Assembly: GCA_018701255.1 (NCBI GenBank)
Contig: JABIWM010000080.1
Span: forward strand, 1-59,622
Length of the DNA: 59,622 nucleotides
Origin: Alphaproteobacteria bacterium
GTDB lineage: Bacteria; Pseudomonadota; Alphaproteobacteria; Puniceispirillales; UBA1172
Reading direction: 5' to 3'
How positions within the stretch are numbered: the first letter of the stretch is position 1; each line of letters begins with the position of its first letter. The translations under genes were made by a program, and so were the position numbers. Shown piece after piece: positions 1-59,622 of this stretch. Below the pieces are notes generated by a model, which saw only the letters and a list, made by a program, of their open reading frames with translations, was not told the DNA's origin and ran no database searches.

Positions 1-2
1 GT

Positions 3-221
3 ATTCATCACGCGCTAAATCAACTGGCGGCGGCAAAGCTGATCAACGGCTATCGTGGCCAGAGCGCTGGCAATATGGATGCAGTGGTTAATACCATCCG
101 CATCTTATCTGATCTGATGGCTGATCAGCCAGCGCTTCACATGATAGAAATCAATCCCCTGATCGTCACCGATAAGGCCGCTATTATTGCTGATGCGGTG
201 ATCCATCGGCTTACCGCATAA
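3..221 (+). CDS. 3' end of a gene entering from the left edge; its tail resembles ADP-forming acetate/acyl-CoA ligase (ATP-grasp type) family proteins (partial)
   Basis: Frame 3 is open from the window edge to TAA at 219-221 (...NGYRGQSAGNMDAVVNTIRILSDLMADQPALHMIEINPLIVTDKAAIIADAVIHRLTA*). The EINPL...DA.I ending is typical of that family. It is missing from the ORF track because it has no in-window start. Confidence 0.4.
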   Translation: MHHALNQLAAAKLINGYRGQSAGNMDAVVNTIRILSDLMADQPALHMIEINPLIVTDKAAIIADAVIHRLTA

Positions 222-1695
222 CAAACGGATTGCCAATTGGCGCATCCGAAATGTTGATCCATGCTGTTTTTGGGCGAGTGTAATCGTAAATGGCATCCAT
301 CCCGCTTTCACGGCCATAGCCGGAATCCTTATATCCGCCAAATGGTGCAATTGGCGATACCATCCGATAGGTATTGACCCAGACAATGCCGGCATGAACC
401 GATTGCGTCATCCGCATGGCACGCGCCTGATTGGTCGTAAAGATGCCTGCCGCAAGTCCGTATTTGCTATCATTTGCCAGATTTAGCACTTCTTCTTCGT
501 CATCAAACCGCATCACACTCAGCACAGGGCCAAACAGTTCCGTGTCAACAATAGTCAGTTTCTGATCCGGACAGGAAATAATTGTTGGCTCATAATACCA
601 GCCCTGATTAGGGGTGGTTGGCCGCTTACCGCCAGTCAGAATATCAGCGCCTTCGGCTTTCGCTATTTTGACCTGATTTTCAATATGATTGATCTGATCT
701 ATGGTTGCCAGTGGCCCCATCTGGGTGTCTTCTTCCAGTGGATCACCAATGCGAATCTGATTAACCTGCCCCAGCATGCGTTCGAGAAACGCATCAGCAA
801 TGCTATTATGCAGATACAGGCGTGAGCCAGCAACACAGCTCTGGCCACTTGCCCCGAAAATACCGGCAATCGACCCATTAACCGCGCTTTCGATATTGGC
901 ATCATCAAAAACGATGAATGGCGATTTGCCGCCTAGCTCAAGCGATACTTCGGCAAAGTTTTCAGCAGAATTACGCACCACATGCCGCGCCGCGCCAGTG
1001 CCGCCGGTAAAGCTGATCCGTGCTACTTTCGGATGCGAGGTCAGCACTTTGCCGCAAGGATCAGCATGGCCGGTAATAATATTGACCACGCCGGGGGGGA
1101 AACCGGCTTCTTGGATCAGTTTACCAAACTCAAGCATAGGTGCTGAGGCATGTTCGGATGCTTTCAGCACAACCGTATTACCCGCCGCCAGCGCCGGGCC
1201 AATTTTAACCGCTACCAGAAATAATTGTGAATTCCAAGGCACAACCGCCGCAACCACGCCAAGCGGTTCCCGAAACGTCATGGTCAACATGTCCGGCTTA
1301 TCAATGGGCAGAGTTTCACCATGAATTTTATCGGCGCATCCGGCATAATATTGAAAAAACTCGGCAATATATTTGGCTTGCCAGCGCGTTTCTTTTAGCA
1401 TTTTACCAGTATCAATGGTTTCTGACCGGCCTAATTCTTCTGACTTTTCTGCCAGCAATTCGGCCAGACGGCGCAAATACCGCCCACGTTCTGTTGGTGT
1501 TATTTTAGCCCATGGGCCTTGGGTAAACGCATGATGCGCGGCTTCAACGGCCTGATTAACATCGCTTTCTGTGGCTTCCGGAATATGGCACCATGGCTGT
1601 TCAGTGGTCGGATTGATGCTGGGGAATGTTTTACCGTCACTTGCGTCAACCCACGCGCCGTCAATCAGCATCTGATATGTGTTCTGATTTGCCAT
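211..1695 (-). CDS. NAD(P)-dependent aldehyde dehydrogenase
   Basis: ORF 211..1752. The ALDH catalytic motifs ELGGKSP and GQSCVAGSR are present. I moved the start to the ATG at 1695 (MANQNTYQMLIDG...), which has GGAGGA about 7 nt upstream. Confidence 0.9.
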   Translation of the reverse strand: MANQNTYQMLIDGAWVDASDGKTFPSINPTTEQPWCHIPEATESDVNQAVEAAHHAFTQGPWAKITPTERGRYLRRLAELLAEKSEELGRSETIDTGKMLKETRWQAKYIAEFFQYYAGCADKIHGETLPIDKPDMLTMTFREPLGVVAAVVPWNSQLFLVAVKIGPALAAGNTVVLKASEHASAPMLEFGKLIQEAGFPPGVVNIITGHADPCGKVLTSHPKVARISFTGGTGAARHVVRNSAENFAEVSLELGGKSPFIVFDDANIESAVNGSIAGIFGASGQSCVAGSRLYLHNSIADAFLERMLGQVNQIRIGDPLEEDTQMGPLATIDQINHIENQVKIAKAEGADILTGGKRPTTPNQGWYYEPTIISCPDQKLTIVDTELFGPVLSVMRFDDEEEVLNLANDSKYGLAAGIFTTNQARAMRMTQSVHAGIVWVNTYRMVSPIAPFGGYKDSGYGRESGMDAIYDYTRPKTAWINISDAPIGNPFVMR

Positions 1696-1855
1696 TACTG
1701 CTTCCTCCAATAACTTATATCTGGTTTCATCCATACTATGGTAGGAAGACACGAAACCCCAAGATTAATTTTTTAGCCATGTTTTGGCGAAAAAGTGAAA
1801 ACCTGTTAACCTTTCGCCAGTGACGATAGATAACAACATCCTGAATGAGGACATT

Positions 1856-2242
1856 ATGAAAACTGTCATCGGTGAGCCGTTAGTTATTGACGGACGGACA
1901 TTGTCTTTATCACGCGCCATCAGAGCAGGTGATTTTGTCTATTTGACTGGCCAGATTCCTATGCAGGATGGGGCGGTCATGACTCACGGCACAATAGAAG
2001 ACCAGACCCGTGTTGTTCTGGATGCTATCACCGAAACGCTGCATCTGGCTGATTGCGAATTACCGGATGTGGTAAAAGCGATGGTATGGTTGCGTGATCG
2101 TGCCGATTTTCCGGGATTTGATGCTGTTTATGCCGATTATTTTCCGCAAGACCCGCCCGCACGTTCCGCTGTGATTAGTGAGCTATTGGTCGATGTCCGG
2201 GTTGAGGTTGAGGTTGTTGCCTATCGGCCGCTACCGGCTTGA
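1856..2242 (+). CDS. RidA/YjgF/UK114-family enamine/imine deaminase
   Basis: ORF 1820..2242 opens with GTG. The ATG at 1856 (MKTVIGEP...) has GAGG 5 nt upstream. Size (~128 aa) and the ...GDFVYLTGQIP...ARSAV...VEVEVVA pattern are typical of RidA. Confidence 0.8.
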   Translation: MKTVIGEPLVIDGRTLSLSRAIRAGDFVYLTGQIPMQDGAVMTHGTIEDQTRVVLDAITETLHLADCELPDVVKAMVWLRDRADFPGFDAVYADYFPQDPPARSAVISELLVDVRVEVEVVAYRPLPA

Positions 2243-2254
2243 CGGTATCATAGC

Positions 2255-3064
2255 ATGACAATATTCAACTCAAATGGCACTTCAAACGGCACATATTATC
2301 AGCTGACTGGCAGTGGTAAATCGACCATTATTCTTATCCACGGGTTAGGGCTGAACCACCAGATGTGGCAACATCAGACCCCCGCGCTTGCCGCATATGG
2401 TCAGGTGCTATGTTATGATCTTTATGGGCATGGTCAATCCTCGCCGCCGCCTGAAAAACCCGGCCTGAGCATGTTTTCCCGTCAATTGGCAGAATTAATG
2501 GATGCGCTGAATATAGAGCAGGCAACGATTATGGGATTTTCGCTTGGCGGCATGATTGTTCGCCGCTTTGCCATGGATTATCCGGATAGAGCCGAAACCA
2601 TTGCTATCCTGCATTCCCCGCATCAGCGCACGCAAGCCGCCCATGATCATATTCAGAATAGAGTGTATCAGGCGCAAAAAGACGGCCCCGATGCAACGGT
2701 CGAAGACGCGCTTATCCGCTGGTTTACTGATGCCTTTCGCGCCAATGATCCACATACGCTGAATCAGATCAGACAATGGGTAAAAGCAAACGACAAAAAT
2801 ATCTATCCGGATATCTATCAGGTGCTGGTTAGCGGCGTGGATGAACTGGTCGCGCCTGAACCGCCCATATCCTGTCCGGCGCTAGTCATGACAGGTGACG
2901 AAGATTATGGCAATAATGCCGATATGAGCGCCGCCATTGCCGCCGAAATACCCAATGCCCGGCTTACCATTCTAAAAGGATTGCGGCATATGGCCATGAT
3001 GGAAGACCCCGACCGGTTTAATCAGGTACTGGTCGATTTTCTGGCCACACATCATTCTATTTAA
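2255..3064 (+). CDS. alpha/beta-fold hydrolase
   Basis: HG oxyanion motif (ILIHGLGLN) and nucleophile elbow GFSLGG. Length is 269 aa. It lies 12 nt downstream of the RidA gene, so it is probably in the same operon. Confidence 0.8.
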   Translation: MTIFNSNGTSNGTYYQLTGSGKSTIILIHGLGLNHQMWQHQTPALAAYGQVLCYDLYGHGQSSPPPEKPGLSMFSRQLAELMDALNIEQATIMGFSLGGMIVRRFAMDYPDRAETIAILHSPHQRTQAAHDHIQNRVYQAQKDGPDATVEDALIRWFTDAFRANDPHTLNQIRQWVKANDKNIYPDIYQVLVSGVDELVAPEPPISCPALVMTGDEDYGNNADMSAAIAAEIPNARLTILKGLRHMAMMEDPDRFNQVLVDFLATHHSI

Positions 3065-3108
3065 TCACCGAATCTTACAAGCCTAACAAAGGAAAAGGAG
3101 ATCACATC

Positions 3109-3711
3109 ATGGAACCACAAATCAGAAAAATTGTGACTTACAAAGAAATCATCACATCTGATGGCGGCAAAGAAGCAGAACAGCCGCTGGTGCTGTTCGG
3201 TGCCGCCGCCGTCATAAAAAACCCATGGGCAGGCCGTGGTTTTGTTGAAGATTTAATGCCGGAAATCAGAGTATTTGGCCCTAAAATGGGACAAATCCTG
3301 ACGGATCAAATGCTAGAACTTGGCGGTGGTGGCGATACTATCGAAGCGCTTGGGAAAGCATCCATGGTTGGGCTGGACGGTGAGCTGGAACATGCTTCGG
3401 CGATTATCCATACCGTTAATTATGGTAATGTTCTGCGTAAAGCTGTTGGCGGCACGGCCTATCTGGGCTTTACCAGCACAAGAGGCCCCGGCAATACCCA
3501 GCTTAATATTCCGCTTATGGATAAAAATGATACTGGCCGGCGGTCGCATTATCTGACGGTTCAGATGCATATTCATGATGCACCGGCTGATCAGGAATTG
3601 ATTGTTGCTTTTGGCGGGTCAACTGGCGGCCGTCCCCATCACCGCATTGGTGATCGGTATTCTGATCTGGCCGCGATAGGGGCTGATCTGGATAATCCGG
3701 CTGGCGTTTAA
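3109..3711 (+). CDS. 'amino acid synthesis' family protein (PF06684/DUF1185-like), paralog 1
   Basis: 200 aa with the signatures IRK...NPWAGR..EDL...GKA..G.DGELEH...IPL...RSH...GGRPHHRIG. These are shared with ORF 9307..9888. GGAGA lies upstream of the ATG. Confidence 0.6.
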   Translation: MEPQIRKIVTYKEIITSDGGKEAEQPLVLFGAAAVIKNPWAGRGFVEDLMPEIRVFGPKMGQILTDQMLELGGGGDTIEALGKASMVGLDGELEHASAIIHTVNYGNVLRKAVGGTAYLGFTSTRGPGNTQLNIPLMDKNDTGRRSHYLTVQMHIHDAPADQELIVAFGGSTGGRPHHRIGDRYSDLAAIGADLDNPAGV

Positions 3712-3731
3712 ACCGCAATATTGTAATCATT

Positions 3732-3761
3732 CAGCAGGGCGGAGAGATTTTTGCTCTGCTG
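3732..3761 (+). terminator. possible intrinsic terminator hairpin between convergent genes
   Basis: CAGCAGGGC (3732-3740) pairs with GCTCTGCTG (3753-3761) with one mismatch. ATTTTCT follows on the + strand. The U-tract is weak. Confidence 0.25.
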
Positions 3762-3791
3762 ATTTTCTGGCTCGATTAGCTTGGCTTTATT

Positions 3792-5234
3792 TTATCGGAC
3801 GGATGCGGTCAATTTAGCCAGATCAGGTAATGGCCGCATGGTTTCCGGATGCGATGCCAGCACCTGTTCAATCGCCAGACCAATGGCTAGTAATTTGCGA
3901 TCTGTCCCCGGCGCGCCTAGCAACTGAATCCCAAACGGCATGCCGTCCTGATCAACACCACATGGCACCACCAGCGAACATGCCATCACCATTGTTGGCG
4001 CATAGCTGAGCGCAAGCCATGTCATATATGTTGGCAATTTTACCTGATCAATCGTATCAATATATTTCGTTGTTTTCGCAAATGGCGCAACAGATGCCGC
4101 CGGACAGATCACAACATCCACCTCATCAAATAGCGATAACCATGCTCTGGCCAGAATTGTTTGCGTATGTGAGGCATCTGCCACATCAGCAAGCGTATAG
4201 GTCAGCGCCCTATCCACATTATCAACCACTAACGGGCTGATCACATCACGATGCGTATCGACATAATCCTTGAGGCCGGCAACATAACTAACCCCTCGCA
4301 AAATCTCAAAGCAGTCATGGATATTATCAAAAACCGGATCACGCCGCTGGCATTCTTTGAACGATGCGGCCAGATGCCCAACCCGTTGATCAAACAAGCC
4401 GCGTATCACATTCGCAACCGGTGCTACCCCCAAATCAGTGGAAATCGCAGCGGTCATCTGGCTTAAATCTGCTGGATCAAGCGATGCCGGCATATCCCCA
4501 CGCGCCGTATGTGAAAACGGATCACGCGGATCAACCGATGATTGCGCGTGTAATAACAATATGGCATCAGAAACATGTCTGGCCATAGGGCCCAGCACGG
4601 GAAATGGCGCCAGCCCAACCGCTTTATCAACATCTGGAACACAGCCGGGGCTAGGCCGGAAACCGACAATGCCGCAAAAACTGGCCGGTGTTCGTAAGCT
4701 ACCGCCAAAATCCGACCCTGACGCTAGCGGCACCATGCCCGCGGCCAGTGCGGCGGCTGACCCACCTGATGAGCCAGATGGCGTTTTATCAGTATCAAAC
4801 GGATTGGCGGATATGCCAAAAACATCATTCCATGTATTGCCGCCCGTGCCATGTTCCGGGGTGTTTGTTTTGCCAATAACAATACCGCCAGCTGATTTTA
4901 CCTTAGCCACCGACAAATCATCCTGATCAGGAATATGATCCTTGAACGGCAGAGCGCCATAGGTTGTTTTGATACCGGCAGTGGCTTCTAAATCCTTGAT
5001 GCCGACTGGTAATCCGGCTAATGCCCCGATATCTTCGTTTTTAAGACATCGGGCTTCGGCATCCCTAGCGCTATCCATAGCGCGGTCAAAATCCCGCGTG
5101 ACCATAGCATTTAACGCCGTATCAACCGCTTCAATCCGGTTGATTGATGCTTCCATTACTTCAACAGGTGAAAAATCACCTTTTTTAATACCTGCAACCA
5201 GCGCGGTTGCTGTCATATTGCAAAAATCTGTCAT
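3792..5234 (-). CDS. amidase-signature (AS) family amidase
   Basis: 480 aa with GSSGGSAAALAAG and GSDFGGSLRTPASFCG, the Ser-cisSer-Lys signature region. Confidence 0.9.
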   Translation of the reverse strand: MTDFCNMTATALVAGIKKGDFSPVEVMEASINRIEAVDTALNAMVTRDFDRAMDSARDAEARCLKNEDIGALAGLPVGIKDLEATAGIKTTYGALPFKDHIPDQDDLSVAKVKSAGGIVIGKTNTPEHGTGGNTWNDVFGISANPFDTDKTPSGSSGGSAAALAAGMVPLASGSDFGGSLRTPASFCGIVGFRPSPGCVPDVDKAVGLAPFPVLGPMARHVSDAILLLHAQSSVDPRDPFSHTARGDMPASLDPADLSQMTAAISTDLGVAPVANVIRGLFDQRVGHLAASFKECQRRDPVFDNIHDCFEILRGVSYVAGLKDYVDTHRDVISPLVVDNVDRALTYTLADVADASHTQTILARAWLSLFDEVDVVICPAASVAPFAKTTKYIDTIDQVKLPTYMTWLALSYAPTMVMACSLVVPCGVDQDGMPFGIQLLGAPGTDRKLLAIGLAIEQVLASHPETMRPLPDLAKLTASVR

Positions 5235-5317
5235 GTTGTTGTTCGTAACTGTTATTTCATCAGCGGTATTCTAGGCATAATCATCCGGTAAAGTATAGCC
5301 TCAGCTATCATTAACAC

Positions 5318-6076
5318 TTATCCGAAACGCAACCATTGCGCCAGCTCACGGCTAACCAGCACCAGACCGGATATCAGGATAAGCCAGATAATGATCTGTA
5401 AAAATTGCTTATCATTGACGCGCCGGTAAAGCATGATCCCCAGCCTTGCCCCCAGCACGGTAAATGGCAAGGCCAGCAATGCCATAAACAGAACATGCAT
5501 CGTCATCATGCCCTGTATCAAAAACACAATCAGCACACATCCCAGAATGATCATATTAAATGGTTGCAGTACCGCACGGCGTTCTGCTTTTGCCCAGTCA
5601 TGCAACGTTACCCACATAGTCGGTATGGCCCCGGACAGACCGGCCAGCCCGCCAAGTATGCCGCCAATGCCGCCGATACAGATATCTATCCGCCAATAAG
5701 TTGCGGTGATGTTTGGCATGCGGCGGCGCAAAATGGAATAGCCGCCAAATAAGATCAACAAACAGCCAACAATAATTTTCAGAATAAGCACATTAACCAG
5801 CGCTAATGAGGCCATGCCAAATGGCAAGCCGATTAATGCCGGCACAACATATCGGGCTAAACGCGCCGGTTGAATGGAATGGCTGATTTCACGTAATCCA
5901 TAAATGCCGCTAACCAATGACATGATGACCACCATCGTCACCGCTTCTTCGGGCGGCAGAATAGCCAGCCACCAGCCTAAAGCAAATAACGCCGTCCCGA
6001 AACCGGCCAGTCCATTAATAAACCCACCAGCCAGCGCACCAGTTGCCAGCATGATGGATGCGTATAAAGACATCAA
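5318..6076 (-). CDS. TSUP (TauE/SafE) family anion-exporter-like membrane protein
   Basis: 252 aa, about 7-8 hydrophobic helices, Gly-rich repeats (GGFINGLAGFG ... GGILGGLAGLSG) characteristic of TauE/SafE proteins. Confidence 0.75.
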   Translation of the reverse strand: MMSLYASIMLATGALAGGFINGLAGFGTALFALGWWLAILPPEEAVTMVVIMSLVSGIYGLREISHSIQPARLARYVVPALIGLPFGMASLALVNVLILKIIVGCLLILFGGYSILRRRMPNITATYWRIDICIGGIGGILGGLAGLSGAIPTMWVTLHDWAKAERRAVLQPFNMIILGCVLIVFLIQGMMTMHVLFMALLALPFTVLGARLGIMLYRRVNDKQFLQIIIWLILISGLVLVSRELAQWLRFG

Positions 6077-6135
6077 AACTCTCTAATCATTCTGACCTTA
6101 TCCAATGGCACCACCGGCATGGAATAAGGATATGT

Positions 6136-6621
6136 TTACTCTTGAATAACCGTGGCTTCGGCGGCAATCATCATATCGCCAACAGCAAGCGCTTCATGAC
6201 TATTGGCATTCAGCGTCACGCGGATCACATGTTCCCCCGGCGTTAAGCCGCCCAGATGCGCCCATTCCCCATAAAGTCTGGATATTTTAACACCATCAAC
6301 ATACAAATGGGCATGGCCGTAACCGGCTTTATGCGCGGCACCGGATTGATCAGCGGCAAAGCTGAAATGCTCTGTTTGCAAATGCAGATTCCATCCGGAT
6401 AATGTGTCTTTCATCACCATCAATTTAACCGCTGGCGGATTAGCCATATCCGACAGATCAATCATCTGGCTATGCATTGCTGCATGCTGTTTATCGGTAT
6501 CATGGTGATCAGTCGCGTGATCATGACCATCAAGCGTAATGCCATTACCGGCGGCTATTAGAAACCCGACCATTGCCCCAAAAATCCCACCAATAACCAG
6601 TAAAGATAAAGCCCGCATCAT
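6136..6621 (-). CDS. membrane-anchored His-rich periplasmic protein of unknown function (DUF4399-like?)
   Basis: 161 aa. N-terminal TM anchor, then a His/Asp-rich tract (DGHDHATDHHDTDKQHAAMH), then GYGHAHLYVDG...LTPGEHVIRVTLNANSH, which recalls DUF4399-type periplasmic domains. It is first in an apparent operon with the TSUP and amidase genes. Confidence 0.5.
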   Translation of the reverse strand: MMRALSLLVIGGIFGAMVGFLIAAGNGITLDGHDHATDHHDTDKQHAAMHSQMIDLSDMANPPAVKLMVMKDTLSGWNLHLQTEHFSFAADQSGAAHKAGYGHAHLYVDGVKISRLYGEWAHLGGLTPGEHVIRVTLNANSHEALAVGDMMIAAEATVIQE

Positions 6622-6750
6622 ATCCCCCTCAATTTATCTCGTTTTCTGACGTGATCTTATTATAACTTTCTATTATTGTTAACTACTGATACCTGTGCTG
6701 AGTTAATAATTCATATCTTTTGGTGACAGGGCATCATACCGGAGAAACAC

Positions 6751-7740
6751 ATGCGGGCATTATCTGATGACCGAATACTGGATTTGGCGGTCGAATGGCA
6801 TCAATCAGGGCGTGATCTGGCTATCGCTATTGTTATTCAGACATGGGGATCATCCCCCCGGCCAGCCGGTAGCGTAATGATTATCCGTGATGACGGCCAC
6901 ATAGAAGGTTCAGTATCCGGCGGCTGTGTCGAAAGCGCCGTGATGCAGGCCGCTAATGACGTTATGATTAACGCCACTGCAACACAGCTTAATTTTGATG
7001 TCGCGGACGAAGACGCATGGCAAGTCGGGTTATCTTGTGGCGGCGCCATATCGGTTTGGATATGCGCCAGCACCGCCAAGACCAATCATATGGCTGATTT
7101 GTTTGTCTATATCAAAACGCAATTTGCTCAACGGCAAGCGGCGGTGATTGACTGTCATATCGACCAGCACATGATGACCATTGCCGGGACAGATCAGCCT
7201 GCCAACACACTATCCGGTGATGGCACATGTTTTCGTCTATCCGTTGACCCCCAGCCCCGGCTTTATATTATTGGTGCCGTGCATATTAGCCAGCATCTGG
7301 CACCAATGGCGATGGCGGCAGGGTTTGATGTCAGCGTCATTGACCCCCGCACCAGTTTTATAAATGAAGCCCGTTTTCCGGATACAACGCTGATCAAAGA
7401 CTGGCCAGATGATATTCTTGATGCGGCGGCACTAGATCATATGTCAGCTGTCGTAACGCTAACTCATGATCCGAAACTGGATGATGCTGCCTTGCGGATA
7501 GCGTTGCACCGCCCAGTATTCTATATCGCCAGTCTGGGCAGTCGCCGCACTCATGCCAAACGGTGCGACCGGTTAAAACAGGATGGCTTTACCGATGATC
7601 AACTGGCGCGGATAAGCGCACCAGCAGGATGTGATATCAAGGCCAGAACACCAGCGGAAATTGCTGTATCCATTCTGGCTGAGCTGATCGCGATACGCCG
7701 TGGGGCTGTGTCTGTATCTGCTGGTATGATGGGTGATTAA
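6751..7740 (+). CDS. xdhC: XdhC/CoxI-family molybdenum-cofactor insertion chaperone
   Basis: 329 aa with the typical N-terminal XdhC_CoxI region (...GSSPRPAGSVMIIRDDGHIEGSVSGGCVE...) and a C-terminal Rossmann-like XdhC_C region (RLYIIGAVHISQ...). Confidence 0.8.
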   Translation: MRALSDDRILDLAVEWHQSGRDLAIAIVIQTWGSSPRPAGSVMIIRDDGHIEGSVSGGCVESAVMQAANDVMINATATQLNFDVADEDAWQVGLSCGGAISVWICASTAKTNHMADLFVYIKTQFAQRQAAVIDCHIDQHMMTIAGTDQPANTLSGDGTCFRLSVDPQPRLYIIGAVHISQHLAPMAMAAGFDVSVIDPRTSFINEARFPDTTLIKDWPDDILDAAALDHMSAVVTLTHDPKLDDAALRIALHRPVFYIASLGSRRTHAKRCDRLKQDGFTDDQLARISAPAGCDIKARTPAEIAVSILAELIAIRRGAVSVSAGMMGD

Positions 7741-8383
7741 GGACATGCGTAATATTGGCGGAATCCTGTTGGCGGCCGGACAATCAACCCGCATGGGACG
7801 CAAAAACAAACTTCTTATGCCCGTGGATCACACATCCGAGCCCATGATCCGGATAGCGGCAAAAACCATGCTGGACAGCCAGCTGGATCAGTCCATGATT
7901 ATTCTGGGGCATGAAGCCGGATACCTTGCCGATGCGATATCGGATTTACCCATAGCACAACATGTTAATCCGAATTATGCCAAGGGCATGAGCCAGTCTA
8001 TTTGTCATGGGCTAGACCGGATCGGTGATCATGTCACCGATGTCATGATCCTGCTTGCCGATATGCCCAATATCACGGCGCAAATGATCAATGCGCTTTA
8101 TCAGCATCACATATCTGCCGCCAACCCTGACCATTCCATCACCTTACCGGTGATAAAATCAAAAACCCGGCAACCGCGCCCTGCTAATCCGGTGATATGG
8201 GGGAAGTCCTTTTTGCCGCTTTTGCGCCAGATCACAGGCGATAAAGGCGGCAGGGATATCATTACATCACATCCGCATGCCGTTAATCCGCTTGCTATAA
8301 ATGATGACAGATGCTTTCTTGATGCAGATACTATTGATGATCTGGCCATTATTTCTGATAGCCGCCAAACAAGAAGAATGTGA
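7733..8383 (+). CDS. MobA-like NTP transferase, probably molybdenum cofactor cytidylyltransferase (MocA-like)
   Basis: GGILLAAGQSTRMGRKNKLL nucleotide-binding N-terminus. The start is either GTG at 7733 (overlapping xdhC by 8 nt) or ATG at 7745. Confidence 0.7.
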   Translation: MIKDMRNIGGILLAAGQSTRMGRKNKLLMPVDHTSEPMIRIAAKTMLDSQLDQSMIILGHEAGYLADAISDLPIAQHVNPNYAKGMSQSICHGLDRIGDHVTDVMILLADMPNITAQMINALYQHHISAANPDHSITLPVIKSKTRQPRPANPVIWGKSFLPLLRQITGDKGGRDIITSHPHAVNPLAINDDRCFLDADTIDDLAIISDSRQTRRM

Positions 8384-8404
8384 TAAAATAATGACTTGAG
8401 CTTT

Positions 8405-8432
8405 ATTATTTGTTCGTATACAAACAAATAAT
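8405..8432. promoter_or_regulatory. 28-bp near-perfect palindrome upstream of fpr (operator candidate)
   Basis: ATTATTTGTTCGTA|TACAAACAAATAAT, with 13 of 14 positions pairing. It sits 60-87 nt upstream of the fpr ATG. It contains TTCGTATACAAACAAA, which is related to the motif at 15925, 21192 and 22776. Confidence 0.5.
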
Positions 8433-8491
8433 GTGGCTTCATATGACCAGATAGGCCAACCCTAAACCCATTCAGCACCTGCGAGAGTATT

Positions 8492-9271
8492 ATGAGCTTT
8501 ACCTGTCCTGATTCTGCTTTTTCAGAAACCGTTACCGAAGTTGAACATTATACAGACCGGCTGTTCCGGTTTCGGCTGACCCGTCCGGCCAGCTTTCGCT
8601 TCCGGTCGGGGGAGTTTGTGATGATCGGACTGCCCGGCGAAAAACCGGTATGGCGCGCTTATTCCATTGCTAGCCCATCATGGGATGAAACGATTGAGTT
8701 TTATTCAATTAAAGTCCCCGGCGGGCCGTTAACCGAACATCTGCAAAATATCAAGATTGGCGATAATGTCTGGTTCCGCAAAAAACCAACAGGCACTTTG
8801 GTGCTTGATGCGCTTCTGCCCGGTAAGCGGCTATGGATGATATCCACCGGCACCGGGTTTGCGCCATTCGCTTCGCTTATTCGTGATCCCGAAGCATATG
8901 AAAAATTCGAATCCCTGATCGTGACCCATACCTGTCGTGAGGCCGCTGAGTTGAGCTATTCTATCAATACCGTTGCTGCAACGAAAGCTGATCCGCTGGT
9001 TGGTGAGCTGGCTGACCGGCTTCACCTAGTAGCCACTACCACGCGCGAAGACACGTCATTCATGGGACGCATTACCGATTTAATGGAAAACGGTAAATTA
9101 TATACGCATCTGGGGGTGCCGCCGCTTGATCCCGAGCATGATCGCGTCATGATCTGTGGATCAATGGCCATGCTGAAAGACGTTAAAGCCATACTGGACA
9201 ATGCGAATTTCACCGAAGGTTCAAACAGTATGCCCGGTCAATATGTGGTTGAACGGGCATTTGTTGATTAA
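8492..9271 (+). CDS. fpr: ferredoxin/flavodoxin-NADP+ reductase
   Basis: 259 aa with the FAD motif RAYSIAS and the NADP motif GTGFAPF. The C-terminal ...YVVERAFVD ending is typical of bacterial Fpr. Confidence 0.85.
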   Translation: MSFTCPDSAFSETVTEVEHYTDRLFRFRLTRPASFRFRSGEFVMIGLPGEKPVWRAYSIASPSWDETIEFYSIKVPGGPLTEHLQNIKIGDNVWFRKKPTGTLVLDALLPGKRLWMISTGTGFAPFASLIRDPEAYEKFESLIVTHTCREAAELSYSINTVAATKADPLVGELADRLHLVATTTREDTSFMGRITDLMENGKLYTHLGVPPLDPEHDRVMICGSMAMLKDVKAILDNANFTEGSNSMPGQYVVERAFVD

Positions 9272-9306
9272 GCCAGCAACATGCCAACATGCGGCATCAT
9301 AGCAAT

Positions 9307-9888
9307 CTAGCGCAGCCCGTCTTCGCCTTTGATATCCTCAACCGCTAATCCGCCCATGCGGTGATGAATACGGCCGCCTTTGGTCATGGCCAGACAGAAC
9401 ATGATCTCACCCCGGCGCGGCGAATCAGCTAGCCGGACTTCCATGGCGTCAAAATGGCTCCTGACATAGGCGGCATTAATATGGCCTAACGGGATATCAA
9501 TAGCACATCCGGCGCCGCCCACCTTCATCGAAGACGGAACGATAGCCTTGGCTTCGCCCAGTCTTTCCCGCATCGCATATCCACCCGGCACATGCCAGAG
9601 CGCGGTATGTTCCAGCTCACCATCTTCGCCAGCAAGCCCGGCCTTACCATAGCCATCAATACCATCAAGACCGCCAAGCGCATCAATCAGCTCATCTGTC
9701 ATCATCAACCCCAGCGGCTTCAGATCATCCATCACCGATTGCAAGTCTTCGTGATATTTACCAGCAAAGGGATTGCTTACCACCGCCACCATTGCCGCGC
9801 GCATCCGCGGTGTTTGCGGGGCGGGGCCGCCTTCGTGATAAATCGTTTCCAGAAAAAGCTGTGTTTTACGAATAGGAAAGCTTGTCAT
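9307..9888 (-). CDS. 'amino acid synthesis' family protein (PF06684/DUF1185-like), paralog 2
   Basis: 193 aa. It shares IRK, NPFAGK..EDL, GKAG..GEDGELEH, IPLGH, RSH and GGRIHHRMGG with ORF 3109..3711. Its ATG overlaps the upstream gene's stop by 4 nt. Confidence 0.6.
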   Translation of the reverse strand: MTSFPIRKTQLFLETIYHEGGPAPQTPRMRAAMVAVVSNPFAGKYHEDLQSVMDDLKPLGLMMTDELIDALGGLDGIDGYGKAGLAGEDGELEHTALWHVPGGYAMRERLGEAKAIVPSSMKVGGAGCAIDIPLGHINAAYVRSHFDAMEVRLADSPRRGEIMFCLAMTKGGRIHHRMGGLAVEDIKGEDGLR

Positions 9889-10790
9889 CTTATTTTCTCC
9901 ATCAGTTGCATCGCTTCATGTTTTATTTGTCCGGTATTGAGATACTGATCCAGCCCGACCACCCGAATATGATCTTTGACCCTGATCAATGCACCGGCCA
10001 CCGGTTTTAGTGCCATAATCGCATTTGCTTCGTTTTCACCGGCATCTAATGCCCATTCTATTGCCGCCGGCGATAATGCCGCGACCGATGTGACAATGGG
10101 CTGATCGCCCAGATCACTTTCTGGCAATAACGCATTTGCCGGAACGCGCGTCACCGCCTGCATATCCGGATGGTCTGACGGCAAATCAGCAGGCAGATTA
10201 ACCGCATTAGCAATCATGGTTGCCGCCGCGTCTGCATTGGCCGCATGGTCAGCTAGCACAACAACCGCATCTGCTATACCAAGCGAAAAGCTGCGGCCGC
10301 CATATCCGGATGTGGCCATACCCCGGCAATTGCTATCATGGGGTATCGTGCATCGTGCCGCGTCCAGATTGGCCATGATTGCCGTTGCGTCATATCCATC
10401 TGCCACCCAGAACGCAATATCGCCGCCATTATTCACGCTTGCCTTGGTCAAACCGGATTCAGCGGTCATGGCCGCCAGCACATGATCGGCTACCGCGCCT
10501 GCGACGGCCGCCATTGGTGTAATAAACCGGTTTTCATAGCCGCTAGTTGCATCAGCCATGCGGCGTGCCACCGGATGCCGGTAATGATCAGGTGATTGCG
10601 TTTTCTGGCGCAAATACGGCAATTCAACCACTAACCGTTCCAGCAGATATTGCATCGCCTGTATCGCTTTCCGATAGGCACGGTCTGCGGATACGCCTTC
10701 TGCTTTTATGATCAGATCAATCGGCCCATGCGATAGATGTAGCCGGTTATCGGGCGGCAACCATGCGGCTTGGATAGAAGATACAGACAT
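9885..10790 (-). CDS. UPF0280 family protein with ApbE-like (flavin transferase superfamily) signatures
   Basis: 301 aa with HGPIDLII, ITPMAAVAGAVAD, NNGGDIA, MATSGYGGRSFSLGIADAV and ADAAAT. These patterns resemble the ApbE/UPF0280 fold. Confidence 0.5.
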   Translation of the reverse strand: MSVSSIQAAWLPPDNRLHLSHGPIDLIIKAEGVSADRAYRKAIQAMQYLLERLVVELPYLRQKTQSPDHYRHPVARRMADATSGYENRFITPMAAVAGAVADHVLAAMTAESGLTKASVNNGGDIAFWVADGYDATAIMANLDAARCTIPHDSNCRGMATSGYGGRSFSLGIADAVVVLADHAANADAAATMIANAVNLPADLPSDHPDMQAVTRVPANALLPESDLGDQPIVTSVAALSPAAIEWALDAGENEANAIMALKPVAGALIRVKDHIRVVGLDQYLNTGQIKHEAMQLMEKIR

Positions 10791-10811
10791 GACCGACTCG
10801 CCAGTTAATGG

Positions 10812-12263
10812 TTAATCATCATGATCAGACGATATAACAGAAAGCACCTGACTGTCTTTGGAATACTCACCACCGGTTTTGATAATATCAGCTACCGAAC
10901 GGATTTGTTCGGCATGTCCGCCCAGCGCGATATATTCATCCTTAGTTGTCGTAAACTCCAATGGTGCAACAATCGCTGGGGTTGGCACATAACCAAACGC
11001 GTTTTCAGGCATATTCGCCACATCAACCATGATCGTGATACCGCCCCCCGGCCAGATAAAGCCCTCAATGCCGCCGCAGGTGACTTTTGTCTGACGTGAT
11101 TGCACGGATTCGGTTAGCCGGATCGGGTTTGTTGTCACCCCGGCGCGCAATGAGCCGCCAGCCCCACCCATAAACATCACCGTACAAAGCGCCGGTTCAC
11201 AATTTTCAGCAATCAGATCAACACTGTCTTGCAAATCTTTTGGCATGGGATGCGGCTGTGGCACCAGATCATCATCAAGAATATAATATCCGGAATGTTC
11301 ACCGGTTGTTGATACCATCAGCATGGTTAATCCCGGCCGTGCGCCTTTGGCTTGTCGCCATGCGCCCAGAATCTTGAGCGGGTCTTCCAGATTTGTTCCG
11401 CCCCAGCCCAGCCCCGGTTCAGCCACTTGAAAATATCGGCCGGGGGTTGATCTGCGGCCATTTATGGTGATGCCTGTATCCGGCCAGTCCAGCACCTTGC
11501 CGGCCTGATGTTCAGACACAACACCGGTAATGTGATCATCAACGACAACAACCTCATCAACATGACCAAGCCATTGCGAAGCAAACATTCCGATAGTCGC
11601 TGATCCGCACCCAACCCGCATGCGGTGTTCCATTTTGCCATCAACGATGGGGGCTTTGCCGGATTCAACAATGACGGTTGATCCGCCATCAATGCTTAAT
11701 TCAACCGGCTCTTTATTACATAGCTTCATCAGCGCATCACATGTCACCCGACCTTCAGCTTTGCTGCCGCCAGTCAGATGATCAACGCCGCCCAATGACA
11801 GCATTTGTGAGCCATATTCGCTAGTCATGACTAACCCCACCGGCTCACCATTGGCGCGAATAACCGCGCCTTCCTTGCCTAAATGCCGGTCTGTATCAAT
11901 TTTGACTTTCACCCCGCAATACGAAAAAATAGCTTCGGTTACAACAGTAACAAAATCCGCGTTATCATGATGCTGGCCAACAATGAACGGTGCCGGTTTA
12001 TAATCCGGATAAGTAGTACCGGCACCTATGGCCGTGACAAAAGCGCCATTTTCCTGATGCAGATTGCCATCCCATTCTGCCCCCAGAAATGGTTTTACGG
12101 CATCGCCTGCTTCTATCCGGCGATCAAGAATAGTTAACGGATCAAGCCGTATAATCTGGCCATCCTTATTGGCGTAACGGTCACAAGCACCGGAATTGCC
12201 GTCAGCGATATAACACATCACCGGACAGGCATCGCATCTGATTTTTTCTGTTGTTTTGCTCAT
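10812..12263 (-). CDS. Fe-S protein resembling 6-hydroxynicotinate reductase (Hnr-like)
   Basis: 483 aa. N-terminal Cys cluster C-x2-C-x3-C-x9-C ([21 protein letters not shown]). The family assignment is from memory of the NCBI '6-hydroxynicotinate reductase' family, which co-occurs with UPF0280 and PF06684 genes. ATGA overlap with the upstream gene at 12260-12263. Confidence 0.45.
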
Positions 12264-15019
12264 TCCGCCGCCTCATGCGTGGTGTTGTTAGCCGTGATTG
12301 CCGCAAGCACGCGGTGCGGCACAGCAGGAGTTTGATATATTCTTGCGCCGCCTGTCGCATCGGTAATGGCGTTCAGAATAGCAGGCGCGGTCGGGATCAA
12401 CACATGTTCCCCCAATCCTTTGACCCCCATAGGGCCTTCGGGGTCGGGGACTTCTATCAGATGATATTCAATGTCCGGCATATCACCAATAGAAGGGATC
12501 AGATAATCATGCAAATTTTCTGTTCGGCCGGGGATATATTCTTCCATCAACGCCATGCCCAATCCTTGCGCTATGCCGCCATCAATCTGGCCTTCTGCCA
12601 GCAATGGATTGACCACTTTGCCCAGATCATGCGCCGCCGAAATGTTCAGCACTTTCACCGTGCCTAATTGCATATCCACCTCAACCACCGCCGCATGCGC
12701 GCCAAATCCGTAAACCGCATACGGCTTGCCCTGCCCATATTCATCCAGCTCTTCGGTTGGCGGATTATAGGTTTCTTCGGCCATCAGAACATAGCCGTAA
12801 TCATTCACCGGCAATGGATTAAGCGCGATATCAATTTGCTTATCGCCATGAATAACCGTGATGATGCCCTGTTCAATCTCAATAACCGCGTCATCACCCA
12901 GATTGCTTAACCGCAAAATCTGACCACGCAGGGCTTGCCCTGCCAGCATGGCGGCTTTGCCGGTAATAAACGTCTGGCGTGACGCTGACGTTTTGCCGCA
13001 ATCCGGCGTAATGGCGGTGTCACCACCAACAAGCGATATATCCGCCAGCGGAATACCCAGTGCATCCGCACAAATCTGCGTGATAACGGTGTTTGACCCC
13101 TGACCGATATCTGCCGCGCCCTGATGCAGGACAACCGCGCCTTCGGATGTGATTCCCAACCGGATTGTTGACGGGTTGGGAAGCGCGGTATTCCCGCAAC
13201 CATACCAGCAAGACGACACGCCAATACCACGTTTTTTTCTGGTGTTTCTGGCGTTAAAATCAGCAATCTGTTTCTGATGAAGATGCCAGAATGGTTCTAA
13301 CGCCGCCAGACATTCATCAATACCAACCGCGGTTAATATCTGATTACAGATTGTCCGGTCGCCATTTTTCAAGGCATTGAGCCGCCGGAAGGCCAGCCTG
13401 TCCATATTACATTTTTGCGCCAGTTCATCATAAAGCGCTTCTTGAATAATAGTCGACTGCGGCACACCAAACCCGCGAAACGCACCTGATGGCGGGCCGT
13501 TGGTATGAATAGCTCTGCCCTTGGCCAGATAATGTGGCGTTTTATACGGGCCGGATGCATGAATAGGCACCCGACTAGCCACGGTAGGCCCCCAGCTTGC
13601 ATATGCGCCGGTATTAAAATCACCTGTGAATTCCATCGCCGCAATGCGGCCATCCGCATCGGTCGCAATCCTTGCCCGCATATCCCCCGGATGGCGTTTA
13701 GTTGTCGACATCATGGATTCCTGACGCGAATATACCATCCGGCATGGCAGGCCGGTTTTGAGCGCCACCAGACCAAGCAATGGCTGAACCGATACATCCA
13801 GCTTTGAGCCAAAGCCGCCACCGGTTGCCGATGGAATAATCCGAACCTTTTCCTGCGCCAGACCAAGCACCTTGGCCGTATCATCACGATCCATAACAGG
13901 GGCTTGCGTGCAGGCCTGAATGACAACCGTATCGCCATCCATCCATGCGGTGCCTGCTTCGGGTTCTATATAGGCATGTTCCACATAACCTGTTGAAAAC
14001 GTCATTTCAGCCACATGTTCTGCTGTGGCAAAACCGGCATCAATATCACCATGTTTGACCATGCCGGTAATCAGCAGATTATGATCACGGTGCGGATGAA
14101 TTTGTACCGCCCCAGCCTTAACCGCTGTCTGCACATCCATGATGGGTTGCCGTTCTGTCCATGAAATCGGAAAGTCGGATATATCCTGTGATGCAATATC
14201 CTGCGAATAGCCAACAATCAATGCTACCGCTTCGCCTTTGAATCTGGTCACATCACTGGCTAGTGCTGGTTGATCCGCCATGGCCGGAATCACGCCAAAC
14301 CGGTTATCACCATCAATATCACTTGCCAGAAACACATGACTGATCTGATCATGTTTCGCTGTCCATGCCGCCACATCACCGATAGAAAACTGCGCGGAAT
14401 GATAAGGTGAGCGAAGCACCCGAACATATAGCGCCCCTGCTGGCCATTCATCAGCACCGAATATTTCGGTTCCATTAAGTTTCGGAATACCGTCCAGCCG
14501 TTCTACTCTGGCGCCAACCGCAATATTGCGGTCAGGCATCGGTGCCGCTGGTTTCGGGTTCGCGGCATCCATCACCGCATCAATAATTTTGGCATAACCG
14601 GTACAGCGGCATAACACGCCGCCCAATGCGTCTTCGACTTCGCATCGGCTAGGCGTTTTATTCTGGCGAATCAGCGGCGTTGCCGCCATCAGCATACCGG
14701 GCGTACAAATCCCGCATTGCGCTGCTCCATGCCGGCTGAATGATTGCTGTAATAATGACAGCGTATCCCCATCGGCCAGACTTTCAACCGTTTCAATGTG
14801 ACAGCCATCTGCTTTGGCCGCTGTCATCAGACATGAACAGACCGGCTCACCGTCAACCAGAACTGTGCAGGCACCACAATCACCGGCATTACAGCCGACT
14901 TTTGTTCCCATCAGATGCAATTCTTCACGCAAAACTTCGCTTAACCGCATGCTAGCCGAACAGGTGACAGCTTCCACCTTGCCATTTACCGTTATCGTGA
15001 ATTGGTTTTGGTCGCTCAT
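12260..15019 (-). CDS. xanthine dehydrogenase-family molybdo-hydroxylase, fused [2Fe-2S] + molybdopterin-binding subunit
   Basis: 2Fe-2S motifs [19 protein letters not shown] and CRCTGY at the N-terminus, and GGGFGSK plus a long MoCo domain after that. I set the start at the ATG at 15019 ([14 protein letters not shown]...), which overlaps the stop of the FAD subunit as ATGA. Confidence 0.85.
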
Positions 15020-15891
15020 GCCGTGCTCTCCGGTTGTCTGGTTGCGGATATAAGGCAATGATCAATTGCCGCATGCAGAAGCGTGGTTGCCGCCTGAATA
15101 CGATAGCTGGCTGAACCGCGCACATCATCAATCGGATTAATGACCGCCTCAACATCGGCGGCCACGACCAGATCAGACGCGGATAATCCGGATGCCGGAT
15201 CAATTTCTGTTCCAATTAGCGCTTGTTCCACCGCGTGCAATCGCACCGCAACCGGACTGCAAGACCCTAGCGATAGCGCGGCTTGCGTGATGCGGTTATC
15301 GGTTATCACCATTCTGGCGGCGGCCATGACAATAGAAATGATCAGATATTTTCTTGTCCCCAGTTTCTCAAACGCCGACACGCCACTTTCGGCTGATTTG
15401 GGAATTATGATGGCGGTCATGATTTCATCTGGCTGGCGCATGGTTTTGCGTGGGCCTAACAGAAAATCGGATAATAGCATCTGCCGTCTGCCCGCGGTTG
15501 AGGCCAACTCAACCGACGCATCCAGTGCTAATAAACACGGAATGCTATCAGCGGCCGGTGATGCATTACATAAATTACCGGCAATTGTTCCCACATTCTG
15601 AATCTGGATAGACCCAATTTCCCGCGCCGCCAGTTTCAACATGTCATAAGCTGGCGGCAAATCCGCCCGAACAATATCTGTCCATGTTGTAGCACCGCCA
15701 ATACGCCGGATATCCCCCATATCGGTTATCCCGCGCATATCCTTGATGCCCGTTACATCCAGCACATGACCAGTCATTTGCGGGGCTGTGGTTAGCGGAA
15801 ATAAATCCGTACAACCCGCCGCAATGACAGCGGCGGTTGACGAAGATAGCGCGTCTAGCGCATCTTCGATTGTTGTTGGCCGGTAATACAT
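15016..15891 (-). CDS. FAD-binding subunit of the molybdo-hydroxylase (CoxM/XdhB-like)
   Basis: [15 protein letters not shown]...AAGCTDLFP... is typical of FAD_binding_5 subunits. The start is ambiguous (ATGs at 15918, 15906 and 15891); I chose 15891 by comparison with typical N-termini. Confidence 0.8.
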
Positions 15892-15921
15892 GTTATCTGA
15901 AAGCATAAGGATCAACATAAA

Positions 15922-15959
15922 CTGTTAGTACACAAACTAATTTGCTATTTTGCTAACAG
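15922..15959. promoter_or_regulatory. nested inverted repeats in the marR / hydroxylase divergent promoter (operator candidate)
   Basis: The outer inverted repeat is CTGTTAG (15922-15928) and CTAACAG (15953-15959). The inner palindrome is TTAGTacacaaACTAA at 15925-15940, containing GTACACAAA. Confidence 0.5.
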
Positions 15960-15988
15960 CCTGTCAATATCGATTTAAGGATGCCGCT

Positions 15989-16462
15989 ATGAAGAAAATG
16001 CCACTTTCCGTTGTTGATACAGACCATCATGATGCTGATAGCATGGCGGCGGCGGCCGATTATCAGCTAGAAGATCAGGTTGGCTTTATCATGCGATGCG
16101 TCAATCAGCGGCATTTATCGATATTCAGCCGTTTAATCCCTGAGCTAACCCCGACACAGTTTTCCGCATTAGCCAAGCTTTGCGCCACCGGTCAGGCATC
16201 CCAGAATGAGCTAGGGCGCATGATTGCCATTGATGCCGCCACCATAAAAGGCGTGGTAGACCGGTTAAAACATCGCGGGCTGATTTCATCCGAAAGCCAG
16301 CCATCCGATTTACGGCGACTGATTCTGAAACCAACAGAAGAAGGCCGGCAATTATTTCATCAGATCAGCGCGGCCGCACGGCAGGTATCCGAAGACACGC
16401 TAAAACCGCTGAGCGAAAAAGAAAAACAAGTTTTTATGAATTTGCTTGCTAAACTGCGTTAA
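15989..16462 (+). CDS. MarR-family transcriptional regulator
   Basis: Winged-HTH MarR pattern (...TPTQFSALAKLCATGQASQNELGRMIAIDAATIKGVVDRLKHRGLI...). The ATG at 15989 has AAGGA upstream. It is divergent from the hydroxylase operon. Confidence 0.85.
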   Translation: MKKMPLSVVDTDHHDADSMAAAADYQLEDQVGFIMRCVNQRHLSIFSRLIPELTPTQFSALAKLCATGQASQNELGRMIAIDAATIKGVVDRLKHRGLISSESQPSDLRRLILKPTEEGRQLFHQISAAARQVSEDTLKPLSEKEKQVFMNLLAKLR

Positions 16463-16482
16463 TCCGAACGCTGTCGCCGTTT

Positions 16483-17178
16483 TTACACGCCAATATATTT
16501 TTTCAATATATCCGGATTATCACGCAGATGATCAGCTGACATGACATCGCGATTCATGCCATTTTCAAGGAACATCACTTTATCAGCAATGGACAGAACC
16601 GCATCAACACGCTGTTCCACCAGCAAAATACCAACACCCTGTTTTTTGAGCTCAACCACCGTATCACGGATCAGCGCAATCATGGATGGCTGCAAGCCTT
16701 CGGTGGGCTCATCCAGCAATAACAATTGTGGCTCAAGGCATAACGCCCGTCCAGTAGCCAGCATTTGCTGTTCGCCGCCGGATAATGTATTCGCCCGCTG
16801 ATCAAGCCGTTCAGCCAATCTGGGAAACATGCCCAGCACCTTATCACGAGTGGCCGCCGATTTGCCGCCTGCCATTAATCCGATTTCCAGATTTTCGGCC
16901 ACAGTGAGCTCAGAAAAAAGCCGCCTGCCTTGCGGAATATAACCTATTCCGCATCCGGCAATTTTATGGGGGGCAATGGCGGTTAAATCTGTTCCGTTAA
17001 ATATGATCTGACCCTGACTGGCCTTGAGCAATCCCATGATTGTTTTCATCATGGTCGTTTTGCCAGCACCATTACGGCCAAGAATACAGACAATCTCGCC
17101 AGCATTAAGGCTAAGCGAAACTTCTCTGAGCACCTGCGCGCCCGCATATCCTGATGATACGGATGTCAGCTCAAGCAT
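16483..17178 (-). CDS. HAAT-family ABC transporter ATP-binding protein (LivF-like)
   Basis: Walker A GRNGAGKTT, signature LSGGEQQML, Walker B LLLLDEP. The ATG at 17178 overlaps the upstream stop by 8 nt. Confidence 0.9.
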   Translation of the reverse strand: MLELTSVSSGYAGAQVLREVSLSLNAGEIVCILGRNGAGKTTMMKTIMGLLKASQGQIIFNGTDLTAIAPHKIAGCGIGYIPQGRRLFSELTVAENLEIGLMAGGKSAATRDKVLGMFPRLAERLDQRANTLSGGEQQMLATGRALCLEPQLLLLDEPTEGLQPSMIALIRDTVVELKKQGVGILLVEQRVDAVLSIADKVMFLENGMNRDVMSADHLRDNPDILKKYIGV

Positions 17179-17896
17179 GGGTTTCTCCCAGATAGGCAAT
17201 CTGCACATCACGATTGCCGCGAATATCGGCAGGCGTTCCTGTTGCCAGCACCTTGCCCAGATTAAGCACCGTGATCTGATCCGCTGTATCCATCACCACA
17301 TTCATATTATGTTCGATCAGCAATATGGTCATATCGCCGCCAAGCTCACGGATCAATTTTACAAAACCGGCAATCTCACTATCCGCCAGCCCCTGTGTGG
17401 GCTCATCCAGAATAAGCAATTGCGGATGCTGGCTAATCCCCATGGCAATTTCCAGCAACCGCTGATGCCCATAGCTCAAATCGCCTGCCATCTGATCCAT
17501 GCGATCTGCCAGCCCGACTTTTTCCAGCGATTCTTCTATGGTGTTCTGAATCGCCTGTTCATCATTGCCCCATCGCCATGATGTGGCTAGCCGGACATTA
17601 TCCTTAAGGCTCAAACGGCCATAAATGGATGTGATCTGAAACGTATAGGCAATGCCCTGACGGATACGTTTATGGGCGGGCAGTGCCGTTACGTCCTTGC
17701 CATCAAACATGATGCGCCCCGCTGATACCGGAATCCGGCCGCATAACATGCCGACAAAAGTCGACTTGCCAGCACCATTAGGCCCGATAATCGCCCTGAT
17801 CTCGCCTCTGGGGACGGCGAAATCCACTTGATCTACGGCTACCAGACCCCCAAAATGGCGGCTGATTCCATCCGCGCTAATATGCGGTGTTGTCAT
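17171..17896 (-). CDS. HAAT-family ABC transporter ATP-binding protein (LivG-like)
   Basis: Walker A GPNGAGKST, LSYGHQRLLEIA, LLILDEP. The ATG at 17896 gives an ATGA overlap with the permease stop; an alternative start is 17905. Confidence 0.9.
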   Translation of the reverse strand: MTTPHISADGISRHFGGLVAVDQVDFAVPRGEIRAIIGPNGAGKSTFVGMLCGRIPVSAGRIMFDGKDVTALPAHKRIRQGIAYTFQITSIYGRLSLKDNVRLATSWRWGNDEQAIQNTIEESLEKVGLADRMDQMAGDLSYGHQRLLEIAMGISQHPQLLILDEPTQGLADSEIAGFVKLIRELGGDMTILLIEHNMNVVMDTADQITVLNLGKVLATGTPADIRGNRDVQIAYLGETHA

Positions 17897-18855
17897 GATA
17901 GCCATGGCACTACCTTCCGCCGGAATTCACCCACCAATCCTTGCGGCAGGAACAGCGTTAACAACACTAACGCCAGACCTGCAATCAACATATATGCTGT
18001 GGTAAAGGAACTAGACAGATCAATCAGATAAAACATGAACAATGTTCCGATAAATGGCCCCAACGCTGTTCCGGCACCGCCAAGCAGAACCCAGAGCAAC
18101 GGGAAAATAGAATACTGAACAGACGCAAAAGTCGCACCAGCATAGCCGAATAGCAACGCATATGCCGCCCCTGCCAATGCCGCCATCGTGCCAGACATAA
18201 TCACCGCCATCCATTTATGGAAATGAACATCATAGCCCAGCATATGGGTGCGTTCCTCATTCTCACGAATGGCAATCATGACACGGCCAAACCGGCTATG
18301 GACAAGCCGGATTGTCAGCAGCAGGCAAATGGAAAACAGAATAAGCGCCGCGTTATAGCGGTTCGTGGGCTGGCTTAAATCAAAACCTGCCATCACCCGT
18401 TCCGCCTGTTTAATGACAAAGCCCTCATCACCGCGTGTCCATTCGCCAAAATACAGAATGGTTAGAAAACCGGCCTGTGCAAACATTAGCGTCACAATCA
18501 TGAAAGACACTCCGCTTGTCCGCAAAGCAAGGAACCCGATACCGGCCGATACCACCACTCCCACCACTATTGCAGAAATCAGCGCCGGTTCCGGTGTCCA
18601 GCCAAGATGCACCATGGGCAAGCCCATGCCATACATACCAGCGGCAAAAAACATCGCATGGCCAAGGCTTAGCAAGCCGGTATAGCCAAATAGAATATTA
18701 TATCCCATCGCATAGCATGCCAGCACCATAATCCGCGCCAGATTGCCGTGATGATAGGCAGGCAGAATAAATTGCAGGATAAATAATGCCCCTATCAAAC
18801 CCAGATGAAAATAAAGCGATTTTCTGGCATCTGTCATTCCGGTTTTTTCTATCAT
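17893..18855 (-). CDS. HAAT-family ABC transporter permease (LivM-like)
   Basis: 320 aa polytopic protein with the GYTGLLSLGHAMFFAAG motif typical of LivM-type permeases. Confidence 0.85.
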   Translation of the reverse strand: MIEKTGMTDARKSLYFHLGLIGALFILQFILPAYHHGNLARIMVLACYAMGYNILFGYTGLLSLGHAMFFAAGMYGMGLPMVHLGWTPEPALISAIVVGVVVSAGIGFLALRTSGVSFMIVTLMFAQAGFLTILYFGEWTRGDEGFVIKQAERVMAGFDLSQPTNRYNAALILFSICLLLTIRLVHSRFGRVMIAIRENEERTHMLGYDVHFHKWMAVIMSGTMAALAGAAYALLFGYAGATFASVQYSIFPLLWVLLGGAGTALGPFIGTLFMFYLIDLSSSFTTAYMLIAGLALVLLTLFLPQGLVGEFRRKVVPWLS

Positions 18856-19778
18856 GGGTTATGCTTCCCCAAAAGCCCGGATGGACGGAAAATCAGCACA
18901 AATGTCACTATCAGCGTGGCAATAATCTTGGCCAGCGTAGGCGTGAAGAAAACGGAAATAAGCCCATCGCTCAACCCGATCAGCACCGCCGCAACAACCG
19001 TTCCGGCCAGACTGCCCAGACCGCCGATAATAACAACAATAAATGATAACAAAAGCGGATCATGTCCCATCAGATAATGCGCTTGCTGAATAGGAACAAT
19101 CAGCACCGCGGCAAGCGCCGCTAGTCCGGCACCTAGCCCGAACACAAGCGCATAAACCCGATCCACATTAATGCCATAAGCCTGTGCCACATCACGATCA
19201 AGTTGCGTGGCACGCATGATCAGCCCAATCCGTGTCCGCGTCATCAGCACCCATATAGCCAAGAGCAGAATAACCGCAAACCCGATAACAGCCAGTTTAT
19301 ATGTTGTCGTACCAAGCCCCCACGGCCAGTACATGGATAAACCGCTTTCTGTCCATTCAAACCATGGTATGGAAATGCGCTGATTAAAAGGCGGCTCAAC
19401 CGGTCTGGCGTTTGAGCCGTATGTCATCAGCGTGACTTGCTGAATAATATAGAGCAAGCCAATAGTCGCCACAATCGTGCGCTCAGGGTCATATTTGATA
19501 CGCTTTAAAATCATGGTATCGGCAACAACAGCCAGACTACCGACCAGCACCGGCGCAATAAATAATGCCGCAACAAATGATATTGCGGGATGCCCGCCAA
19601 TCATATCGGCCACAAACCATGCCAGCACCGCGCCTAGCATAAAAAACTCACCATGCGCGACATTAACCACGCGCATGACGCCGAACACAAGACTAAGCCC
19701 AACCGCCATCAGCGCCAACACGGCGGCGGTTACTAATCCTTCAATGCTACCGAGTATCAAATAAGGTGCAAGTTCCAT
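18852..19778 (-). CDS. HAAT-family ABC transporter permease (LivH-like)
   Basis: 308 aa polytopic protein with the LVFGVMRVVNVAHGEFFMLGA motif typical of LivH-type permeases. 4-nt overlap with the downstream permease. Confidence 0.85.
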   Translation of the reverse strand: MELAPYLILGSIEGLVTAAVLALMAVGLSLVFGVMRVVNVAHGEFFMLGAVLAWFVADMIGGHPAISFVAALFIAPVLVGSLAVVADTMILKRIKYDPERTIVATIGLLYIIQQVTLMTYGSNARPVEPPFNQRISIPWFEWTESGLSMYWPWGLGTTTYKLAVIGFAVILLLAIWVLMTRTRIGLIMRATQLDRDVAQAYGINVDRVYALVFGLGAGLAALAAVLIVPIQQAHYLMGHDPLLLSFIVVIIGGLGSLAGTVVAAVLIGLSDGLISVFFTPTLAKIIATLIVTFVLIFRPSGLLGKHNP

Positions 19779-19803
19779 GATTTACATGATCTATGAATAA
19801 AAA

Positions 19804-19846
19804 TGAAAAAAAATCTCCCCCCGCTTAATCGAAAACGGGGGAAGAC
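19804..19846 (-). terminator. intrinsic terminator/attenuator between the binding-protein gene and the permease genes
   Basis: On the - strand: TCTTCCCCCG-(12 nt loop)-CGGGGGGAGA followed at once by T8. The stem has a core of 6 G:C pairs and 3 more pairs after one mismatch. It lies between the stop at 19857 and the next start at 19778. Confidence 0.6.
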
Positions 19847-19856
19847 ATCAATGTGA

Positions 19857-21152
19857 TTAGAAGGATTGCTTCGTGTAATCCACTTCATCCGGATAAAGCG
19901 TATCTTCGATAGAAGTTGTATGAACCAGATCAAGTTTGCTGTTACTGACTTTGGTAATGTATTGATGACCAAAGACCTGATGGGTTTTCCCATTAAAGCG
20001 TTTTGCGCCTTGCGGATGCGCGTCGGAATGGGGCATATCAGACATGCTTTCAACCGCTTCGATCAGCTTTGCCCGATCACCGGTGCCGCGATATCCTGAT
20101 GCTTCCATGCCTGCCTTGACGATGTGCAGGGTTTCCCAGCAACCGAACATATGGGCATAAGTAGACACGTCTTTTGAATCCGAAACAGATGCACCATTTG
20201 CATCGACCCCGACAGCCGCCCGATATGCTTTATCATATTCGGACTGATTGGCCTGGGCGTAACGTGGATTGCCTTCCCAGAAATATGTGCCTTCTAGGAA
20301 CTCAAGCCCCGGGCTGGACAAATCTGTTGCTTCCAGACTGTCAATAAAGCCAAAGATTTCCGGACGTGAGCTACCAAAAAACTCACCCATTTCCTTAACA
20401 AAGGTAAGAACCGCTGGCCCCACCATCACATGATAGATGACTTCTGTGTCACGCGGGATTTTCGGGAAGTATTTTGTGAATGACGTTTCTGTTGGTGGAA
20501 TAGCAATTTTTTCAATCACCTGTCCGCCCTGTGCTTCGATAGCGGCAGAAAAATAATCTCTATGATCATGCCCGAAAGCAAAATCCGGATATACCATGGT
20601 TACTTTCTTACCCAGATTATTTGCAACGAACGGCGCCATGGCCTGAACCTGGCTTTTCACATCGGTGATGCCGGGCTGAAGCGTGTAACGGTTAAGCGCA
20701 CCGCTAGCTACATGATGGCCTTCTGATACAACAAAATATGGTATCTTTAATTCACCAGCGCGTGGGGCAGAACCATATACCACATGGCTAAATAGCGTAC
20801 CAAAAGCCAGATCAGCGTTATGCTGAGTTGCGAATTTTTCTACGACTTCGGCGCCACGCTTCGGGTCTGTTCCATCGTCTTCGGCAATGATTTCAACAGG
20901 CCGACCATTTATACCGCCAGCGTTATTGATTTTTTCAACAGCGGCCATGGTCGTGCGATCATACCAGCGGCCATAAGCAGCACCAATACCGGTGCGGTGA
21001 ACCTGAAAGCCAATCTTGATTGGCTCTGCGCTTTGTGTCTGGGCGTAACGACCCATCAACGGCATGGAAACAGCACCAAGTGCCAGACTAGCCGCCGCGC
21101 CCTTGATGATCTGACGACGTGGCGTCAATAAAGATTTTGATGTTTTTTTCAT
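19857..21152 (-). CDS. ABC transporter substrate-binding protein, Leu/Ile/Val-binding-protein family, with a Tat-like signal
   Basis: I moved the start to the ATG at 21152 (MKKTSKSLLTPRRQIIKGAAASLALGAV...), which has GGAGGA upstream. The twin-arginine RRQIIKG plus hydrophobic region looks Tat-like. The mature part has the type I periplasmic binding fold pattern. Confidence 0.85.
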   Translation of the reverse strand: MKKTSKSLLTPRRQIIKGAAASLALGAVSMPLMGRYAQTQSAEPIKIGFQVHRTGIGAAYGRWYDRTTMAAVEKINNAGGINGRPVEIIAEDDGTDPKRGAEVVEKFATQHNADLAFGTLFSHVVYGSAPRAGELKIPYFVVSEGHHVASGALNRYTLQPGITDVKSQVQAMAPFVANNLGKKVTMVYPDFAFGHDHRDYFSAAIEAQGGQVIEKIAIPPTETSFTKYFPKIPRDTEVIYHVMVGPAVLTFVKEMGEFFGSSRPEIFGFIDSLEATDLSSPGLEFLEGTYFWEGNPRYAQANQSEYDKAYRAAVGVDANGASVSDSKDVSTYAHMFGCWETLHIVKAGMEASGYRGTGDRAKLIEAVESMSDMPHSDAHPQGAKRFNGKTHQVFGHQYITKVSNSKLDLVHTTSIEDTLYPDEVDYTKQSF

Positions 21153-21191
21153 ATTTTCCTCCCAATCAAACAACATAATACTAGCTGTAAG

Positions 21192-21210
21192 AACATATGT
21201 GTACAAACAG
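21192..21210. promoter_or_regulatory. operator-like motif upstream of the binding-protein gene
   Basis: The reverse complement of 21192-21207 reads TTTGTACACATATGTT. It lies 40-58 nt upstream of the ATG at 21152. Confidence 0.4.
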
Positions 21211-21235
21211 TCTGACCATAAAAAACCTTGTTTGT

Positions 21236-22720
21236 CTAGCCCCCTTTTGGCGCGGCAAGCAACCACAAACCCAGCCATGTGTAAGCAATCATAAAGAGCG
21301 CAATCGGCATCTGGCTGATCACCGTTTCAAATCGATTGCCATAACGCCCAGTCGCCAGATGATGCGCCACCAGCACGGATGCAATATGCCCCGCCACAAC
21401 AACACCTGCCTGGATTAACCAGATCATTCGCACCCAGTCGAGATGCTTAAAAAACCCGTCTGTCACATGGAATCCCTGCAACCCCAGAACATGCACATCC
21501 TTACCGAACATACCGTCAATAGCCAGCGCAACATATTGTGCCTCAACCAGCAATGATGGCAAATAATGCGCCACATGATAGGCCAGCGCGATAGGCAAAA
21601 GCGATGGCGCGTAAATGGCGATCAGTTCCGCCATAGAACACCGGTGTTGCGGTTGATCAGATGCCGCCACCATGCCCAGCCAGATAAGCGCTCCAAAAAT
21701 AACAATCAGCGCGATATTTGCCAGAACAATACCGGCAATCGTTGGGGTAATAATCGCTGAACGCCCCGGAAAATCCAGCGGGTTAATATCTATCCATTTC
21801 AGCCAGACAAAGGTTTCGTTGAACCCGTCAAAAGACCCGACCCCTAACAGCATGAGCAAAAAGATGGCCGCTGAGATATGCGGGCGCAATACCCCGATAT
21901 GCCGATGTGCCATCAACCGCCAGCCGGGTAGCCCAAACCGTACCACGCCAGCATGGACAGAAACCATGCGAAGCGATCCGAAACTGGCCATAATCATAGA
22001 GAAAAATTCCACATGCCGCGACCAGGTGCGAAAACCGAATATCAACATCCCGATCAGCGTGAACAGCCAGTATGCAAACATAAAACTGGCCAGCCGCGCC
22101 GGATCAGTGGGCGCCGGATCAGCCAGCGTGAAAACCGCAAAGCCGAATAGCAATAAAACCCCCGGCCAATGCGCCAACCATGATGGCCAGCCACGAACAC
22201 CGTGCCAGCCAGTTAGCCAGCGGAGGAAATGATAGGCAAATATCCACGGATTAATCCAGCGCCAGACGCTGAAAAACAATCCTTCCACCATGACCAGCCC
22301 CATCCAGAATACCGCCCAGAATCCTAATGTTAACGGATTCCGCAAAGGATCAGTGGTGCCGTACCAGCCTGCGGATAATAGCCAGAAAAAATACAGAAAT
22401 GCCGCCATATGAACATATCTGGCCAGCCGTTTCATGCGAAACTGCCGCCATAACTTGAGGCTATGATGTAATCCGGATGTTCCAGTGACCGGCATCAAAG
22501 CCAGCAACACTATCGTCAAACCAACAACAATCACCCCGCCAAGGATATATATATCCGTAGGCAGAAGCATGACAAAGCTTTGCCCCGACGCATGGGCATA
22601 GCATAATTTTACAGGCGCAATAACAGCCATCAACACAAGCATGAACAGCTTGCCCAGATGATGAGCCAGATGATTAAAGCAGCGCCAGCGATTGGTATTT
22701 TCTAATGCAATCATGATCAT
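21236..22720 (-). CDS. polytopic integral membrane protein of unknown function (~12 TM, Trp/His-rich)
   Basis: ORF 21236..22927. Its first ~70 codons overlap hyuA and the promoter, so I moved the start to ATG 22720 (or 22714). About a dozen hydrophobic segments. I recognised no family motif. Confidence 0.6.
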   Translation of the reverse strand: MIMIALENTNRWRCFNHLAHHLGKLFMLVLMAVIAPVKLCYAHASGQSFVMLLPTDIYILGGVIVVGLTIVLLALMPVTGTSGLHHSLKLWRQFRMKRLARYVHMAAFLYFFWLLSAGWYGTTDPLRNPLTLGFWAVFWMGLVMVEGLFFSVWRWINPWIFAYHFLRWLTGWHGVRGWPSWLAHWPGVLLLFGFAVFTLADPAPTDPARLASFMFAYWLFTLIGMLIFGFRTWSRHVEFFSMIMASFGSLRMVSVHAGVVRFGLPGWRLMAHRHIGVLRPHISAAIFLLMLLGVGSFDGFNETFVWLKWIDINPLDFPGRSAIITPTIAGIVLANIALIVIFGALIWLGMVAASDQPQHRCSMAELIAIYAPSLLPIALAYHVAHYLPSLLVEAQYVALAIDGMFGKDVHVLGLQGFHVTDGFFKHLDWVRMIWLIQAGVVVAGHIASVLVAHHLATGRYGNRFETVISQMPIALFMIAYTWLGLWLLAAPKGG

Positions 22721-22774
22721 TCTGATGGTAAGACGATTTTGATATCTTGACAAATATAAAGAAATCTTCAAATC

Positions 22775-22791
22775 ATTTGTACACAAATAAA
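22775..22791. promoter_or_regulatory. operator-like motif in the divergent membrane-protein / hyuA promoter
   Basis: ATTTGT-AC-ACAAAT (22775-22788). The extended reading TTTGTACACAAATAAA matches the motif at 15925, 21192 (reverse complement) and 8413. Confidence 0.45.
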
Positions 22792-22808
22792 TATGGCTTG
22801 GCAAAATC

Positions 22809-24881
22809 ATGACTGAAACAACATTAGCGCAACATGTCATCGGCATTGATGTCGGTGGTACATTTACCGATTTGGTAATGCTGGAAACCCATAGCGGCGG
22901 CGTCACCATTGCCAAAGTGCCTACCACGCTGGATAATCAGGCCTATGGCGTGCTTAATGCGCTCAAAGAAGCCAACGCCGATCTGCGGGCTGTTGATTTG
23001 ATTATTCATGGAACGACCACCACCACTAATGCGGTGCTGGAACGCAAATTATCCCGCACCGGATTAATCACCACCCACGGGTTTCGGGATATTCTGGAAT
23101 TAGGACGGCGCACACGGCCGCAAGCCTATGGCATGAAAGGCATGTTTACGCCAATTATCCCGCGCCATTTGCGGCTTGAGGTAGCAGAACGGATGGATTA
23201 CGCCGGCCGTGTTGTCACCCCACTGGATAAGGACGGCATGCGGCAGGCGATCAGGCAATTGCTTGATGCTGGATGCGAATCGCTGGTGATCCATTTTCTG
23301 CATGCCTATGCCAATCCGGAACACGAAAAACAGGCGGCGGCCATAGCAGCCGAATTATGGCCGAATAATTACGTTACCATGGGGCATGCTTTGCTGTCAG
23401 AAAGCCGTGAATATGAACGCGGCGTGACCGCGGCGGTTAACGCCTCGGTTCAGCCATTGCTGGAACGCTATATCCAGCGGTTAGTGACAGAACTAAAAAG
23501 CAATGGATATCAGAGCGAAATGCTGGTGATGAATGGTAATGGCGGCACGGTATCCAGTCAGGATGTTGCGCGTGAAGCGGCCAAAACAGTCATGTCTGGC
23601 CCTGCATCAGGCGTTATTGCCGCCATGAATACCGGCAAGGCGGCAGGCCATAATCATCTGATCACCTATGATATGGGCGGCACGTCAACCGATGTATCCG
23701 TTATCAAAGACGGTAAGCCGTCTGTGTCTAATGAAATTGAAATAGAATATGCGATGCCCATCCATGTGCCGATGATTGACGTGCGAACAGTCGGCGCGGG
23801 CGGCGGTTCAATTGCCCGGGTGAATGCCGCCGGATTACTAGAAGTAGGCCCCGATAGCGCCGGTGCTGATCCCGGCCCTGTCTGTTATGGGCGCGGCGGC
23901 ACTGAGCCGACTATTTCTGATGCCAATATGATATTGGGGCGGCTTGAACTAAAGGCCGTCAAATCAGTTGAGGGCGGGATCAGTCTGGAGCATATCAAGG
24001 CGATATTCGATGAAAAACTAGGCCAGCATCTGAACATGGATGCGGTCGCCGCCGCCGATGCGGTGATCCGTGTCGCCAATGCCAAAATGGCTGGCGCTAT
24101 TCGTATGGTGCTGGTGTCGCTGGGGGCTGACCCGCGTGATTTCAGCCTGTTTGCTTTTGGCGGGGCAGGCCCATTACATGCGGCGGCGATTGCCAAAGAG
24201 CTTGGCATTCCCACGGTGCTTATTCCGGCACGGCCGGGGATTACAAACGCACTGGGATGCGTGGTTGCCGATTTACGTCAGGATTTTGTACAGACGATTA
24301 ATACGCCACTGGCAAAAATGGATGCCAAGCATCTGCATGATGTTTTTATCCAGCAGGAAAATCAGGGCAGAGCGATCATTGAGAAAGAACCTATCGATAT
24401 TGATGAAATGAGCATTAGCCGTAGTCTGGATATGCAATTTGTCGGGCAGACACATATTCTTAATGTCAATCTGGATCATATGGATTTGCCCGCCAGTCAG
24501 GATGAGATACAGGATTTATTCGAGCAGGTATATTTTAACCGTTTTCGCGTAAAGCTGGATAAAATCAACGCCAATATTGTCAATGTAAACACGTCCGTTA
24601 TCGGCAAACGGAAAGCATTTGATCTGTCACAATTGATAGAATCCGATGGCCGCAAATCCAGCCTTGCGGATGCCCAGATCGGCACGCGTCAGGTTCATGT
24701 TGCCGGACAATATGTTGATACACCGGTTTATCAGCGCGAATCCCTGCCGCTTGACGTATCTTTCATCGGGCCTGCCATGATACAGCAAATGGACACAACT
24801 ATTCTGGTTGAGCCGGGCGACCGCGTGTCTTCGGATGCCAAAGGCAATCTGTTTATCCATGTCGGGAAAGGAGCAGAATGA
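22809..24881 (+). CDS. hyuA: hydantoinase/oxoprolinase family protein, A (ATP-binding) subunit
   Basis: 690 aa with the N-terminal IGIDVGGTFTD and a second DMGGTSTD actin-like ATPase motif, typical of HyuA/OplA/CapA-type subunits. Confidence 0.9.
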   Translation: MTETTLAQHVIGIDVGGTFTDLVMLETHSGGVTIAKVPTTLDNQAYGVLNALKEANADLRAVDLIIHGTTTTTNAVLERKLSRTGLITTHGFRDILELGRRTRPQAYGMKGMFTPIIPRHLRLEVAERMDYAGRVVTPLDKDGMRQAIRQLLDAGCESLVIHFLHAYANPEHEKQAAAIAAELWPNNYVTMGHALLSESREYERGVTAAVNASVQPLLERYIQRLVTELKSNGYQSEMLVMNGNGGTVSSQDVAREAAKTVMSGPASGVIAAMNTGKAAGHNHLITYDMGGTSTDVSVIKDGKPSVSNEIEIEYAMPIHVPMIDVRTVGAGGGSIARVNAAGLLEVGPDSAGADPGPVCYGRGGTEPTISDANMILGRLELKAVKSVEGGISLEHIKAIFDEKLGQHLNMDAVAAADAVIRVANAKMAGAIRMVLVSLGADPRDFSLFAFGGAGPLHAAAIAKELGIPTVLIPARPGITNALGCVVADLRQDFVQTINTPLAKMDAKHLHDVFIQQENQGRAIIEKEPIDIDEMSISRSLDMQFVGQTHILNVNLDHMDLPASQDEIQDLFEQVYFNRFRVKLDKINANIVNVNTSVIGKRKAFDLSQLIESDGRKSSLADAQIGTRQVHVAGQYVDTPVYQRESLPLDVSFIGPAMIQQMDTTILVEPGDRVSSDAKGNLFIHVGKGAE

Positions 24882-26629
24882 TGACTATTGATCCTATCAC
24901 TCTCAGCGTCATTCAATTTGGATTACAACAGGTTTGTGACGAAATGGATTTAAGCTTTTCCCGCGCCGCTTTCTCGCCGGTTATAGCCGAAGCAAATGAC
25001 CGGTCTGACGGTATTTATTCGGCCGAAGACGGATCATTAATTGCTCAGGGCGCTGGCGGCTTGCCTGTTTTTGTTGGCACCATGCAATATTCCACACGCG
25101 TGCTGATCGAACGGATAAGTGACGGGATAACGCCAGCACCAAAACCTGATGATATCTATATTGTGAATGACCCCTATCTTGGCGGCACACATTTAATGGA
25201 TGTCCGTTTTGCGCGGCCATTTTACCGCCATGGCAAATTATTCTGCTGGCTATCCAACACTGGCCACTGGCCGGATACTGGCGGATCAGTCCCCGGCGGG
25301 TTTTCCGCCGCCGCGACCGCTGTTGAACAGGAAGGGTTGCGCCTGCCGCCCGTGCGATTATTCAAGGAAGGCCAGCTAGACGAAGAAATATACGCCATTA
25401 TATGCAGCAATATCCGTGTTGCGGATCAACGTATCGGTGATGTTATGGCACAGGCCGCCGCGCTCAAAGTCGGTGAAGACCGGCTAAACGCGCTGATGGA
25501 CAGATATGGCGATGATGTCATGGTGGCGGCGATTGCCGAATTGCGGACACGCGCGGCAACACAGATGCGGGCATTAATTCAGGATATTCCGGATGGTGTT
25601 TATTCATCTGTTGCATGGGTGGATAGTGACGGCGTTGTTGATGAGCCGTTGGCTATCCGGCTAGCTATTCATAAATCCGGTGATCAGCTTACCTTTGATT
25701 TTGCCGGATCAAGCCCGCCCTGTATCGGCCCCATGAACTCGGTTCTGGCAACAACCCTTAGCTCTGTTTATCTGGCGATGCGGCATATCTTTCCGGAAGT
25801 CCCGATCAGTGCCGGGGCGTTTGAGCCATTAGACGTTATTGGCGTGGAAAACACATTTCTGGATGCGCGCTATCCCCGACCAGTATCTGGTTGCGCGGCA
25901 GAAGTCAGCCAGCGTATAGCCGAAGCGGTATTTGCCGCATTGGTAGATGCCTTGCCAGATCGCGTTACCGCCGCCCCTGCTGGCACAAGCGGTAATTTTG
26001 CACTGGGCGGGCATAACGCCGAAAAAGGGCAGGACTTTGTCATGTATCAGCTGTCCGGCGGCGGCTATGGCGGCAACGCGGATCATGATGGTCTGGCCAA
26101 TGGATGCTCCACTATCGGCATTTCCAAAGCCCCGCCCATAGAAATCATGGAACAGAGCTTTCCTGTTCTTTATCACCGCTATGCCCTGCGCGAAGGATCA
26201 GGCGGTGCCGGTTGTCATCGTGGGGGGTTCGGGCTGGAATACGAAGTGGAATTACGCCACGCAGAAGCCCGCGCCAGTTTTGTCATGGATCATGGCCGCT
26301 ATGGCCCTCAAGGCGTGCGTGGCGGCAAGGATGGCGCGGTTAATACCGTTACTGTCTGGCGCAATGGAGAAGCATCCATCCCGCCGCATCTGTCAAAACA
26401 GCAGGATATTCCGCTTCAATCCGGTGATCGCGTGGTGGTAGCTACCCCCGGTGGCGGCGGATATGGTGATCCGTTAACGCGTGACCCTGACGCGGTCAAA
26501 ATGGATGTCATGCTGGAACGATATACCCATGATCAGGCAAAAGAATGGTTTGGGGTTATTATAACCACCGATGGTGAGGTGGATATAACCGCCACCAGAG
26601 AACAGCGGAAACAGGCGGCAACGCATTAA
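24878..26629 (+). CDS. hyuB: hydantoinase B/oxoprolinase family protein, B subunit
   Basis: 583 aa with the N-terminal DPITLSVIQ... pattern and a GGGYGDPL ending region typical of HyuB. ATGA overlap with hyuA, and GGAG upstream. Confidence 0.9.
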   Translation: MMTIDPITLSVIQFGLQQVCDEMDLSFSRAAFSPVIAEANDRSDGIYSAEDGSLIAQGAGGLPVFVGTMQYSTRVLIERISDGITPAPKPDDIYIVNDPYLGGTHLMDVRFARPFYRHGKLFCWLSNTGHWPDTGGSVPGGFSAAATAVEQEGLRLPPVRLFKEGQLDEEIYAIICSNIRVADQRIGDVMAQAAALKVGEDRLNALMDRYGDDVMVAAIAELRTRAATQMRALIQDIPDGVYSSVAWVDSDGVVDEPLAIRLAIHKSGDQLTFDFAGSSPPCIGPMNSVLATTLSSVYLAMRHIFPEVPISAGAFEPLDVIGVENTFLDARYPRPVSGCAAEVSQRIAEAVFAALVDALPDRVTAAPAGTSGNFALGGHNAEKGQDFVMYQLSGGGYGGNADHDGLANGCSTIGISKAPPIEIMEQSFPVLYHRYALREGSGGAGCHRGGFGLEYEVELRHAEARASFVMDHGRYGPQGVRGGKDGAVNTVTVWRNGEASIPPHLSKQQDIPLQSGDRVVVATPGGGGYGDPLTRDPDAVKMDVMLERYTHDQAKEWFGVIITTDGEVDITATREQRKQAATH

Positions 26630-26788
26630 TTAAGCTATTTTTCAGATCAGTGCCTATCCTGAAGCAGATTTTTAGAGCAAATTAACCATTTCCTGTTGAT
26701 TTTAAGTTTCAAAACACCATATTCGTATGAACTCGGTTGGTATGACAAAATATGTATCAACATTTAGTGATTTGAATTGAACAAAATC

Positions 26789-27418
26789 ATGCAGGACAGT
26801 TTCATGACCCCCTACGATGCGAATAAACTCAATCTTGTTTCAGATGATGCTATGCCTACACGCGAAGAAGCGGAAGAAGCTGTTCGCACGCTTATAAAAT
26901 GGGCTGGCGATAATCCGGAACGCGAAGGTCTGCTTGAAACACCTGCCCGTGTTGTCCGTTCGTATCAAGAATTTTATGGCGGCTATCACGAAGACCCCGA
27001 ACATATGTTGAGCCGGGTTTTCGAAGAAGTCGAAGGCTATGATGATCTGGTCATGCTCAAAGACATCCGGATGGTTTCCCATTGTGAACATCATATGGTG
27101 CCAATTATCGGTACAGCCACCATTGCCTATCTGCCTAATCGGCGGGTTGTTGGCATATCCAAGCTGGCGCGGGTCATTGATATTTTTGCCAAGCGTCTGC
27201 AAACCCAGGAAACCATGACCTCACAAATTGCCCAGACAATCCAGAATGTTCTGGAACCTAAAGGCGTGGCGTTGCTTGTCGATGCGGCACATCAATGCAT
27301 GACCACTCGCGGGGTGCAAAAACAGGGCGTTACCATGGTAACAACCCGTTTCACCGGCGCGTTTGAGCAGGACAGGGATTTGCGTGAACGCTTTCTTATG
27401 CAGGCTGGCCAGCGCTAA
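26789..27418 (+). CDS. folE: GTP cyclohydrolase I
   Basis: CEHHMVPI zinc/active-site motif and QERLT-type region (LQTQETMT). The start is ambiguous (TTG 26777, ATG 26789, ATG 26804). Confidence 0.9.
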
Positions 27419-27518
27419 TCCGGCTTCTGCTTTCTGTTAACGCTTATCTATTGCTAATAATGGACATTTCTTTGCTTTGGCTTTATGGTTGGGCAAATAG
27501 TGTCTGACGGACTGATCA

Positions 27519-28967
27519 ATGCCTTTAAGCCCGGTCATGTATATTCTGGGAATTCTGCTTTCTTTGCTGGCTGTGGCCATGCTGATTCCAGCTGGCCTCG
27601 ACTTTTATGATGGCCATGAAAACTGGGCTGGATTTTTAGGATCATCGGCGATTACCTTGTTTTTCGGATTCGGGCTTTTGCTATCTACGCGGCTCAACGA
27701 TACCGGTAATATTAATCTCAGACAGGCCTTTTTACTGACAAATCTCGCATGGATGAGCATTGGGCTATTTGGCGCCTTGCCCTTTCTGCTATCAGATACG
27801 GATATGGATATTCATGATGCCGTGTTTGAATCCGTGTCAGGCGTGACAACAACCGGATCAACCGTTATCCCGTTACTGGAAGTCATGTCACGCGGTATTT
27901 TGATGTGGCGCGCCGTGTTACAGTGGCTTGGCGGTATCGGGATTATTGTTATGGCTTTGGCCGTATTACCGATGCTGAGCATTGGCGGTATGCAGCTGTT
28001 TCGCACCGAATCATATGAAACTCCTGATAAAGTCATTCCTCGCGCCACTGAGCTGGCAGGCGGCATTTTCCTGATCTATACATTGTTAACGCTGATATGG
28101 GCGTTCATGTTCAGACTGGCCGGCATGCCCGGCTTTGATGCGCTGACCCATGCCATGACAACACTGGCAACCGGCGGATTTTCCACACGCACGGCTTCTA
28201 TCGGGTCATTCAACAATAGTCTGGTTGAGATTCTGGTGATTGCAGGCATGATTGTCGGAAGCCTGCCATTTGCCCATTATCTGGCCATGACACGCGGGGG
28301 CTGGAAAAATCTGATCGAAGACCCGCAAGTCCGCTGGTTTGCCGCCATTATTGCTACGGTTAGTTTGCTGATTACCTTACAATTGATGTCCAGCATTGAT
28401 CTGAATTTTCTGGATGCGTTACGGCAAGCCAGTTTTAATACCGTATCGCTGATGACCGGAACCGGTTACAGCAGTACCGATTATGGATTATGGGGCGGGC
28501 AGACGACTGTCATTTTGCTGATTGCCATGTTTATTGGCGGCTGTGCCGGATCGACCACTTGCGGCATTAAAATGTTCCGGCTACAAGTTCTGGCCGCCAC
28601 GGCCAGAGTGCAGATGGCACGTCTATTACGCCCACATGCGGTAAATGTTGTTTATTACAATCGCCGGCCAGTACCGGAAACCGTCATGGATGCCGTCATG
28701 GCATTCTTCTATCTCTATATCCTCAGCTTTGTTCTGATCGCCATCATGCTTGGGTTATCGGGGCTTGATTTTATAACCGCGTTATCAGGTGCCGCCACGT
28801 CTATCAGCAATGTGGGCCCCGGATTGGGTGAGATGATTGGCCCATCAGGTAGCTTTGAGGATGTTAATTCTGCAGCCAAATGGATCATGGTTGCCGGCAT
28901 GATATTGGGACGGCTGGAATTATTCACCGTACTGGTGATCTTGATGCCCGGATTCTGGCGCCGCTAA
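27519..28967 (+). CDS. trkH: TrkH-family potassium uptake protein
   Basis: 482 aa polytopic protein with repeated selectivity-filter-like segments (SGVTTTGST, LATGGFST, MTGTGYSS, SNVGPGLG). Confidence 0.9.
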   Translation: MPLSPVMYILGILLSLLAVAMLIPAGLDFYDGHENWAGFLGSSAITLFFGFGLLLSTRLNDTGNINLRQAFLLTNLAWMSIGLFGALPFLLSDTDMDIHDAVFESVSGVTTTGSTVIPLLEVMSRGILMWRAVLQWLGGIGIIVMALAVLPMLSIGGMQLFRTESYETPDKVIPRATELAGGIFLIYTLLTLIWAFMFRLAGMPGFDALTHAMTTLATGGFSTRTASIGSFNNSLVEILVIAGMIVGSLPFAHYLAMTRGGWKNLIEDPQVRWFAAIIATVSLLITLQLMSSIDLNFLDALRQASFNTVSLMTGTGYSSTDYGLWGGQTTVILLIAMFIGGCAGSTTCGIKMFRLQVLAATARVQMARLLRPHAVNVVYYNRRPVPETVMDAVMAFFYLYILSFVLIAIMLGLSGLDFITALSGAATSISNVGPGLGEMIGPSGSFEDVNSAAKWIMVAGMILGRLELFTVLVILMPGFWRR

Positions 28968-28981
28968 ACCGGCAAGCCAGA

Positions 28982-29593
28982 TTACCGTGCTACCGGCCAG
29001 CCATTATCAGTTGAAATATCCAGCACCTGTTTGCGAAACTCAGCATCAAAACGGGCAATCGCTTCGGACATGACAAATTGCCGAATTCGCTCGGAATCGG
29101 CAGGCGTGGTATAATCGGCAATGGTATTCTGATAACTGGATTTGACAACAATACTTGCCGTACGGTTATTGACCGGATGCGTAAAACTGAACACCGCTTC
29201 CAGATCAGCAACAATCAGCTTTCTCTGCTCATTGGTAAATAAGGATTTCAGATCATCATTCGACGCAATATCCAGTTCGCGCAAATCCGCGCGGGATACA
29301 GTCATCAGCAAATTACCATTAGCATCAGCAGGGATAAGCGTATCGCTACCCCAAGTGATCAGCATATCCGAAAGGCTGGGATAATAGAGATGGTCAATAT
29401 ATGGCTTAACCGCTTGCGGGTTATGATCATTAAAAAAATCTATACTGGCCACCTGTATTGGCAAATCATTGCCTAATGGTGTGGCAACCAGAACAGGTGG
29501 TTCCGGTGTCTGGCAAGACGCAAGCAAAACCGGTGATAGCAGAAAAATGCCCATGATGATGATGCGGTAAATACCCTTAACGATATGTTTCAT
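28982..29593 (-). CDS. lipoprotein of unknown function
   Basis: 203 aa with a signal peptide and lipobox LLASC. I recognised no family motif. Confidence 0.6.
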   Translation of the reverse strand: MKHIVKGIYRIIIMGIFLLSPVLLASCQTPEPPVLVATPLGNDLPIQVASIDFFNDHNPQAVKPYIDHLYYPSLSDMLITWGSDTLIPADANGNLLMTVSRADLRELDIASNDDLKSLFTNEQRKLIVADLEAVFSFTHPVNNRTASIVVKSSYQNTIADYTTPADSERIRQFVMSEAIARFDAEFRKQVLDISTDNGWPVAR

Positions 29594-29634
29594 CTTACTG
29601 CTCCTTTTGGGATTAAGGTTTTAATCTGGCCGGA

Positions 29635-30582
29635 TCAGGCATTAGGGACAGCATCCCATACCCATTCGGATTTGCAAAATTCGCATGACATGACCAGTTT
29701 ATTATTCTCATCGGCCAGATCAATTTTTTCTTCATCTGTTAATGATGCAATAATCTGTTCGGCGCGTTTTGATGAACACCGGCATTGATCACGAAGCGGC
29801 CGCCACGGTAATGGTCTGGCCGATAATTCATGAAACAACCGGTGCACAAGCGTTTCAACCGGTATCGTATGATCCAGCATTTCTGTCCGTTCCAGCGTTG
29901 ACATCAACGTACATGCGGTATGCCAGATATCTTCTTCGGTATCACTCATTGGCAGAACATCGTCATGATTGCCGCCGGTTTCCGGTATCCGTTGCAACAA
30001 AAGACCGGTCGCGTGCCATGATCCGTCATAATAATCTGCGGCAAGCATCAGCGCGGTATCAATCTGTTCGGAATCCCTGAAATAGCGCAACGCCACATCC
30101 GTGATGCTCTGGGCTTCTATCGGCACAATCCCCTGATACCGGCCTTTCTTGCCCTGATCAACGGTAAATGCCAGATGCCCTGTTCCCATGAGTTGCATCA
30201 TTGGGGCAGGCGCACCCATGCCGCCATCATCTGCGTCTATATCCTGATGTTCATCATATCCCATATAGGCACGCACCGCACCATCAGTGGTCACATCGGC
30301 AAGCAGGGTTTTTATCGCGCCTTCACCCTTGGCCTGAAGCGTGAAAATACCATCATAGCTCATGGTACTGGCAAGGCATGATGCCAATACCACGGATTCG
30401 GCGGCAAGCTTGCCCATGACTTGTGGATAGTTATGGCGCCCTAGAATTGTATCAACCACATGATCCATTCTGGCCAGACGACCACGGATAGCGGCCTTGC
30501 GGCCAACCCCTGCATCAATGACAAAAGGCAGTATTCCAGCCGAATTTCCAGCTAAATTTCCAGACAGCTTTTTTTCAGCCAT
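29635..30582 (-). CDS. hslO: Hsp33-family redox-regulated chaperone
   Basis: 315 aa with the C-terminal zinc switch CRCS...CEFC. Confidence 0.85.
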   Translation of the reverse strand: MAEKKLSGNLAGNSAGILPFVIDAGVGRKAAIRGRLARMDHVVDTILGRHNYPQVMGKLAAESVVLASCLASTMSYDGIFTLQAKGEGAIKTLLADVTTDGAVRAYMGYDEHQDIDADDGGMGAPAPMMQLMGTGHLAFTVDQGKKGRYQGIVPIEAQSITDVALRYFRDSEQIDTALMLAADYYDGSWHATGLLLQRIPETGGNHDDVLPMSDTEEDIWHTACTLMSTLERTEMLDHTIPVETLVHRLFHELSARPLPWRPLRDQCRCSSKRAEQIIASLTDEEKIDLADENNKLVMSCEFCKSEWVWDAVPNA

Positions 30583-30618
30583 TGCTAGTTATCCCCACCA
30601 CTATCATTATCTCTATTA

Positions 30619-31563
30619 TTAGCCGGCATTATTTTTATCAAGACAGAAACACATAATGGCTTTCTGTGCATGAAGCCGGTTTTCTGCTTCGTCCCAGATA
30701 ACGGATTGCGCCCCGTCAACAACCTCAGCATCCGCCTCGTTGCCGCGATATACTGGCAGACAATGCATGAATATAGCATCCGGTGCCGCCAATTCCATCA
30801 GCTGTGTTGTCACCCGAAATGGTTCAAGCATATTTTTATGCGCGGCGGCATCAATATGTTCAGCACCGCCCATTGATGCTCCCATGGATATCCATGTATC
30901 CGTTACGACAACATCCGCGTCAGTGATAGCAAGTGCCGGATCGTTGGATAAATGGATCACGCCGCCAGCGGCTTTAGCCTTGGCAACAATACTGGCATCT
31001 GGACGTAAAGCATCAGGGGTGGCAAGCGTTAGCGTAAAACCAAAGGCCGCCGCCGCCTCAATCCAGCTATGGGCAACATTATTGCCATCACCTAGCCAGA
31101 CAATATGCAGATGCGCAAAATTCAGATCAGGTGCTTTTTTTTCTGCGACCGTCATCACATCTGCCATGACCTGACAGGGGTGGCTTTGATTGGTAAGACC
31201 ATTGATCACCGGTATGCTGGCATGATGCGATAATTCCAGCACCGTGTCATGATTTTCGGCACGAATCATGATAGCATCAACATAACGTGACATGACCTTT
31301 GCCGTGTCTGCCACGGTTTCACCCCGACCAAGTTGCATGCCCTTATTATCCAGAACCAGCGGGGTGGCACCAAGCTGATTAACGCCAACCTCAAACGATA
31401 TACGGGTGCGGGTTGATGGCTTTTCAAAGAGCAGCGCAATATTCATTCCGCTTAGTTTGGCTGATACGCTAGCAGGACGTGCTTTCATAACCAGAGCATC
31501 CTGTATCATCTGCCGCAACTGATCAGATGAATAATCCGCAATATCTATAAAATGCCTAATCAT
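30619..31563 (-). CDS. argF: ornithine carbamoyltransferase
   Basis: STRTR, HPCQ and HCLP motifs. The ATG at 31563 (MIRHFIDIADYS...) overlaps the argD stop by 8 nt. Confidence 0.9.
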   Translation of the reverse strand: MIRHFIDIADYSSDQLRQMIQDALVMKARPASVSAKLSGMNIALLFEKPSTRTRISFEVGVNQLGATPLVLDNKGMQLGRGETVADTAKVMSRYVDAIMIRAENHDTVLELSHHASIPVINGLTNQSHPCQVMADVMTVAEKKAPDLNFAHLHIVWLGDGNNVAHSWIEAAAAFGFTLTLATPDALRPDASIVAKAKAAGGVIHLSNDPALAITDADVVVTDTWISMGASMGGAEHIDAAAHKNMLEPFRVTTQLMELAAPDAIFMHCLPVYRGNEADAEVVDGAQSVIWDEAENRLHAQKAIMCFCLDKNNAG

Positions 31564-32776
31564 GTTTATGACTCGCTTTTTCTTCACATGCGCCCAAAAC
31601 CGCATCTAGAGTGGCCACCGCGTGATGAATATCTTCGGTGCTAACATTCAGTGGCGGCAAGAGCCGGACAGTATTCGCCGCCGCCGGCACGACCAGCATA
31701 TGATGCGCACGACACGCGGCCATAACGTCAAGCGGGGTTAGATGATCCGCCAGAACCAGCCCGATCAGAAAACCGTTTCCCCGTATCTCGATAATCGCCT
31801 CATGTTTCTGCTTAAGCCTGTCCAGTTCGGCAAATAGTACCGCGCTCCGCGCACGCATATCTGCCAGAAAATCCGCATCCAGCACATCCAGCACCGCACA
31901 TGCCGCTTGCATAGCCAGCGGGTTTCCGCCAAAAGTCGACCCGTGACTGCCCGGCGTCATAGCTGAACCCACCGCTTCGGTGGCAATCACCGCACCGATA
32001 GGAAAGCCGCCCGCAAGCCCCTTGGCCATGGCGATAATATCTGGCTTGATGCCGCTTGGTTCAAACGAAAACAAATGCCCTGACCGGCCAACGCCAATCT
32101 GAACTTCATCGGCGATAAGCAAGCATCCCACTTCATTAGTGACAGCTCTTAATTCGGCTAAAAATCCGTCTGGTAATGGTCTGGCACCGCCTTCGCCTTG
32201 CACGCTTTCCACCATGACCGCCGCTATTTCCGGGGTGCCGCTTTCTGCATCGCTGATCAATTGATCACGCAAGGCATTCATATTGCCAAACGGAAAATGA
32301 TCAAAACCGTCAGGCATGGGGCCAAACCCCTCACGAAAGGCCGGACGATCTGTGGCCGCAAGCATGGCAATAGTGCGGCCATGAAACGCGCCTTCTGCAC
32401 ATAGGATTTTATGCCGGTTGTGATGCCCCATATGGTGCATGGCTCGCCGCGCCATTTTTACGGCGGCTTCGGTGGCTTCAGCTCCGGAATTACAGAAAAA
32501 CACCTGATCCAGCCCTGATCGTTTAGCCAGAATCTGTGCTAATTCAGCCTGTTCGGGAATGTTGTACAGATTAGAAACATGCCATAATTTGCCCGCTTGC
32601 CGGGTCAGCGCGTCTACCAGTTTCGGGTGGCTATGGCCAAGCGTATTCACCGCAATACCTGTTGCAAAATCAAGATAGCGGTCGCCATCTGTACTGATCA
32701 GCCAGCTGCCTTCGCCATGCGAAAACGCCAGATCAGCCCGACCATAATTGCCCATCACCGCTGTTGTGCTGGTCAT
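31556..32776 (-). CDS. argD: acetylornithine aminotransferase (class III PLP aminotransferase)
   Basis: 406 aa with the class III aminotransferase pattern (GSEANE-like NSGAEATEAA, DEVQ.G.GRSG, AKGLAGGFP). The argD-argF-hslO order is common in alphaproteobacteria. Confidence 0.85.
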   Translation of the reverse strand: MTSTTAVMGNYGRADLAFSHGEGSWLISTDGDRYLDFATGIAVNTLGHSHPKLVDALTRQAGKLWHVSNLYNIPEQAELAQILAKRSGLDQVFFCNSGAEATEAAVKMARRAMHHMGHHNRHKILCAEGAFHGRTIAMLAATDRPAFREGFGPMPDGFDHFPFGNMNALRDQLISDAESGTPEIAAVMVESVQGEGGARPLPDGFLAELRAVTNEVGCLLIADEVQIGVGRSGHLFSFEPSGIKPDIIAMAKGLAGGFPIGAVIATEAVGSAMTPGSHGSTFGGNPLAMQAACAVLDVLDADFLADMRARSAVLFAELDRLKQKHEAIIEIRGNGFLIGLVLADHLTPLDVMAACRAHHMLVVPAAANTVRLLPPLNVSTEDIHHAVATLDAVLGACEEKASHKHD

Positions 32777-33948
32777 GCAGATTCTCCACCTGTAATTGGC
32801 AGAAAATGTTTGGCCAGTTGCAATCCTTGCGCCTGATAATGGGAACCGCTACCTCTTGCACCATAAAGCGCGTCCGGTACCAGCGATAATGGTTCATATA
32901 CCAGGCGGCAGACGGTCTGGCCTTCTTCGATCAGAAACGGCACATCATGCGAGCGGACTTCGAGGACGGCGCGGGTTTCACCTGCGCCTAATTCGGGCAT
33001 ACCAAAACCGGGGTCAAAGAAACCGGCATAATGCGCTCTGAATTCGCCGATGCGAGTATCATACGCGGTCATTTCCGCCGCATATTCAGCTGGCACAGTC
33101 ACATATTCCTGACTAGCCAGAATATAAAACTCATCCGGATTTAAAACCAAACCGCCAGCGTTAAGGTCTGCTAACGTGACTTTTTCCCAGAAACCGGACA
33201 CCGGATATACCCCGACCTGATCCACATCAATCAGCCCGGCATGTTTCCGCGCGCGCCAACCAACAACCCCCGGCATCAAACTATGCGCTTTCCCCGACAG
33301 ATCAACGCTAAGCGGGATACCGTCTTTGATTTTATGATTAACAATGCCTTCGCCATGGGTAAGCCCCGATTTATCCTGAAGCGCCATCATATCATCATCG
33401 CTAATATGCGCCCGTCCTGACCGCAAGCGAAGCTGTGACAATCGTGACCCCTGTCTGACCAGCACAGAAAAGGTGCGTGGGCTAATCTCAGCATAAAGCG
33501 CACCGCTATAACCGGCCGGTGCCATTTCAAACTCATCTGCATAATCGACAATCATCCGCGTGAATACATCCAGCCGACCGGTTGAGCTTTTGGGGTTGGC
33601 AATAGCGGTTAACCCTTGCGGCAGATGCGCGGATTCCAATAACTCGGCAATATAGACACAGCCCTTTTCCAGAACCGCCCCATTTGTCAGATCAATTTCA
33701 TGCATGGCAAGATCAGCCAGTTTATCAGCAACCTTATGATCGGCACCGGGCAGGAATGAGGCCTGTACACGCCATGCTTTCGCCCCTAACCGCAAATCCA
33801 GTGACGCTGGTTGAATCTGGCCATCTGTCAATGGCGCCGCGCTAGCCAGAATCCGCTTGGCGAACGCGTCTTCTAGTTGGGGTTGGGACAGAATACCCGG
33901 CGGATAAGATAACCCTGACTGGGAAGATGTATCAGAAGATGCGTTCAT
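32773..33948 (-). CDS. 2'-deoxycytidine 5'-triphosphate deaminase-like protein (long, two-domain form)
   Basis: 391 aa. It resembles the ~360-390 aa 'DCD' family proteins of alphaproteobacteria (ASLDLRLG..., duplicated dUTPase-like fold). The assignment is from memory only. Confidence 0.5.
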   Translation of the reverse strand: MNASSDTSSQSGLSYPPGILSQPQLEDAFAKRILASAAPLTDGQIQPASLDLRLGAKAWRVQASFLPGADHKVADKLADLAMHEIDLTNGAVLEKGCVYIAELLESAHLPQGLTAIANPKSSTGRLDVFTRMIVDYADEFEMAPAGYSGALYAEISPRTFSVLVRQGSRLSQLRLRSGRAHISDDDMMALQDKSGLTHGEGIVNHKIKDGIPLSVDLSGKAHSLMPGVVGWRARKHAGLIDVDQVGVYPVSGFWEKVTLADLNAGGLVLNPDEFYILASQEYVTVPAEYAAEMTAYDTRIGEFRAHYAGFFDPGFGMPELGAGETRAVLEVRSHDVPFLIEEGQTVCRLVYEPLSLVPDALYGARGSGSHYQAQGLQLAKHFLPITGGESA

Positions 33949-33961
33949 GACCGAAACCGTT

Positions 33962-34798
33962 CTAGCTTTTGAGTTTATATCCGGTCTTTAATAGATAAAT
34001 ACCGAATAGGGATAGCATCAGCATTGTCAGGGATAAAATCAAGCCCCCTAAAAGCGGTGATGCTGAACTAAACCCAGTCATAGCATAGCGAAATCCGTCA
34101 ATCATATAAAAAATCGGATTAAAATAGGCAATCACCGCCACGCTATCCGGCAATCGGTCAATCGTATAGAAAGTACCAGATAGAAAAACCAACGGCTGAA
34201 TAACAAAATTGGTGATTGTTGCCAGACTATCAAATTTATCTGCCCAGATACCGGCAATCACACCAATAACAGCCATAATGCCCGCCCCAAGCGATAAAAA
34301 CAGCACCGCCGCAAATATATTGGCCGGAATAATATTTATCCCCAGAAACGGCATCGTCATGATAGCAACAATGGCAACCATAATCCCGCGCGTCATTCCG
34401 GCGGCGACCATACCAATAAATAATTCATAGGCGCTAAGTGGCGGCATAACCAGATCAACAATATTCCCCTGCACTTTACCGATGACTAAAGACGAAGATG
34501 TATTTGCAAAGGCATTTTGTAACACCGCCATCATAATCAACCCCGGTGCCAGAAAGGTAAGCAGGTTCATATCCCCCATCAGATCAACCCGATCACCAAT
34601 AGCAACCGCAAAAACCGTCAGGAAAAGCCATGTTGTTATCACTGGCGCGGCAACGGTTTGCCCCAGTATTTTAACAAAGCGCATGACTTCGCGCCGGTAA
34701 AGCGTGGATAAGCCAACCCAGTTGATGAAACCGATTTTTATGGGTCTGATCACTGTTGTGGTAGCTGAATAGGTATCTTTGACGTTGTTTCTCGACAT
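33962..34798 (-). CDS. ABC-2 type transporter permease
   Basis: Six hydrophobic helices with the ABC-2 (YadH-like) pattern. I moved the start to the ATG at 34798 (MSRNNVKDTY...). No ATPase gene is adjacent. Confidence 0.7.
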   Translation of the reverse strand: MSRNNVKDTYSATTTVIRPIKIGFINWVGLSTLYRREVMRFVKILGQTVAAPVITTWLFLTVFAVAIGDRVDLMGDMNLLTFLAPGLIMMAVLQNAFANTSSSLVIGKVQGNIVDLVMPPLSAYELFIGMVAAGMTRGIMVAIVAIMTMPFLGINIIPANIFAAVLFLSLGAGIMAVIGVIAGIWADKFDSLATITNFVIQPLVFLSGTFYTIDRLPDSVAVIAYFNPIFYMIDGFRYAMTGFSSASPLLGGLILSLTMLMLSLFGIYLLKTGYKLKS

Positions 34799-34884
34799 GG
34801 CCGCAACATATTCGCTATGCTGGCATAAATCAAGAACACGCTTAATCATGAGCTGTGTTCAAACCAATCGGGATATAGTCATTC

Positions 34885-35436
34885 ATGGTGATTTCTGATG
34901 AAAAGCTAAATCGCCGGCTTGAAAATAAGGCCTTAAGCTATCTGGCGCGATTTGCCTCTAGCGAAGCCAATTTGCGGCAGGTGCTGATCCGTTTTGGTCG
35001 CCGGAAATGCTGGCCAAAAGACGGCGATAAAGACGAAGAACCCGCTTTCCTGATCCAGCTCAATCAGGCTATTGACCGACTGGTTATCCGCTATGCCCGA
35101 CTTGGCTATGTTGATGATGCGGCCTATGCCCATGCGCGCGCACGCGGCATGCGTGTCAGAGGAACATCAGGCAGACATATCAGCCATTACCTCAAAGCCA
35201 AAGGCGTAAACGGTGACGTGATTAGCCAGACCATGGATGATGATAACATCGGCAGCATGGATGCCGAAACAGATGCCGCCAGAAAATATGCCCGCCGCCG
35301 CAAATTAGGCCAGTATGCCAGCCCGAACAGCCGGACAAAATCGGATTGGGAAAAACGCCATCTGGCCAGTATGATCCGTGCCGGATTCGGCTTTGACGTA
35401 TCCAAATTGGTACTATTTACTGAATATGATGATTGA
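34885..35436 (+). CDS. recX: RecX-like regulatory protein
   Basis: 183 aa, basic, helical-repeat protein. Its N-terminal ...ALSYLARFASSEANLRQVL... and repeated ...YLKAKGV... segments are typical of RecX. Confidence 0.6.
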   Translation: MVISDEKLNRRLENKALSYLARFASSEANLRQVLIRFGRRKCWPKDGDKDEEPAFLIQLNQAIDRLVIRYARLGYVDDAAYAHARARGMRVRGTSGRHISHYLKAKGVNGDVISQTMDDDNIGSMDAETDAARKYARRRKLGQYASPNSRTKSDWEKRHLASMIRAGFGFDVSKLVLFTEYDD

Positions 35437-35509
35437 TGCCGGATATCAGGCTATTGTGAACCACCCGAAAAATGGGTAAATTATAGGCGAATATTTAGGG
35501 GGGAGTACC

Positions 35510-37456
35510 ATGTCAGACCATCACCAGTTTCCACCATCCGCTGAGCGGGCAAAATCAGCACTAGTTGATCAAGATACCTATCTGGATATGTATCAGCGTT
35601 CTATCGAACAGCCAGATGCGTTCTGGGATGAAATGGGGCGGGCGCAAATTGACTGGATGAAGCCTTACACAAAAATCAATAATTCCACCTATGATGCGAC
35701 ATCCCTATCTATTAAATGGTACGAGGACGGCACACTTAATGCCAGCGCCAATTGTCTGGACAGGCATCTGGATACACGCGGTGATCAGACCGCGCTGATA
35801 TTCGAAGGCGATGATCCATCCACTAGCCGCCATATCAGCTATCGGGAATTACATGATGAGGTTTGCCGTTTTGCCAATGTACTAAAAGCGCGTGGCGTTA
35901 AGGCCGGCGACCGTGTCACCATTTATATGCCCATGATCGTAGAAGCCGTGGTAGCCATGCTAGCGGTCGTTCGCATTGGCGCCGTGCATTCGGTTGTCTT
36001 TGGCGGATTTTCGCCTGATGCGCTGGCTGGCCGTATTCAAGATTGTGATTCGCATGTCATCATTACCGCCGATGAAGGCGTTCGCGGCGGTAAACCCATC
36101 CCACTAAAAACCAATACAGATAAAGCGCTTGAAATGTGCCCGGATTGTCAGACTGTTATCGTGGTCAAACGTACCGGCGGAAACATTGATTGGCATGATG
36201 GCCGGGATTTCTGGTATCACGAAGAAATGGCCAAAGTCGATGCGGATTGCCCCCCTGCAGAGGTTGGCGCCGAAGACCCGATGTTCATTCTGTATACGTC
36301 CGGATCAACCGGCAAACCCAAAGGCGTGTTACATACCACCGGCGGATATATGGTTTATGCCAGTATGACATTCAAATATGTTTTTGATTACCAACCGGGC
36401 GATGTGTATTGGTGTACCGCTGATGTTGGCTGGGTCACCGGCCATAGTTATATTGTTTATGGGCCATTAGCCACCGGCGCGACCGGCGTCATATTTGAGG
36501 GCGTGCCAACCTATCCGGATGCTGGCCGATTCTGGGAAGTGATTGAAAAGCACAAGGTAAACACATTCTATACCGCCCCGACCGCTATTCGTGCGCTGAT
36601 GCGTGAAGGCAATGATTTTGTCACCCGCTATGATCGTTCATCGCTCAAAACACTGGGGTCGGTTGGCGAGCCTATCAATCCCGAAGCATGGATGTGGTAT
36701 CATGACGTTATCGGTGAAGGCCGTTGCCCGATTGTTGATACATGGTGGCAAACCGAAACAGGCGGTATTATGATCACGCCGCTTCCGGGCGCAACAACCC
36801 TGAAACCCGGTTCAGCTACCAGACCATTTTTCGGCATTGAGCCTGTTCTGGTTGATAGCGATAACAAACCGCTAGATGGTGCTACTTCGGGTAGTTTATG
36901 TATCAACCGGTCATGGCCGGGACAGATGCGGACAGTATATGGGGATCATGACCGCTTTATCAGCACCTATTTTACCACTTTCCCCGGACGATATTTCACC
37001 GGTGATGGCTGTCGCCGTGATGAAGACGGATATTACTGGATCACCGGACGTGTTGATGATGTGATTAATGTATCTGGCCATCGCATGGGAACAGCTGAGG
37101 TCGAATCCGCGCTGGTTGCCCATCCTAAAGTCGCTGAAGCCGCTGTGGTTGGATATCCGCATGATATCAAAGGTCAGGGGATTTATGCTTATGTTACTTT
37201 GCTAGCCGGACTAGAAGGCGATGATGCGCTTCTGGCTGAGCTCAAGCAATGGGTGCGCAAAGATATTGGCCCGATTGCTACACCCGATGTGCTGCAATGG
37301 GCACCCGGACTGCCGAAAACACGATCTGGCAAGATTATGCGGCGTATTCTGCGTAAAATTGCCTCAAATGAAATCGACAGTCTTGGTGATACATCCACCC
37401 TGGCAGACCCTGCCGTGGTGGATGATCTGGTAGCTAATCGCCCAATCGGCAATTAA
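35510..37456 (+). CDS. acs: acetyl-CoA synthetase (AMP-forming)
   Basis: 648 aa with [20 protein letters not shown] and [13 protein letters not shown]. Confidence 0.95.
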
Positions 37457-38103
37457 CTTTTGGATGCTTCTTGTGTCAAACCTAACTCAATGGCTCTACA
37501 CACGGCATGAGTGCGATTTTTAGCACCCAGTTTACCGCGCAAGCTTTTGAGATGGTGCTTCACCGTGACTAGTGCAATGCCGTATTTAATGGCAATTTCC
37601 TTATCGGATTTACCAGCTAGCAAGCCTGATAACATATCCAGTTCACGGCCAGTCAGATCATTTATCGGCAAGAAATGTTTTTCACCATTATGATGGCTGG
37701 TTTCTTGCGGCATAAATATCTGGCCTTCTATCATAAGTATGAGGGCACTGAAAAAAGCCTTAATACCTATATTTTTGGGAATATATCCCATAGCACCTGC
37801 TTCTAGCACCATTCGCATTTCCGAATTACTTGTCGGCGCACCCATGATAGCAATCGGGACTTCCCTTCGGGTGGCTTCTAATGTGCGTGTTAAACCTGCC
37901 AATCCTTTGATATCAGATAAGCCTGAATCCAGAATGATCAACGCGGGGCTGACCCCGCGATTAATGAGAGCTGTTACCTCGCTGATCCTGTTAGCTGGTA
38001 ATATTTCCATCGTTTCATCACGTTGTTGCGATTCTTCTATGATTAAATCACGAGAAAACACATTTGCGTAAGCGAGTATTATTTCCACATTGCTCTCCAT
38101 CAT
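37453..38103 (-). CDS. LuxR/FixJ-type response-regulator-like transcription factor with an atypical receiver domain
   Basis: The C-terminal LuxR HTH reads [22 protein letters not shown]...[15 protein letters not shown]. The N-terminal receiver keeps the ILD aspartate and the GYIPK lysine but has YA where the acidic DD pair normally sits. No kinase gene is adjacent. Confidence 0.75.
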
Positions 38104-38167
38104 TTCGTTAAGACGATATGCTGATTTTCGGGAAAAAATACTGCCGAAACTCTATAATGTATCAACA

Positions 38168-38187
38168 TTGAGTATTATAATACTCAA
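38168..38187. promoter_or_regulatory. perfect 20-bp palindrome upstream of the LuxR-type gene
   Basis: TTGAGTATTATAATACTCAA equals its own reverse complement. It lies 65-84 nt upstream of the ATG at 38103 and 38 nt downstream of the preceding stop. A TATAAT is embedded on both strands. Confidence 0.55.
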
Positions 38188-38224
38188 ATTCTAGATCAGA
38201 TGAATTATTTTTTTTGGCAGACAA

Positions 38225-39598
38225 TTACCGTTTCGCATTATTCAATTGATAGCGAACGACAAAATTCCACTTTTGGCTTTCATCTAAAACGTCTTTTGAC
38301 CGCGTGTTTTCCCAGCCTAGCTCTAGGGTTAGGGCATATTTGTCTAGCCAATCCGGTGAAAATCCCAATTTACTCGTAACGTGCCATAAGTTATGCCGAT
38401 GAAGTCGCCAAGGACGCGGATGGATAAGGCTTTCTTTGGTCAAATTTAGCTGAATCCACAATTTTTCTTTCGCATTTGGCGGTATCAGATGCACCAAACC
38501 GGTTATCCCTAGACGATCCGAGCTTTGATCACGCGGCGATGTTATCCGTTTGGCCGTTGATATTTCCGCATACCAGCTGTTCCACCAAGTGTGTGTTCTA
38601 TTCGCCCCAACTATCGTTGGATTGATCATTGGATTAGTTTGATGATAACCAAATGCGATGCCCTGATCCTGAAGCGTCTGATCTGGCTGGCGTGGATAGG
38701 TTTCAAATGAACCCTGCATGGTCATGCGCAGATAGGCGATATCGGATAAAGGCAATATCATCGCCTGACTAGCACTGGATTGATGCCTGATCACGGATAC
38801 GCGATTCTGGCCACGCTGATTTTCCAGCCGTTTTAATAATATCTGGCTTTCCAGTATCGCCCAGCTAGTCTGATGTTGCCAGCTTCCGCTTATCCCGATC
38901 CCCTGACGGTCATATCCGCGTGGGGTGGTAAGCCGTTCATATAACAACAGACTGGCCCGATAGTTCCCCTGTTTACGCGGGATAACAAATCCAATACTGG
39001 CATTGGTTTCTGCATACCATCCAGCCACATGACGATCACCAATCGTAAAATCGGGGCTAATGCTTATGCCGCTCAAATTCGATTCGATTTGCCGGATCAT
39101 CAGATCAAGCTGTGATTCCGGTTCTGCCGTGATGGTTTGTTGCGCGGTCGCTTGCGCCAGATTCTGATCATATCCAGTGCTTATATCTATCGCCCATTTC
39201 AGATTAGGGTGACGCGAACATTGCCGCAAAAACCGTTTGCTGTCTTGTGCTAGCCAATCGGTTTTATCGCCATTTTCATCAACAGATAACTGCCGTAAAT
39301 ACGGTTTGGCCAGATCACAACGCCCCATGGCAACATGTATCAGCGCCAGTTCATAAAGGTGACGGCGCGACAATACCCGCGACCGTTCCGCATCCAGCCC
39401 TAATGCCATGGCCTCATCATAGAATCCGTCTAATCTTAATATGATTAGCGATTTAGTTAACAGATCATCATCCCGAAGGATCAGATTCCTGTTCGAGTGA
39501 ATGAATTGTTTTGAAGATATATCATTATCTGCCAGACTTGCTGATACTGATAATGCGAACATACCAATCAAAATGGTGATAGAGAACAAAGACGGCAT
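38225..39598 (-). CDS. outer-membrane protein: signal peptide + TPR-like region + C-terminal beta-barrel (Slam/DUF560-like or YaiO-like)
   Basis: The start is at ATG 39598 (MPSLFSITILIGMFALSVSASLA signal). The N-terminal third is helical and TPR-like (YELALIHVAMGRCDLAKPYLRQL). The C-terminal ~280 aa has alternating hydrophobic/aromatic beta-strand periodicity, ending ...WNFVVRYQLNNAKR. Confidence 0.4.
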   Translation of the reverse strand: MPSLFSITILIGMFALSVSASLADNDISSKQFIHSNRNLILRDDDLLTKSLIILRLDGFYDEAMALGLDAERSRVLSRRHLYELALIHVAMGRCDLAKPYLRQLSVDENGDKTDWLAQDSKRFLRQCSRHPNLKWAIDISTGYDQNLAQATAQQTITAEPESQLDLMIRQIESNLSGISISPDFTIGDRHVAGWYAETNASIGFVIPRKQGNYRASLLLYERLTTPRGYDRQGIGISGSWQHQTSWAILESQILLKRLENQRGQNRVSVIRHQSSASQAMILPLSDIAYLRMTMQGSFETYPRQPDQTLQDQGIAFGYHQTNPMINPTIVGANRTHTWWNSWYAEISTAKRITSPRDQSSDRLGITGLVHLIPPNAKEKLWIQLNLTKESLIHPRPWRLHRHNLWHVTSKLGFSPDWLDKYALTLELGWENTRSKDVLDESQKWNFVVRYQLNNAKR

Positions 39599-39782
39599 GC
39601 AAACAGCATGACATAGCAATCATTAACAAAAACTTAACAGAATGAAGAAAAATGATCATTCCTATCGCATATCGTTAAAACGTTTTGTTCATACCCATCA
39701 TGATCAATTCTGCGGTTTCGCCTTTTCTATGCCCATCATTCATGCGGTATCCTAATCCGGCATAAAATTCGGTGTTTTCTGA

Positions 39783-41834
39783 TCATAAATGTTTCATCAT
39801 CACATCCACGCGACTTTCTCTATCATTTAGATTCAGATCAGCATGGGCGTGACTGTAATGCGTCTTCCCTGTCCCCACATCAATCTGTGACGGCAGTTGA
39901 AATTGTATCTGTCCGGATTGAACCGCTGGCGGCAATAACAGATCAAGATGCAGTCGGGTAACATGGCTAATATCGAATGTCGCACCAAGACGAAACGCAT
40001 TATACTGATATTGTCCTGACGTGATCAGACTATGGGTTTTCGGGTTTAGGCGAGTCTGGCCTATCATGGCTTCGGCGGCTAGTGTCACCATTTCATATTG
40101 CTGTCTGATACCGGCAAACCCCCATAGCGATGCGGATGCGGTATCAAATGCGCCTTTCGCATAACCATCAGCCCATCCTTGTTGATGATCAAACCCCAAC
40201 CCCATCCAGCGTTGGGTGTTCTGGTGATACTGGCTGATCACCCCATGAACAACAGACCGGTTTTTGCCCTGACTAAAAAAGATTTGCTGACGGGTATCGC
40301 TGCCAATATGTTCATAACCAACCCAGTTACCATCAGATGAATAGCTGGGATCGGTTAGACGTGCGGGCAGATATGCCGATAACGGGATGCTACCCTGTTC
40401 AGCAAATCGAAAGCCGGATTGCGCCAGATGCTCCCCATCTCTCGCCTTAATCACATTATACCCTGTTGCATAGCGTAAAGGTGAGGGCAGAATATATGTA
40501 TCAAGTGCCAGCACAAAGGCCGCATTATCAAAACTGTCACGAACAATAATGGATTGATCAGCCAGAGCATGACGAACAGAACCGCCCAGAACATTAGGCG
40601 TGACAAGCACCGATTGTTTCAATGGCATTTTCACATATGATGTTGTTTCTATACTTGTCGCACCAATGGGATCAAGCGCATCTGGCAGATTGATCAATCC
40701 CTGACCGAATACATTCGCCATCTGGGCTTCGGTGCAGGTTGCTATGGTGCATCCATCCGCCGTCACCAGACCATCATAATTAGCGGTTGCCAGCAAACGG
40801 GCGGCGGCTTGCCGTGGCGTCATCCCCGGAAACTGTTCCAGTAATAGCGCAATAGAACCGGATACAAACGGCGCCGCCATGGATGTGCCGGATTTACGCG
40901 AATACTGATCATCCGGTATCGCCGCATATATGCCGCCGGAATATTGATCATCACCGCCCCCCGGTGCCGTAATGCACCATGCTTGCGCGACCCCACACCG
41001 GTTTGTATAACGCGGCTCTCGCAGGTTATTATCGGCGGCAACAACCGTTAACCAGTTTTGTCTCAAATCCGGATAGTGATAGGGAAGCCCGCTGCGGATA
41101 GATACCTGATCATCGCTATCATTTCCTGCCGCCCAGACCATAATAGGGCCATTGACTTGCGCCAGTTGAAAATAGCTTTGCAATTCCTGACGCAAAATCT
41201 GATCAAGGGTTGATTTGGGAATATCGTTAATTTCATAAATCGATGCCCATGAATTATTGATTACCGGCAACCCTCTGCTTCGGGCATTGCCCAGAATGGC
41301 TGGCACCATATCATTACCGGATTGGCTTCCGAACCTTCCTTCTGCGTTTAATATCCGGTAACTGACCAGATCAGCATAAGGCGCAACCCCGTGAATGCCG
41401 CGCTGATTGCGTGCCGCCGCAATAATACTGGCGACATGCGTGCCATGCCCGAACGGATCAGTCACTCCTTGGGTATCACCCTGCCAGTCACCGCCGCCAG
41501 AAACGCGGCCATCCAGTTCTTCGTGATCACCATCAATGCCGCTATCCAGCACCCCGACAGATATGCCAGAGCCGGATAAACCGGTCGCGTAAAATGGCGT
41601 TAACCCCATTTCCCGTAATGTTGGTGTATCCACATATTCTGTTGCAGATGCATCAAAATCGGGCACCGCTGGATCAGCAATGAATGGTCTGATTTGCGGT
41701 AATGTTCCGCTTTTGGTATCGGTTGTAACGGTAAAGCTACTGCCACCGCCGCCGCCGCCGCCACAAGCCGTTAATGCTGTGCTGGCTAAAAGGATAACCA
41801 TATATAAAGACTTTTTCGGAAAAACATTCAACAT
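39783..41834 (-). CDS. subtilisin-like (S8) serine protease lipoprotein with a poly-Gly tether and a ~280-aa C-terminal domain of unknown fold
   Basis: The ATG at 41834 has AGGTGG upstream. Lipobox LTAC followed by GGGGGGGSS. Catalytic triad motifs VLDSGID, HGTHVASIIAA and GTSMAAPFVSGS. The C-terminal part is rich in beta-strand-like alternation. Confidence 0.8.
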   Translation of the reverse strand: MLNVFPKKSLYMVILLASTALTACGGGGGGGSSFTVTTDTKSGTLPQIRPFIADPAVPDFDASATEYVDTPTLREMGLTPFYATGLSGSGISVGVLDSGIDGDHEELDGRVSGGGDWQGDTQGVTDPFGHGTHVASIIAAARNQRGIHGVAPYADLVSYRILNAEGRFGSQSGNDMVPAILGNARSRGLPVINNSWASIYEINDIPKSTLDQILRQELQSYFQLAQVNGPIMVWAAGNDSDDQVSIRSGLPYHYPDLRQNWLTVVAADNNLREPRYTNRCGVAQAWCITAPGGGDDQYSGGIYAAIPDDQYSRKSGTSMAAPFVSGSIALLLEQFPGMTPRQAAARLLATANYDGLVTADGCTIATCTEAQMANVFGQGLINLPDALDPIGATSIETTSYVKMPLKQSVLVTPNVLGGSVRHALADQSIIVRDSFDNAAFVLALDTYILPSPLRYATGYNVIKARDGEHLAQSGFRFAEQGSIPLSAYLPARLTDPSYSSDGNWVGYEHIGSDTRQQIFFSQGKNRSVVHGVISQYHQNTQRWMGLGFDHQQGWADGYAKGAFDTASASLWGFAGIRQQYEMVTLAAEAMIGQTRLNPKTHSLITSGQYQYNAFRLGATFDISHVTRLHLDLLLPPAVQSGQIQFQLPSQIDVGTGKTHYSHAHADLNLNDRESRVDVMMKHL
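41746..41762 (-). repeat. (GGC)5 trinucleotide repeat encoding the poly-Gly tether
   Basis: The + strand reads CCGCCGCCGCCGCCGCC. It is in frame within the protease gene, directly after the lipobox Cys codon. Confidence 0.8.
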
Positions 41835-42022
41835 CTGCACCACCTAAACTATCCAAAAAGGGTATTATCGGTAACAGATGCCGCCTTTCATATGATGCAA
41901 AGGCAGGAATACGCCGGACGGAAAGTATCAGTGATACCCCTAGCGAATGGTAAAATATGATTGCGATAGCTGAAAACCGCCGTCAGCCGCTCCACAGCCG
42001 GCCTATCACGGCCTATGACGGC

Positions 42023-43213
42023 TTAACTGTTTATAGCGGCGTATCCGGTCATGATATCATCAATCAGATCATCGGCATGCTCAAGCCCCACAGACAGGCG
42101 GATATGACCATCCTTAATGCCAAGCAATGCCCTGTCTTTTTCATCCAGATTGCTGTGGGTTGTGGTAAAGGGATGACAGATCAGTGATTTTGCATCCCCC
42201 AGATTATTTGAGATATCAATAATGTTTAAGCTATCCAGAAAGCGGAAACACGCGGCTTGGCCGCCGGGTAATTCCATTGCAATAATATTCCCGCCATGGC
42301 GCATTTGTTTTCTGGCCAGATCATATTGCGGATGGCTTTCCAGCCACGGATAGCGGATTATGATATCCGGACAATGCTGGGTGATATATCTGGCAACATG
42401 GTCGGCGTTTGCCACCATCCGGTCAACCCGTAAGGACAGGCTTTCCAGTGATTTGAGCAAAACCCACGCATTAAACGGGCTGATCGATGGCCCTGTGCGG
42501 CAAAGAAATTTAAAAATCTGCTCATCAACCAGTTCTGATTTCCCAAGAATAGCACCGCCAAGCACCCGCCCATGACCATCAATATGTTTGGTCGCCGAAT
42601 AAACCACCAGATCAACGCCATATTCAATAGGTTTCTGGCCAAGAGGCGTGGCAAAGACATTGTCAACCACCATCAAGGCACCCGCCTGATGCGCCAATGC
42701 TGTCACAAGTTCCAGATCAACCAGTTCAAGCAGAGGATTAGATGGCGTTTCCACAAACACCATTTGCGCCGGCCGTGATAAGGCATCTTCCCACGCGGTC
42801 ATATCGGTGCCGTCAACCAGTTCGGTTTCAATGCCCCATTGTGGCAGAATCTGGGTTAAAATAGCATGGCACGCCCCGAATAGCGCGCGGCTGGCAACAA
42901 CCCGATCACCTGATTTTAACAAACTGGCCATAGTCGCAAATACTGCCGCCATGCCAGATGCGGTCATGCGGCAGGATTCCGCGCCTTCTAGCAACGCCAT
43001 GCGTTCCTGTAACATGGTAACGGTGGGGTTGCCGTAACGGGAATAAACAAACCGGTCTAAATCACCACTGAACGAATCGGCGGCTTCTTGTGCCGAGCTA
43101 TAAACATAACCTGATGTCAGATATAATGCTTCTGCTGTTTCATCAAATTGAGAACGGTTCAGCCCGCCGCGTACCGCCAGCGTATCCGGATGATAGGATT
43201 TGTTTTTACTCAT
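42023..43213 (-). CDS. metZ: O-succinylhomoserine sulfhydrylase (Cys/Met-metabolism PLP enzyme)
   Basis: 396 aa with the PLP-lysine motif YSATKHIDGHG. Overall it matches the MetZ-type pattern common in alphaproteobacteria. Confidence 0.8.
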   Translation of the reverse strand: MSKNKSYHPDTLAVRGGLNRSQFDETAEALYLTSGYVYSSAQEAADSFSGDLDRFVYSRYGNPTVTMLQERMALLEGAESCRMTASGMAAVFATMASLLKSGDRVVASRALFGACHAILTQILPQWGIETELVDGTDMTAWEDALSRPAQMVFVETPSNPLLELVDLELVTALAHQAGALMVVDNVFATPLGQKPIEYGVDLVVYSATKHIDGHGRVLGGAILGKSELVDEQIFKFLCRTGPSISPFNAWVLLKSLESLSLRVDRMVANADHVARYITQHCPDIIIRYPWLESHPQYDLARKQMRHGGNIIAMELPGGQAACFRFLDSLNIIDISNNLGDAKSLICHPFTTTHSNLDEKDRALLGIKDGHIRLSVGLEHADDLIDDIMTGYAAINS

Positions 43214-43249
43214 GCCCGCGTTCTATTTTTAATTTGAAGACACCTATGC

Positions 43250-43792
43250 TTAGGGTCTTGGGGCATGTTTTGCAAGGATTCTTTGTAACGTCCGGCGGTG
43301 CAGCTTAAGCCGTCTGGCAGTTTCGGAAACATTGCGTCCACATTGCTCATAGACACGCTGGATATGTTCCCACCGCACCCGATCCGCCGACATCGGGTCT
43401 TCGGGTGGGGGCGGCATGGCTTCGCCTTTTTGCAGTAACGCCGCAACAATAGCATCCGGATCAGCAGGTTTGGGCAGATAGTCAACAGCCCCGGCTTTCA
43501 CCGCTGAAACGGCCGTGGCTATATTGCCAAATCCGGTTAGCATAACGACACGGCAATCTGGCTGATTGTCTTTGAGTATCTGGACAATATCCAGACCACT
43601 GCCTTGTTCCAGTTTCAGATCAAGAATGGCATGAGTGAACTGTTCTGCCTTGATACAATCACGGGCATCCGGAATACAGGACGCTATGGTGACAACAAAA
43701 CCCTTGCGCTCCATGACACGCGCCAATCGGCCTAGCAAGGATTCGTCATCATCAACGATCAGCAATTTATGTTCAGTTTTGTGCATCATCAT
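43250..43792 (-). CDS. regA: RegA/PrrA/ActR-family redox response regulator
   Basis: LLIVDDDESLL receiver plus the almost invariant C-terminal HTH NVSETARRLKLHRRTLQRILAK. Three consecutive ATGs (43792, 43789, 43786) follow AGGAAA. Confidence 0.9.
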   Translation of the reverse strand: MMMHKTEHKLLIVDDDESLLGRLARVMERKGFVVTIASCIPDARDCIKAEQFTHAILDLKLEQGSGLDIVQILKDNQPDCRVVMLTGFGNIATAVSAVKAGAVDYLPKPADPDAIVAALLQKGEAMPPPPEDPMSADRVRWEHIQRVYEQCGRNVSETARRLKLHRRTLQRILAKHAPRP

Positions 43793-43845
43793 TTTCCTAT
43801 TGCTTTTATATAGGTGCAAAAATCTCAAACACAAGGTAGGCCGGA

Positions 43846-45147
43846 TTAATCCTTATATCGCACATCAATCTCGGCGCGCGGCAGAATAAAGGTGATTTCC
43901 GCCCCGCCTTCTTTCACATTTCTGGCAACCAGCTGACCGCCCATCCCCTCAATCATGGTCGTTGCAATAAATAATCCTAGCCCCATATGCCCATCCACGC
44001 CTTTACGCGACGAATTATACGGCTCACCAAGCCGGTTGAGTACCGCGCTAACAAATCCGGGGCCATCATCGATTATCTGGATAATCAGATGTTTTTTATC
44101 CCAGCCAACCGCGATATTAACCTTATTTTTGGCAAATTGCGCGGCGTTATCAATCATCATTTCAAGGCTATGGATAATATCCGGCCGCCGCCCCAGAATA
44201 GGCGTTTCACCAATAAGCGTATCCATTGTCTGCAAATGGATCATATCACGGATATCTGCGAATCGATCATCAATCAACCCCTGAACCAACGCCAGCGCCG
44301 CCGCGGGATCATGGCTCATCTGATCAATTTGATTAGCATCTTCGCTTAACCCGGCCAGAATCATCCGGCAGCGTTCTGTTTCCACTTTCAATGCCTTTAT
44401 TTCATTGGCCAATGTGGGGTAATCCGCTTTTTCATCCAGCAATTCTGCCAGCTCATGGGTGATTAGGGTAATCGTATTTAACGGCGATCCTAATTTATGG
44501 GCGGCCACGGTAGCAAGGCTTCCTAATGATACCATTTGCTGTTCCCGCGCCATATTAAACCGCGCATCGGAAAGCCCGCGCAGAACATGCCGGGCATGGC
44601 TAGTCAGTAGCCCGGTATAAATGCCAATAAATCCAACAGCAAAAACAATAGCAACCCATAACCCGACCAGATATAGCCACGGCCATTCCGGTGACGCATC
44701 CGGCCATGGCAAGGGAATATGATAAATAGAAAGCAGGCTGGCCAGAAATGCTACCATCAGAATGAGCGCAATCGTATAGCGCATGGATAAAAGCGATGCC
44801 GATACCGCCACCGGTGCCAGCAAGAGCAAGGCAAATGGATTGGTCAGCCCGCCAGTTAAAAACAGCAATCCAAACAGCTGAAGCGTATCAAATCCAAGCA
44901 GAAAAAATGCTTCGTAATTATTGATGCGATTCCGCAATCGGCTAAACAGATAATGCCAGACACCAACAACAGCTGAAACCATTATGATTAGCAACAGCCA
45001 GAAAATGGGAATGTCAAAATCAAGTGCCAGATATATGATCATGACTGTCAGCAACTGACCGCCTAGTGCAATCCAGCGCACCATAGCCAGCTGGCCACTA
45101 TCAATCAGATCATTAATCTGGAGAAAGGCATAATCCTGATGCGGCAA
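43846..45147 (-). CDS. regB: RegB/PrrB/ActS-family redox sensor histidine kinase
   Basis: Six N-terminal TM helices with the quinone-site heptapeptide GGLTNPF, the H-box AAHKLGSPLNTI, and the conserved redox Cys in ETERCRMILAGL. Confidence 0.9.
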   Translation of the reverse strand: MPHQDYAFLQINDLIDSGQLAMVRWIALGGQLLTVMIIYLALDFDIPIFWLLLIIMVSAVVGVWHYLFSRLRNRINNYEAFFLLGFDTLQLFGLLFLTGGLTNPFALLLLAPVAVSASLLSMRYTIALILMVAFLASLLSIYHIPLPWPDASPEWPWLYLVGLWVAIVFAVGFIGIYTGLLTSHARHVLRGLSDARFNMAREQQMVSLGSLATVAAHKLGSPLNTITLITHELAELLDEKADYPTLANEIKALKVETERCRMILAGLSEDANQIDQMSHDPAAALALVQGLIDDRFADIRDMIHLQTMDTLIGETPILGRRPDIIHSLEMMIDNAAQFAKNKVNIAVGWDKKHLIIQIIDDGPGFVSAVLNRLGEPYNSSRKGVDGHMGLGLFIATTMIEGMGGQLVARNVKEGGAEITFILPRAEIDVRYKD

Positions 45148-45169
45148 ATCAATCCCCTGTCATTGGTGA

Positions 45170-47629
<2,460 letters not shown>

Positions 47630-47661
47630 TCATCATTCCATGTTTGTTAACTGCCATTATA

Positions 47662-48834
47662 TTATACTATCTGCCCTTTATCGAGATGAATGACATTGGC
47701 ATCCCGACTAATTGGCGCAAAGCTGATGCTATCTGTCCCGCTAAACCAGACCTGCCCCGGCAATGCGGCGGTGAGCTCAAAAAGCGCAAGCCGTCTTTCT
47801 GCATCCAGATGCGAGACAATATCATCAAGCAAAAGCACTGGCGGCCGTGATAAGCGCTGATTTTGTAGGCGCGCATGTGCCAGAATAACCGATATGACTA
47901 GCGATTTCTGTTCACCTGTTGAGGATGTTTCGGCCATCTGGCCAGTTTGCGAATGTTGTACTTCTAACAGACTATTATGTGCGCCGGGCATATTCATCTC
48001 ACCATTCTGGCGCTGGTGACGGGCGGCGGCAAGAATACGATCCTCAACATCGACCGCTGGCATATCTTTGAGCCATGATTCCGCTGTGCCGGTCATGGTT
48101 AATCGCGCCGCCGGAAAACCGGCAACAGGAATTGATGCTTCATGATCCAGCGCATCCACCATCGCCTGACGCGCCGCAATAATGGCTACCCCTGTTTCGG
48201 CAAGCTCTTGTTCAACCGCGCATAGCCAGCGATCTTCGGCGCGATCTTCGAGCAAACGGTTTCTTTGCCGCATTGCACGATCATAACGGCTTAACCGGCC
48301 AGCATGTGCCGGATCAAACGCAATCACCAACCGATCCAGAAATCGCCGTCTTTCACTGGGTGATCCCCCCAGAATACCGTCCATATCCGGGGTCAGCCAT
48401 GATATCGCCAGCCGTTCGGCCAACGCGGTCTGTGATGCGGTTTCACCATCTATGCGGATCACCCGCCGGCTGTTTTCCTGTTGAATATCTTCACCGGTGC
48501 CAGCCCGGAACGCGCCCAGCTCTGTCACCGCTTCACAAGACACCGCCCAGCGCCAGCTCTGTGCTGTATCAGAAACAGACGGCTGTGCGGCTTTAGCATT
48601 TTGCATAAACTGATCACGTTTTGCCCGGCGCAATCCTCTGCCCGGTGCCATCAACGATACCGCTTCCATAATGTTTGTTTTGCCAGCACCATTTGGCCCC
48701 ACAAGAATCACCATGCGGTCATCCAGTGTCAGATCAAGCTGATGGTAATTGCGAAACCGGCTAAGGCCAAGGCGACGTATCCATGCCTGACAAGTGGCAT
48801 TGGCCGGATGAGGAATGGGTTGACTGGCGATCAC
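47662..48834 (-). CDS. recF: DNA replication/repair protein RecF
   Basis: Walker A GPNGAGKTN, SRFRNY near the N-terminus, and a C-terminal LLLDDI. There are about 20 extra N-terminal residues compared with typical RecF, so the start is somewhat uncertain. Confidence 0.9.
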   Translation of the reverse strand: MIASQPIPHPANATCQAWIRRLGLSRFRNYHQLDLTLDDRMVILVGPNGAGKTNIMEAVSLMAPGRGLRRAKRDQFMQNAKAAQPSVSDTAQSWRWAVSCEAVTELGAFRAGTGEDIQQENSRRVIRIDGETASQTALAERLAISWLTPDMDGILGGSPSERRRFLDRLVIAFDPAHAGRLSRYDRAMRQRNRLLEDRAEDRWLCAVEQELAETGVAIIAARQAMVDALDHEASIPVAGFPAARLTMTGTAESWLKDMPAVDVEDRILAAARHQRQNGEMNMPGAHNSLLEVQHSQTGQMAETSSTGEQKSLVISVILAHARLQNQRLSRPPVLLLDDIVSHLDAERRLALFELTAALPGQVWFSGTDSISFAPISRDANVIHLDKGQIV

Positions 48835-48853
48835 ACAAACATCCTGAACTGGC

Positions 48854-49960
48854 TCAGACGCGCATCGGCATCACCACAAACAGACTGGCATCATCCTTGG
48901 GTGAACGGATCAGTGTTGGGTTTGATGGTTCGGCAAATGCAAATTCCATATCATCGCCCTCAATCAAATTGGTAATGTCCAGCAAATAACGGGCATTGAA
49001 TCCGATTTTGAGATCATCATCAGCCCAGCTAGCCTCAATCACTTCTGTGGCGCTGGCTTGATCTGTGCTACTTGCTGATATTGTCAGACTACCGCTGCTG
49101 AAAGTCAGCTGAACCGTGCGTGTTTTTTCAGCCGAGATTGTTGATACCCGATCAACCGCCGCGCTGAAATCAGACACCTTAACAATGGATTTGCGTTGAT
49201 TATCCTTGGGGACAACCCGATCATAATCGGGGAATGTGCCATCAATCAGCTTAGTTGTCATCACAACCTGACCAAGTGCAAACCGGGCGCGTGTATCAGA
49301 AAGACCAACCTCAACATCGCCATCGAAGTCTTCCATCAGACGGAATAATTCGGTATAGGCTTTGCGCGGGATAATAACAGACGGCATCGTTTCCGCCCCT
49401 TGCGGCAAATCCATCTGGGTCAAGGCAAGCCTATGGCCATCTGTTGCCACGGCACGCAATTGCCGTTCCGGAGTTTGATGAAAATAAATGCCATTCAGAT
49501 AATAGCGGGATTCTTCGGTTGAAGTCGCCATACGGGTTAATTCAATCATGGATTTAAAATCCGCGGCTGGCAGATGGAAAGCGACTGGCATTTCAGCGCT
49601 ACTGATTGCCGGAAAATCATCAACCGAAAGCGTTGGCAGACGGAAAGTAGAACGTCCGGCGCTGATCTGTGCCTGACCGGTGGTATCTGCAGAAATCGTA
49701 ATCTCAGAGCCTTCGGGGAGCTTGCGAACAATATCATAAAACATATGCGCCGGCGTTGTAATCACGCCTTCTTCGGCAACCGCGGCATGGGTGGTTTCCA
49801 CCATATCCATTTCCATGTCTGTTGCCGTGAGCTTGAGCTGGCCGGATTCTGCCTTGATAACCATGTTGGATAAAATGGGGATTGTATTCCGCCGTTCCAC
49901 CACACTCTGGATATGACCAAGCGGCTTAATCAATGCGGCGCGATCAATACTTAATTTCAT
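48854..49960 (-). CDS. dnaN: DNA polymerase III beta sliding clamp
   Basis: 368 aa with MKLSIDRAAL...VERRNTIPILSN... and a C-terminal ...FVVMPMRV. Confidence 0.95.
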   Translation of the reverse strand: MKLSIDRAALIKPLGHIQSVVERRNTIPILSNMVIKAESGQLKLTATDMEMDMVETTHAAVAEEGVITTPAHMFYDIVRKLPEGSEITISADTTGQAQISAGRSTFRLPTLSVDDFPAISSAEMPVAFHLPAADFKSMIELTRMATSTEESRYYLNGIYFHQTPERQLRAVATDGHRLALTQMDLPQGAETMPSVIIPRKAYTELFRLMEDFDGDVEVGLSDTRARFALGQVVMTTKLIDGTFPDYDRVVPKDNQRKSIVKVSDFSAAVDRVSTISAEKTRTVQLTFSSGSLTISASSTDQASATEVIEASWADDDLKIGFNARYLLDITNLIEGDDMEFAFAEPSNPTLIRSPKDDASLFVVMPMRV

Positions 49961-50023
49961 GGCTAGGCCTTTCTCTTGTCTTTATTTTATGTTCTTACCA
50001 GTTTAAGCCCACCGCCATCGCCA

Positions 50024-50124
50024 TCATGATCAGACAGCATAAATGGAACGAATGAGCCTCCCGAATAGCAAAAGATAATCATGATAATCATGAATAAATA
50101 TGCATCATGATCATGCTATCATGA
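50024..50124. repeat. cluster of TCATGA hexamers, including the tandem 9-mer GATAATCAT x2, in the dnaA-dnaN spacer
   Basis: TCATGA occurs at 50024, 50079, 50088, 50105 and 50119, plus TCATGC at 50111. GATAATCAT occurs at 50074-50082 and 50083-50091. Confidence 0.8.
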
Positions 50125-50168
50125 CTTTTGCCAATAACACAATTTATAGCATGTTTTTATGCGTTAAT

Positions 50169-50186
50169 ACCACAATATAATGTGGT
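50169..50186. repeat. inverted repeat ACCACA-N6-TGTGGT in the dnaA-dnaN spacer
   Basis: ACCACAatataaTGTGGT. It is flanked by one of two TTTTGCCAA copies (50126-50134 and 50186-50194, exactly 60 nt apart). Confidence 0.7.
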
Positions 50187-50210
50187 TTTGCCAAATTTGG
50201 GCAGACGCGT

Positions 50211-51629
50211 TTATGTGCTGAGCAGAGAACGGATCATAACAACATCATCAGCCATTTGCCGGTCTTCTGTCATCATATCCTCAATTTTGCGTACCGCATG
50301 CATGACCGTCGTGTGATCTCTATCACCAAAGCGGCTACCAATTTGCGGATAGGAGCAATTGGTCAGATTTTTTGCCAGATACATGGCAATCTGTCTTGGC
50401 CGGACGATATTGCGTGACCGGCGATTGGAATGCATTTCCGTTTGACGAATATTAAAATATCGCGCGACTTCGCGCTGAATAGCGTCAATTGATATCTGCG
50501 CCGAGCTTGACCGCAATAAATCGCTAAGCACTTCATGCACGGTATCAATGGTAATCGGCACATCAAATAAAGAAGCGTAAGCAGAAAGCCGGTTAAGCGC
50601 GCCTTCGAGTTCGCGAACATTCGATGTGATTTTATGCGCCAGATATTCCATCACTTTATGCGGAAGATCAATTTTTTCCAGCTCTGCTCTGGCCTGAAGG
50701 ATGCCGAGCCGCAATTCAAAGGTTGTTGGATGAATATCAGCAACCATGCCCCAGTTCAGGCGCGATTTCAGCCGTTCTTCCATTCCGTTCAGATTTGTCG
50801 GGGATTTATCCGCCGATAGAATGATTTGCCGGTTCTGATCAATCAACGCATTGAATGTATGGAAAAATTCTTCCTGTGTGCTGTCTTTGCCGCTAATAAA
50901 CTGAACATCATCAACCATCAGCACATCAACAGAACGGAATTGTTCCTTGAATTGCATCGTATCCCGATAACGAAGCGCCCGGATAAACCGGTACATGAAT
51001 TTTTCTGCCGATAGATACACCACTTTACGTGACGGATCACGGCGCCGAATATGCCATGCAATAGCGTGCATCAGGTGCGTTTTACCAAGCCCGACACCGC
51101 CATGCAGGAAAAGCGGATTGAAAGATGGCACATCTGATTCCGCCGCCCGCATCGCCGCCGCATAAGCCAGTTCATTCGGTTTGCCAACGATAAAATTATC
51201 AAACGTCATACGCTGATCAAGAATGCCGCCAAGCTCATCACCGCTATCGCTTTTGACCAGTGGTGCTGATGGAATGCCGGGTTCTGTTTCCAGTGACGGT
51301 TTTTCCGGCATGACAGGAATATGCTGTTTATGGTTTACTTTGACATCACGAACAGATGCGTCTTCGGCTTGCCAGTACATGCGCAACCGGTCAGCATATT
51401 GGCTGTTTACCCGCGCCGTTACAAAACTTGACCCCGACCCCAGCATAACCGTGCCCTGCTCAAGGCCATAAATATCAAGCCCTTTAATCCAGCTCCGCCA
51501 GATGTTATCGCCAAGATCAGCACGGAGCCGGTCTTGAACGCGTGTCCATTTTGTCAAAACATGCGCATCAGCTTGCATTGAGCTGGGCGTTTGGCTGGTT
51601 TGATTTTGCTTATTGTCTACCCAGCTCAT
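50211..51629 (-). CDS. dnaA: chromosomal replication initiator DnaA
   Basis: 472 aa with the AAA+ Walker A GGVGLGKTHL and the domain IV motif DHTTVMHAVRKIE. Confidence 0.97.
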   Translation of the reverse strand: MSWVDNKQNQTSQTPSSMQADAHVLTKWTRVQDRLRADLGDNIWRSWIKGLDIYGLEQGTVMLGSGSSFVTARVNSQYADRLRMYWQAEDASVRDVKVNHKQHIPVMPEKPSLETEPGIPSAPLVKSDSGDELGGILDQRMTFDNFIVGKPNELAYAAAMRAAESDVPSFNPLFLHGGVGLGKTHLMHAIAWHIRRRDPSRKVVYLSAEKFMYRFIRALRYRDTMQFKEQFRSVDVLMVDDVQFISGKDSTQEEFFHTFNALIDQNRQIILSADKSPTNLNGMEERLKSRLNWGMVADIHPTTFELRLGILQARAELEKIDLPHKVMEYLAHKITSNVRELEGALNRLSAYASLFDVPITIDTVHEVLSDLLRSSSAQISIDAIQREVARYFNIRQTEMHSNRRSRNIVRPRQIAMYLAKNLTNCSYPQIGSRFGDRDHTTVMHAVRKIEDMMTEDRQMADDVVMIRSLLST

Positions 51630-51733
51630 TTATAGCGCCCTTTAAATCATTTTTTCAAATCATCCCTGAATAGCAAATACAATCACAAGCTTCGGCAATG
51701 AAGCAAAAGCGGATTTCAAAAGCTAGGTTCAAG

Positions 51734-51761
51734 AACAGGTAACAGGATATTCAGAAACAGG
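51734..51761. repeat. three AACAGG repeats upstream of dnaA
   Basis: AACAGG occurs at 51734, 51741 and 51756, which is 105-130 nt upstream of the dnaA ATG at 51629. Confidence 0.6.
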
Positions 51762-51858
51762 TGTTAAGACCGTTATCTAATCGTCACCATGAAGTAGCAT
51801 ATTTCCAGAACTGGGGATGGGCTTCAAGTCAATTTATCGCTATCTAGCGGTCAAGCCC

Positions 51859-51883
51859 TAAAATAAAAAAAATAAAAAAAAAT
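51859..51883. other. 25-nt pure A/T tract in the rpsT-dnaA spacer
   Basis: TAAAATAAAAAAAATAAAAAAAAAT. It is the most AT-rich stretch of the 552-bp non-coding spacer. Confidence 0.7.
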
Positions 51884-51978
51884 GCGTCCATAAAATCAAT
51901 ACTTTGCAACCATAAGCCCGATAAAAAACATTGTTTATAAAAAGCTAATTCTGATCTGCTGACCGCGCTGTTGGGACA

Positions 51979-52082
51979 GATTCAAAGCGATCATATTTCA
52001 GAAAAGCTAACAGAATCAGTATCCGAATCAATCAAACCTAGAAAAGAGATCAATTCAGCTATCTGAAGCATTTTATCGAATC
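51979..52082. promoter_or_regulatory. cluster of four GANTC (CcrM-type methylation) sites
   Basis: GATTC at 51979, and GAATC at 52013, 52025 and 52078. That is four sites in 104 bp against about 0.4 expected by chance. Confidence 0.5.
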
Positions 52083-52123
52083 GCAACAAAGCCTGATACC
52101 GGAGGGGTTAACGGTACGAAGCA

Positions 52124-52153
52124 CAATAAAAAAGCCTGTCAAAAGACAGGCTT
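52124..52153 (-). terminator. intrinsic terminator of rpsT
   Basis: On the - strand: AGCCTGTC-TTTT-GACAGGCT followed by TTTTTTATT, beginning about 30 nt after the rpsT stop. Confidence 0.8.
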
Positions 52154-52181
52154 TCCTGAACGGGTAATATGTAACGGTCAA

Positions 52182-52448
52182 TTAAGCCGCTAAACCCTTA
52201 ATGGCTGCAGATAGCCGTGATAGCTTTCTGGAAATGGTGTTCTTGTGAAAGATGCCTCTGGTGACACCGCGATGCATTTCAGGCTGTGCCACTTTGAGTG
52301 CTTCGCGGGCAACTGTCTGATCACCGGTTGCAATAGCTGCTTCTACCTTTTTGATAAAGGTACGGATACGGCTACGGCGATCCCGATTGATTTCTTCAAA
52401 AGCTGCATTACGTCTGATGCGTTTTTTCGCTGATTTATGGTTGGCCAT
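52182..52448 (-). CDS. rpsT: 30S ribosomal protein S20
   Basis: 88 aa starting [14 protein letters not shown]..., with AGAGGA upstream. Confidence 0.95.
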
Positions 52449-52557
52449 GAACCAATCCTCTTACAAATATGTCTCAAGTTCGGCGTTAATGCCTTAAACT
52501 ACTGGCATTGTCAAGGGTTTCTGCAAATTTGGCTAGTATTGATACTAATGCCCATCC

Positions 52558-52908
52558 TTATTCTGGCATAATCGCAATTTTCCATAGATTTGCATCACCA
52601 ACCCGTGCCGCCGTAATCGTCAGCCGTTCGCTTTCGCGATTCCACATCAGATCAGCGGCCACAGACCACCCAAGCGGGATCAGTGCCATATCATAATACT
52701 CATGCAGAGCCGTTTTATCCGCCTTGCCAGATACATAAATAACGACAATTCGACCATCAGGGCTATCAAAAGCGAACCCCAAATCGCTTTCTATGGTCAT
52801 GGTTTCCATAATTGGAACGTCACCAATCCAGCGTTGTTGCGGGGTTTCTGCCAAAACAGGGGTGGCAAGCATCACGGCCAGCCATATCATTACTATGCGT
52901 ATCATCAT
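52558..52908 (-). CDS. small secreted protein of unknown function
   Basis: 116 aa with signal peptide MMIRIVMIWLAVMLATPVLA. No motif recognised. Confidence 0.55.
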   Translation of the reverse strand: MMIRIVMIWLAVMLATPVLAETPQQRWIGDVPIMETMTIESDLGFAFDSPDGRIVVIYVSGKADKTALHEYYDMALIPLGWSVAADLMWNRESERLTITAARVGDANLWKIAIMPE

Positions 52909-52919
52909 TCATTATTACC

Positions 52920-53786
52920 TTATCGTTGGCATTGAGAGCAATAAAAACTCGCACGGCCAGACTGTCTAATCATTTTTATCGGCTGGGCGCAATGGTGGCA
53001 AGGCTTACCTTCGCGGCCATATACATGCAATTGTTGCGCAAAATATCCTATTTCACCACCGGGTTGCACATGATCACGCAAGCTTGTTCCGCCGGCGGCA
53101 ATGGCCTGTTCCAGCACCTGCCGGACAGATCGGGTCAGATCATTTGCCTTGGCCTTGCTAATCCGGCTTGATTTCCGGCGCGGCGTTATTCCCGCCAGAT
53201 ATAAAGCTTCCGAGGCATAGATATTTCCAATGCCAGCCACAACATGCTGATCCAGAAGCACGGATTTAATCGGAGCTTGCCGCGTGGTTATGGCCGCATG
53301 CAAGGCATCACCATTCCATTGATTCCCCAACGGCTCCGGCCCCAGATTTTTGATCAGCGGATGCGCATCAACCGCATCTGCCGGTATTAATGCTACCCCG
53401 CCAAACCGTCTGGGGTCATTTAATACGGCGGTGATATGGCCATTCTTTTCACCGGACTGTTGACTATCACGGCAACCGATAATCAGATGATCATGTTTTT
53501 TTGGTATGATATCCGTGATGGGTTCAGGATAAATCCGGACAGACCCCGACATGCCAAGATGCAATATCAGGCATAAATCCTGTTGCCGCGTCTTCATTTC
53601 CATTACAATATATTTAGCACGCCGCCGCACATGTGTGATCATTGCCCCGTTTATCCGTTCTTCCAGATCAGACGGAATAGGCCAGCGCATGTTTTTGCCA
53701 GATGTAATGATATGATGGATCATTTTGCCTTTGACCGCTTCATCCAGTGCCGCTTTCACGGTTTCTACTTCTGGTAATTCTGGCAT
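52920..53786 (-). CDS. mutM: formamidopyrimidine-DNA glycosylase
   Basis: N-terminal MPELPEVET and the C-terminal zinc finger CHHC...CSQC. Confidence 0.95.
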   Translation of the reverse strand: MPELPEVETVKAALDEAVKGKMIHHIITSGKNMRWPIPSDLEERINGAMITHVRRRAKYIVMEMKTRQQDLCLILHLGMSGSVRIYPEPITDIIPKKHDHLIIGCRDSQQSGEKNGHITAVLNDPRRFGGVALIPADAVDAHPLIKNLGPEPLGNQWNGDALHAAITTRQAPIKSVLLDQHVVAGIGNIYASEALYLAGITPRRKSSRISKAKANDLTRSVRQVLEQAIAAGGTSLRDHVQPGGEIGYFAQQLHVYGREGKPCHHCAQPIKMIRQSGRASFYCSQCQR

Positions 53787-53828
53787 TATGCCCTTCCTTT
53801 ATTTATGGCACATGATATATGGTGAGGT

Positions 53829-54605
53829 ATGACCAAAACCAGCACCACAAACCCGTCTTCGGGTACTGATGACATGCTTGTTGATTTCGGTGATCAGCTT
53901 ATTCCAGCGTCAACGAAACAGCAACGTGTTAATGATGTTTTCCGTTCAGTAGCGTCATCATATGATGTGATGAACGATGTGATGAGCCTTGGTATCCATC
54001 GCCTGTGGAAAGACCAGTTAATGAACATGATCACGCCTGAACCGCATCACCAGCTGATTGATCTGGCTGGCGGAACAGGTGATATATCTGCCCGGTTTTT
54101 AAAACGCGGCGGCAAGGCGGCGGTGATTTGTGACATTAATACCAGCATGATGATGGCTGGCCGTGACCGGTCTGATCTGCAACATTTTGGTAAATCCGTG
54201 CAATGGCTGGCCGGCGATGCAAGCGCCCTGCCGCTGGTGGATTGCTCTGCTGATATCGTGACCATATCCTTCGGGCTTCGCAATGTAACCGATAGAGACG
54301 CGGCACTCAGAGAAGCTTTACGCATTCTTAAACCCGGCGGACGGTTTTACTGTCTGGAATTCAGCCATATCCGCAACCGGCCATTATCCGCCATGTATTC
54401 CATGTGGTCGGAAATCCTGCCCGGTATGGGGGCATTGATTGCTAATGATGCCGAATCCTATCGCTATCTGGTTGAATCCATTAAACGGTTTCCTGATCAG
54501 GAAACGCTGGCCACCATGATGGGCATGGCCGGTTTCGCCCGTGTCCGGCATCGCGACTTAAGTGGCGGAATCGCCGCCATTCATTGCGGATGGAAAGCAA
54601 GCTGA
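53829..54605 (+). CDS. ubiE: ubiquinone/menaquinone biosynthesis C-methyltransferase
   Basis: SAM motif DLAGGTGD, and the overall UbiE pattern (YDVMNDVMSLGIHRLWK). Confidence 0.9.
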   Translation: MTKTSTTNPSSGTDDMLVDFGDQLIPASTKQQRVNDVFRSVASSYDVMNDVMSLGIHRLWKDQLMNMITPEPHHQLIDLAGGTGDISARFLKRGGKAAVICDINTSMMMAGRDRSDLQHFGKSVQWLAGDASALPLVDCSADIVTISFGLRNVTDRDAALREALRILKPGGRFYCLEFSHIRNRPLSAMYSMWSEILPGMGALIANDAESYRYLVESIKRFPDQETLATMMGMAGFARVRHRDLSGGIAAIHCGWKAS

Positions 54606-56002
54606 TGGTCTGGCATATGCTAAAGCTGATGGTTTTAGCTTGTCGTTGCGGGATGGCAAAAACACTTTCCGGCCAGCTGCGCCAGCACCGGTTAATATTC
54701 GTTTTGTTACGCATCATTGATCTGGGTTTTTCCTATCAACGTGCGCGTTATTTGCATCAGCTACCTGACCGGCTTCACCGGCTTGGTGCCGGATATGTTA
54801 AACTTGGCCAGATGCTCGCCACCCGCGAAGATATCATCGGTACCGCCATGGCCGGACGGCTAGCCCGTTTGCATGATAATGTGATGCCGCCTTGCCCCGC
54901 CCGCATGAAACCATGGCTGAACCGGATTTCAGAACAAACCGGACTTATTTTTGCGCCAGACCCGATTGCCGCCGGTTCAGTCGCCGTTGTCTATAAGGCG
55001 CGTTTGCCAGACGGTACTTGTTTGGCGGTTAAGTTATTGCGGCCGGATATCAAAGCTGAGCTGATCCGTAACCTGCGGCTGATCAAACAGACATACCGGT
55101 TCGCGCAATGGCTTTTCCCCAAGCAACAGATCATCCAGCTTGATCAGGCGCTCGAACAATTTGGCCAGATCATTGATCAGGAATGCGATTTGCGCATCGA
55201 AGCGGATAATATGGCGCGATTTGCGCAGTCTATCAGAACACAGCCCGATATGATCAGCCCCGTGGTGCATTGGGAATATACCAACCGCGATATGCTGACC
55301 ATGAGCTACCATGACGGATATCAAATCACGGATATCACCCGCCTAAAACAATCAGGGCATGATCCGGCATATCTGGTTCAAACATTAACACAGCTCTATT
55401 TTCAACATATTTTTATTGATGGCTGGTTTCACGGTGATCCGCATCCGGGCAATATTCTGATTGATCCGGAAGGCCGGATGGTTTTTCTGGATTTCGGGCT
55501 GACCGGACAGCTTGATCACACCGCCAGACGGTTTCTGTTATCGGTCATGATAGGCATAAAGCACCGGCAGACCGCGTTATTAATCCGCTTGCATAAGCGC
55601 GCCGGCATGATCCCCGATAGCACCAATATGACAGCATTAACCGCCGCTATTGATCAGGTATTCATGCATAGCGCATCTGATGATAAAAGCGATGATATCT
55701 TTAGCCAGATAAAAGCCGTGTTCCATATCGCTAACCGTTTTGGTATCCGCGTTGCTCCATCATGGCCTGTTCTACACAAAACGCTGATCATGCTGGACGG
55801 GCTGATTCATAAAATGGCACCAGATGGTTATTCTGAAAAAACAATCGCCGACTGGTTCACCGATTATCTGTTGCGGGACATGAATGCCGCTTTTGTTCCT
55901 CTATCTATGGTGCCTGTTTTCATTGAATGGGATCAGGCCACTGACCATGTTTTGTTGAATATGTGGAAAAATAGCAATTTTCAGCAAAATAAGGCCGCCT
56001 GA
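54605..56002 (+). CDS. ubiB: ABC1/UbiB-family atypical kinase (ubiquinone biosynthesis)
   Basis: GAGYVKLGQMLATREDII, AAGSVAVVYKA and HGDPHPGNILI motifs. ORF 54584..56002. The ATG at 54605 overlaps the ubiE stop as TGATG. I saw no obvious C-terminal TM helices. Confidence 0.8.
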   Translation: MVWHMLKLMVLACRCGMAKTLSGQLRQHRLIFVLLRIIDLGFSYQRARYLHQLPDRLHRLGAGYVKLGQMLATREDIIGTAMAGRLARLHDNVMPPCPARMKPWLNRISEQTGLIFAPDPIAAGSVAVVYKARLPDGTCLAVKLLRPDIKAELIRNLRLIKQTYRFAQWLFPKQQIIQLDQALEQFGQIIDQECDLRIEADNMARFAQSIRTQPDMISPVVHWEYTNRDMLTMSYHDGYQITDITRLKQSGHDPAYLVQTLTQLYFQHIFIDGWFHGDPHPGNILIDPEGRMVFLDFGLTGQLDHTARRFLLSVMIGIKHRQTALLIRLHKRAGMIPDSTNMTALTAAIDQVFMHSASDDKSDDIFSQIKAVFHIANRFGIRVAPSWPVLHKTLIMLDGLIHKMAPDGYSEKTIADWFTDYLLRDMNAAFVPLSMVPVFIEWDQATDHVLLNMWKNSNFQQNKAA

Positions 56003-56012
56003 CTTTACATTT

Positions 56013-56052
56013 TGTGAAATCATATTCATAATCTATTCACAAGATGTGAAAT
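56013..56052. promoter_or_regulatory. three TGTGAA(A)T repeats (two direct, one inverted) upstream of coaBC
   Basis: TGTGAAAT at 56013-56020 and 56045-56052, and ATTCACA (inverted) at 56035-56041. All lie within 60 nt upstream of the ATG at 56072. Confidence 0.5.
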
Positions 56053-56071
56053 ATAACGGATATACAGCATT

Positions 56072-57535
56072 ATGGATATGGATGCGATTATTGATGCGCT
56101 TGGCGGCGCCACGCAAGTTCAAACCCTGTTAGGGGTTGGCCCCAGCGCGGTTAGCAATTACCGGGCGCGTGGCCAGTTTCCAGAATATGCAAGAGTGCGC
56201 ATCTGGCAGGCATTAAAAGCACGCGGGGTTACGGTTGATCCGGAAACCCTTGCCTTTGCCGATAAAATCAGCACTGGTGATGCCAAAACCGGACAGCATA
56301 GCCCCCATCCGAAAATAATTCCGAAATCACCACAAATCCTGCTGATCATCAGCGGCGGTATTGCGGCCTATAAATCGCTTGAGCTGATCCGCCGGATTAA
56401 GGATAAAGGCTGGCAGGTGCGATGTATCATGACCGCATCTGCCGAACAATTCATCACTCCGTTATCGGTATCGGCGTTGAGCGGCCAGACAACCTATACC
56501 CAGCTCTTTTCGCTGACAGACGAAGCAGAAATGGGGCATATCCGGCTAGCCAGAGAAGCCGATGCCATTGTTGTTGCACCGGCCACCGCGAATATCATGG
56601 CAAAAGCCGCTTATGGGCTGGCTGATGATCTGGCTAGCACGGTGTTGCTTGCCAGTGATGCCCCGTTATTGATGGCACCGGCCATGAATCCCTTTATGTG
56701 GGCGCATCCCGCCACTCAAGCCAATCAGCGGCAATTGCATATGCGTGGGGTGCGTTTTATCGGGCCTGATAGTGGTGATATGGCATGTGGCGAAGACGGT
56801 GCCGGACGGCTGGCTGACATTCCCATGATCATTGATGCTATTGACCGGATTCTGCCGGGGCAAGGCGCGCTTAATGGCATGACAGCATTAGTCACATCGG
56901 GCCCCACGCATGAGCCAATTGACCGTGTTCGCTATATTGCCAACCGGTCATCCGGCAAGCAAGGCCATGCCATCGCCACGGCACTTGCGCGTCAGGGGGC
57001 AAAAGTAACGCTAATATCCGGCCCGGTTGATATACCGCCACCAGCAGGGGTGCATCTGGTTGCCGTTGAAACCGCCCAGCAAATGCATACCGCCGCGCTT
57101 GCCGCTATGCCGGCAGATATTGCTATTTGTGCGGCGGCGGTTGGTGATTTTTCGGTGGCTGACGCGGCTAGCCATAAAATCAAGAAAACCGGTGATAATG
57201 ATGCACCAAGCCTGACGTTGCGGCAAAACCCTGATATTCTGGCAACCATAGCGGCGCATCAGATGCGGCCACGGCTAGTCATTGGCTTTGCCGCAGAAAC
57301 CGATGATGTGGTAAATTATGCCACGGCCAAACGGCTTCGCAAAAAAGCGGACTGGATTCTGGCTAATGATGTCGGGCAGGATGATAAACCTGTTTTCGGA
57401 AGTGAGCATAATATGGTGCATCTGGTGACCGAATATGGGGTTGAACCATGGCCGGAAATGTCAAAAACTGATTTAGCTGATCAGCTAGTCAAACGCATTG
57501 CCAAAGACCTCACGGCGAAGGAGATATCTGTATGA
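56072..57535 (+). CDS. coaBC: phosphopantothenoylcysteine decarboxylase / phosphopantothenate-cysteine ligase with an ~85-aa N-terminal Cro/YdaS-like HTH extension
   Basis: The CoaC motif GGIAAYK starts at residue ~95. PAMN and the CoaB motif SSGKQG are present. Residues 1-60 ([32 protein letters not shown]...) look like a Cro/YdaS HTH. No in-frame ATG exists between residue 3 and the CoaC core. Confidence 0.85.
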
Positions 57536-58011
57536 ACCCGCATCATTCCGCACATATGCCAGAATTAAACATCATGCCGTTGCCGCATCACGCTGGCCTG
57601 CCCATGCCGGCATATCAGACAGCATCAGCGGCAGGGATGGATTTAGCGGCGGCTATTGATGCCGATATCATGCTTGAACCAGCTCAGCGTCTGGCCATTG
57701 CAACCGGTCTGGCCATGGCTATTCCTGATGGATACGAAGGTCAGGTCAGACCACGATCCGGTCTTGCCGCCAAACATGGCGTTACCGTTGCCAATGCACC
57801 GGGCACAATTGATGCCGATTACAGAGGTGAGATTCTGGTCATTCTGATTAATCTGGGCGATGCCCCCCTCACTATCACTCGCGGGATGCGCATAGCACAG
57901 CTGATTATTGCCCCTGTATCACAAGCCAGAATTAACATAGTCGAACAGCTGGATGATACCATACGCGGCGATGGCGGATTTGGTTCAACCGGCATAACCA
58001 CATCAGAATAG
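57532..58011 (+). CDS. dut: dUTP diphosphatase
   Basis: [18 protein letters not shown] and [10 protein letters not shown] motifs. ATGA overlap with coaBC. Confidence 0.95.
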
Positions 58012-58038
58012 GGATATGCCGCATGATGAGGAAAAACA

Positions 58039-58821
58039 ATGACGTTAAGTGATGATGATCTTTATCGTTATGCGCGCCAGCTGATTTTAAACGGTATGAC
58101 AGAAACCCATCAGCGGCGTTTGCTAGACGCGCATATTCTGCTGGTCGGGGCAGGTGGGCTGGGCGCGCCTGCGCTATTATATATGGCGGCGGCTGGCATT
58201 GGGCATATTACGGTGATGGATGGTGATGTCGTGGATGCCACAAATCTGAACCGCCAGATTTGCTTTACCGCCGATGATATCGGAAAACCGAAAGCTAGCA
58301 CTGCGGCCGAAGCCGCGCGAAAATGTAACCCTGCACTTACAATCACCGCCATTGATGAATGGCTGGATCATGCCGCCGCGGATCAAATCATTACCAAAGA
58401 CATGATTGTTGCCGATGCCACCGATCAGGCGGCTACACGGGTGCTGATCAATCAGGCCTGTCATGATCATGGCGCGGTCATGGTATTTGCCGGTGCTAGC
58501 CGGTTTGAAGGCCAGATAGCCAGCTTCCGGTCTGGGCTGAATGCTGATATGCCCTGTTTTTCATGTCTGTTTCCGGATATCAGCGGCACCAGCCAGATAC
58601 CCCGTTGTTCCGAGGTCGGTATTCTGGGGCCAGTTACCGGCATGATAGGCAGCTTGATGGCGATGGAAGTCATGCGCCAGTGTTTATGGCCAGATCAAGT
58701 ATTCGGCCGTAATTTATCTGGCCAGCTGATGCTGTATGACGGACTTGATCATCATATGCAGACGATAACCGTGAATAAACGTCCGGATTGTCCGGTTTGT
58801 TCATCCGGCACAACGCATTAG
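58039..58821 (+). CDS. moeB: HesA/MoeB/ThiF-family adenylyltransferase (molybdopterin-synthase adenylyltransferase-like)
   Basis: LLVGAGGLGAP nucleotide loop and two CxxC pairs (CFSC, CPVC). Confidence 0.8.
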   Translation: MTLSDDDLYRYARQLILNGMTETHQRRLLDAHILLVGAGGLGAPALLYMAAAGIGHITVMDGDVVDATNLNRQICFTADDIGKPKASTAAEAARKCNPALTITAIDEWLDHAAADQIITKDMIVADATDQAATRVLINQACHDHGAVMVFAGASRFEGQIASFRSGLNADMPCFSCLFPDISGTSQIPRCSEVGILGPVTGMIGSLMAMEVMRQCLWPDQVFGRNLSGQLMLYDGLDHHMQTITVNKRPDCPVCSSGTTH

Positions 58822-59622
58822 ATCATGCCGTCAATGACGCGATCCGGCGGCGAATGGCCGTCAATATAGGTGCGGATATTGATAATCACCTTATCACCCA
58901 TGCTCAGCCGGCCTTCTATGGTGGCAGAACCGATATGCGGCAATAGCACCACATTAGGCATGGCCATCAAAGCGTTGGTAATGTCTGGCTCATTTTCATA
59001 AACGTCTAGCCCGGCGCCTGCGATTTGACCCTGTGCCAGCAATTCGGTCAGCGCCGTTTCATCCACGACACCGCCACGCGCGGCATTCACCAGATAAGAA
59101 TGATTAGGCATTTTGCTCAACCGGTCACGCGATAACAAATGATGGGTTTCCGGCGTATAAGGACAATTAATAGAAATAATATCCATCCGCGAGATCATCT
59201 GATCAATATCCTGCCAGTACGTTGCCTCAAGCTCTTGCTCAATTTCCGGATGAACAGGATGGCGATTGTGATAATGAATAGACATGCCAAAACCACGCGC
59301 GCGTCTGGCCACGGCCTGACCAATGCGGCCTAAACCGATAATACCAAGCCGTTTGCCATTAATGCGATGGCCAAGCATGCCGGTTGGCGCCCAGCCGTTC
59401 CATTTTCCACTTCGGACAAGTGCATCACCTTCGGCTAGTCGGCGCGGTACCGATAGAATAAGCGACATCACAACATCAGCGGTATCTTCGGTTAAAACAC
59501 CAGGGGTGTTTGTGACAATAATACCGGCCTTGCGGGCAGCTTTCAGATCAATGTGATCAACACCAGTTCCAAAAGACGCAATCAGCTTGAGTTGCGATCC
59601 TGCGGCAGAAATAATTTCTTCA
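58818..59622 (-). CDS. D-2-hydroxyacid dehydrogenase (glyoxylate/hydroxypyruvate reductase-like), 5' end outside the window
   Basis: NAD loop GIIGLGRIGQAVARRA. The frame stays open upstream of the listed Met (...EEIISAAGSQLKLIASFGTGVDHIDLKAARKAGIIVTNTPGVLTEDTADVVMSLIL...) to the window edge. Confidence 0.85.
   Translation of the reverse strand, partial: EEIISAAGSQLKLIASFGTGVDHIDLKAARKAGIIVTNTPGVLTEDTADVVMSLILSVPRRLAEGDALVRSGKWNGWAPTGMLGHRINGKRLGIIGLGRIGQAVARRARGFGMSIHYHNRHPVHPEIEQELEATYWQDIDQMISRMDIISINCPYTPETHHLLSRDRLSKMPNHSYLVNAARGGVVDETALTELLAQGQIAGAGLDVYENEPDITNALMAMPNVVLLPHIGSATIEGRLSMGDKVIINIRTYIDGHSPPDRVIDGMI

Follow-up and report, generated by a model that had tools for sequence, protein, structure and literature searches.

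The locus raises the question of how a nicotinate-type ring may be opened in a marine bacterium whose gene cluster encodes no enamidase. The nicotinate fermentation of Eubacterium barkeri reportedly includes nicotinate dehydrogenase, 6-hydroxynicotinate reductase (Hnr) and enamidase in its upper pathway (Alhapel et al. 2006). As in E. barkeri, genes for a molybdenum hydroxylase of the XDH family and for an Hnr homologue stand side by side here, and the predicted intermediate, 1,4,5,6-tetrahydro-6-oxonicotinate (THON), and predicted product, 2-formylglutarate plus ammonia, are the same. No Amidohydro domain was found with Pfam in the scanned ORFs of at least 100 aa at 1–43 kb, and tblastn with a bona fide enamidase orthologue as query gave no match in the whole window, the 59.6-kb stretch of DNA analysed. 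The query was validated by its match (E 2.4e-111) to PDB 2VUN, the enamidase structure of E. barkeri. Both searches bear out the initial annotation, which had seen no enamidase at the locus; one could be encoded elsewhere in the organism's genome, outside the window. Sister clusters carry true enamidase orthologues (matching PDB 2VUN), and unlike in E. barkeri the genomic slot of the enamidase is here occupied by a HyuA/HyuB pair. The catabolic core (~8.4–26.6 kb) is most likely the known proteobacterial nicotinate cluster with HyuAB at the ring-opening step. We consider it probable that the genes of this region form a regulon under MarR control, serving to take up nicotinate (vitamin B3) and degrade it by the reductive THON route with HyuAB opening the ring. 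Such an ATP-driven ring opener would be a variant of the known nicotinate pathway, present in many related clusters.

The core gene set comprises the molybdenum hydroxylase, the Hnr homologue, a UPF0280 protein, a DUF1185 protein, a ferredoxin-NADP reductase, a MarR regulator and an ABC importer. The catabolic region ends on the right at ~26.6 kb and is followed by the housekeeping genes folE, trkH, hsp33, argF, argD and dcd. All genes named in the initial annotation were recovered in place by Pfam and NCBIfam searches, and the nicotinate-type pathway proposed there stands, with the reductase step assigned to the Hnr homologue. That annotation did not mention the Hnr homologue itself, UPF0280, two DUF1185 proteins, the ferredoxin-NADP reductase, XdhC, a MocA-like protein, a TauE-family protein, a 161-aa His-rich protein and a membrane protein with about 10 TM helices. 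Of 80 Hnr-bearing genome loci, 75 keep UPF0280, 73 the fused Fe–S/molybdopterin hydroxylase subunit, 66 the FAD subunit and 63 the core DUF1185 protein. The conserved cluster also includes MarR (57/80) and the ABC genes (50–58/80), as the initial annotation had supposed for regulation and uptake.

Nicotinate would be imported by the HAAT-type ABC importer (16483–21152, minus strand; Pfam), which is composed of two ATPases, two permeases and a binding protein (19857–21152, minus). The adjoining conserved membrane protein (21236–22702, minus; ~488 aa, ~10 TM helices), which matched no Pfam or NCBIfam family, is kept in relatives, in many of which its gene lies upstream of the transporter. The MarR-family regulator is located at 15950–16462 (plus, likely start ~15989), and the equivalent gene is annotated NicR on related plasmids. 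The Pseudomonas putida nic cluster reportedly encodes a NicAB hydroxylase and the MarR-type regulator NicR (Jimenez et al. 2008). The two systems would share nicotinate hydroxylation as the first step, as well as a MarR-family repressor with a short palindromic operator; after 6-hydroxynicotinate, however, the route predicted here is reductive (via Hnr), not oxidative, and the ORFs of the locus showed neither monooxygenase nor dioxygenase domains.

The putative nicotinate 6-hydroxylase is composed of a fused 2Fe–2S and molybdopterin subunit (12260–15058, minus, likely start 15019), whereas the MoCo subunit of E. barkeri is split, and of an FAD subunit (15016–15918, minus; Pfam, NCBIfam). Its maturation to an enzyme forming 6-hydroxynicotinate would involve XdhC and a MocA-like cytidylyltransferase, molybdenum hydroxylase maturation factors encoded at 6751–8383 (plus; Pfam, NCBIfam). 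The Hnr homologue (10812–12263, minus), identified by homologue search, has 483 aa and 10 invariant cysteines and would reduce 6-hydroxynicotinate to THON. Among 8000 homologues scored, the 120 listed are 72–100% identical, and those named by NCBI are called 6-hydroxynicotinate reductase. Electrons for this step may be supplied by the adjoining ferredoxin-NADP reductase-like flavoprotein (8492–9271, plus; Pfam, NCBIfam), whose gene adjoins the enamidase or HyuAB genes in other genomes. The UPF0280/ApbE-like protein (9885–10790, minus; NCBIfam NF003322, 281.5 bits against a cut-off of 290, with PF27030 matched in its relatives) probably acts as a flavin transferase that attaches the covalent flavin to Hnr. 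The core DUF1185/AA_synth protein (PF06684; 9307–9888, minus; PDB 3BYQ, E 5.5e-56) is a conserved partner 3' of hnr-UPF0280 and has a YjgF/chorismate-mutase-like fold. HyuAB, an ATP-dependent lactam hydrolase by family, would then open the THON lactam ring, in the role of the metal-dependent enamidase of E. barkeri and the sister proteobacterial clusters, and the ring-opened enamine would lose ammonia to give 2-formylglutarate, spontaneously or assisted by DUF1185. The aerobic host and the ferredoxin-NADP reductase in the cluster further distinguish the locus from E. barkeri, as does its lack of the B12-dependent lower pathway.

The likely substrate of the cluster is nicotinate or nicotinamide. 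PncA nicotinamidase is embedded in 20–34 related clusters (221.8 bits vs. the NCBI curated cut-off of 174). In the Neorhizobium cluster an annotated nicA/nicB hydroxylase takes the place of the XDH-type enzyme, which is replaced by a similarly organised pair of 2Fe–2S and large Mo subunits in a Comamonadaceae cluster. Given these genes and the sister enamidases, the earlier view that other pyridine or pyrimidine carboxylates are equally possible as substrates is too cautious. A different N-heterocyclic carboxylate (for example trigonelline-derived compounds, picolinate, isonicotinate or a pyrimidine) would agree with a hydroxylase that falls under every NCBIfam equivalog cut-off and for which aldehyde oxidoreductases head the PDB matches by total score, a ranking due to the fused Fe–S domain. 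It would also agree with the Rieske oxygenase beside the transporter in some related clusters, which hints at additional feed-in substrates. We nevertheless regard such a substrate as distinctly unlikely. In the MoCo region, the two E. barkeri nicotinate dehydrogenase Mo subunits (249 and 209 bits) jointly exceed the next MoCo-only match (301), and Hnr together with the true enamidase orthologues of sister clusters defines the pathway. Moreover, a homologous cluster is present in a Bradyrhizobiaceae strain growing on nicotinate via 6-hydroxynicotinate, whose Hnr shares 42% identity with that of E. barkeri (PMC3511419). The hnr cluster of Azorhizobium caulinodans, Bradyrhizobium and Bradyrhizobiaceae SG-6C reportedly encodes the first three E. 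barkeri steps, enamidase included (PMC3511419); the aerobic lifestyle is common to these bacteria and our host, whereas the third step here would be taken by HyuAB.

HyuA (22809–24881, plus) and HyuB (24878–26629, plus), found with Pfam and NCBIfam, form a two-subunit architecture with full-length Pfam matches. Their distribution makes HyuAB a computationally well-supported candidate substitute for the enamidase. On 26 Hnr-bearing plasmids, with hydrolases scored within ~10 kb of hnr, 16 carry an enamidase orthologue and 10 a HyuB orthologue (69–79% identical), and none carries both or neither. The 80 Hnr genome loci include 19 with HyuAB, one with enamidase and none with both; the remaining 60 have neither within the 10-kb flank, a figure limited by the extent of DNA fetched, and some Hnr clusters might truly lack either hydrolase. 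HyuAB would take the third step in about two thirds of the clusters with a visible hydrolase. Reciprocally, where the flank 5' of hyuB reaches at least 4.5 kb, ~45 of 47 metagenomic HyuB orthologues adjoin cluster genes, and no enamidase was found at any of 80 metagenomic HyuB loci. The two hydrolases also occupy a common slot, with '<Ena >FNR' in Sulfitobacter vs. '<HyuB <HyuA >FNR' in Mesorhizobium and others (Ena, enamidase; FNR, ferredoxin-NADP reductase). In Sagittula and Pseudosulfitobacter the genes for the FAD subunit, the fused subunit, HyuA and HyuB form a single operon, and hnr-UPF0280-DUF1185-hyuA-hyuB are contiguous in Pleomorphomonas and Neorhizobium. In a neighbour-joining (NJ) tree of Hnr, enamidase-type clusters fall at no fewer than three separate positions, suggesting that the swap between enamidase and HyuAB was repeated. 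The literature searched contained no description of this swap.

The best matches of HyuAB are caprolactamase and N-methylhydantoinase, not acetone or acetophenone carboxylases, which by homology places the pair in the hydrolase branch of its family. The two-subunit organisation is shared with N-methylhydantoinase, 5-oxoprolinase and the caprolactamase CapAB (PDB 6YRA), and the closest solved relatives are likewise lactam/hydantoin hydrolases, not carboxylases. Unlike CapAB, however, the pair scores far under the NCBI caprolactamase equivalog cut-offs (496 and 314 bits, cut-off 1000), and its substrate is therefore not readable from homology. Within this family it forms a distinct orthogroup (~72–100% identical among the hnr-linked members sampled) whose members are nearly always linked to genes for nicotinate; a paralogous HyuAB that the Neorhizobium plasmid carries as well shares just 33–37% identity. 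The proposed substrate, the cyclic enamide THON, also differs from those of the family: to our knowledge no cyclic enamide of this kind has been reported for it, and no report of THON as a substrate was found in the literature searched.

The known ATP-dependent HyuAB enzymes act mostly on saturated lactams, which lends some weight to another reading, in which HyuAB, though part of the regulon, has some other lactam as its substrate (a side product, or further-reduced 6-oxopiperidine-3-carboxylate), and THON is opened by DUF1185, by the amidase after enamine hydration, or spontaneously. DUF1185 is indeed the unknown protein most tightly linked to hnr, and it accompanies enamidase-like and HyuAB genes outside hnr clusters too. 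On pSMED01 of S. medicae, a HyuAB pair (60% and 70% identical) and a DUF1185 gene occur without hnr, so the orthogroup or its near relatives may act on another lactam. This reading is nonetheless unlikely. DUF1185 occurs together with true enamidase and hence is not the enamidase's replacement; a saturated lactam would yield a beta-amino acid requiring an aminotransferase, and Pfam detects none in the cluster. The strict either/or pattern and the common slot, in turn, suggest the same job for HyuAB and enamidase.

A common operator ties HyuAB to the other core genes. The 12-bp operator TTNGTAYACAWA is found upstream of the ferredoxin-NADP reductase gene (TTCGTATACAAA, 8413–8424), in the divergent hydroxylase/marR promoter region (TTAGTACACAAA, 15925–15936), upstream of the binding-protein gene of the transporter (TTTGTACACATA on the minus strand, 21196–21207) and 21 nt 5' of the hyuA start codon (TTTGTACACAAA, 22776–22787). 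These four matches, all in cluster promoters, compare with 0.11 expected in the window; the pattern was derived from the same four sites, and the independent check comes from other loci only. In 80 independent loci it has 29 matches vs. 0.6 expected, mostly in the HyuA|FNR and MarR|FAD intergenic regions. Further copies lie between Ena and FNR in S. mediterraneus and 5' of nicAB in Neorhizobium. The either/or distribution, the same slot, this operator and the operon fusion with the hydroxylase single out HyuAB, among the substitutes listed by the initial annotation, as the strongest candidate for opening the ring.

The other proposed substitutes lie in the left arm (1–6.6 kb); positions 1–8400 contain no operator copy even with one mismatch allowed. 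At the left edge (1–221, plus, coding 3–221), the possible acyl-CoA ligase of the initial annotation is real: the last 72 codons, at the 3' end, of an ADP-forming acyl-CoA synthetase, which in full has 705 aa with CoA_binding_2/Succ_CoA_lig/ATP-grasp_5 domains, as read from a near-identical contig (L088). It is followed by an aldehyde dehydrogenase (ALDH; 211–1752, minus, 494 aa from likely start 1695; PF00171, no NCBIfam equivalog reached), a RidA-family protein (1820–2242, plus, 128 aa from likely start 1856; Pfam, NCBIfam), an alpha/beta hydrolase (2255–3064, plus; Pfam, NCBIfam), whose best matches PcaD and RutD are both under cut-off, a second DUF1185/AA_synth protein (PF06684; 3109–3711, plus; 34% identical to the core copy) and an amidase-signature enzyme (3792–5234, minus; Pfam). 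These genes are adjacent, and close SAR116 relatives retain the same order. Together with HyuAB they could in principle make up for the enamidase and complete a single pathway: RidA and the hydrolase would act on the ring-opened enamine as RutC/RutD do on aminoacrylate, ALDH would oxidise the aldehyde and the CoA synthetase would activate the acid. As in the Rut pyrimidine pathway, the RidA-family gene adjoins the hydrolase gene, and ring-opened THON would be a substituted 3-aminoacrylate, an enamine of the type on which RutC/RutD presumably act. The chemistry is also compatible with the route of Azorhizobium, which reportedly leads from nicotinate to glutarate and glutaryl-CoA (Kitts et al. 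1992). Moreover, genes for a CoA ligase, acyl-CoA dehydrogenase, enoyl-CoA hydratase and 3-hydroxyacyl-CoA dehydrogenase adjoin the enamidase-type cluster of S. pontiacus, and L088 has a comparable set immediately beyond the left end of the window.

We consider this joint pathway rather doubtful. The matches to RutC (55 vs. a cut-off of 169 bits) and RutD (86 vs. 238 bits) are far under the cut-offs, and the genes left of the window score best as carnitine-type enzymes, also under cut-off. The proposed left-arm partners are near hnr in none of the 80 genome loci, and the amidase, RidA, hydrolase and ALDH are not kept beside hnr outside close SAR116 relatives, so their proposed part in replacing the enamidase is not supported. 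A module of ALDH|RidA-hydrolase/CoA-transferase-DUF1185 occurs without hnr, hydroxylase and hyuAB in three distant Alphaproteobacteria: with acyl-CoA dehydrogenase and CoA synthetase in a Dongiaceae bacterium, without the dehydrogenase in Anderseniella, and reduced, without dehydrogenase or synthetase, in a Hyphomicrobiales bacterium. The left-arm DUF1185 belongs to a separate orthogroup, whose members accompany ALDH and RidA in other Alphaproteobacteria. Judging from these neighbourhoods, ALDH, RidA, the alpha/beta hydrolase and the second DUF1185, together with the CoA synthetase, form a module that is separate from the nicotinate core and extends leftward beyond the window. The left arm could still perform lower steps (aldehyde oxidation and CoA activation), and no tie to the regulon was found. 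The amidase is lineage-specific, being kept in close SAR116 relatives only, and is a possible stand-in for the missing PncA. A TauE-family membrane protein (5318–6076, minus; Pfam) and a 161-aa protein that has a His-rich region and a single TM helix (6136–6621, minus) are encoded between the amidase and xdhC.

The window encodes a 483-aa homologue of 6-hydroxynicotinate reductase (Hnr) at 10812-12263 (-), which is absent from the initial annotation and is recognized through its named homologues. Homologues of Hnr number in the thousands (8000 scored). Those listed, 120 in all, share 72-100% identity with it, and the closest non-self match among them, with 89% identity, belongs to Ca. Puniceispirillales (SAR116). 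The subset of matches that carries an NCBI name is termed 6-hydroxynicotinate reductase. A PDB search gave no relative of Hnr.

When all sizeable ORFs are scanned with Pfam and NCBIfam, each gene named by the initial annotation is recovered where that annotation placed it. The fused 2Fe-2S/MoCo hydroxylase subunit and the FAD subunit (12260-15918 (-); Pfam MoCoBD_1/2, Fer2_2 and FAD_binding_5) adjoin hnr, followed by the winged-helix regulator MarR (15950-16462 (+); PF01047), a five-gene HAAT-type ABC importer (16483-21152 (-)) and the HyuA/HyuB pair (HyuAB, 22809-26629 (+); Hydantoinase_A/Hydantoinase_B). In addition to Hnr, the scans add the UPF0280 (ApbE-like) and DUF1185/PF06684 proteins located downstream of hnr (the latter, DUF1185b, at 9307-9888 (-)), a second DUF1185 paralogue (DUF1185a, 3109-3711), a ferredoxin-NADP reductase (FNR) gene (8492-9271), XdhC with a MocA-like maturation factor (6751-8383), and a conserved membrane protein of ~488 aa with ~10 TM helices (21236-22702 (-)). 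Hnr, this membrane protein and a 161-aa protein further left have zero family matches in Pfam or NCBIfam.

The core is well kept among relatives. In 80 species-representative genome loci fetched around Hnr homologues with a flank of ~10 kb, UPF0280 occurs in 75, the Mo/Fe-S subunit in 73 (adjacent to hnr), the FAD subunit in 66, DUF1185b in 63, MarR in 57 and the ABC genes in 50-58. The gene order is constant: [membrane protein]-SBP-H-M-G-F-(PncA)-MarR-FAD-MoFeS-Hnr-UPF0280-DUF1185. The window carries UPF0280, which matches PF27030 in relatives, as well as DUF1185b and the HAAT importer, and all three are retained elsewhere. In clusters of the HyuAB type and of the enamidase type alike, the membrane-protein gene immediately precedes the binding-protein gene on its upstream side, with counterparts, for example, in loci L081 (8737-10200) and L092 (8125-9534). 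The window shares the Mo hydroxylase and the Hnr homologue with the upper pathway of the E. barkeri type and lacks its enamidase. The proteobacterial cluster described in PMC3511419, whose Hnr is 42% identical to the E. barkeri enzyme, agrees with the window core except for the enamidase, and we infer that its two unnamed unknown proteins are UPF0280 and DUF1185.

The lack of an enamidase, noted initially, is borne out in the window. No Amidohydro domain is detected by Pfam in the ORFs scanned between 1 and 43 kb, and tblastn with a true orthologue (matching PDB 2VUN at E 2.4e-111) gives zero matches over the whole 59.6 kb of the window; the genome might carry one elsewhere. HyuAB is the lactam hydrolase pair proposed in its place, on computational evidence throughout. 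Among 26 Hnr-bearing PLSDB plasmids, an enamidase orthologue lies within ~10 kb of hnr in 16, and a HyuB orthologue 69-79% identical to that of the window is present in 10; none carries both hydrolases and none carries neither. Since near-identical Sulfitobacter plasmids are counted in this set, the independent lineages are fewer than 26. HyuAB is found in 19 of the 80 genome loci and enamidase in one (Roseovarius aestuarii), again never together. The remaining 60 loci show neither hydrolase, a number constrained by the 10-kb flank; in the arrangement of the window, over 10 kb separates hyuAB from hnr, and hyuAB follows right after the membrane-protein gene, where many of these 60 loci end.

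The two hydrolases also occupy the same slot, which reads '<enamidase >FNR' in Sulfitobacter versus '<HyuB <HyuA >FNR' in Mesorhizobium and others. In Sagittula and Pseudosulfitobacter, the hydroxylase genes are followed by hyuA and hyuB within one operon, and in Pleomorphomonas and Neorhizobium, hyuAB comes directly after hnr-UPF0280-DUF1185. In a rough neighbour-joining tree of Hnr, built without support values, enamidase-type clusters appear in at least three separate places; for example, Rhizobium etli (enamidase) neighbours R. lusitanum (HyuAB). These separate positions suggest that the exchange between enamidase and HyuAB happened repeatedly.

The reciprocal test used 80 metagenomic contigs bearing HyuB orthologues 76-100% identical to that of the window, and the enamidase is absent from all 80. 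Where the non-Hyu flank reaches 3 kb or more (62 contigs), 50 contigs carry other cluster genes; where 4.5 kb or more precedes hyuB (47 contigs), 45 do so by a hand count. The Neorhizobium plasmid that bears the hnr cluster has a second HyuAB pair, with an identity of just 33-37%. This linkage, together with the divergence of the second pair, indicates that the hnr-linked HyuAB forms a distinct orthogroup. The reductive nicotinate pathway and the proteobacterial cluster are already known, and the replacement of enamidase by HyuAB would be the new part; no account of it turned up in the searchable literature, where hydantoinase, caprolactamase and UPF0280 were likewise not found in connection with nicotinate or 6-hydroxynicotinate.

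HyuA (22809-24881 (+)) is a full-length Hydantoinase_A protein with N- and C-terminal domains (Pfam E 1.4e-87, 3.3e-55 and 2.9e-11), and HyuB (24878-26629 (+)) is a full-length Hydantoinase_B protein (E 9.6e-155). HyuB scores 280.6 bits with caprolactamase beta, 231.7 with N-methylhydantoinase, 145.8 with acetophenone carboxylase and 66 with acetone carboxylase, while HyuA reaches 418 and 350 bits with hydrolases versus 301 and 241 with acetone/acetophenone carboxylases. Judged by these scores, the closest characterised relatives of the hnr-linked HyuAB are caprolactamase and N-methylhydantoinase, both of them hydrolases, and not the carboxylases. Against the caprolactamase CapAB equivalogs NF050156/NF050157, the pair gives 496.1 and 314.1 bits, far below the cut-off of 1000.

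The cluster genes appear to share a regulatory signal. Reading of the intergenic regions revealed a 12-bp near-palindrome, TTNGTAYACAWA, with half-sites TTTGTA/TACAAA. It matches the window four times versus 0.11 expected, solely in cluster promoters: upstream of the fnr gene (8413-8424), between the hydroxylase operon and marR (15925-15936), upstream of the binding-protein gene (21196-21207), and 21 nt upstream of hyuA (22776-22787). The putative MarR target sites are written TTTGTAYACAAA. As the motif was defined on the four window sites themselves, the independent test lies in other genomes, where 29 matches are found in the 80 loci (1.42 Mb) versus 0.6 in shuffles, mostly in the HyuA|FNR and MarR|FAD intergenic regions. 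S. mediterraneus has a perfect palindrome in the enamidase|FNR intergenic region, and Neorhizobium has copies upstream of nicAB and upstream of hnr. The motif recurs in equivalent promoters of distant Alphaproteobacteria. Window positions 1-8400 contain zero copies, even with one mismatch allowed. TTNGTAYACAWA is probably the operator of a MarR/NicR-type regulator, and with a MarR protein and a short palindromic motif in the cluster promoters, the window would resemble a repressor system of this type.

Regarding the substrate, the initial annotation considered another pyridine or pyrimidine carboxylate equally possible. The comparison favours nicotinate or nicotinamide as the likely substrate on several grounds. 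A PncA nicotinamidase/pyrazinamidase (221.8 bits, above the NCBI curated cut-off of 174) is embedded in 20-34 related clusters. In the Neorhizobium cluster (L081 3719-7770), an annotated nicA/nicB hydroxylase replaces the XDH-type FAD/Fe-S/MoCo enzyme, and in a Comamonadaceae cluster (L082 24652-28906), the XDH-type enzyme is replaced by a pair of 2Fe-2S and large Mo subunits with nicA/nicB-like organisation, the other genes being unchanged in both; the hydroxylase module of hnr clusters is interchangeable. Moreover, NdhL and NdhM of the E. barkeri nicotinate dehydrogenase, taken together, give the MoCo region 249 + 209 bits, the next MoCo-only match being 301 bits. Finally, a strain with a homologous cluster grows on nicotinate via 6-hydroxynicotinate, according to PMC3511419.

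The oxidative nic pathway of Pseudomonas putida, which has the monooxygenase NicC and the dioxygenase NicX, differs from the window locus, in whose ORFs Pfam scans detect no flavin monooxygenase or dioxygenase domain. An oxidative pyrimidine (barbiturase) or Rut-like pathway was suggested by DUF1185, the amidase, RidA and the alpha/beta hydrolase. We dropped it because the 483-aa protein is an Hnr homologue and because sister clusters carry a true enamidase and PncA. For RutC/RutD identity, TIGR03610 gives 55 bits versus a cut-off of 169.1, and TIGR03611 gives 86.3 versus 238.5. In several roseobacter clusters, DUF1185 and the transporter are separated by a gene for a Rieske 'ring-hydroxylating dioxygenase alpha subunit' (L084 19529-20599, L093 18058-19125 and L100 19534-20604), with none in the window; this enzyme could serve as a feed-in, e.g. 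through demethylation of trigonelline to nicotinate.

With nicotinate as the likely substrate, the cell would import it, and the Mo enzyme would hydroxylate it at C6. Hnr would then reduce the product to 1,4,5,6-tetrahydro-6-oxonicotinate (THON), with NADPH electrons supplied via the clustered reductase; the E. barkeri Hnr is ferredoxin-dependent (EC 1.3.7.1). In 5-oxoprolinase and caprolactamase, the lactam carbonyl is activated with ATP and then hydrolysed, and by analogy HyuAB would open the THON ring in these two steps. The resulting enamine would release ammonia to give 2-formylglutarate.

DUF1185 has solved structures and belongs to a family without assigned function. It co-occurs with true enamidase in hnr clusters. 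On Sinorhizobium medicae pSMED01 (L094 12869-17581), it adjoins a HyuAB pair with identities of 60% and 70%, and on an Agrobacterium vitis plasmid, it lies beside an enamidase-like amidohydrolase; both loci are devoid of hnr and the hydroxylase. From these associations, DUF1185 seems linked to the lactam hydrolase, that is, to ring opening or its product, rather than to Hnr or the nicotinate genes. We tentatively propose, as a possibility short of probable, that the hnr-linked HyuAB may be a dedicated, ATP-driven and irreversible THON opener, and that DUF1185 may be an unrecognised enzyme that deaminates or decarboxylates the ring-opened enamine or beta-formyl acid.

If this is true, HyuAB and DUF1185 would represent a new way for enzymes to cleave cyclic enamides, and the ATP-dependent lactamase family would gain a cyclic enamide as a substrate. 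Many genes of marine and rhizobial Alphaproteobacteria annotated as N-methylhydantoinase, acetophenone carboxylase or generic hydantoinase/oxoprolinase would gain a specific function, and the enamidase version of the literature would be the minority in the clusters sampled (17 enamidase versus 30 HyuAB). The ATP cost might aid oligotrophic marine bacteria (SAR116, roseobacters) in scavenging very dilute vitamin B3. The cluster hints that these abundant ocean bacteria, among others, turn over vitamin B3. It also offers leads for DUF1185, UPF0280 and the 10-TM membrane protein, and it defines a candidate NicR-type operator.

The left arm (1-6.6 kb) contains ALDH (211-1752 (-)), RidA (1820-2242 (+)), the alpha/beta hydrolase (2255-3064 (+)), DUF1185a and the amidase-signature enzyme (3792-5234 (-)). 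The possible acyl-CoA ligase suggested at its edge proves to be the final 72 codons (3-221) of an ADP-forming acyl-CoA synthetase of 705 aa, as the near-identical contig L088 shows. The gene order is conserved in close SAR116 relatives: XdhC - 161-aa protein - TauE - amidase - DUF1185a - hydrolase - RidA - ALDH - CoA synthetase. Among the 80 hnr loci, RidA, the alpha/beta hydrolase, DUF1185a, TauE, XdhC and the MocA-like factor occur in none, and ALDH and amidase are represented near hnr by weak paralogues only. DUF1185a forms an orthogroup of its own, with 65-76% identity to members from other taxa; at only 35-40% identity, it is not clearly orthologous to the second DUF1185 copy in other hnr operons.

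Comparison of window 211-3711 with L088 (3830-10603) and loci L095, L096 and L097 shows how these genes travel. A Dongiaceae bacterium carries ALDH(-)|RidA-hydrolase-DUF1185a with an acyl-CoA dehydrogenase and an ADP-forming CoA synthetase; hnr, the hydroxylase and hyuAB are absent from the vicinity. In Anderseniella, one contig carries ALDH|RidA-hydrolase-CoA-transferase-DUF1185a; the synthetase lies a few genes off, and both the dehydrogenase and the nicotinate genes are lacking. On a Hyphomicrobiales contig, the unit shrinks to ALDH|RidA-CoA-transferase-DUF1185a, again without nicotinate genes. RidA, the alpha/beta hydrolase and ALDH, initially put forward as enamidase substitutes, are thus better seen as a portable separate module that occurs elsewhere without hnr; the amidase, proposed for the same role, has no conserved link to hnr.

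This module could perform the lower Azorhizobium-type route from 2-formylglutarate via glutarate to glutaryl-CoA, with chemistry that could fit: enamine/imine handling, aldehyde oxidation, CoA activation and acyl-CoA dehydrogenation. A comparable set (CoA ligase, dehydrogenase, hydratase and 3-hydroxyacyl-CoA dehydrogenase) stands beside the enamidase in S. pontiacus. Just left of the window, L088 (12-4999) encodes an enoyl-CoA hydratase, a 3-hydroxyacyl-CoA/carnitine-type dehydrogenase, a GbdR-like AraC regulator, BKACE and an acyl-CoA dehydrogenase. This flank could be a carnitine/betaine-type module or a lower glutaryl-CoA branch. Its genes score best in NCBIfam as carnitine-type or generic enzymes, in every case under the cut-off, and we therefore do not claim a lower-route role for the left arm.

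PncA is not present in the window. In two other SAR116 contigs, it is located just before the 161-aa His-rich protein (L002 ~13003-13587 and L007 ~13056-13637), and the window has the 161-aa protein, TauE and then the amidase-signature enzyme at 3792-6621 (-). Given this nearby position, the amidase might stand in for PncA as a nicotinamidase. Rfam and tRNA scans of the window gave no matches. Beyond 26.6 kb, housekeeping genes are found, and at 38225-41843 (-), a 464-aa ORF without Pfam match adjoins a 686-aa subtilase-family protease.

Follow-up and report, generated by a model that had tools for sequence, protein, structure and literature searches.

Which enzyme system is encoded by the five tightly packed minus-strand genes at 15918-9307 of the window, the 59,622-nt stretch of DNA analysed here, and on what would it act? 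Our reading, which we hold at a probability of about 0.8, is that they form the upper module of reductive nicotinate degradation, the route through 1,4,5,6-tetrahydro-6-oxonicotinate (THON), in a SAR116-type alphaproteobacterium. Gene content, homology, the conserved order and overlaps of the genes and fold relations were observed; from them we infer the substrate, the electron path and the roles of the accessory proteins and a linked HyuAB enzyme. In the first step, an FAD subunit and a fused [2Fe-2S]/molybdenum cofactor subunit would hydroxylate nicotinate at C6 to 6-hydroxynicotinate. In the second, a homologue of 6-hydroxynicotinate reductase (Hnr) would reduce the C4=C5 bond of this product, yielding THON.

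The genes encode, in order, the FAD subunit (FAD), the fused subunit (MoFeS), the Hnr homologue, a UPF0280 protein and a PF06684 (DUF1185) protein. Three ATGA start/stop overlaps (15019-15016, 12263-12260 and 9888-9885) can be read directly from the sequence, as can a single 21-nt gap (10811-10791) between the Hnr gene (10812-12263) and the UPF0280 gene (9885-10790); these features and the five reading frames lie exactly where a preliminary description of this DNA had placed them. The order FAD-MoFeS-Hnr-UPF0280-DUF1185 recurs in 80 related loci, where the respective genes are present in 67, 71, 80, 75 and 63 cases, absences being mostly due to contig ends. FAD and MoFeS overlap by 4 nt in 44 of 66 loci and MoFeS and Hnr by 4 nt (ATGA) in 46 of 70, the Hnr/UPF0280 gap is 30 nt or less in 63 of 69, and the UPF0280 and DUF1185 genes overlap in 58 of 61. 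Because it is conserved across related loci, the arrangement reflects more than chance packing. The minus strand of the operon has no excess of internal promoter-like sites over shuffled expectation and no terminator-like sites, and the five genes would be expressed stoichiometrically from a single transcript. The last three had been named in the preliminary description as a co-occurring trio, and comparison of neighbourhoods bears this out over the 80 loci, between genomes and even between phyla. The cluster gene set is also found on alpha- and betaproteobacterial plasmids and in two anaerobe-type clusters, whose Hnr proteins have their closest named relatives in Thermodesulfobacteriota/Deltaproteobacteria. 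In one anaerobe-type cluster, L082, the Hnr and PF06684 genes occur with no UPF0280 gene nearby.

Upstream of the FAD-subunit start codon we read a probable promoter and operator (15925..15967, minus strand), with a -35 TTGACA box at 15967-15962 and the palindrome TTAGTTTGTGTACTAA at 15940-15925, just 5′ of the start codon. The same position is occupied by a TTGACA box and a TTTGTATACAAA-like palindrome in many loci from several alphaproteobacterial orders, and the two elements probably function as the operon promoter and operator. A divergent gene (15989..16462, plus strand) encodes a MarR-family, NicR-like regulator (PF01047), for which the in-frame ATG at 15989 is a more likely start than the TTG at 15950 of the listed ORF. 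The regulator adjoins the operon in 54 of the 80 loci, and its Pleomorphomonas counterpart is annotated NicR. All five operon genes would be transcribed from this one MarR/NicR-controlled promoter.

The first gene (15016..15918, minus strand) encodes the NdhF-like, 300-amino-acid subunit that binds FAD in a molybdenum hydroxylase, with Pfam matches to PF00941 (3.7e-43) and PF03450 (4.1e-14). The second (12260..15019, minus strand) encodes the fused [2Fe-2S] and molybdopterin-binding subunit, 919 amino acids long from its ATG, with Fer2, Fer2_2, Ald_Xan_dh_C (hammerhead), MoCoBD_1 and MoCoBD_2 domains; the longest ORF for this gene begins at a TTG at 15058. This domain content agrees with the earlier assignment of the pair to the xanthine-dehydrogenase family. 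For comparison we used L083, a Eubacterium barkeri-type cluster from a metagenome-assembled genome rather than from E. barkeri itself. The FAD subunits are 37% identical, and tblastn aligned the fused protein with the separate Fer2, MoCoBD_1 and MoCoBD_2 genes of L083 as three collinear segments (49, 37 and 41% identity, respectively). By these alignments, it corresponds to NdhS, NdhL and NdhM of the E. barkeri type. An XdhC-like molybdenum cofactor insertion chaperone (6751-7740, plus strand; PF02625 and PF13478) and a MobA/MocA-like nucleotidyltransferase (7733-8383, plus strand; PF12804) are predicted to mature the hydroxylase (6751..8383).

The third gene (10812..12263, minus strand) encodes a 483-amino-acid protein that we assign, by homology and context, as a short form of Hnr; no curated family model covers it. 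It has no match in Pfam, NCBIfam or PDB sequences, but it is 43% identical over 457 amino acids to the Hnr of L083, and homologues with 72-89% identity carry the name 6-hydroxynicotinate reductase, in keeping with the Hnr-like identity first suggested for it. The cysteine cluster noted at that stage is located at C10-x2-C13-x3-C17-x9-C27. A confident AlphaFold2 model (pLDDT 81.9, pTM 0.80) has no PDB relative by Foldseek. An N-terminal 2x[4Fe-4S] ferredoxin domain is confined to the Hnr forms of anaerobes and is absent from the window protein.

Nicotinate is suggested as the substrate by a linked PncA nicotinamidase, which adjoins the operon in 15 loci (209 bits against a curated cut-off of 174), by BenE-type carboxylate transporters in some related loci and by the one NicR-annotated regulator. 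The operon could instead act on another N-heterocyclic carboxylate, such as isonicotinate, picolinate or the carboxylate of a pyrimidine or quinoline, the Hnr name being over-annotated, but we regard this as very unlikely. The proteobacterial members are named by homology, some loci have linked VanA-like Rieske oxygenases, and the Hnr family is not mono-specific, since divergent Hnr-like paralogues have other, unrelated neighbourhoods (TctA/B transporter, M20 peptidase, NIR_SIR). Those paralogues, however, lack the GCGSA[S/T] motif that the window protein shares with the Hnr group proper, and the linked enzyme is a true nicotinamidase. The window proteins also match one-to-one the E. barkeri-type cluster L083 (Hnr 43%, DUF1185 41% and UPF0280 29% identity), whose own genes include an enamidase and an Hgd-like gene; the preliminary description had recognised the logic of the E. 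barkeri nicotinate pathway here, and all five matches fit it. In addition, strain SG-6C, which carries the proteobacterial nicotinate cluster, mineralises both nicotinate and 6-hydroxynicotinate (PMC3511419).

Convergent with the operon lies a gene (8492..9271, plus strand) for a ferredoxin-NADP reductase (FNR)-like flavoprotein (FAD_binding_6 and NAD_binding_1), whose best NCBIfam match is ferredoxin-NADP+ reductase and which is a candidate NAD(P)H-dependent electron donor to the ferredoxin-less Hnr. Because Hnr lacks the 2x[4Fe-4S] domain, electrons would most likely pass from NAD(P)H through this flavoprotein to the Cys10/13/17/27 cluster of Hnr and on to its flavin. In Sagittula the FNR-like gene immediately precedes hnr, and in Comamonadaceae and Sulfitobacter the two are neighbours, yet the FNR-like gene is within 10 kb of the operon in only 12 of the 80 loci. 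This scarcity, the missing electron-entry domain and the retention, in 46 of 70 loci, of the ATGA overlap that joins the Moco subunit gene to hnr would also fit a single complex of hydroxylase and Hnr, in which electrons from nicotinate go straight to 6-hydroxynicotinate in a net redox-neutral reaction (nicotinate + H2O to THON). Such a complex would account for the translational coupling of the genes, but it seems improbable on comparative grounds. In Sagittula, hnr comes after the FNR gene, whereas the hydroxylase genes are part of a separate, divergent operon that also includes hyuAB. A Comamonadaceae plasmid has another type of hydroxylase, with a separate 2Fe-2S protein and a very large Moco protein, yet an unchanged FNR/Hnr/UPF0280/DUF1185 set. 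The A. caulinodans hydroxylase, moreover, is said to pass its electrons to the respiratory chain.

The remaining two proteins would be accessory to Hnr. The PF06684 protein (9307..9888, minus strand; subtype A, 193 amino acids), encoded by the last gene, is assigned by Pfam (1.5e-65) and PDB 3byq (5.5e-56); it would be an Hnr-linked accessory protein, conserved alongside Hnr. The UPF0280/COG2122/PF27030 protein (9885..10790, minus strand; 301 amino acids) scores 281.5 bits against NCBIfam NF003322, slightly below the cut-off of 290, and PF27030 is present in its homologues; both family calls of the preliminary description hold. Its profile matches PDB 2o34 (3.5e-10), and Foldseek with its AlphaFold2 model (pLDDT 93.8) returned 2o34, followed only by the flavin transferases ApbE, Ftp and FmnB. 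Similarity to Pfam ApbE is insignificant (10.9 bits, below the cut-off of 25.6). Three motifs, NxGGD, ATSG and DxxxT, do not vary within UPF0280, and we take them to resemble the ApbE nucleotide/Mg site. As modelled, the protein belongs to the ApbE superfamily by fold, and it may serve in cofactor installation or sulfur transfer. Our best guess is that it matures Hnr by installing a cofactor: the flavin of Hnr is reportedly attached covalently and would have to be installed. No ApbE-type acceptor motif is conserved among Hnr sequences. S/T223 of GCGSA[S/T] was considered as the covalent flavin site and rejected, because variants with Ala (Comamonadaceae) or Ile (P0259) both have UPF0280 adjacent.

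A less favoured possibility is that UPF0280 is a sulfur-trafficking or persulfide-forming factor, acting in Fe-S or sulfur-ligand maturation of Hnr, and not a flavin transferase. Its nearest solved structure, 2o34, is a Desulfovibrio COG2122 protein, and Desulfovibrio genetics shows COG2122 to be needed along with DUF39 and NIL/ferredoxin (fitness correlation r = 0.98; Price et al. 2018, PMC5764234). COG2122 proteins do not conserve the flavin-binding region (PMC5764234), and the ApbE score is insignificant. Against this, the persulfide function of COG2122 in DUF39/NIL-ferredoxin-dependent homocysteine synthesis is itself a proposal, and beyond 2o34 the fold matches flavin transferases only. 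The homocysteine-pathway proteins (DvMF_0044, MA1715; 2o34) are of the same family by profile and fold, and there, as here, the partner of COG2122 is an enzyme linked to ferredoxin whose fold is uncharacterised (PMC5764234). Partner enzyme and pathway differ, however, and the window protein falls in the NF003322 subgroup, the methanogen and Desulfovibrio proteins in others. The invariant motifs and the reported covalent flavin of Hnr lead us to retain cofactor installation as the preferred role.

THON would probably be opened by a linked HyuA/HyuB pair (22809..26629, plus strand; Pfam Hydantoinase_A/B), an ATP-dependent lactamase-type enzyme resembling caprolactamase, and not by an enamidase, of which no homologue was found in the window or in 79 of the 80 related loci. 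The best NCBIfam matches of HyuA and HyuB are CapA and CapB, at 496 and 314 bits, far below the equivalog cut-offs (1000). HyuAB is linked to the operon in 26 of the 80 loci (59-81% identity), and hyuAB genes overlap, in translational coupling, the hydroxylase genes in Sagittula and the trio genes in Pleomorphomonas. The family, including CapAB, 5-oxoprolinase and valerolactam hydrolases, hydrolyses stable five- to seven-membered lactams (PMC8453981, PMC11033972), and THON is a six-membered lactam; we found no literature linking ATP-dependent lactamases to nicotinate or THON. A Liv-type ABC importer with two ATPases, two permeases and a binding protein (16483..21278, minus strand; Pfam), linked in 39-48 of the 80 loci, is presumed to take up the substrate.

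The cluster for nicotinate fermentation in E. barkeri reportedly includes ndhFSLM-hnr-ena-hgd. Its first two reactions are those proposed here, and the FAD/2Fe-2S/Moco hydroxylase and Hnr families are common to both. L083, of the E. barkeri type, contains genes for FAD, Fer2, split MoCoBD_1/MoCoBD_2, Hnr, PF27030, a 386-amino-acid amidohydrolase, PF06684 and NAD_binding_2, and so shares the UPF0280 and PF06684 genes of the window operon. The window differs in fusing the subunits that are separate as NdhS and split NdhL/NdhM in the E. barkeri type, in an Hnr without the ferredoxin domain, in lacking enamidase and the Hgd/mutase lower pathway and in being linked instead to HyuAB, the FNR-like gene and the Liv-type importer. 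Shettigar et al. 2012 (PMC3511419) described a conserved proteobacterial nicotinate cluster encoding the first three steps in Azorhizobium caulinodans ORS571, Bradyrhizobium and SG-6C; by that description it includes an enamidase-type step, in contrast to the window and 79 of the 80 related loci. The preliminary description had proposed an undescribed enzyme system with no characterised proteobacterial example. Neither claim is supported, as the THON route is known biochemically and is already attributed to E. barkeri and to the aerobe A. caulinodans (PMC3511419, PMC9304392), and the NCBI pipeline names close homologues as '6-hydroxynicotinate reductase', 'UPF0280 family protein' and 'amino acid synthesis family protein'. 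The operon would be the proteobacterial version of the known reductive nicotinate upper module; new here are the ferredoxin-less Hnr beside an FNR-like gene, the Hnr model unmatched in the PDB, the fold of UPF0280 and the linkage to HyuAB without an enamidase.

Direct reading of the minus strand recovered five open reading frames at exactly the coordinates given in the preliminary description, which had proposed a translationally coupled operon: a FAD subunit (15016–15918), a fused MoFeS subunit (12260–15019), the 483-aa 6-hydroxynicotinate reductase homologue Hnr (10812–12263), a UPF0280 protein (9885–10790) and a PF06684/DUF1185 protein (9307–9888). The three ATGA overlaps (15019–15016, 12263–12260 and 9888–9885), and the 21-nt spacer separating the 483-aa gene from the 301-aa gene were likewise confirmed, as was the cysteine motif near the N-terminus of the 483-aa protein (C10-x2-C13-x3-C17-x9-C27), and the domain calls were upheld by Pfam and NCBIfam searches. 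For the second gene, the longest reading frame begins at TTG 15058; a start at ATG 15019 gives the overlap and a 919-aa product.

A genome scan using one genome per species yielded 80 loci with an Hnr homologue (67–97% identity), mostly in Alphaproteobacteria (Puniceispirillales (SAR116), Rhodobacterales, Hyphomicrobiales and Rhodospirillales) and with one in Granulosicoccus. The gene order FAD-MoFeS-Hnr-UPF0280-DUF1185 is conserved across the 80 loci, with FAD found in 67, MoFeS in 71, Hnr in 80, UPF0280 in 75 and DUF1185 in 63; missing genes mostly reflect contig ends. A 4-nt overlap joins FAD to MoFeS in 44 of 66 loci and MoFeS to Hnr in 46 of 70, a gap of at most 30 nt separates Hnr from UPF0280 in 63 of 69, and UPF0280 overlaps DUF1185 in 58 of 61. 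By order and junctions, the trio of Hnr, UPF0280 and PF06684 protein, described as co-occurring in the preliminary description, is a conserved neighbourhood in other genomes.

Upstream of the FAD gene lie a TTGACA box (15967–15962) and a palindrome, TTAGTTTGTGTACTAA (15940–15925); the stretch between the MarR gene and the operon (15925–15967) combines a TTGACA box with a TTTGTATACAAA-like palindrome. The same pair occupies the same position in many of the loci checked, from several alphaproteobacterial orders, and this conservation fits one MarR-controlled promoter. In the Pleomorphomonas cluster the MarR gene bears the annotation NicR, and the 15925–15967 region is likely to be a NicR-type operator. 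Within the operon, minus-strand promoter-like sites showed no excess over shuffled sequence, and no terminator-like site was found on its minus strand. From these results, together with the conserved junctions and upstream region, we infer that the five genes form a single transcript, which is well supported.

The FAD subunit matches FAD_binding_5 (PF00941, 147.7 bits) and CO_deh_flav_C (PF03450, 53 bits), while the 919-aa subunit carries Fer2, Fer2_2, Ald_Xan_dh_C (the a/b-hammerhead), MoCoBD_1 and MoCoBD_2 in one protein. Two [2Fe-2S] domains, a hammerhead and two Moco-binding domains place the pair in the Mo-hydroxylase family. The hallmark of the Eubacterium barkeri enzyme is a split molybdopterin protein (NdhL/NdhM), whereas the window protein is fused; the split form is present in L083, an E. 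barkeri-type cluster from a MAG (424 + 324 aa). No NCBIfam equivalog reached its cut-off with the window hydroxylase subunits, and it is the context (PncA and Hnr) that suggests specificity for nicotinate C6. A nicotinamidase/pyrazinamidase (PncA) gene adjoins the operon in 15 loci (for example L010:13118–13714), with a score of 209 bits against the NF008623 cut-off of 174, pointing to nicotinamide as a possible entry substrate. In some loci BenE-type carboxylate transporters stand in place of the ABC system. The linked PncA, the BenE-type transporters and the NicR annotation each speak independently for nicotinate as substrate. In some Hyphomicrobiales and Rhizobiaceae and in Sagittula, the cluster is accompanied by a gene for a VanA-like Rieske oxygenase (L016:735–1952, five other loci and L087:17529–18599); one may speculate that it is a demethylase feeding in a methylated pyridine carboxylate, such as trigonelline.

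The 483-aa protein had no Pfam, NCBIfam or PDB sequence match. Its similarity to Hnr-type reductases, suggested in the preliminary description, is nevertheless clear: it is 43% identical over 457 aa (E 5e-105) to the Hnr of L083, the E. barkeri-type protein that served as reference in place of the E. barkeri sequence, and homologues 72–89% identical to it are named 6-hydroxynicotinate reductase by NCBI. The family-invariant Cys-x2-Cys-x3-Cys-x9-Cys motif and the conserved Cys219 and Cys355 are all present. On these sequence grounds, the window Hnr would reduce 6-hydroxynicotinate to tetrahydro-6-oxonicotinate (THON). Searching 1.84 billion cluster representatives returned 266 clusters at E ≤1e-30, among them a second form of ~510 aa with an N-terminal 2x[4Fe-4S] ferredoxin domain, whose named members, where the source gives names, belong to Thermodesulfobacteriota, Deltaproteobacteria or Spirochaetes. 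The anaerobe forms have 63–67 extra residues matching Fer4 models. This domain is absent from the window Hnr, which starts nine residues before Cys10, and the alpha-, beta- and gammaproteobacterial forms likewise lack it. The extra cysteines of the ferredoxin-less form (C116, C175, C182 and C360) were considered as ligands of a new Fe-S cluster, but this is not generally supported: the Comamonadaceae protein lacks both C175 and C182, and C360 is variable.

The AF2 model of Hnr had a pLDDT of 81.9 and a pTM of 0.80, with ten-residue block means mostly above 85 between residues 110 and 460. Foldseek found no match to this model in the PDB (best E 8.7e-3, TM-score ~0.1). The abstract of Alhapel 2006 is said to describe Hnr with a covalently bound flavin, one [2Fe-2S] and two [4Fe-4S] clusters. 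Hnr would thus be a flavo-Fe-S enzyme that has no relative among solved structures. Other substrates are probably reduced within the family as well. Divergent Hnr-like paralogues without the GCGSA[S/T] loop occur at three loci (L084, L085 and L086), in contexts with a TctA/B transporter and dipeptidase-like gene, NIR_SIR and an M20 peptidase.

A candidate electron donor for Hnr is the ferredoxin-NADP reductase (FNR)-like flavoprotein encoded at 8492–9271, which converges on the operon. A homologue lies within 10 kb of the cluster in 12 of 80 loci; the gene is directly upstream of hnr in Sagittula stellata, and adjoins the cluster in Sulfitobacter and on a Comamonadaceae plasmid, the latter having a hydroxylase of a different type. 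Electrons would most likely pass from NAD(P)H through the FNR-like FAD to the Cys10/13/17/27 cluster, then to the flavin and finally to 6-hydroxynicotinate. A direct shuttle from the hydroxylase to Hnr is less likely, since the two enzymes are encoded in separate operons in Sagittula. Among anaerobe homologues, sequence reading places a GltD/NADPH-oxidoreductase-like region before the whole Hnr part of P0252 (969 aa), and between the N-terminal and C-terminal halves of Hnr in P0247 (982 aa). Such GltD-like fusions would indicate an NAD(P)H-driven electron supply in this reductase family.

The UPF0280 protein scored 281.5 bits against NF003322, slightly below the equivalog cut-off of 290; its profile matched the COG2122 protein 2o34 (3.5e-10), and PF27030 is found in its homologues, which bear the name UPF0280 family protein. 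Its structure model (pLDDT 93.8) has the ApbE fold: Foldseek placed 2o34 first, followed exclusively by ApbE/Ftp/FmnB flavin transferases (5mgy, 7esc, 3pnd, 2o18, 4xgw, 6nxj and 1vrm; probability 1.0, E 8e-5 to 1e-3), with TM-scores of only 0.3–0.48. The motifs NxGGD, ATSG and DxxxT are invariant. UPF0280 is likely a maturation factor for Hnr, and the covalent flavin reported for Hnr makes dedicated transfer of a flavin or other cofactor its most attractive role. The match to the ApbE profile (PF02424) was insignificant (E 0.33, 10.9 bits against a cut-off of 25.6), with the homologue P0196 reaching 22.5 bits, and no acceptor Ser/Thr in a [S/T]GA[S/T]-type motif is conserved in Hnr. Thr/Ser223 of the GCGSA[S/T] loop was rejected as an ApbE-type FMN site, as the Comamonadaceae Hnr has Ala at this position and P0259 has Ile, both with UPF0280 adjacent. 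The ApbE flavin-binding region is also said to be missing or not conserved in COG2122 (PMC5764234). COG2122 relatives are needed for DUF39-dependent homocysteine synthesis, for which a persulfide role was proposed (PMC5764234), raising sulfur transfer as an alternative function, one that we consider unlikely for UPF0280. The insignificant profile score, the failed acceptor residue and the persulfide proposal together temper the case for flavin transfer, so that this function is put forward tentatively, from the modelled fold.

The last protein of the operon scored 220.4 bits against PF06684 (cut-off 27) and matched the solved members 3byq (5.5e-56) and 2qtp (2e-46). PF06684 structures described in 2010 are hexamers whose fold resembles that of chorismate mutase and whose pocket has conserved His, Arg and Glu residues. 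The "amino-acid metabolism" reading offered in that paper rested on a neighbouring Liv-type ABC transporter, which here is part of the nicotinate cluster, so that this reading is unsupported here. Subtype A, the window type, accompanies every ferredoxin-less Hnr; subtype B is found in anaerobe clusters, and occurs with enamidase in 6 of 7 inspected subtype-B loci. The family is kept alongside Hnr even in the divergent L085 context (UPF0280, PF06684, Hnr-like). The protein may serve as a partner subunit or as an enzyme acting on small molecules; a RidA-like enamine deaminase and a 2-formylglutarate decarboxylase were considered, candidates between which the subtype pattern does not decide.

THON is usually opened by enamidase, no homologue of which was detected in the 59.6-kb window by tblastn or a four-sequence HMM. 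Just one of the 80 loci (L076) has an enamidase homologue, which is absent from the other 79; the enzyme is encoded in Granulosicoccus, on the Comamonadaceae plasmid, in Sulfitobacter and in the anaerobe clusters. The window encodes instead, at 22809–26629 on the plus strand, an ATP-dependent lactamase-type HyuA/HyuB pair, both subunits with their family domains (Hydantoinase_A, _A_N, _A_C and Hydantoinase_B). Their best NCBIfam matches are caprolactamase CapA/CapB, below the equivalog cut-offs. In 26 of 80 loci HyuA/HyuB (59–81% identity) lie within 10 kb of the cluster; the genes overlap those of the hydroxylase in Sagittula (FAD, MoFeS, HyuA, HyuB) and in Pleomorphomonas come after the trio, joined by 4-nt overlaps (Hnr, UPF0280, DUF1185, HyuA, HyuB, NicR). 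Relatives of the HyuAB family hydrolyse six-membered lactams (PMC11033972). Taken together, the linkage, the CapA/CapB matches and the activity of the relatives suggest that HyuAB is probably an ATP-dependent THON lactamase that takes the place of enamidase. Our literature search found no paper linking a HyuAB-type lactamase to THON ring opening.

Other genes flank these modules. A second group at 211–5234, specific to SAR116-type loci (L001–L004 and L074), encodes an aldehyde dehydrogenase, a RidA-family protein, a PcaD/RutD-like alpha/beta hydrolase, a second PF06684 paralogue (3109–3711, sharing 34% identity with the copy in the operon) and an amidase-signature enzyme. This mix resembles enamine- and imine-handling steps of the Rut pathway and may be a downstream part of the nicotinate route. 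At 21236–22700 the minus strand encodes, upstream of the ABC binding-protein gene, an integral membrane protein (~450 aa) that matches no Pfam family and is kept there in 17 loci; in Sulfitobacter a PCu(A)C copper chaperone gene is also found at the homologous position. "unk186" (21672–22232, plus strand, 186 aa), once considered a conserved neighbour, is a spurious antisense reading frame of this gene. The binding-protein frame (19857–21278, minus strand) is 473 aa long with a Pfam match from residue 86, and translation probably begins at a site downstream of the ATG listed for it.

The most far-reaching interpretation, to which we assign a probability of roughly 0.3, is that Hnr founds a structurally unprecedented class of Fe-S flavoreductases, always accompanied by its own dedicated ApbE-superfamily maturase (UPF0280/COG2122) and PF06684; that the same kind of maturase serves the DUF39 homocysteine enzyme; and that a THON lactamase replaces enamidase in many marine and soil Alphaproteobacteria. 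If so, the COG2122 family would comprise cofactor-installing enzymes for ferredoxin-type reductases, and ATP-dependent THON opening would add to nicotinate catabolism a step not described before. In the ocean and rhizosphere, nicotinate and nicotinamide (vitamin B3) serve as exchanged metabolites, and the genomes of SAR116-type bacteria and of many roseobacters and rhizobia encode the reductive THON route, in contrast to the oxygenase route used by Pseudomonas. For the Hnr family there is neither a solved structure nor a curated domain model nor a fold relative in the PDB, and UPF0280/COG2122 and PF06684, widespread families of unknown function, now have a defined, testable partner. Cultured carriers (Sagittula stellata E-37, Sulfitobacter and Pleomorphomonas) make Hnr, the accessory proteins and the post-THON step directly testable.

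For the identity of the operon, the anaerobe-type clusters are decisive. L081 and L082 encode Aldedh, Fer2, FAD subunit, Moco subunit, Amidohydro_1, Hnr, (PF27030) and PF06684; L083 encodes FAD, Fer2, MoCoBD_1 (424 aa), MoCoBD_2 (324 aa), a membrane protein, Hnr, PF27030, a 386-aa amidohydrolase, PF06684 and NAD_binding_2. With its split Moco protein, enamidase and Hgd-type dehydrogenase, L083 is laid out like the nicotinate fermentation cluster of E. barkeri. Each of the five window proteins matches its L083 counterpart: Hnr at 43% identity (457 aa), the PF06684 protein at 41%, UPF0280 at 29%, the FAD subunit at 37%, and the fused subunit at 49, 37 and 41% to Fer2, MoCoBD_1 and MoCoBD_2, respectively. 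These matches and the contexts of the ferredoxin-domain form assign the operon to the reductive nicotinate route, as its hydroxylase-plus-reductase module. According to the Alhapel 2006 abstract, nine Proteobacteria reportedly carry the first three genes.

E. barkeri is the organism in which the THON route was discovered, and a later report placed it in the aerobe Azorhizobium caulinodans as well (Shettigar et al. 2012, PMC3511419). In a nicotinate-mineralising Bradyrhizobiaceae strain, an Hnr homologue shares 42% identity with the E. barkeri enzyme, and its gene belongs to a cluster that is also conserved among A. caulinodans, Bradyrhizobium and Rhodopseudomonas (PMC3511419), and the same pathway is summarised in PMC9304392. 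The preliminary description was thus right about the identity and logic of the operon, and it still holds that the proteobacterial cluster genes lack experimental characterisation and the accessory proteins a known function; however, to call it the best candidate for an undescribed enzyme system was an overstatement, as both cluster type and THON route were already known (PMC3511419, PMC9304392), and the system as a whole is not new. The window operon is a new, SAR116 representative of this known cluster type.

Follow-up and report, generated by a model that had tools for sequence, protein, structure and literature searches.

Whether three adjacent genes in an alphaproteobacterium of the order Puniceispirillales constitute a dedicated apparatus for displaying a protease at the cell surface is the question raised by the locus described here. 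The window, that is, the complete 59,622-nt contig JABIWM010000080.1 of assembly GCA_018701255.1, contains three minus-strand ORFs between acs (35510-37456, plus strand) and metZ (42023-43213, minus strand). A prior sequence-only reading had described these ORFs as a module, inserted between the two housekeeping genes, that would encode a Gly-tethered S8 protease lipoprotein (gene 1), a Slam-like outer-membrane translocon (gene 2) and a LuxR-type regulator (gene 3). The module is present as described and its position between acs and metZ is correct; the order acs - gene 3 - gene 2 - gene 1, however, is kept across Ca. Puniceispirillales genomes, and we therefore reject the inserted island. Judging from gene order, the locus is a vertically inherited component of the SAR116/Puniceispirillales lineage, with a predicted envelope function, so that the prior reading is supported in part.

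Gene 1 (39783..41834, minus strand) encodes a subtilisin-family (S8) protease lipoprotein of 683 aa, counted from an ATG preceded by AGGTGG (the longest ORF reaches a GTG at 41843); the exact product is present in the NCBI collection, on this contig. Residues 91-361 (40761..41573) match Pfam Peptidase_S8 (E=2.5e-49), and the expected intact Asp/His/Ser triad was recovered, with the columns D98, H131/H134 and S319 invariant in an alignment of 68 relatives. The protease is structurally similar to subtilisins (Foldseek TM-scores up to 0.90), and among NCBIfam models it comes closest to the autotransporter serine peptidase EprS, in a match that is limited to the protease domain and falls under the model cut-off. 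The N-terminal region (41742..41834), read directly from the sequence, consists of a lipoprotein signal peptide, the lipobox L-T-A-C (Cys codon 41763-41765) and a Gly7 tether encoded by (GGC)5-GGT-GGC (41742-41762), so that the previously predicted mature N-terminus, Cys-Gly7-Ser-Ser, is exact. Cys24 and the subsequent glycines are at least 90% conserved among the 68 relatives; the glycine tract ranges from G4 to G13 among orthologues and is G8 in a 99.7%-identical MAG.

The C-terminal domain had been noted as not ending like that of an autotransporter, which holds for the ORF as read because it is closed by an in-frame TGA (codon 684, 39783..39785), but no longer once this codon is read through. 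Orthologues carry TGG (Trp) at this position, as seen in the alignment and codon comparison with a 91%-identical orthologue (L006), and TGA is an ordinary stop in the window, ending 13 of its 29 long ORFs. The remnant past the TGA (39675..39782) comprises 35 intact codons (SENTEFYAGLGYRMNDGHRKGETAELIMMGMNKTF; 39678-39782), which end in ...GMNKTF and align to orthologues ending in ...KTF, followed by the original TAA; it is identical in L025. The reported 184-nt spacing is likewise correct from the TGA to the gene 2 ATG, but the true gap, from the original TAA, is 76 nt. An independent MAG (GCA_029242265.1), which differs at 12 sites and by one indel over 4.5 kb, carries this TGA as well. The TGG-to-TGA change deletes the last two strands of a C-terminal barrel and the insertion signal, and the protease of the window is thus probably defective; the truncated product would probably not be assembled, which would make this a recent loss-of-function allele. 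Related lineages have repeatedly lost or disrupted the protease gene, a pattern with which the allele of the window is in keeping; the further disruptions detected include a TAG in L009 and a split ORF in L033.

The predicted barrel domain, of about 215 aa, spans 39678..40325 and is interrupted by the TGA, with the last two strands and the terminal Phe beyond it. The AlphaFold model of an intact, 93%-identical orthologue (P0035; pLDDT 87) has 12 strands at residues 505-718, with strands of 16-26 residues. In the protease family, the C-terminal residue is Phe in 65 of 68 members, with hydrophobic residues at positions -3 (46/68), -5 (67/68) and -7 (65/68), and the polar face of the barrel is more conserved than the hydrophobic one (entropy 1.87 vs 2.50), as expected of a membrane barrel; the domain also matches Pfam Porin_4 weakly (E=1.4e-4). 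Given the canonical BAM beta-signal with terminal Phe and the 12 predicted strands, the domain looks like an integral outer-membrane barrel, in the layout of the lipoprotein autotransporters NalP and SphB1, rather than an 8-stranded soluble targeting domain.

NalP of N. meningitidis and SphB1 of B. pertussis are documented lipoprotein subtilase autotransporters (PMC7857515, PMC5472700, PMC13421274). With these type Va proteins, the gene 1 family shares the lipobox signal peptide, the S8 passenger with an intact triad, a protease domain closest to autotransporter peptidases (the EprS model) and a predicted 12-stranded C-terminal barrel with an aromatic beta-signal end. NalP and SphB1 are about 1,040-1,080 aa long, however, and the intact gene 1 product is much shorter, at 719 aa; the family comes from free-living marine Alphaproteobacteria, and the window copy is ended early by the nonsense codon. 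Furthermore, no alpha-helical pore linker is predicted in the P0035 model. None of the 68 members has a barrel that matches PF03797 (Autotransporter) or an NCBIfam barrel model, and the PDB gave no sequence match to the domain, autotransporter barrels included. Comparison with the Ag43, YfaL and YpjA barrels, a low-power test, gave no hhalign signal. By these sequence comparisons, the barrel is not a member of any annotated family.

The missing autotransporter signature and pore helix are compatible with a second interpretation, that of a complete type 11 secretion system (T11SS), in which gene 1 would be the cargo, an S8 effector followed by a four-stranded pedestal and an eight-stranded targeting barrel, and gene 2 its dedicated translocon. 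DSSP assignment of the P0035 model shows 4 short strands, a 13-residue break and 8 strands; the 12 strands could instead represent 4 + 8, mimicking the four-stranded pedestal and eight-stranded barrel of T11SS cargo (PMC12282271). The break past strand 4 fits such a partition. Like the cargo proteins TbpB, fHbp, hemophilin and SPO1272, gene 1 encodes a lipoprotein with an N-terminal effector and a beta-rich C-terminal region and adjoins a gene for a T11SS-like outer-membrane protein; its C-G-G... low-complexity, Gly-rich linker resembles those of published cluster-3 cargo sequences. Against the cargo-type targeting domain proposed in the sequence-only reading, the C-terminal domain shows no significant similarity to 10 T11SS cargo proteins (hhalign 13.3), and TbpB_B_D and FHBP_C, which do match real cargo sequences, match none of the 68 protease members. 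Moreover, cargo proteins end in the G-G-F-I-L-Y-R type and none of the 10 carries the beta-signal ending, and the strands of gene 1 are longer, with the conservation pattern of a membrane barrel.

Gene 2 (38225..39598, minus strand; 457 aa from the ATG), annotated by NCBI as a 'hypothetical protein', has no Pfam, NCBIfam or PDB sequence match. Its signal peptide is predicted to be cleaved after ...SASLA and is followed by a TPR domain (~39212-39514), recognised through similarity of the family profile to consensus TPR proteins (E=5e-8) and Pfam TPR_16 matches in 6 of 27 members (other TPR models match fewer), and by a barrel (~38228-39202). AlphaFold predicts helices at 36-136 and then about 14 long strands, with low confidence (pLDDT 60). 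This is the architecture that had been anticipated, and that of the Slam/T11SS proteins (DUF560, PF04575), such as Slam1/2 of N. meningitidis and NilB/HrpB of X. nematophila, which also combine a signal peptide and an N-terminal TPR domain with a barrel of about 14 strands at the C-terminus, are of similar length (447-479 aa) and likewise adjoin lipoproteins with Gly tethers. Type 11 secretion proteins put lipoproteins on the cell surface.

Gene 2 fails the Pfam DUF560/SlipAM model, with no SlipAM score at all. Profile-profile comparison with 11 published marine cluster-3 T11SS outer-membrane proteins, members of the Slam/DUF560 set that include SPO1271 of Ruegeria pomeroyi, did detect a relationship, with reference sequences that ended at ~400 aa: the hhalign probability was 85.7% (P=5e-6) and, with a more diverse alignment, 95.4% (P=1.9e-8, 316 collinear columns). 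The match extends over both domains, and at their junction R-x-P-x-L-x-W...G-Y-D-x-N-L-A of gene 2 aligns with R-N-P-W...P-S-S-N-V-N-N-G. With the barrel intact and the TPR region shuffled, hhalign still gave 51-61 against the T11SS proteins, compared with 9-17.6 for shuffling of all columns, 16.7 for the protease barrel and 16.2 for E. coli autotransporter barrels. Since all controls stayed at or below 18, gene 2 is shown, at the profile level, to be a very divergent relative of Slam/T11SS outer-membrane proteins. It differs from them in two invariant cysteines in the TPR domain, in the lack of a recognisable TbpB-like 8-stranded cargo barrel in the adjoining lipoprotein, and in its confinement to a narrow marine alphaproteobacterial lineage, with relatives in only 25 clusters among 1.84 billion representatives.

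The top Foldseek matches of gene 2, namely BcsC, PelBC and the BcsC barrel (E=2e-6 to 7e-5), could point to a PgaA/BcsC/PelB-like porin with a TPR domain for exopolysaccharide export, and a YaiO-like barrel had been suggested as an alternative; we consider either identity very improbable. The structural matches have TM-scores of 0.18-0.25 on a low-confidence model with about 14 predicted strands, not 16, and comparison with E. coli PgaA was not significant (hhalign 13.7-16.3). None of the 27 gene 2 members matches Pfam BCSC_C, PgaA-barrel or YaiO at E<=1, and no synthase or glycosyltransferase genes are found in any examined locus.

Gene 2 lies directly downstream of the protease, on the same strand, in every retrieved context except the protease-less lineages, and the gaps of 58-76 nt across loci suggest co-transcription. 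The protease is absent from L004 and L027-L031, and the unit gene 2-like -> response regulator -> <- acs is kept without it in L004 and a sister lineage (L027, L028, L029, L031), in which a SCO1-like gene precedes gene 2. Conversely, protease homologues in Paracoccaceae are standalone, with no adjoining gene 2. Because genes 2 and 3 persist without the protease and some protease homologues occur without gene 2, gene 2, on this distribution, is not a dedicated protease exporter, contrary to the original proposal. The complete T11SS, although close linkage in many genomes and the remote homology of gene 2 would favour it, is accordingly unlikely in our estimation.

The same distribution raises the possibility that gene 2 is unrelated to the protease and instead functions together with gene 3 and/or acs, or plays an envelope role of its own; the protease would then be a facultative neighbour, gained or lost at this position. 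The protease is repeatedly disrupted while gene 2 is intact, and the two co-occur only within one vertically related lineage, where inherited synteny could explain the pairing instead of functional coupling. However, no role in acetate activation is known to us for an outer-membrane protein of the TPR-barrel type, and the only detectable relatives of gene 2 are lipoprotein/protein translocons. Gene 2 also evolves fast, like the protease (32-90% and 55-91% identity across loci, respectively) and unlike the regulator (85-98%), and the short gaps to the protease argue for a shared transcript. We regard this separation of gene 2 from the protease as improbable too.

Gene 3 (37453..38103, minus strand; likely start GTG at 38088, 211 aa) is convergent with acs, which it overlaps by 4 nt. 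As anticipated, it encodes an atypical LuxR-type regulator, with Response_reg (35.4 bits) and GerE (E=5.8e-14) domains, in which the receiver has Y-A-N in place of the N-terminal acidic pair but retains D59 and K110. CrbR/ErdR, a NarL/FixJ-type LuxR regulator, activates acs in Vibrio and Pseudomonas (PMC5436829, PMC5715377), and gene 3 shares its REC + GerE architecture and conserved association with acs. Gene 3 nevertheless scores 43.8 bits against an ErdR model cut-off of 390, lacks the acidic Mg-binding pair, has no adjoining partner kinase, and is convergent with acs, not upstream of it. Its adjacency to acs survives the absence of the protease; the conserved synteny partner of gene 3 is thus acs, and gene 3 is probably not a dedicated protease regulator. 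Any regulatory link to acs is putative.

Taken together, we favour, at roughly even confidence, a combination of a NalP/SphB1-like surface lipoprotein protease, a divergent Slam-like gene 2 and an acs-linked gene 3. The intact protease would be exported by Sec and lipidated, and its barrel would be inserted into the outer membrane by BAM, so that the enzyme would be displayed at the surface, held by its lipid and the flexible Gly tether; surface exposure and lipidation are predictions from sequence, and any dependence on gene 2 is putative. The gene 2 protein, with a TPR domain predicted to be periplasmic and a barrel of ~14 strands in the outer membrane, would assist lipoproteins in getting to, or flipping into, the outer leaflet, and its most obvious client would be the lipidated N-terminus of the adjoining protease. 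As gene 2 is maintained in genomes that lack the protease, it would have to serve additional clients or another role.

Three open reading frames (ORFs) lie on the minus strand between acs (35510-37456, plus) and metZ (42023-43213, minus), as the sequence-only reading had described: gene 1, which encodes a 683-aa S8 protease (39783-41834, minus; ATG start preceded by AGGTGG), gene 2, which encodes a 457-aa protein (38225-39598, minus), and gene 3, which encodes a regulator of 211-216 aa (37453-38103, minus). That description requires two corrections: gene 1 ends at a premature stop, and the locus is a conserved one. The relatives of the window are Candidatus Puniceispirillales (SAR116) genomes, and the order protease, gene 2, regulator, with acs convergent on the latter, is kept throughout Puniceispirillales, even in members with proteins that are merely 20-40% identical; the trio is intact in the cultured isolate LSUCC0684 (XDZ65531, XDZ65530 and XDZ65529). 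Across the loci, identity ranges from 85 to 98% for the regulator, from 32 to 90% for gene 2 and from 55 to 91% for the protease. Because this synteny spans the order, and given a base composition that is unremarkable except for AT-rich intergenic dips, recent horizontal insertion was ruled out, and the module cannot be described as inserted into a housekeeping stretch.

The surrounding genes form an order-wide conserved housekeeping frame, gyrB - sensor kinase - response regulator (RegB/RegA-like) - metZ ... acs - recX - ABC2 permease - dcd - argD - argF - hslO, with metZ and the RegA/RegB-like pair at 42023-45147 and upstream in the window, and the order of the frame read in four related loci (L001-L004). 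In two metagenome contigs (L042, 5650-6183; L079, 2115-3335), a deletion has left the 5' part of a gene-2-like ORF fused with the 3' part of the regulator gene, so that both genes are degraded there. A scan for promoters and terminators yielded nothing informative.

The assignment of gene 1 as a lipid-anchored subtilase with an intact catalytic triad holds: the Pfam model Peptidase_S8 matches it with E=2.5e-49, and the Asp, His and Ser columns are invariant across 68 relatives. The lipobox L-T-A-C is followed by Gly7-Ser-Ser, yielding the predicted mature N-terminus Cys-Gly7-Ser-Ser, and the glycine codons read (GGC)5-GGT-GGC (41742-41762, minus). The protease domain is nearest to the model of the autotransporter peptidase EprS, with a score under the cut-off. 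The glycine tether differs by one residue between two 99.7%-identical metagenome-assembled genomes (MAGs) and varies from G4 to G13 among orthologues (L001-L011), and the trinucleotide repeat suggests that in-frame slippage could vary the tether length. A further motif, D-S-F-D-G-A-x-F (window about 40517-40540; protease residues about 433-440, or 434-441 in the orthologue P0035), is near-invariant in the small beta domain that links the subtilase domain to the C-terminal barrel, and is present in all 68 members including those from Paracoccaceae.

The gene 1 ORF terminates at a TGA (39783-39785) where the orthologue L006 (91% identity) has TGG (...MMKHLWSENT...), and all gene 1 orthologues run 35 residues further, to ...KTF. 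In the window, the corresponding 35 codons (39678-39782) are in frame and intact, ending ...GMNKTF-TAA, so that the ORF falls 36 codons (the Trp codon plus 35) short of the family C-terminus. Recoding of the TGA as Trp or selenocysteine was considered and rejected: TGA ends 13 of the 29 long ORFs in the window, another locus (L009) is disrupted by a TAG, and at the aligned position the residue is a Trp and no Cys. The TGA is an ordinary stop here and, therefore, this is a nonsense allele. A second MAG, GCA_029242265.1, which is 99.67% identical to the window over 4.5 kb (12 mismatches, plus a 3-nt indel within the glycine tract), shares both the TGA and the intact remnant, indicating that the allele is real and recent. 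The premature stop also makes the spacing to gene 2 look like 184 nt, when it is actually 76 nt. Likewise, the earlier remark that the protease does not end like a classical autotransporter is accurate, owing to the TGA, for the ORF as it stands but fails for the family.

We therefore describe the C-terminal domain from the family and from an AlphaFold prediction for P0035, an orthologue that is intact (68 sequences, mean pLDDT 87). In the model, the subtilase fold is followed by a small beta domain (394-480), a confidently predicted coil (480-504) and, by DSSP count, 12 strands (505-718) that would make up the putative barrel. Phe is the last residue in 65 of the 68 family members, and hydrophobic residues occupy positions -5, -7 and -3 in 67, 65 and 46 of the 68, respectively; judged by these residues, the family C-terminus is a textbook outer-membrane insertion signal, with an aromatic beta-signal. 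Among the SAR116-type members, conservation is higher on the polar side of the strands (entropy 1.87) than on the hydrophobic side (2.50), as would be expected if the barrel sat in a membrane and had a conserved lumen; in a soluble barrel, the core would be the conserved part. Known barrel families gave little: PF03797 and TIGR01414 (autotransporter beta-domain) matched none of the 68 members in Pfam or NCBIfam searches, no other Pfam or NCBIfam barrel family matched any member except for a sub-threshold Porin_4, and profiles of the domain (6 and 24 sequences) had no match among PDB sequences. A comparison using hhalign with the barrels of Ag43, YfaL and YpjA from E. coli K-12 was not significant (score 15.3), its power being low because of the few reference sequences, and subtilisins alone were among the matches listed by Foldseek for the full-length model.

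The sequence-only reading had envisaged this domain as a possible Slam cargo barrel. Type 11 secretion (T11SS) cargo has a layout of a four-strand pedestal plus an eight-strand barrel (PMC12282271), and a division of the 12 strands into four and eight would be compatible with the DSSP pattern of the P0035 model; the beta-signal and the conservation pattern point instead to a 12-stranded membrane barrel, which we consider the better reading for these reasons. The family terminates in Phe, unlike the published T11SS cargo proteins, none of which (0/10) does; TbpB_B_D and FHBP_C (Pfam) did not match the C-terminal domain of any of the 68 members, while the ten cargo proteins themselves give weak matches to both; and hhalign found no profile similarity between the domain and those ten proteins. 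Slam cargo is thus not what the domain resembles. In NalP and SphB1, a lipoprotein passenger is documented together with its own C-terminal barrel (PMC7857515, PMC5472700, PMC13421274). The gene 1 family shares with these proteins the lipoprotein signal peptide and lipobox, an S8 passenger with its triad and the terminal aromatic beta-signal, and differs from the subtype in lacking both a PF03797/TIGR01414 match and a pore helix: no alpha-helical linker is predicted at 472-504, where the model has a confident coil (pLDDT 77-87). The gene 1 protease thus resembles NalP-type lipoproteins that insert through a barrel of their own, not a classical Slam cargo.

Gene 2 had no match in Pfam, NCBIfam or PDB sequences, and tblastn against plasmids returned nothing. 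A collection of 5.8 billion clustered proteins yielded just nine homologues, and an HMMER profile run on 1.84 billion representatives recovered only its own small family, of 25 clusters, and nothing that bridged to DUF560; NCBI names these homologues ‘hypothetical protein’. At the N-terminus, the profile matches consensus TPR proteins (E=4.7e-8), TPR_16, TPR_19 and TPR_12 (Pfam) match several family members, and the AlphaFold model has helices at 36-136 (pLDDT 75-90), which together identify a predicted periplasmic TPR domain. Residues 140-458 hold 14 long strands by DSSP, plus two of four residues, with a mean pLDDT of only 60. C101 and C134 (window about 39218-39319), which lie in the final helices of the TPR domain, are cysteines invariant in 27 of 27 members and missing from the T11SS reference proteins; they likely form a periplasmic disulfide.

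The direct search for a Slam relationship, in which the SlipAM/DUF560 model (PF04575) was run against gene 2 and 27 family members at E<=1, and against six more divergent members at E<=10, returned no match. The reach of this model is short: among 11 genuine marine cluster-3 (DUF560) outer-membrane proteins (PMC12282271 supplement), of which the first ~400 aa each were used, it matched two, with a best E=0.1. Profile-profile comparison was more telling. An hhalign of the 27-member gene 2 alignment against these 11 T11SS proteins gave a probability of 85.7% (P=5.4e-6) over 315 collinear columns spanning the TPR domain, the junction and the barrel, and the addition of eight more divergent members raised the probability to 95.4% (P=1.9e-8, score 69.7, 316 columns). 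Shuffling of all columns reduced the score to 9-17.6 and shuffling of the barrel only to 29, whereas scores of 51-61 over about 230-270 columns remained when the TPR part only was shuffled. Other families scored 16.7 (protease barrel), 16.2 (E. coli autotransporter barrels) and 13.7 (PgaA). Single T11SS sequences scored 18-27 against the gene 2 profile, and a barrel-only comparison, for which the alignments were trimmed right at the conserved junction motif, scored a weak 25, region-wise shuffling being the better control. We conclude that gene 2 encodes a putative, very divergent Slam/T11SS-type outer-membrane protein, resembling Slam in its N-terminal TPR domain and profile homology and differing in being invisible to PF04575; membership of the family proper and the strand count are provisional.

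The Slam-like character proposed for gene 2 is thereby sustained by the TPR domain and the profile similarity, and the YaiO-like barrel offered as an alternative is disfavored, Pfam giving no such match in gene 2 or its family members. An exopolysaccharide export porin of the PgaA/BcsC/PelB kind was also rejected: there was no Pfam match, hhalign against PgaA was not significant (at the low power that so few reference sequences allow), Foldseek TM-scores were <=0.25, and no locus contains synthase genes. Foldseek of the gene 2 model returned generic TPR-barrel and porin matches only (TM-scores <0.25), which we judged uninformative because of the pLDDT of 60.

The unstable member of the locus is the protease. 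Apart from the TGA allele, the protease gene carries a TAG at codon 458 in L009, is split into two ORFs in L033 (2044-4235), and is absent from L004, where metZ directly adjoins gene 2, and from four loci of a sister lineage (L027, L028, L029 and L031), where an SCO1-like gene precedes the gene-2-like ORF. Three 348-aa protease calls starting MANVFGQGL (P0162, P0163 and P0168) are candidates for further disruptions, unless contig edges account for them. Since gene 2 is kept without the protease, it is not a dedicated exporter of the gene 1 protease; conversely, no gene 2 lies beside the protease homologues of Paracoccaceae, so an adjacent gene 2 is not a requirement of the protease. The neighbor of gene 2 is a lipoprotein, but one without a recognizable TbpB-like eight-stranded cargo barrel.

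Gene 3 encodes a REC-GerE protein (GerE, 51.9 bits; Response_reg, 35.4 bits; both over the cut-offs), the receiver of which keeps D59 and K110, with the acidic pair replaced by Y-A-N in 10/10 orthologues; no kinase gene adjoins it in the window. Its ORF and that of acs are convergent and overlap by 4 nt (37453-37456), and the pairing persists well outside the protease lineage (L027-L035, L040, L042, L046 and L079). Hence, the regulator is probably not the third part of a module with the protease but lies outside it. Known activators of acs in other bacteria are the LuxR-type regulators CrbR and ErdR (PMC5436829). The conserved adjacency to acs, the only trait shared with them, hints that this atypical REC-LuxR protein may be tied to acetate metabolism in a similar manner; with 43.8 bits against a cut-off of 390 for the ErdR model (NCBIfam NF041830), gene 3 falls far short, and the parallel is only a lead.

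Of the proposed Slam/type XI module, then, the Slam-like character of gene 2 survives, but the protease looks NalP-type and is truncated here, and the regulator probably does not belong. A type 5/type 11 secretion hybrid, in which the protease barrel would insert itself via BAM while the Slam-like neighbor would move the Gly-tethered lipid anchor to the outer leaflet, is in our estimate an unlikely but attractive arrangement. To our knowledge, the lipid-anchor step of lipidated autotransporters, such as NalP and SphB1, is unexplained, and the hybrid, if true, would supply a mechanism for it and widen the range of type 11 secretion to include abundant free-living oligotrophs of the sea. We take Slam2 of Neisseria meningitidis MC58 to be NMB1971. 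A homolog of NMB1971 lies upstream of hpuA (PMC3783016) and nalP is NMB1969 (PMC5953494), so that Neisseria, too, may have a lipoprotein subtilase autotransporter at a distance of two genes from a Slam.

Slam proteins are catalogued via the DUF560 Pfam model, and SAR116-type bacteria are among the abundant marine heterotrophs. The gene 2 family escapes that model and is annotated as ‘hypothetical protein’, yet is apparently a distant member conserved across SAR116-type bacteria, and its fixed neighbor encodes a lipid-anchored subtilase that carries a putative outer-membrane barrel of an unannotated kind; marine Alphaproteobacteria yielded hundreds of these subtilases. The independent disruptions of the protease fit a pattern in which streamlined marine bacteria repeatedly lose a surface protease, and the repeated nonsense, split and deletion alleles suggest that such loss is frequent, which bears on cost-sharing of extracellular protein degradation among marine bacteria. 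If the gene 1 and gene 2 proteins cooperate, they would represent a new class of T11SS cargo, an enzyme with a membrane barrel, and a model for the delivery of the anchor of lipidated autotransporters to the cell surface, which is testable because the cultured isolate LSUCC0684 carries the intact trio.
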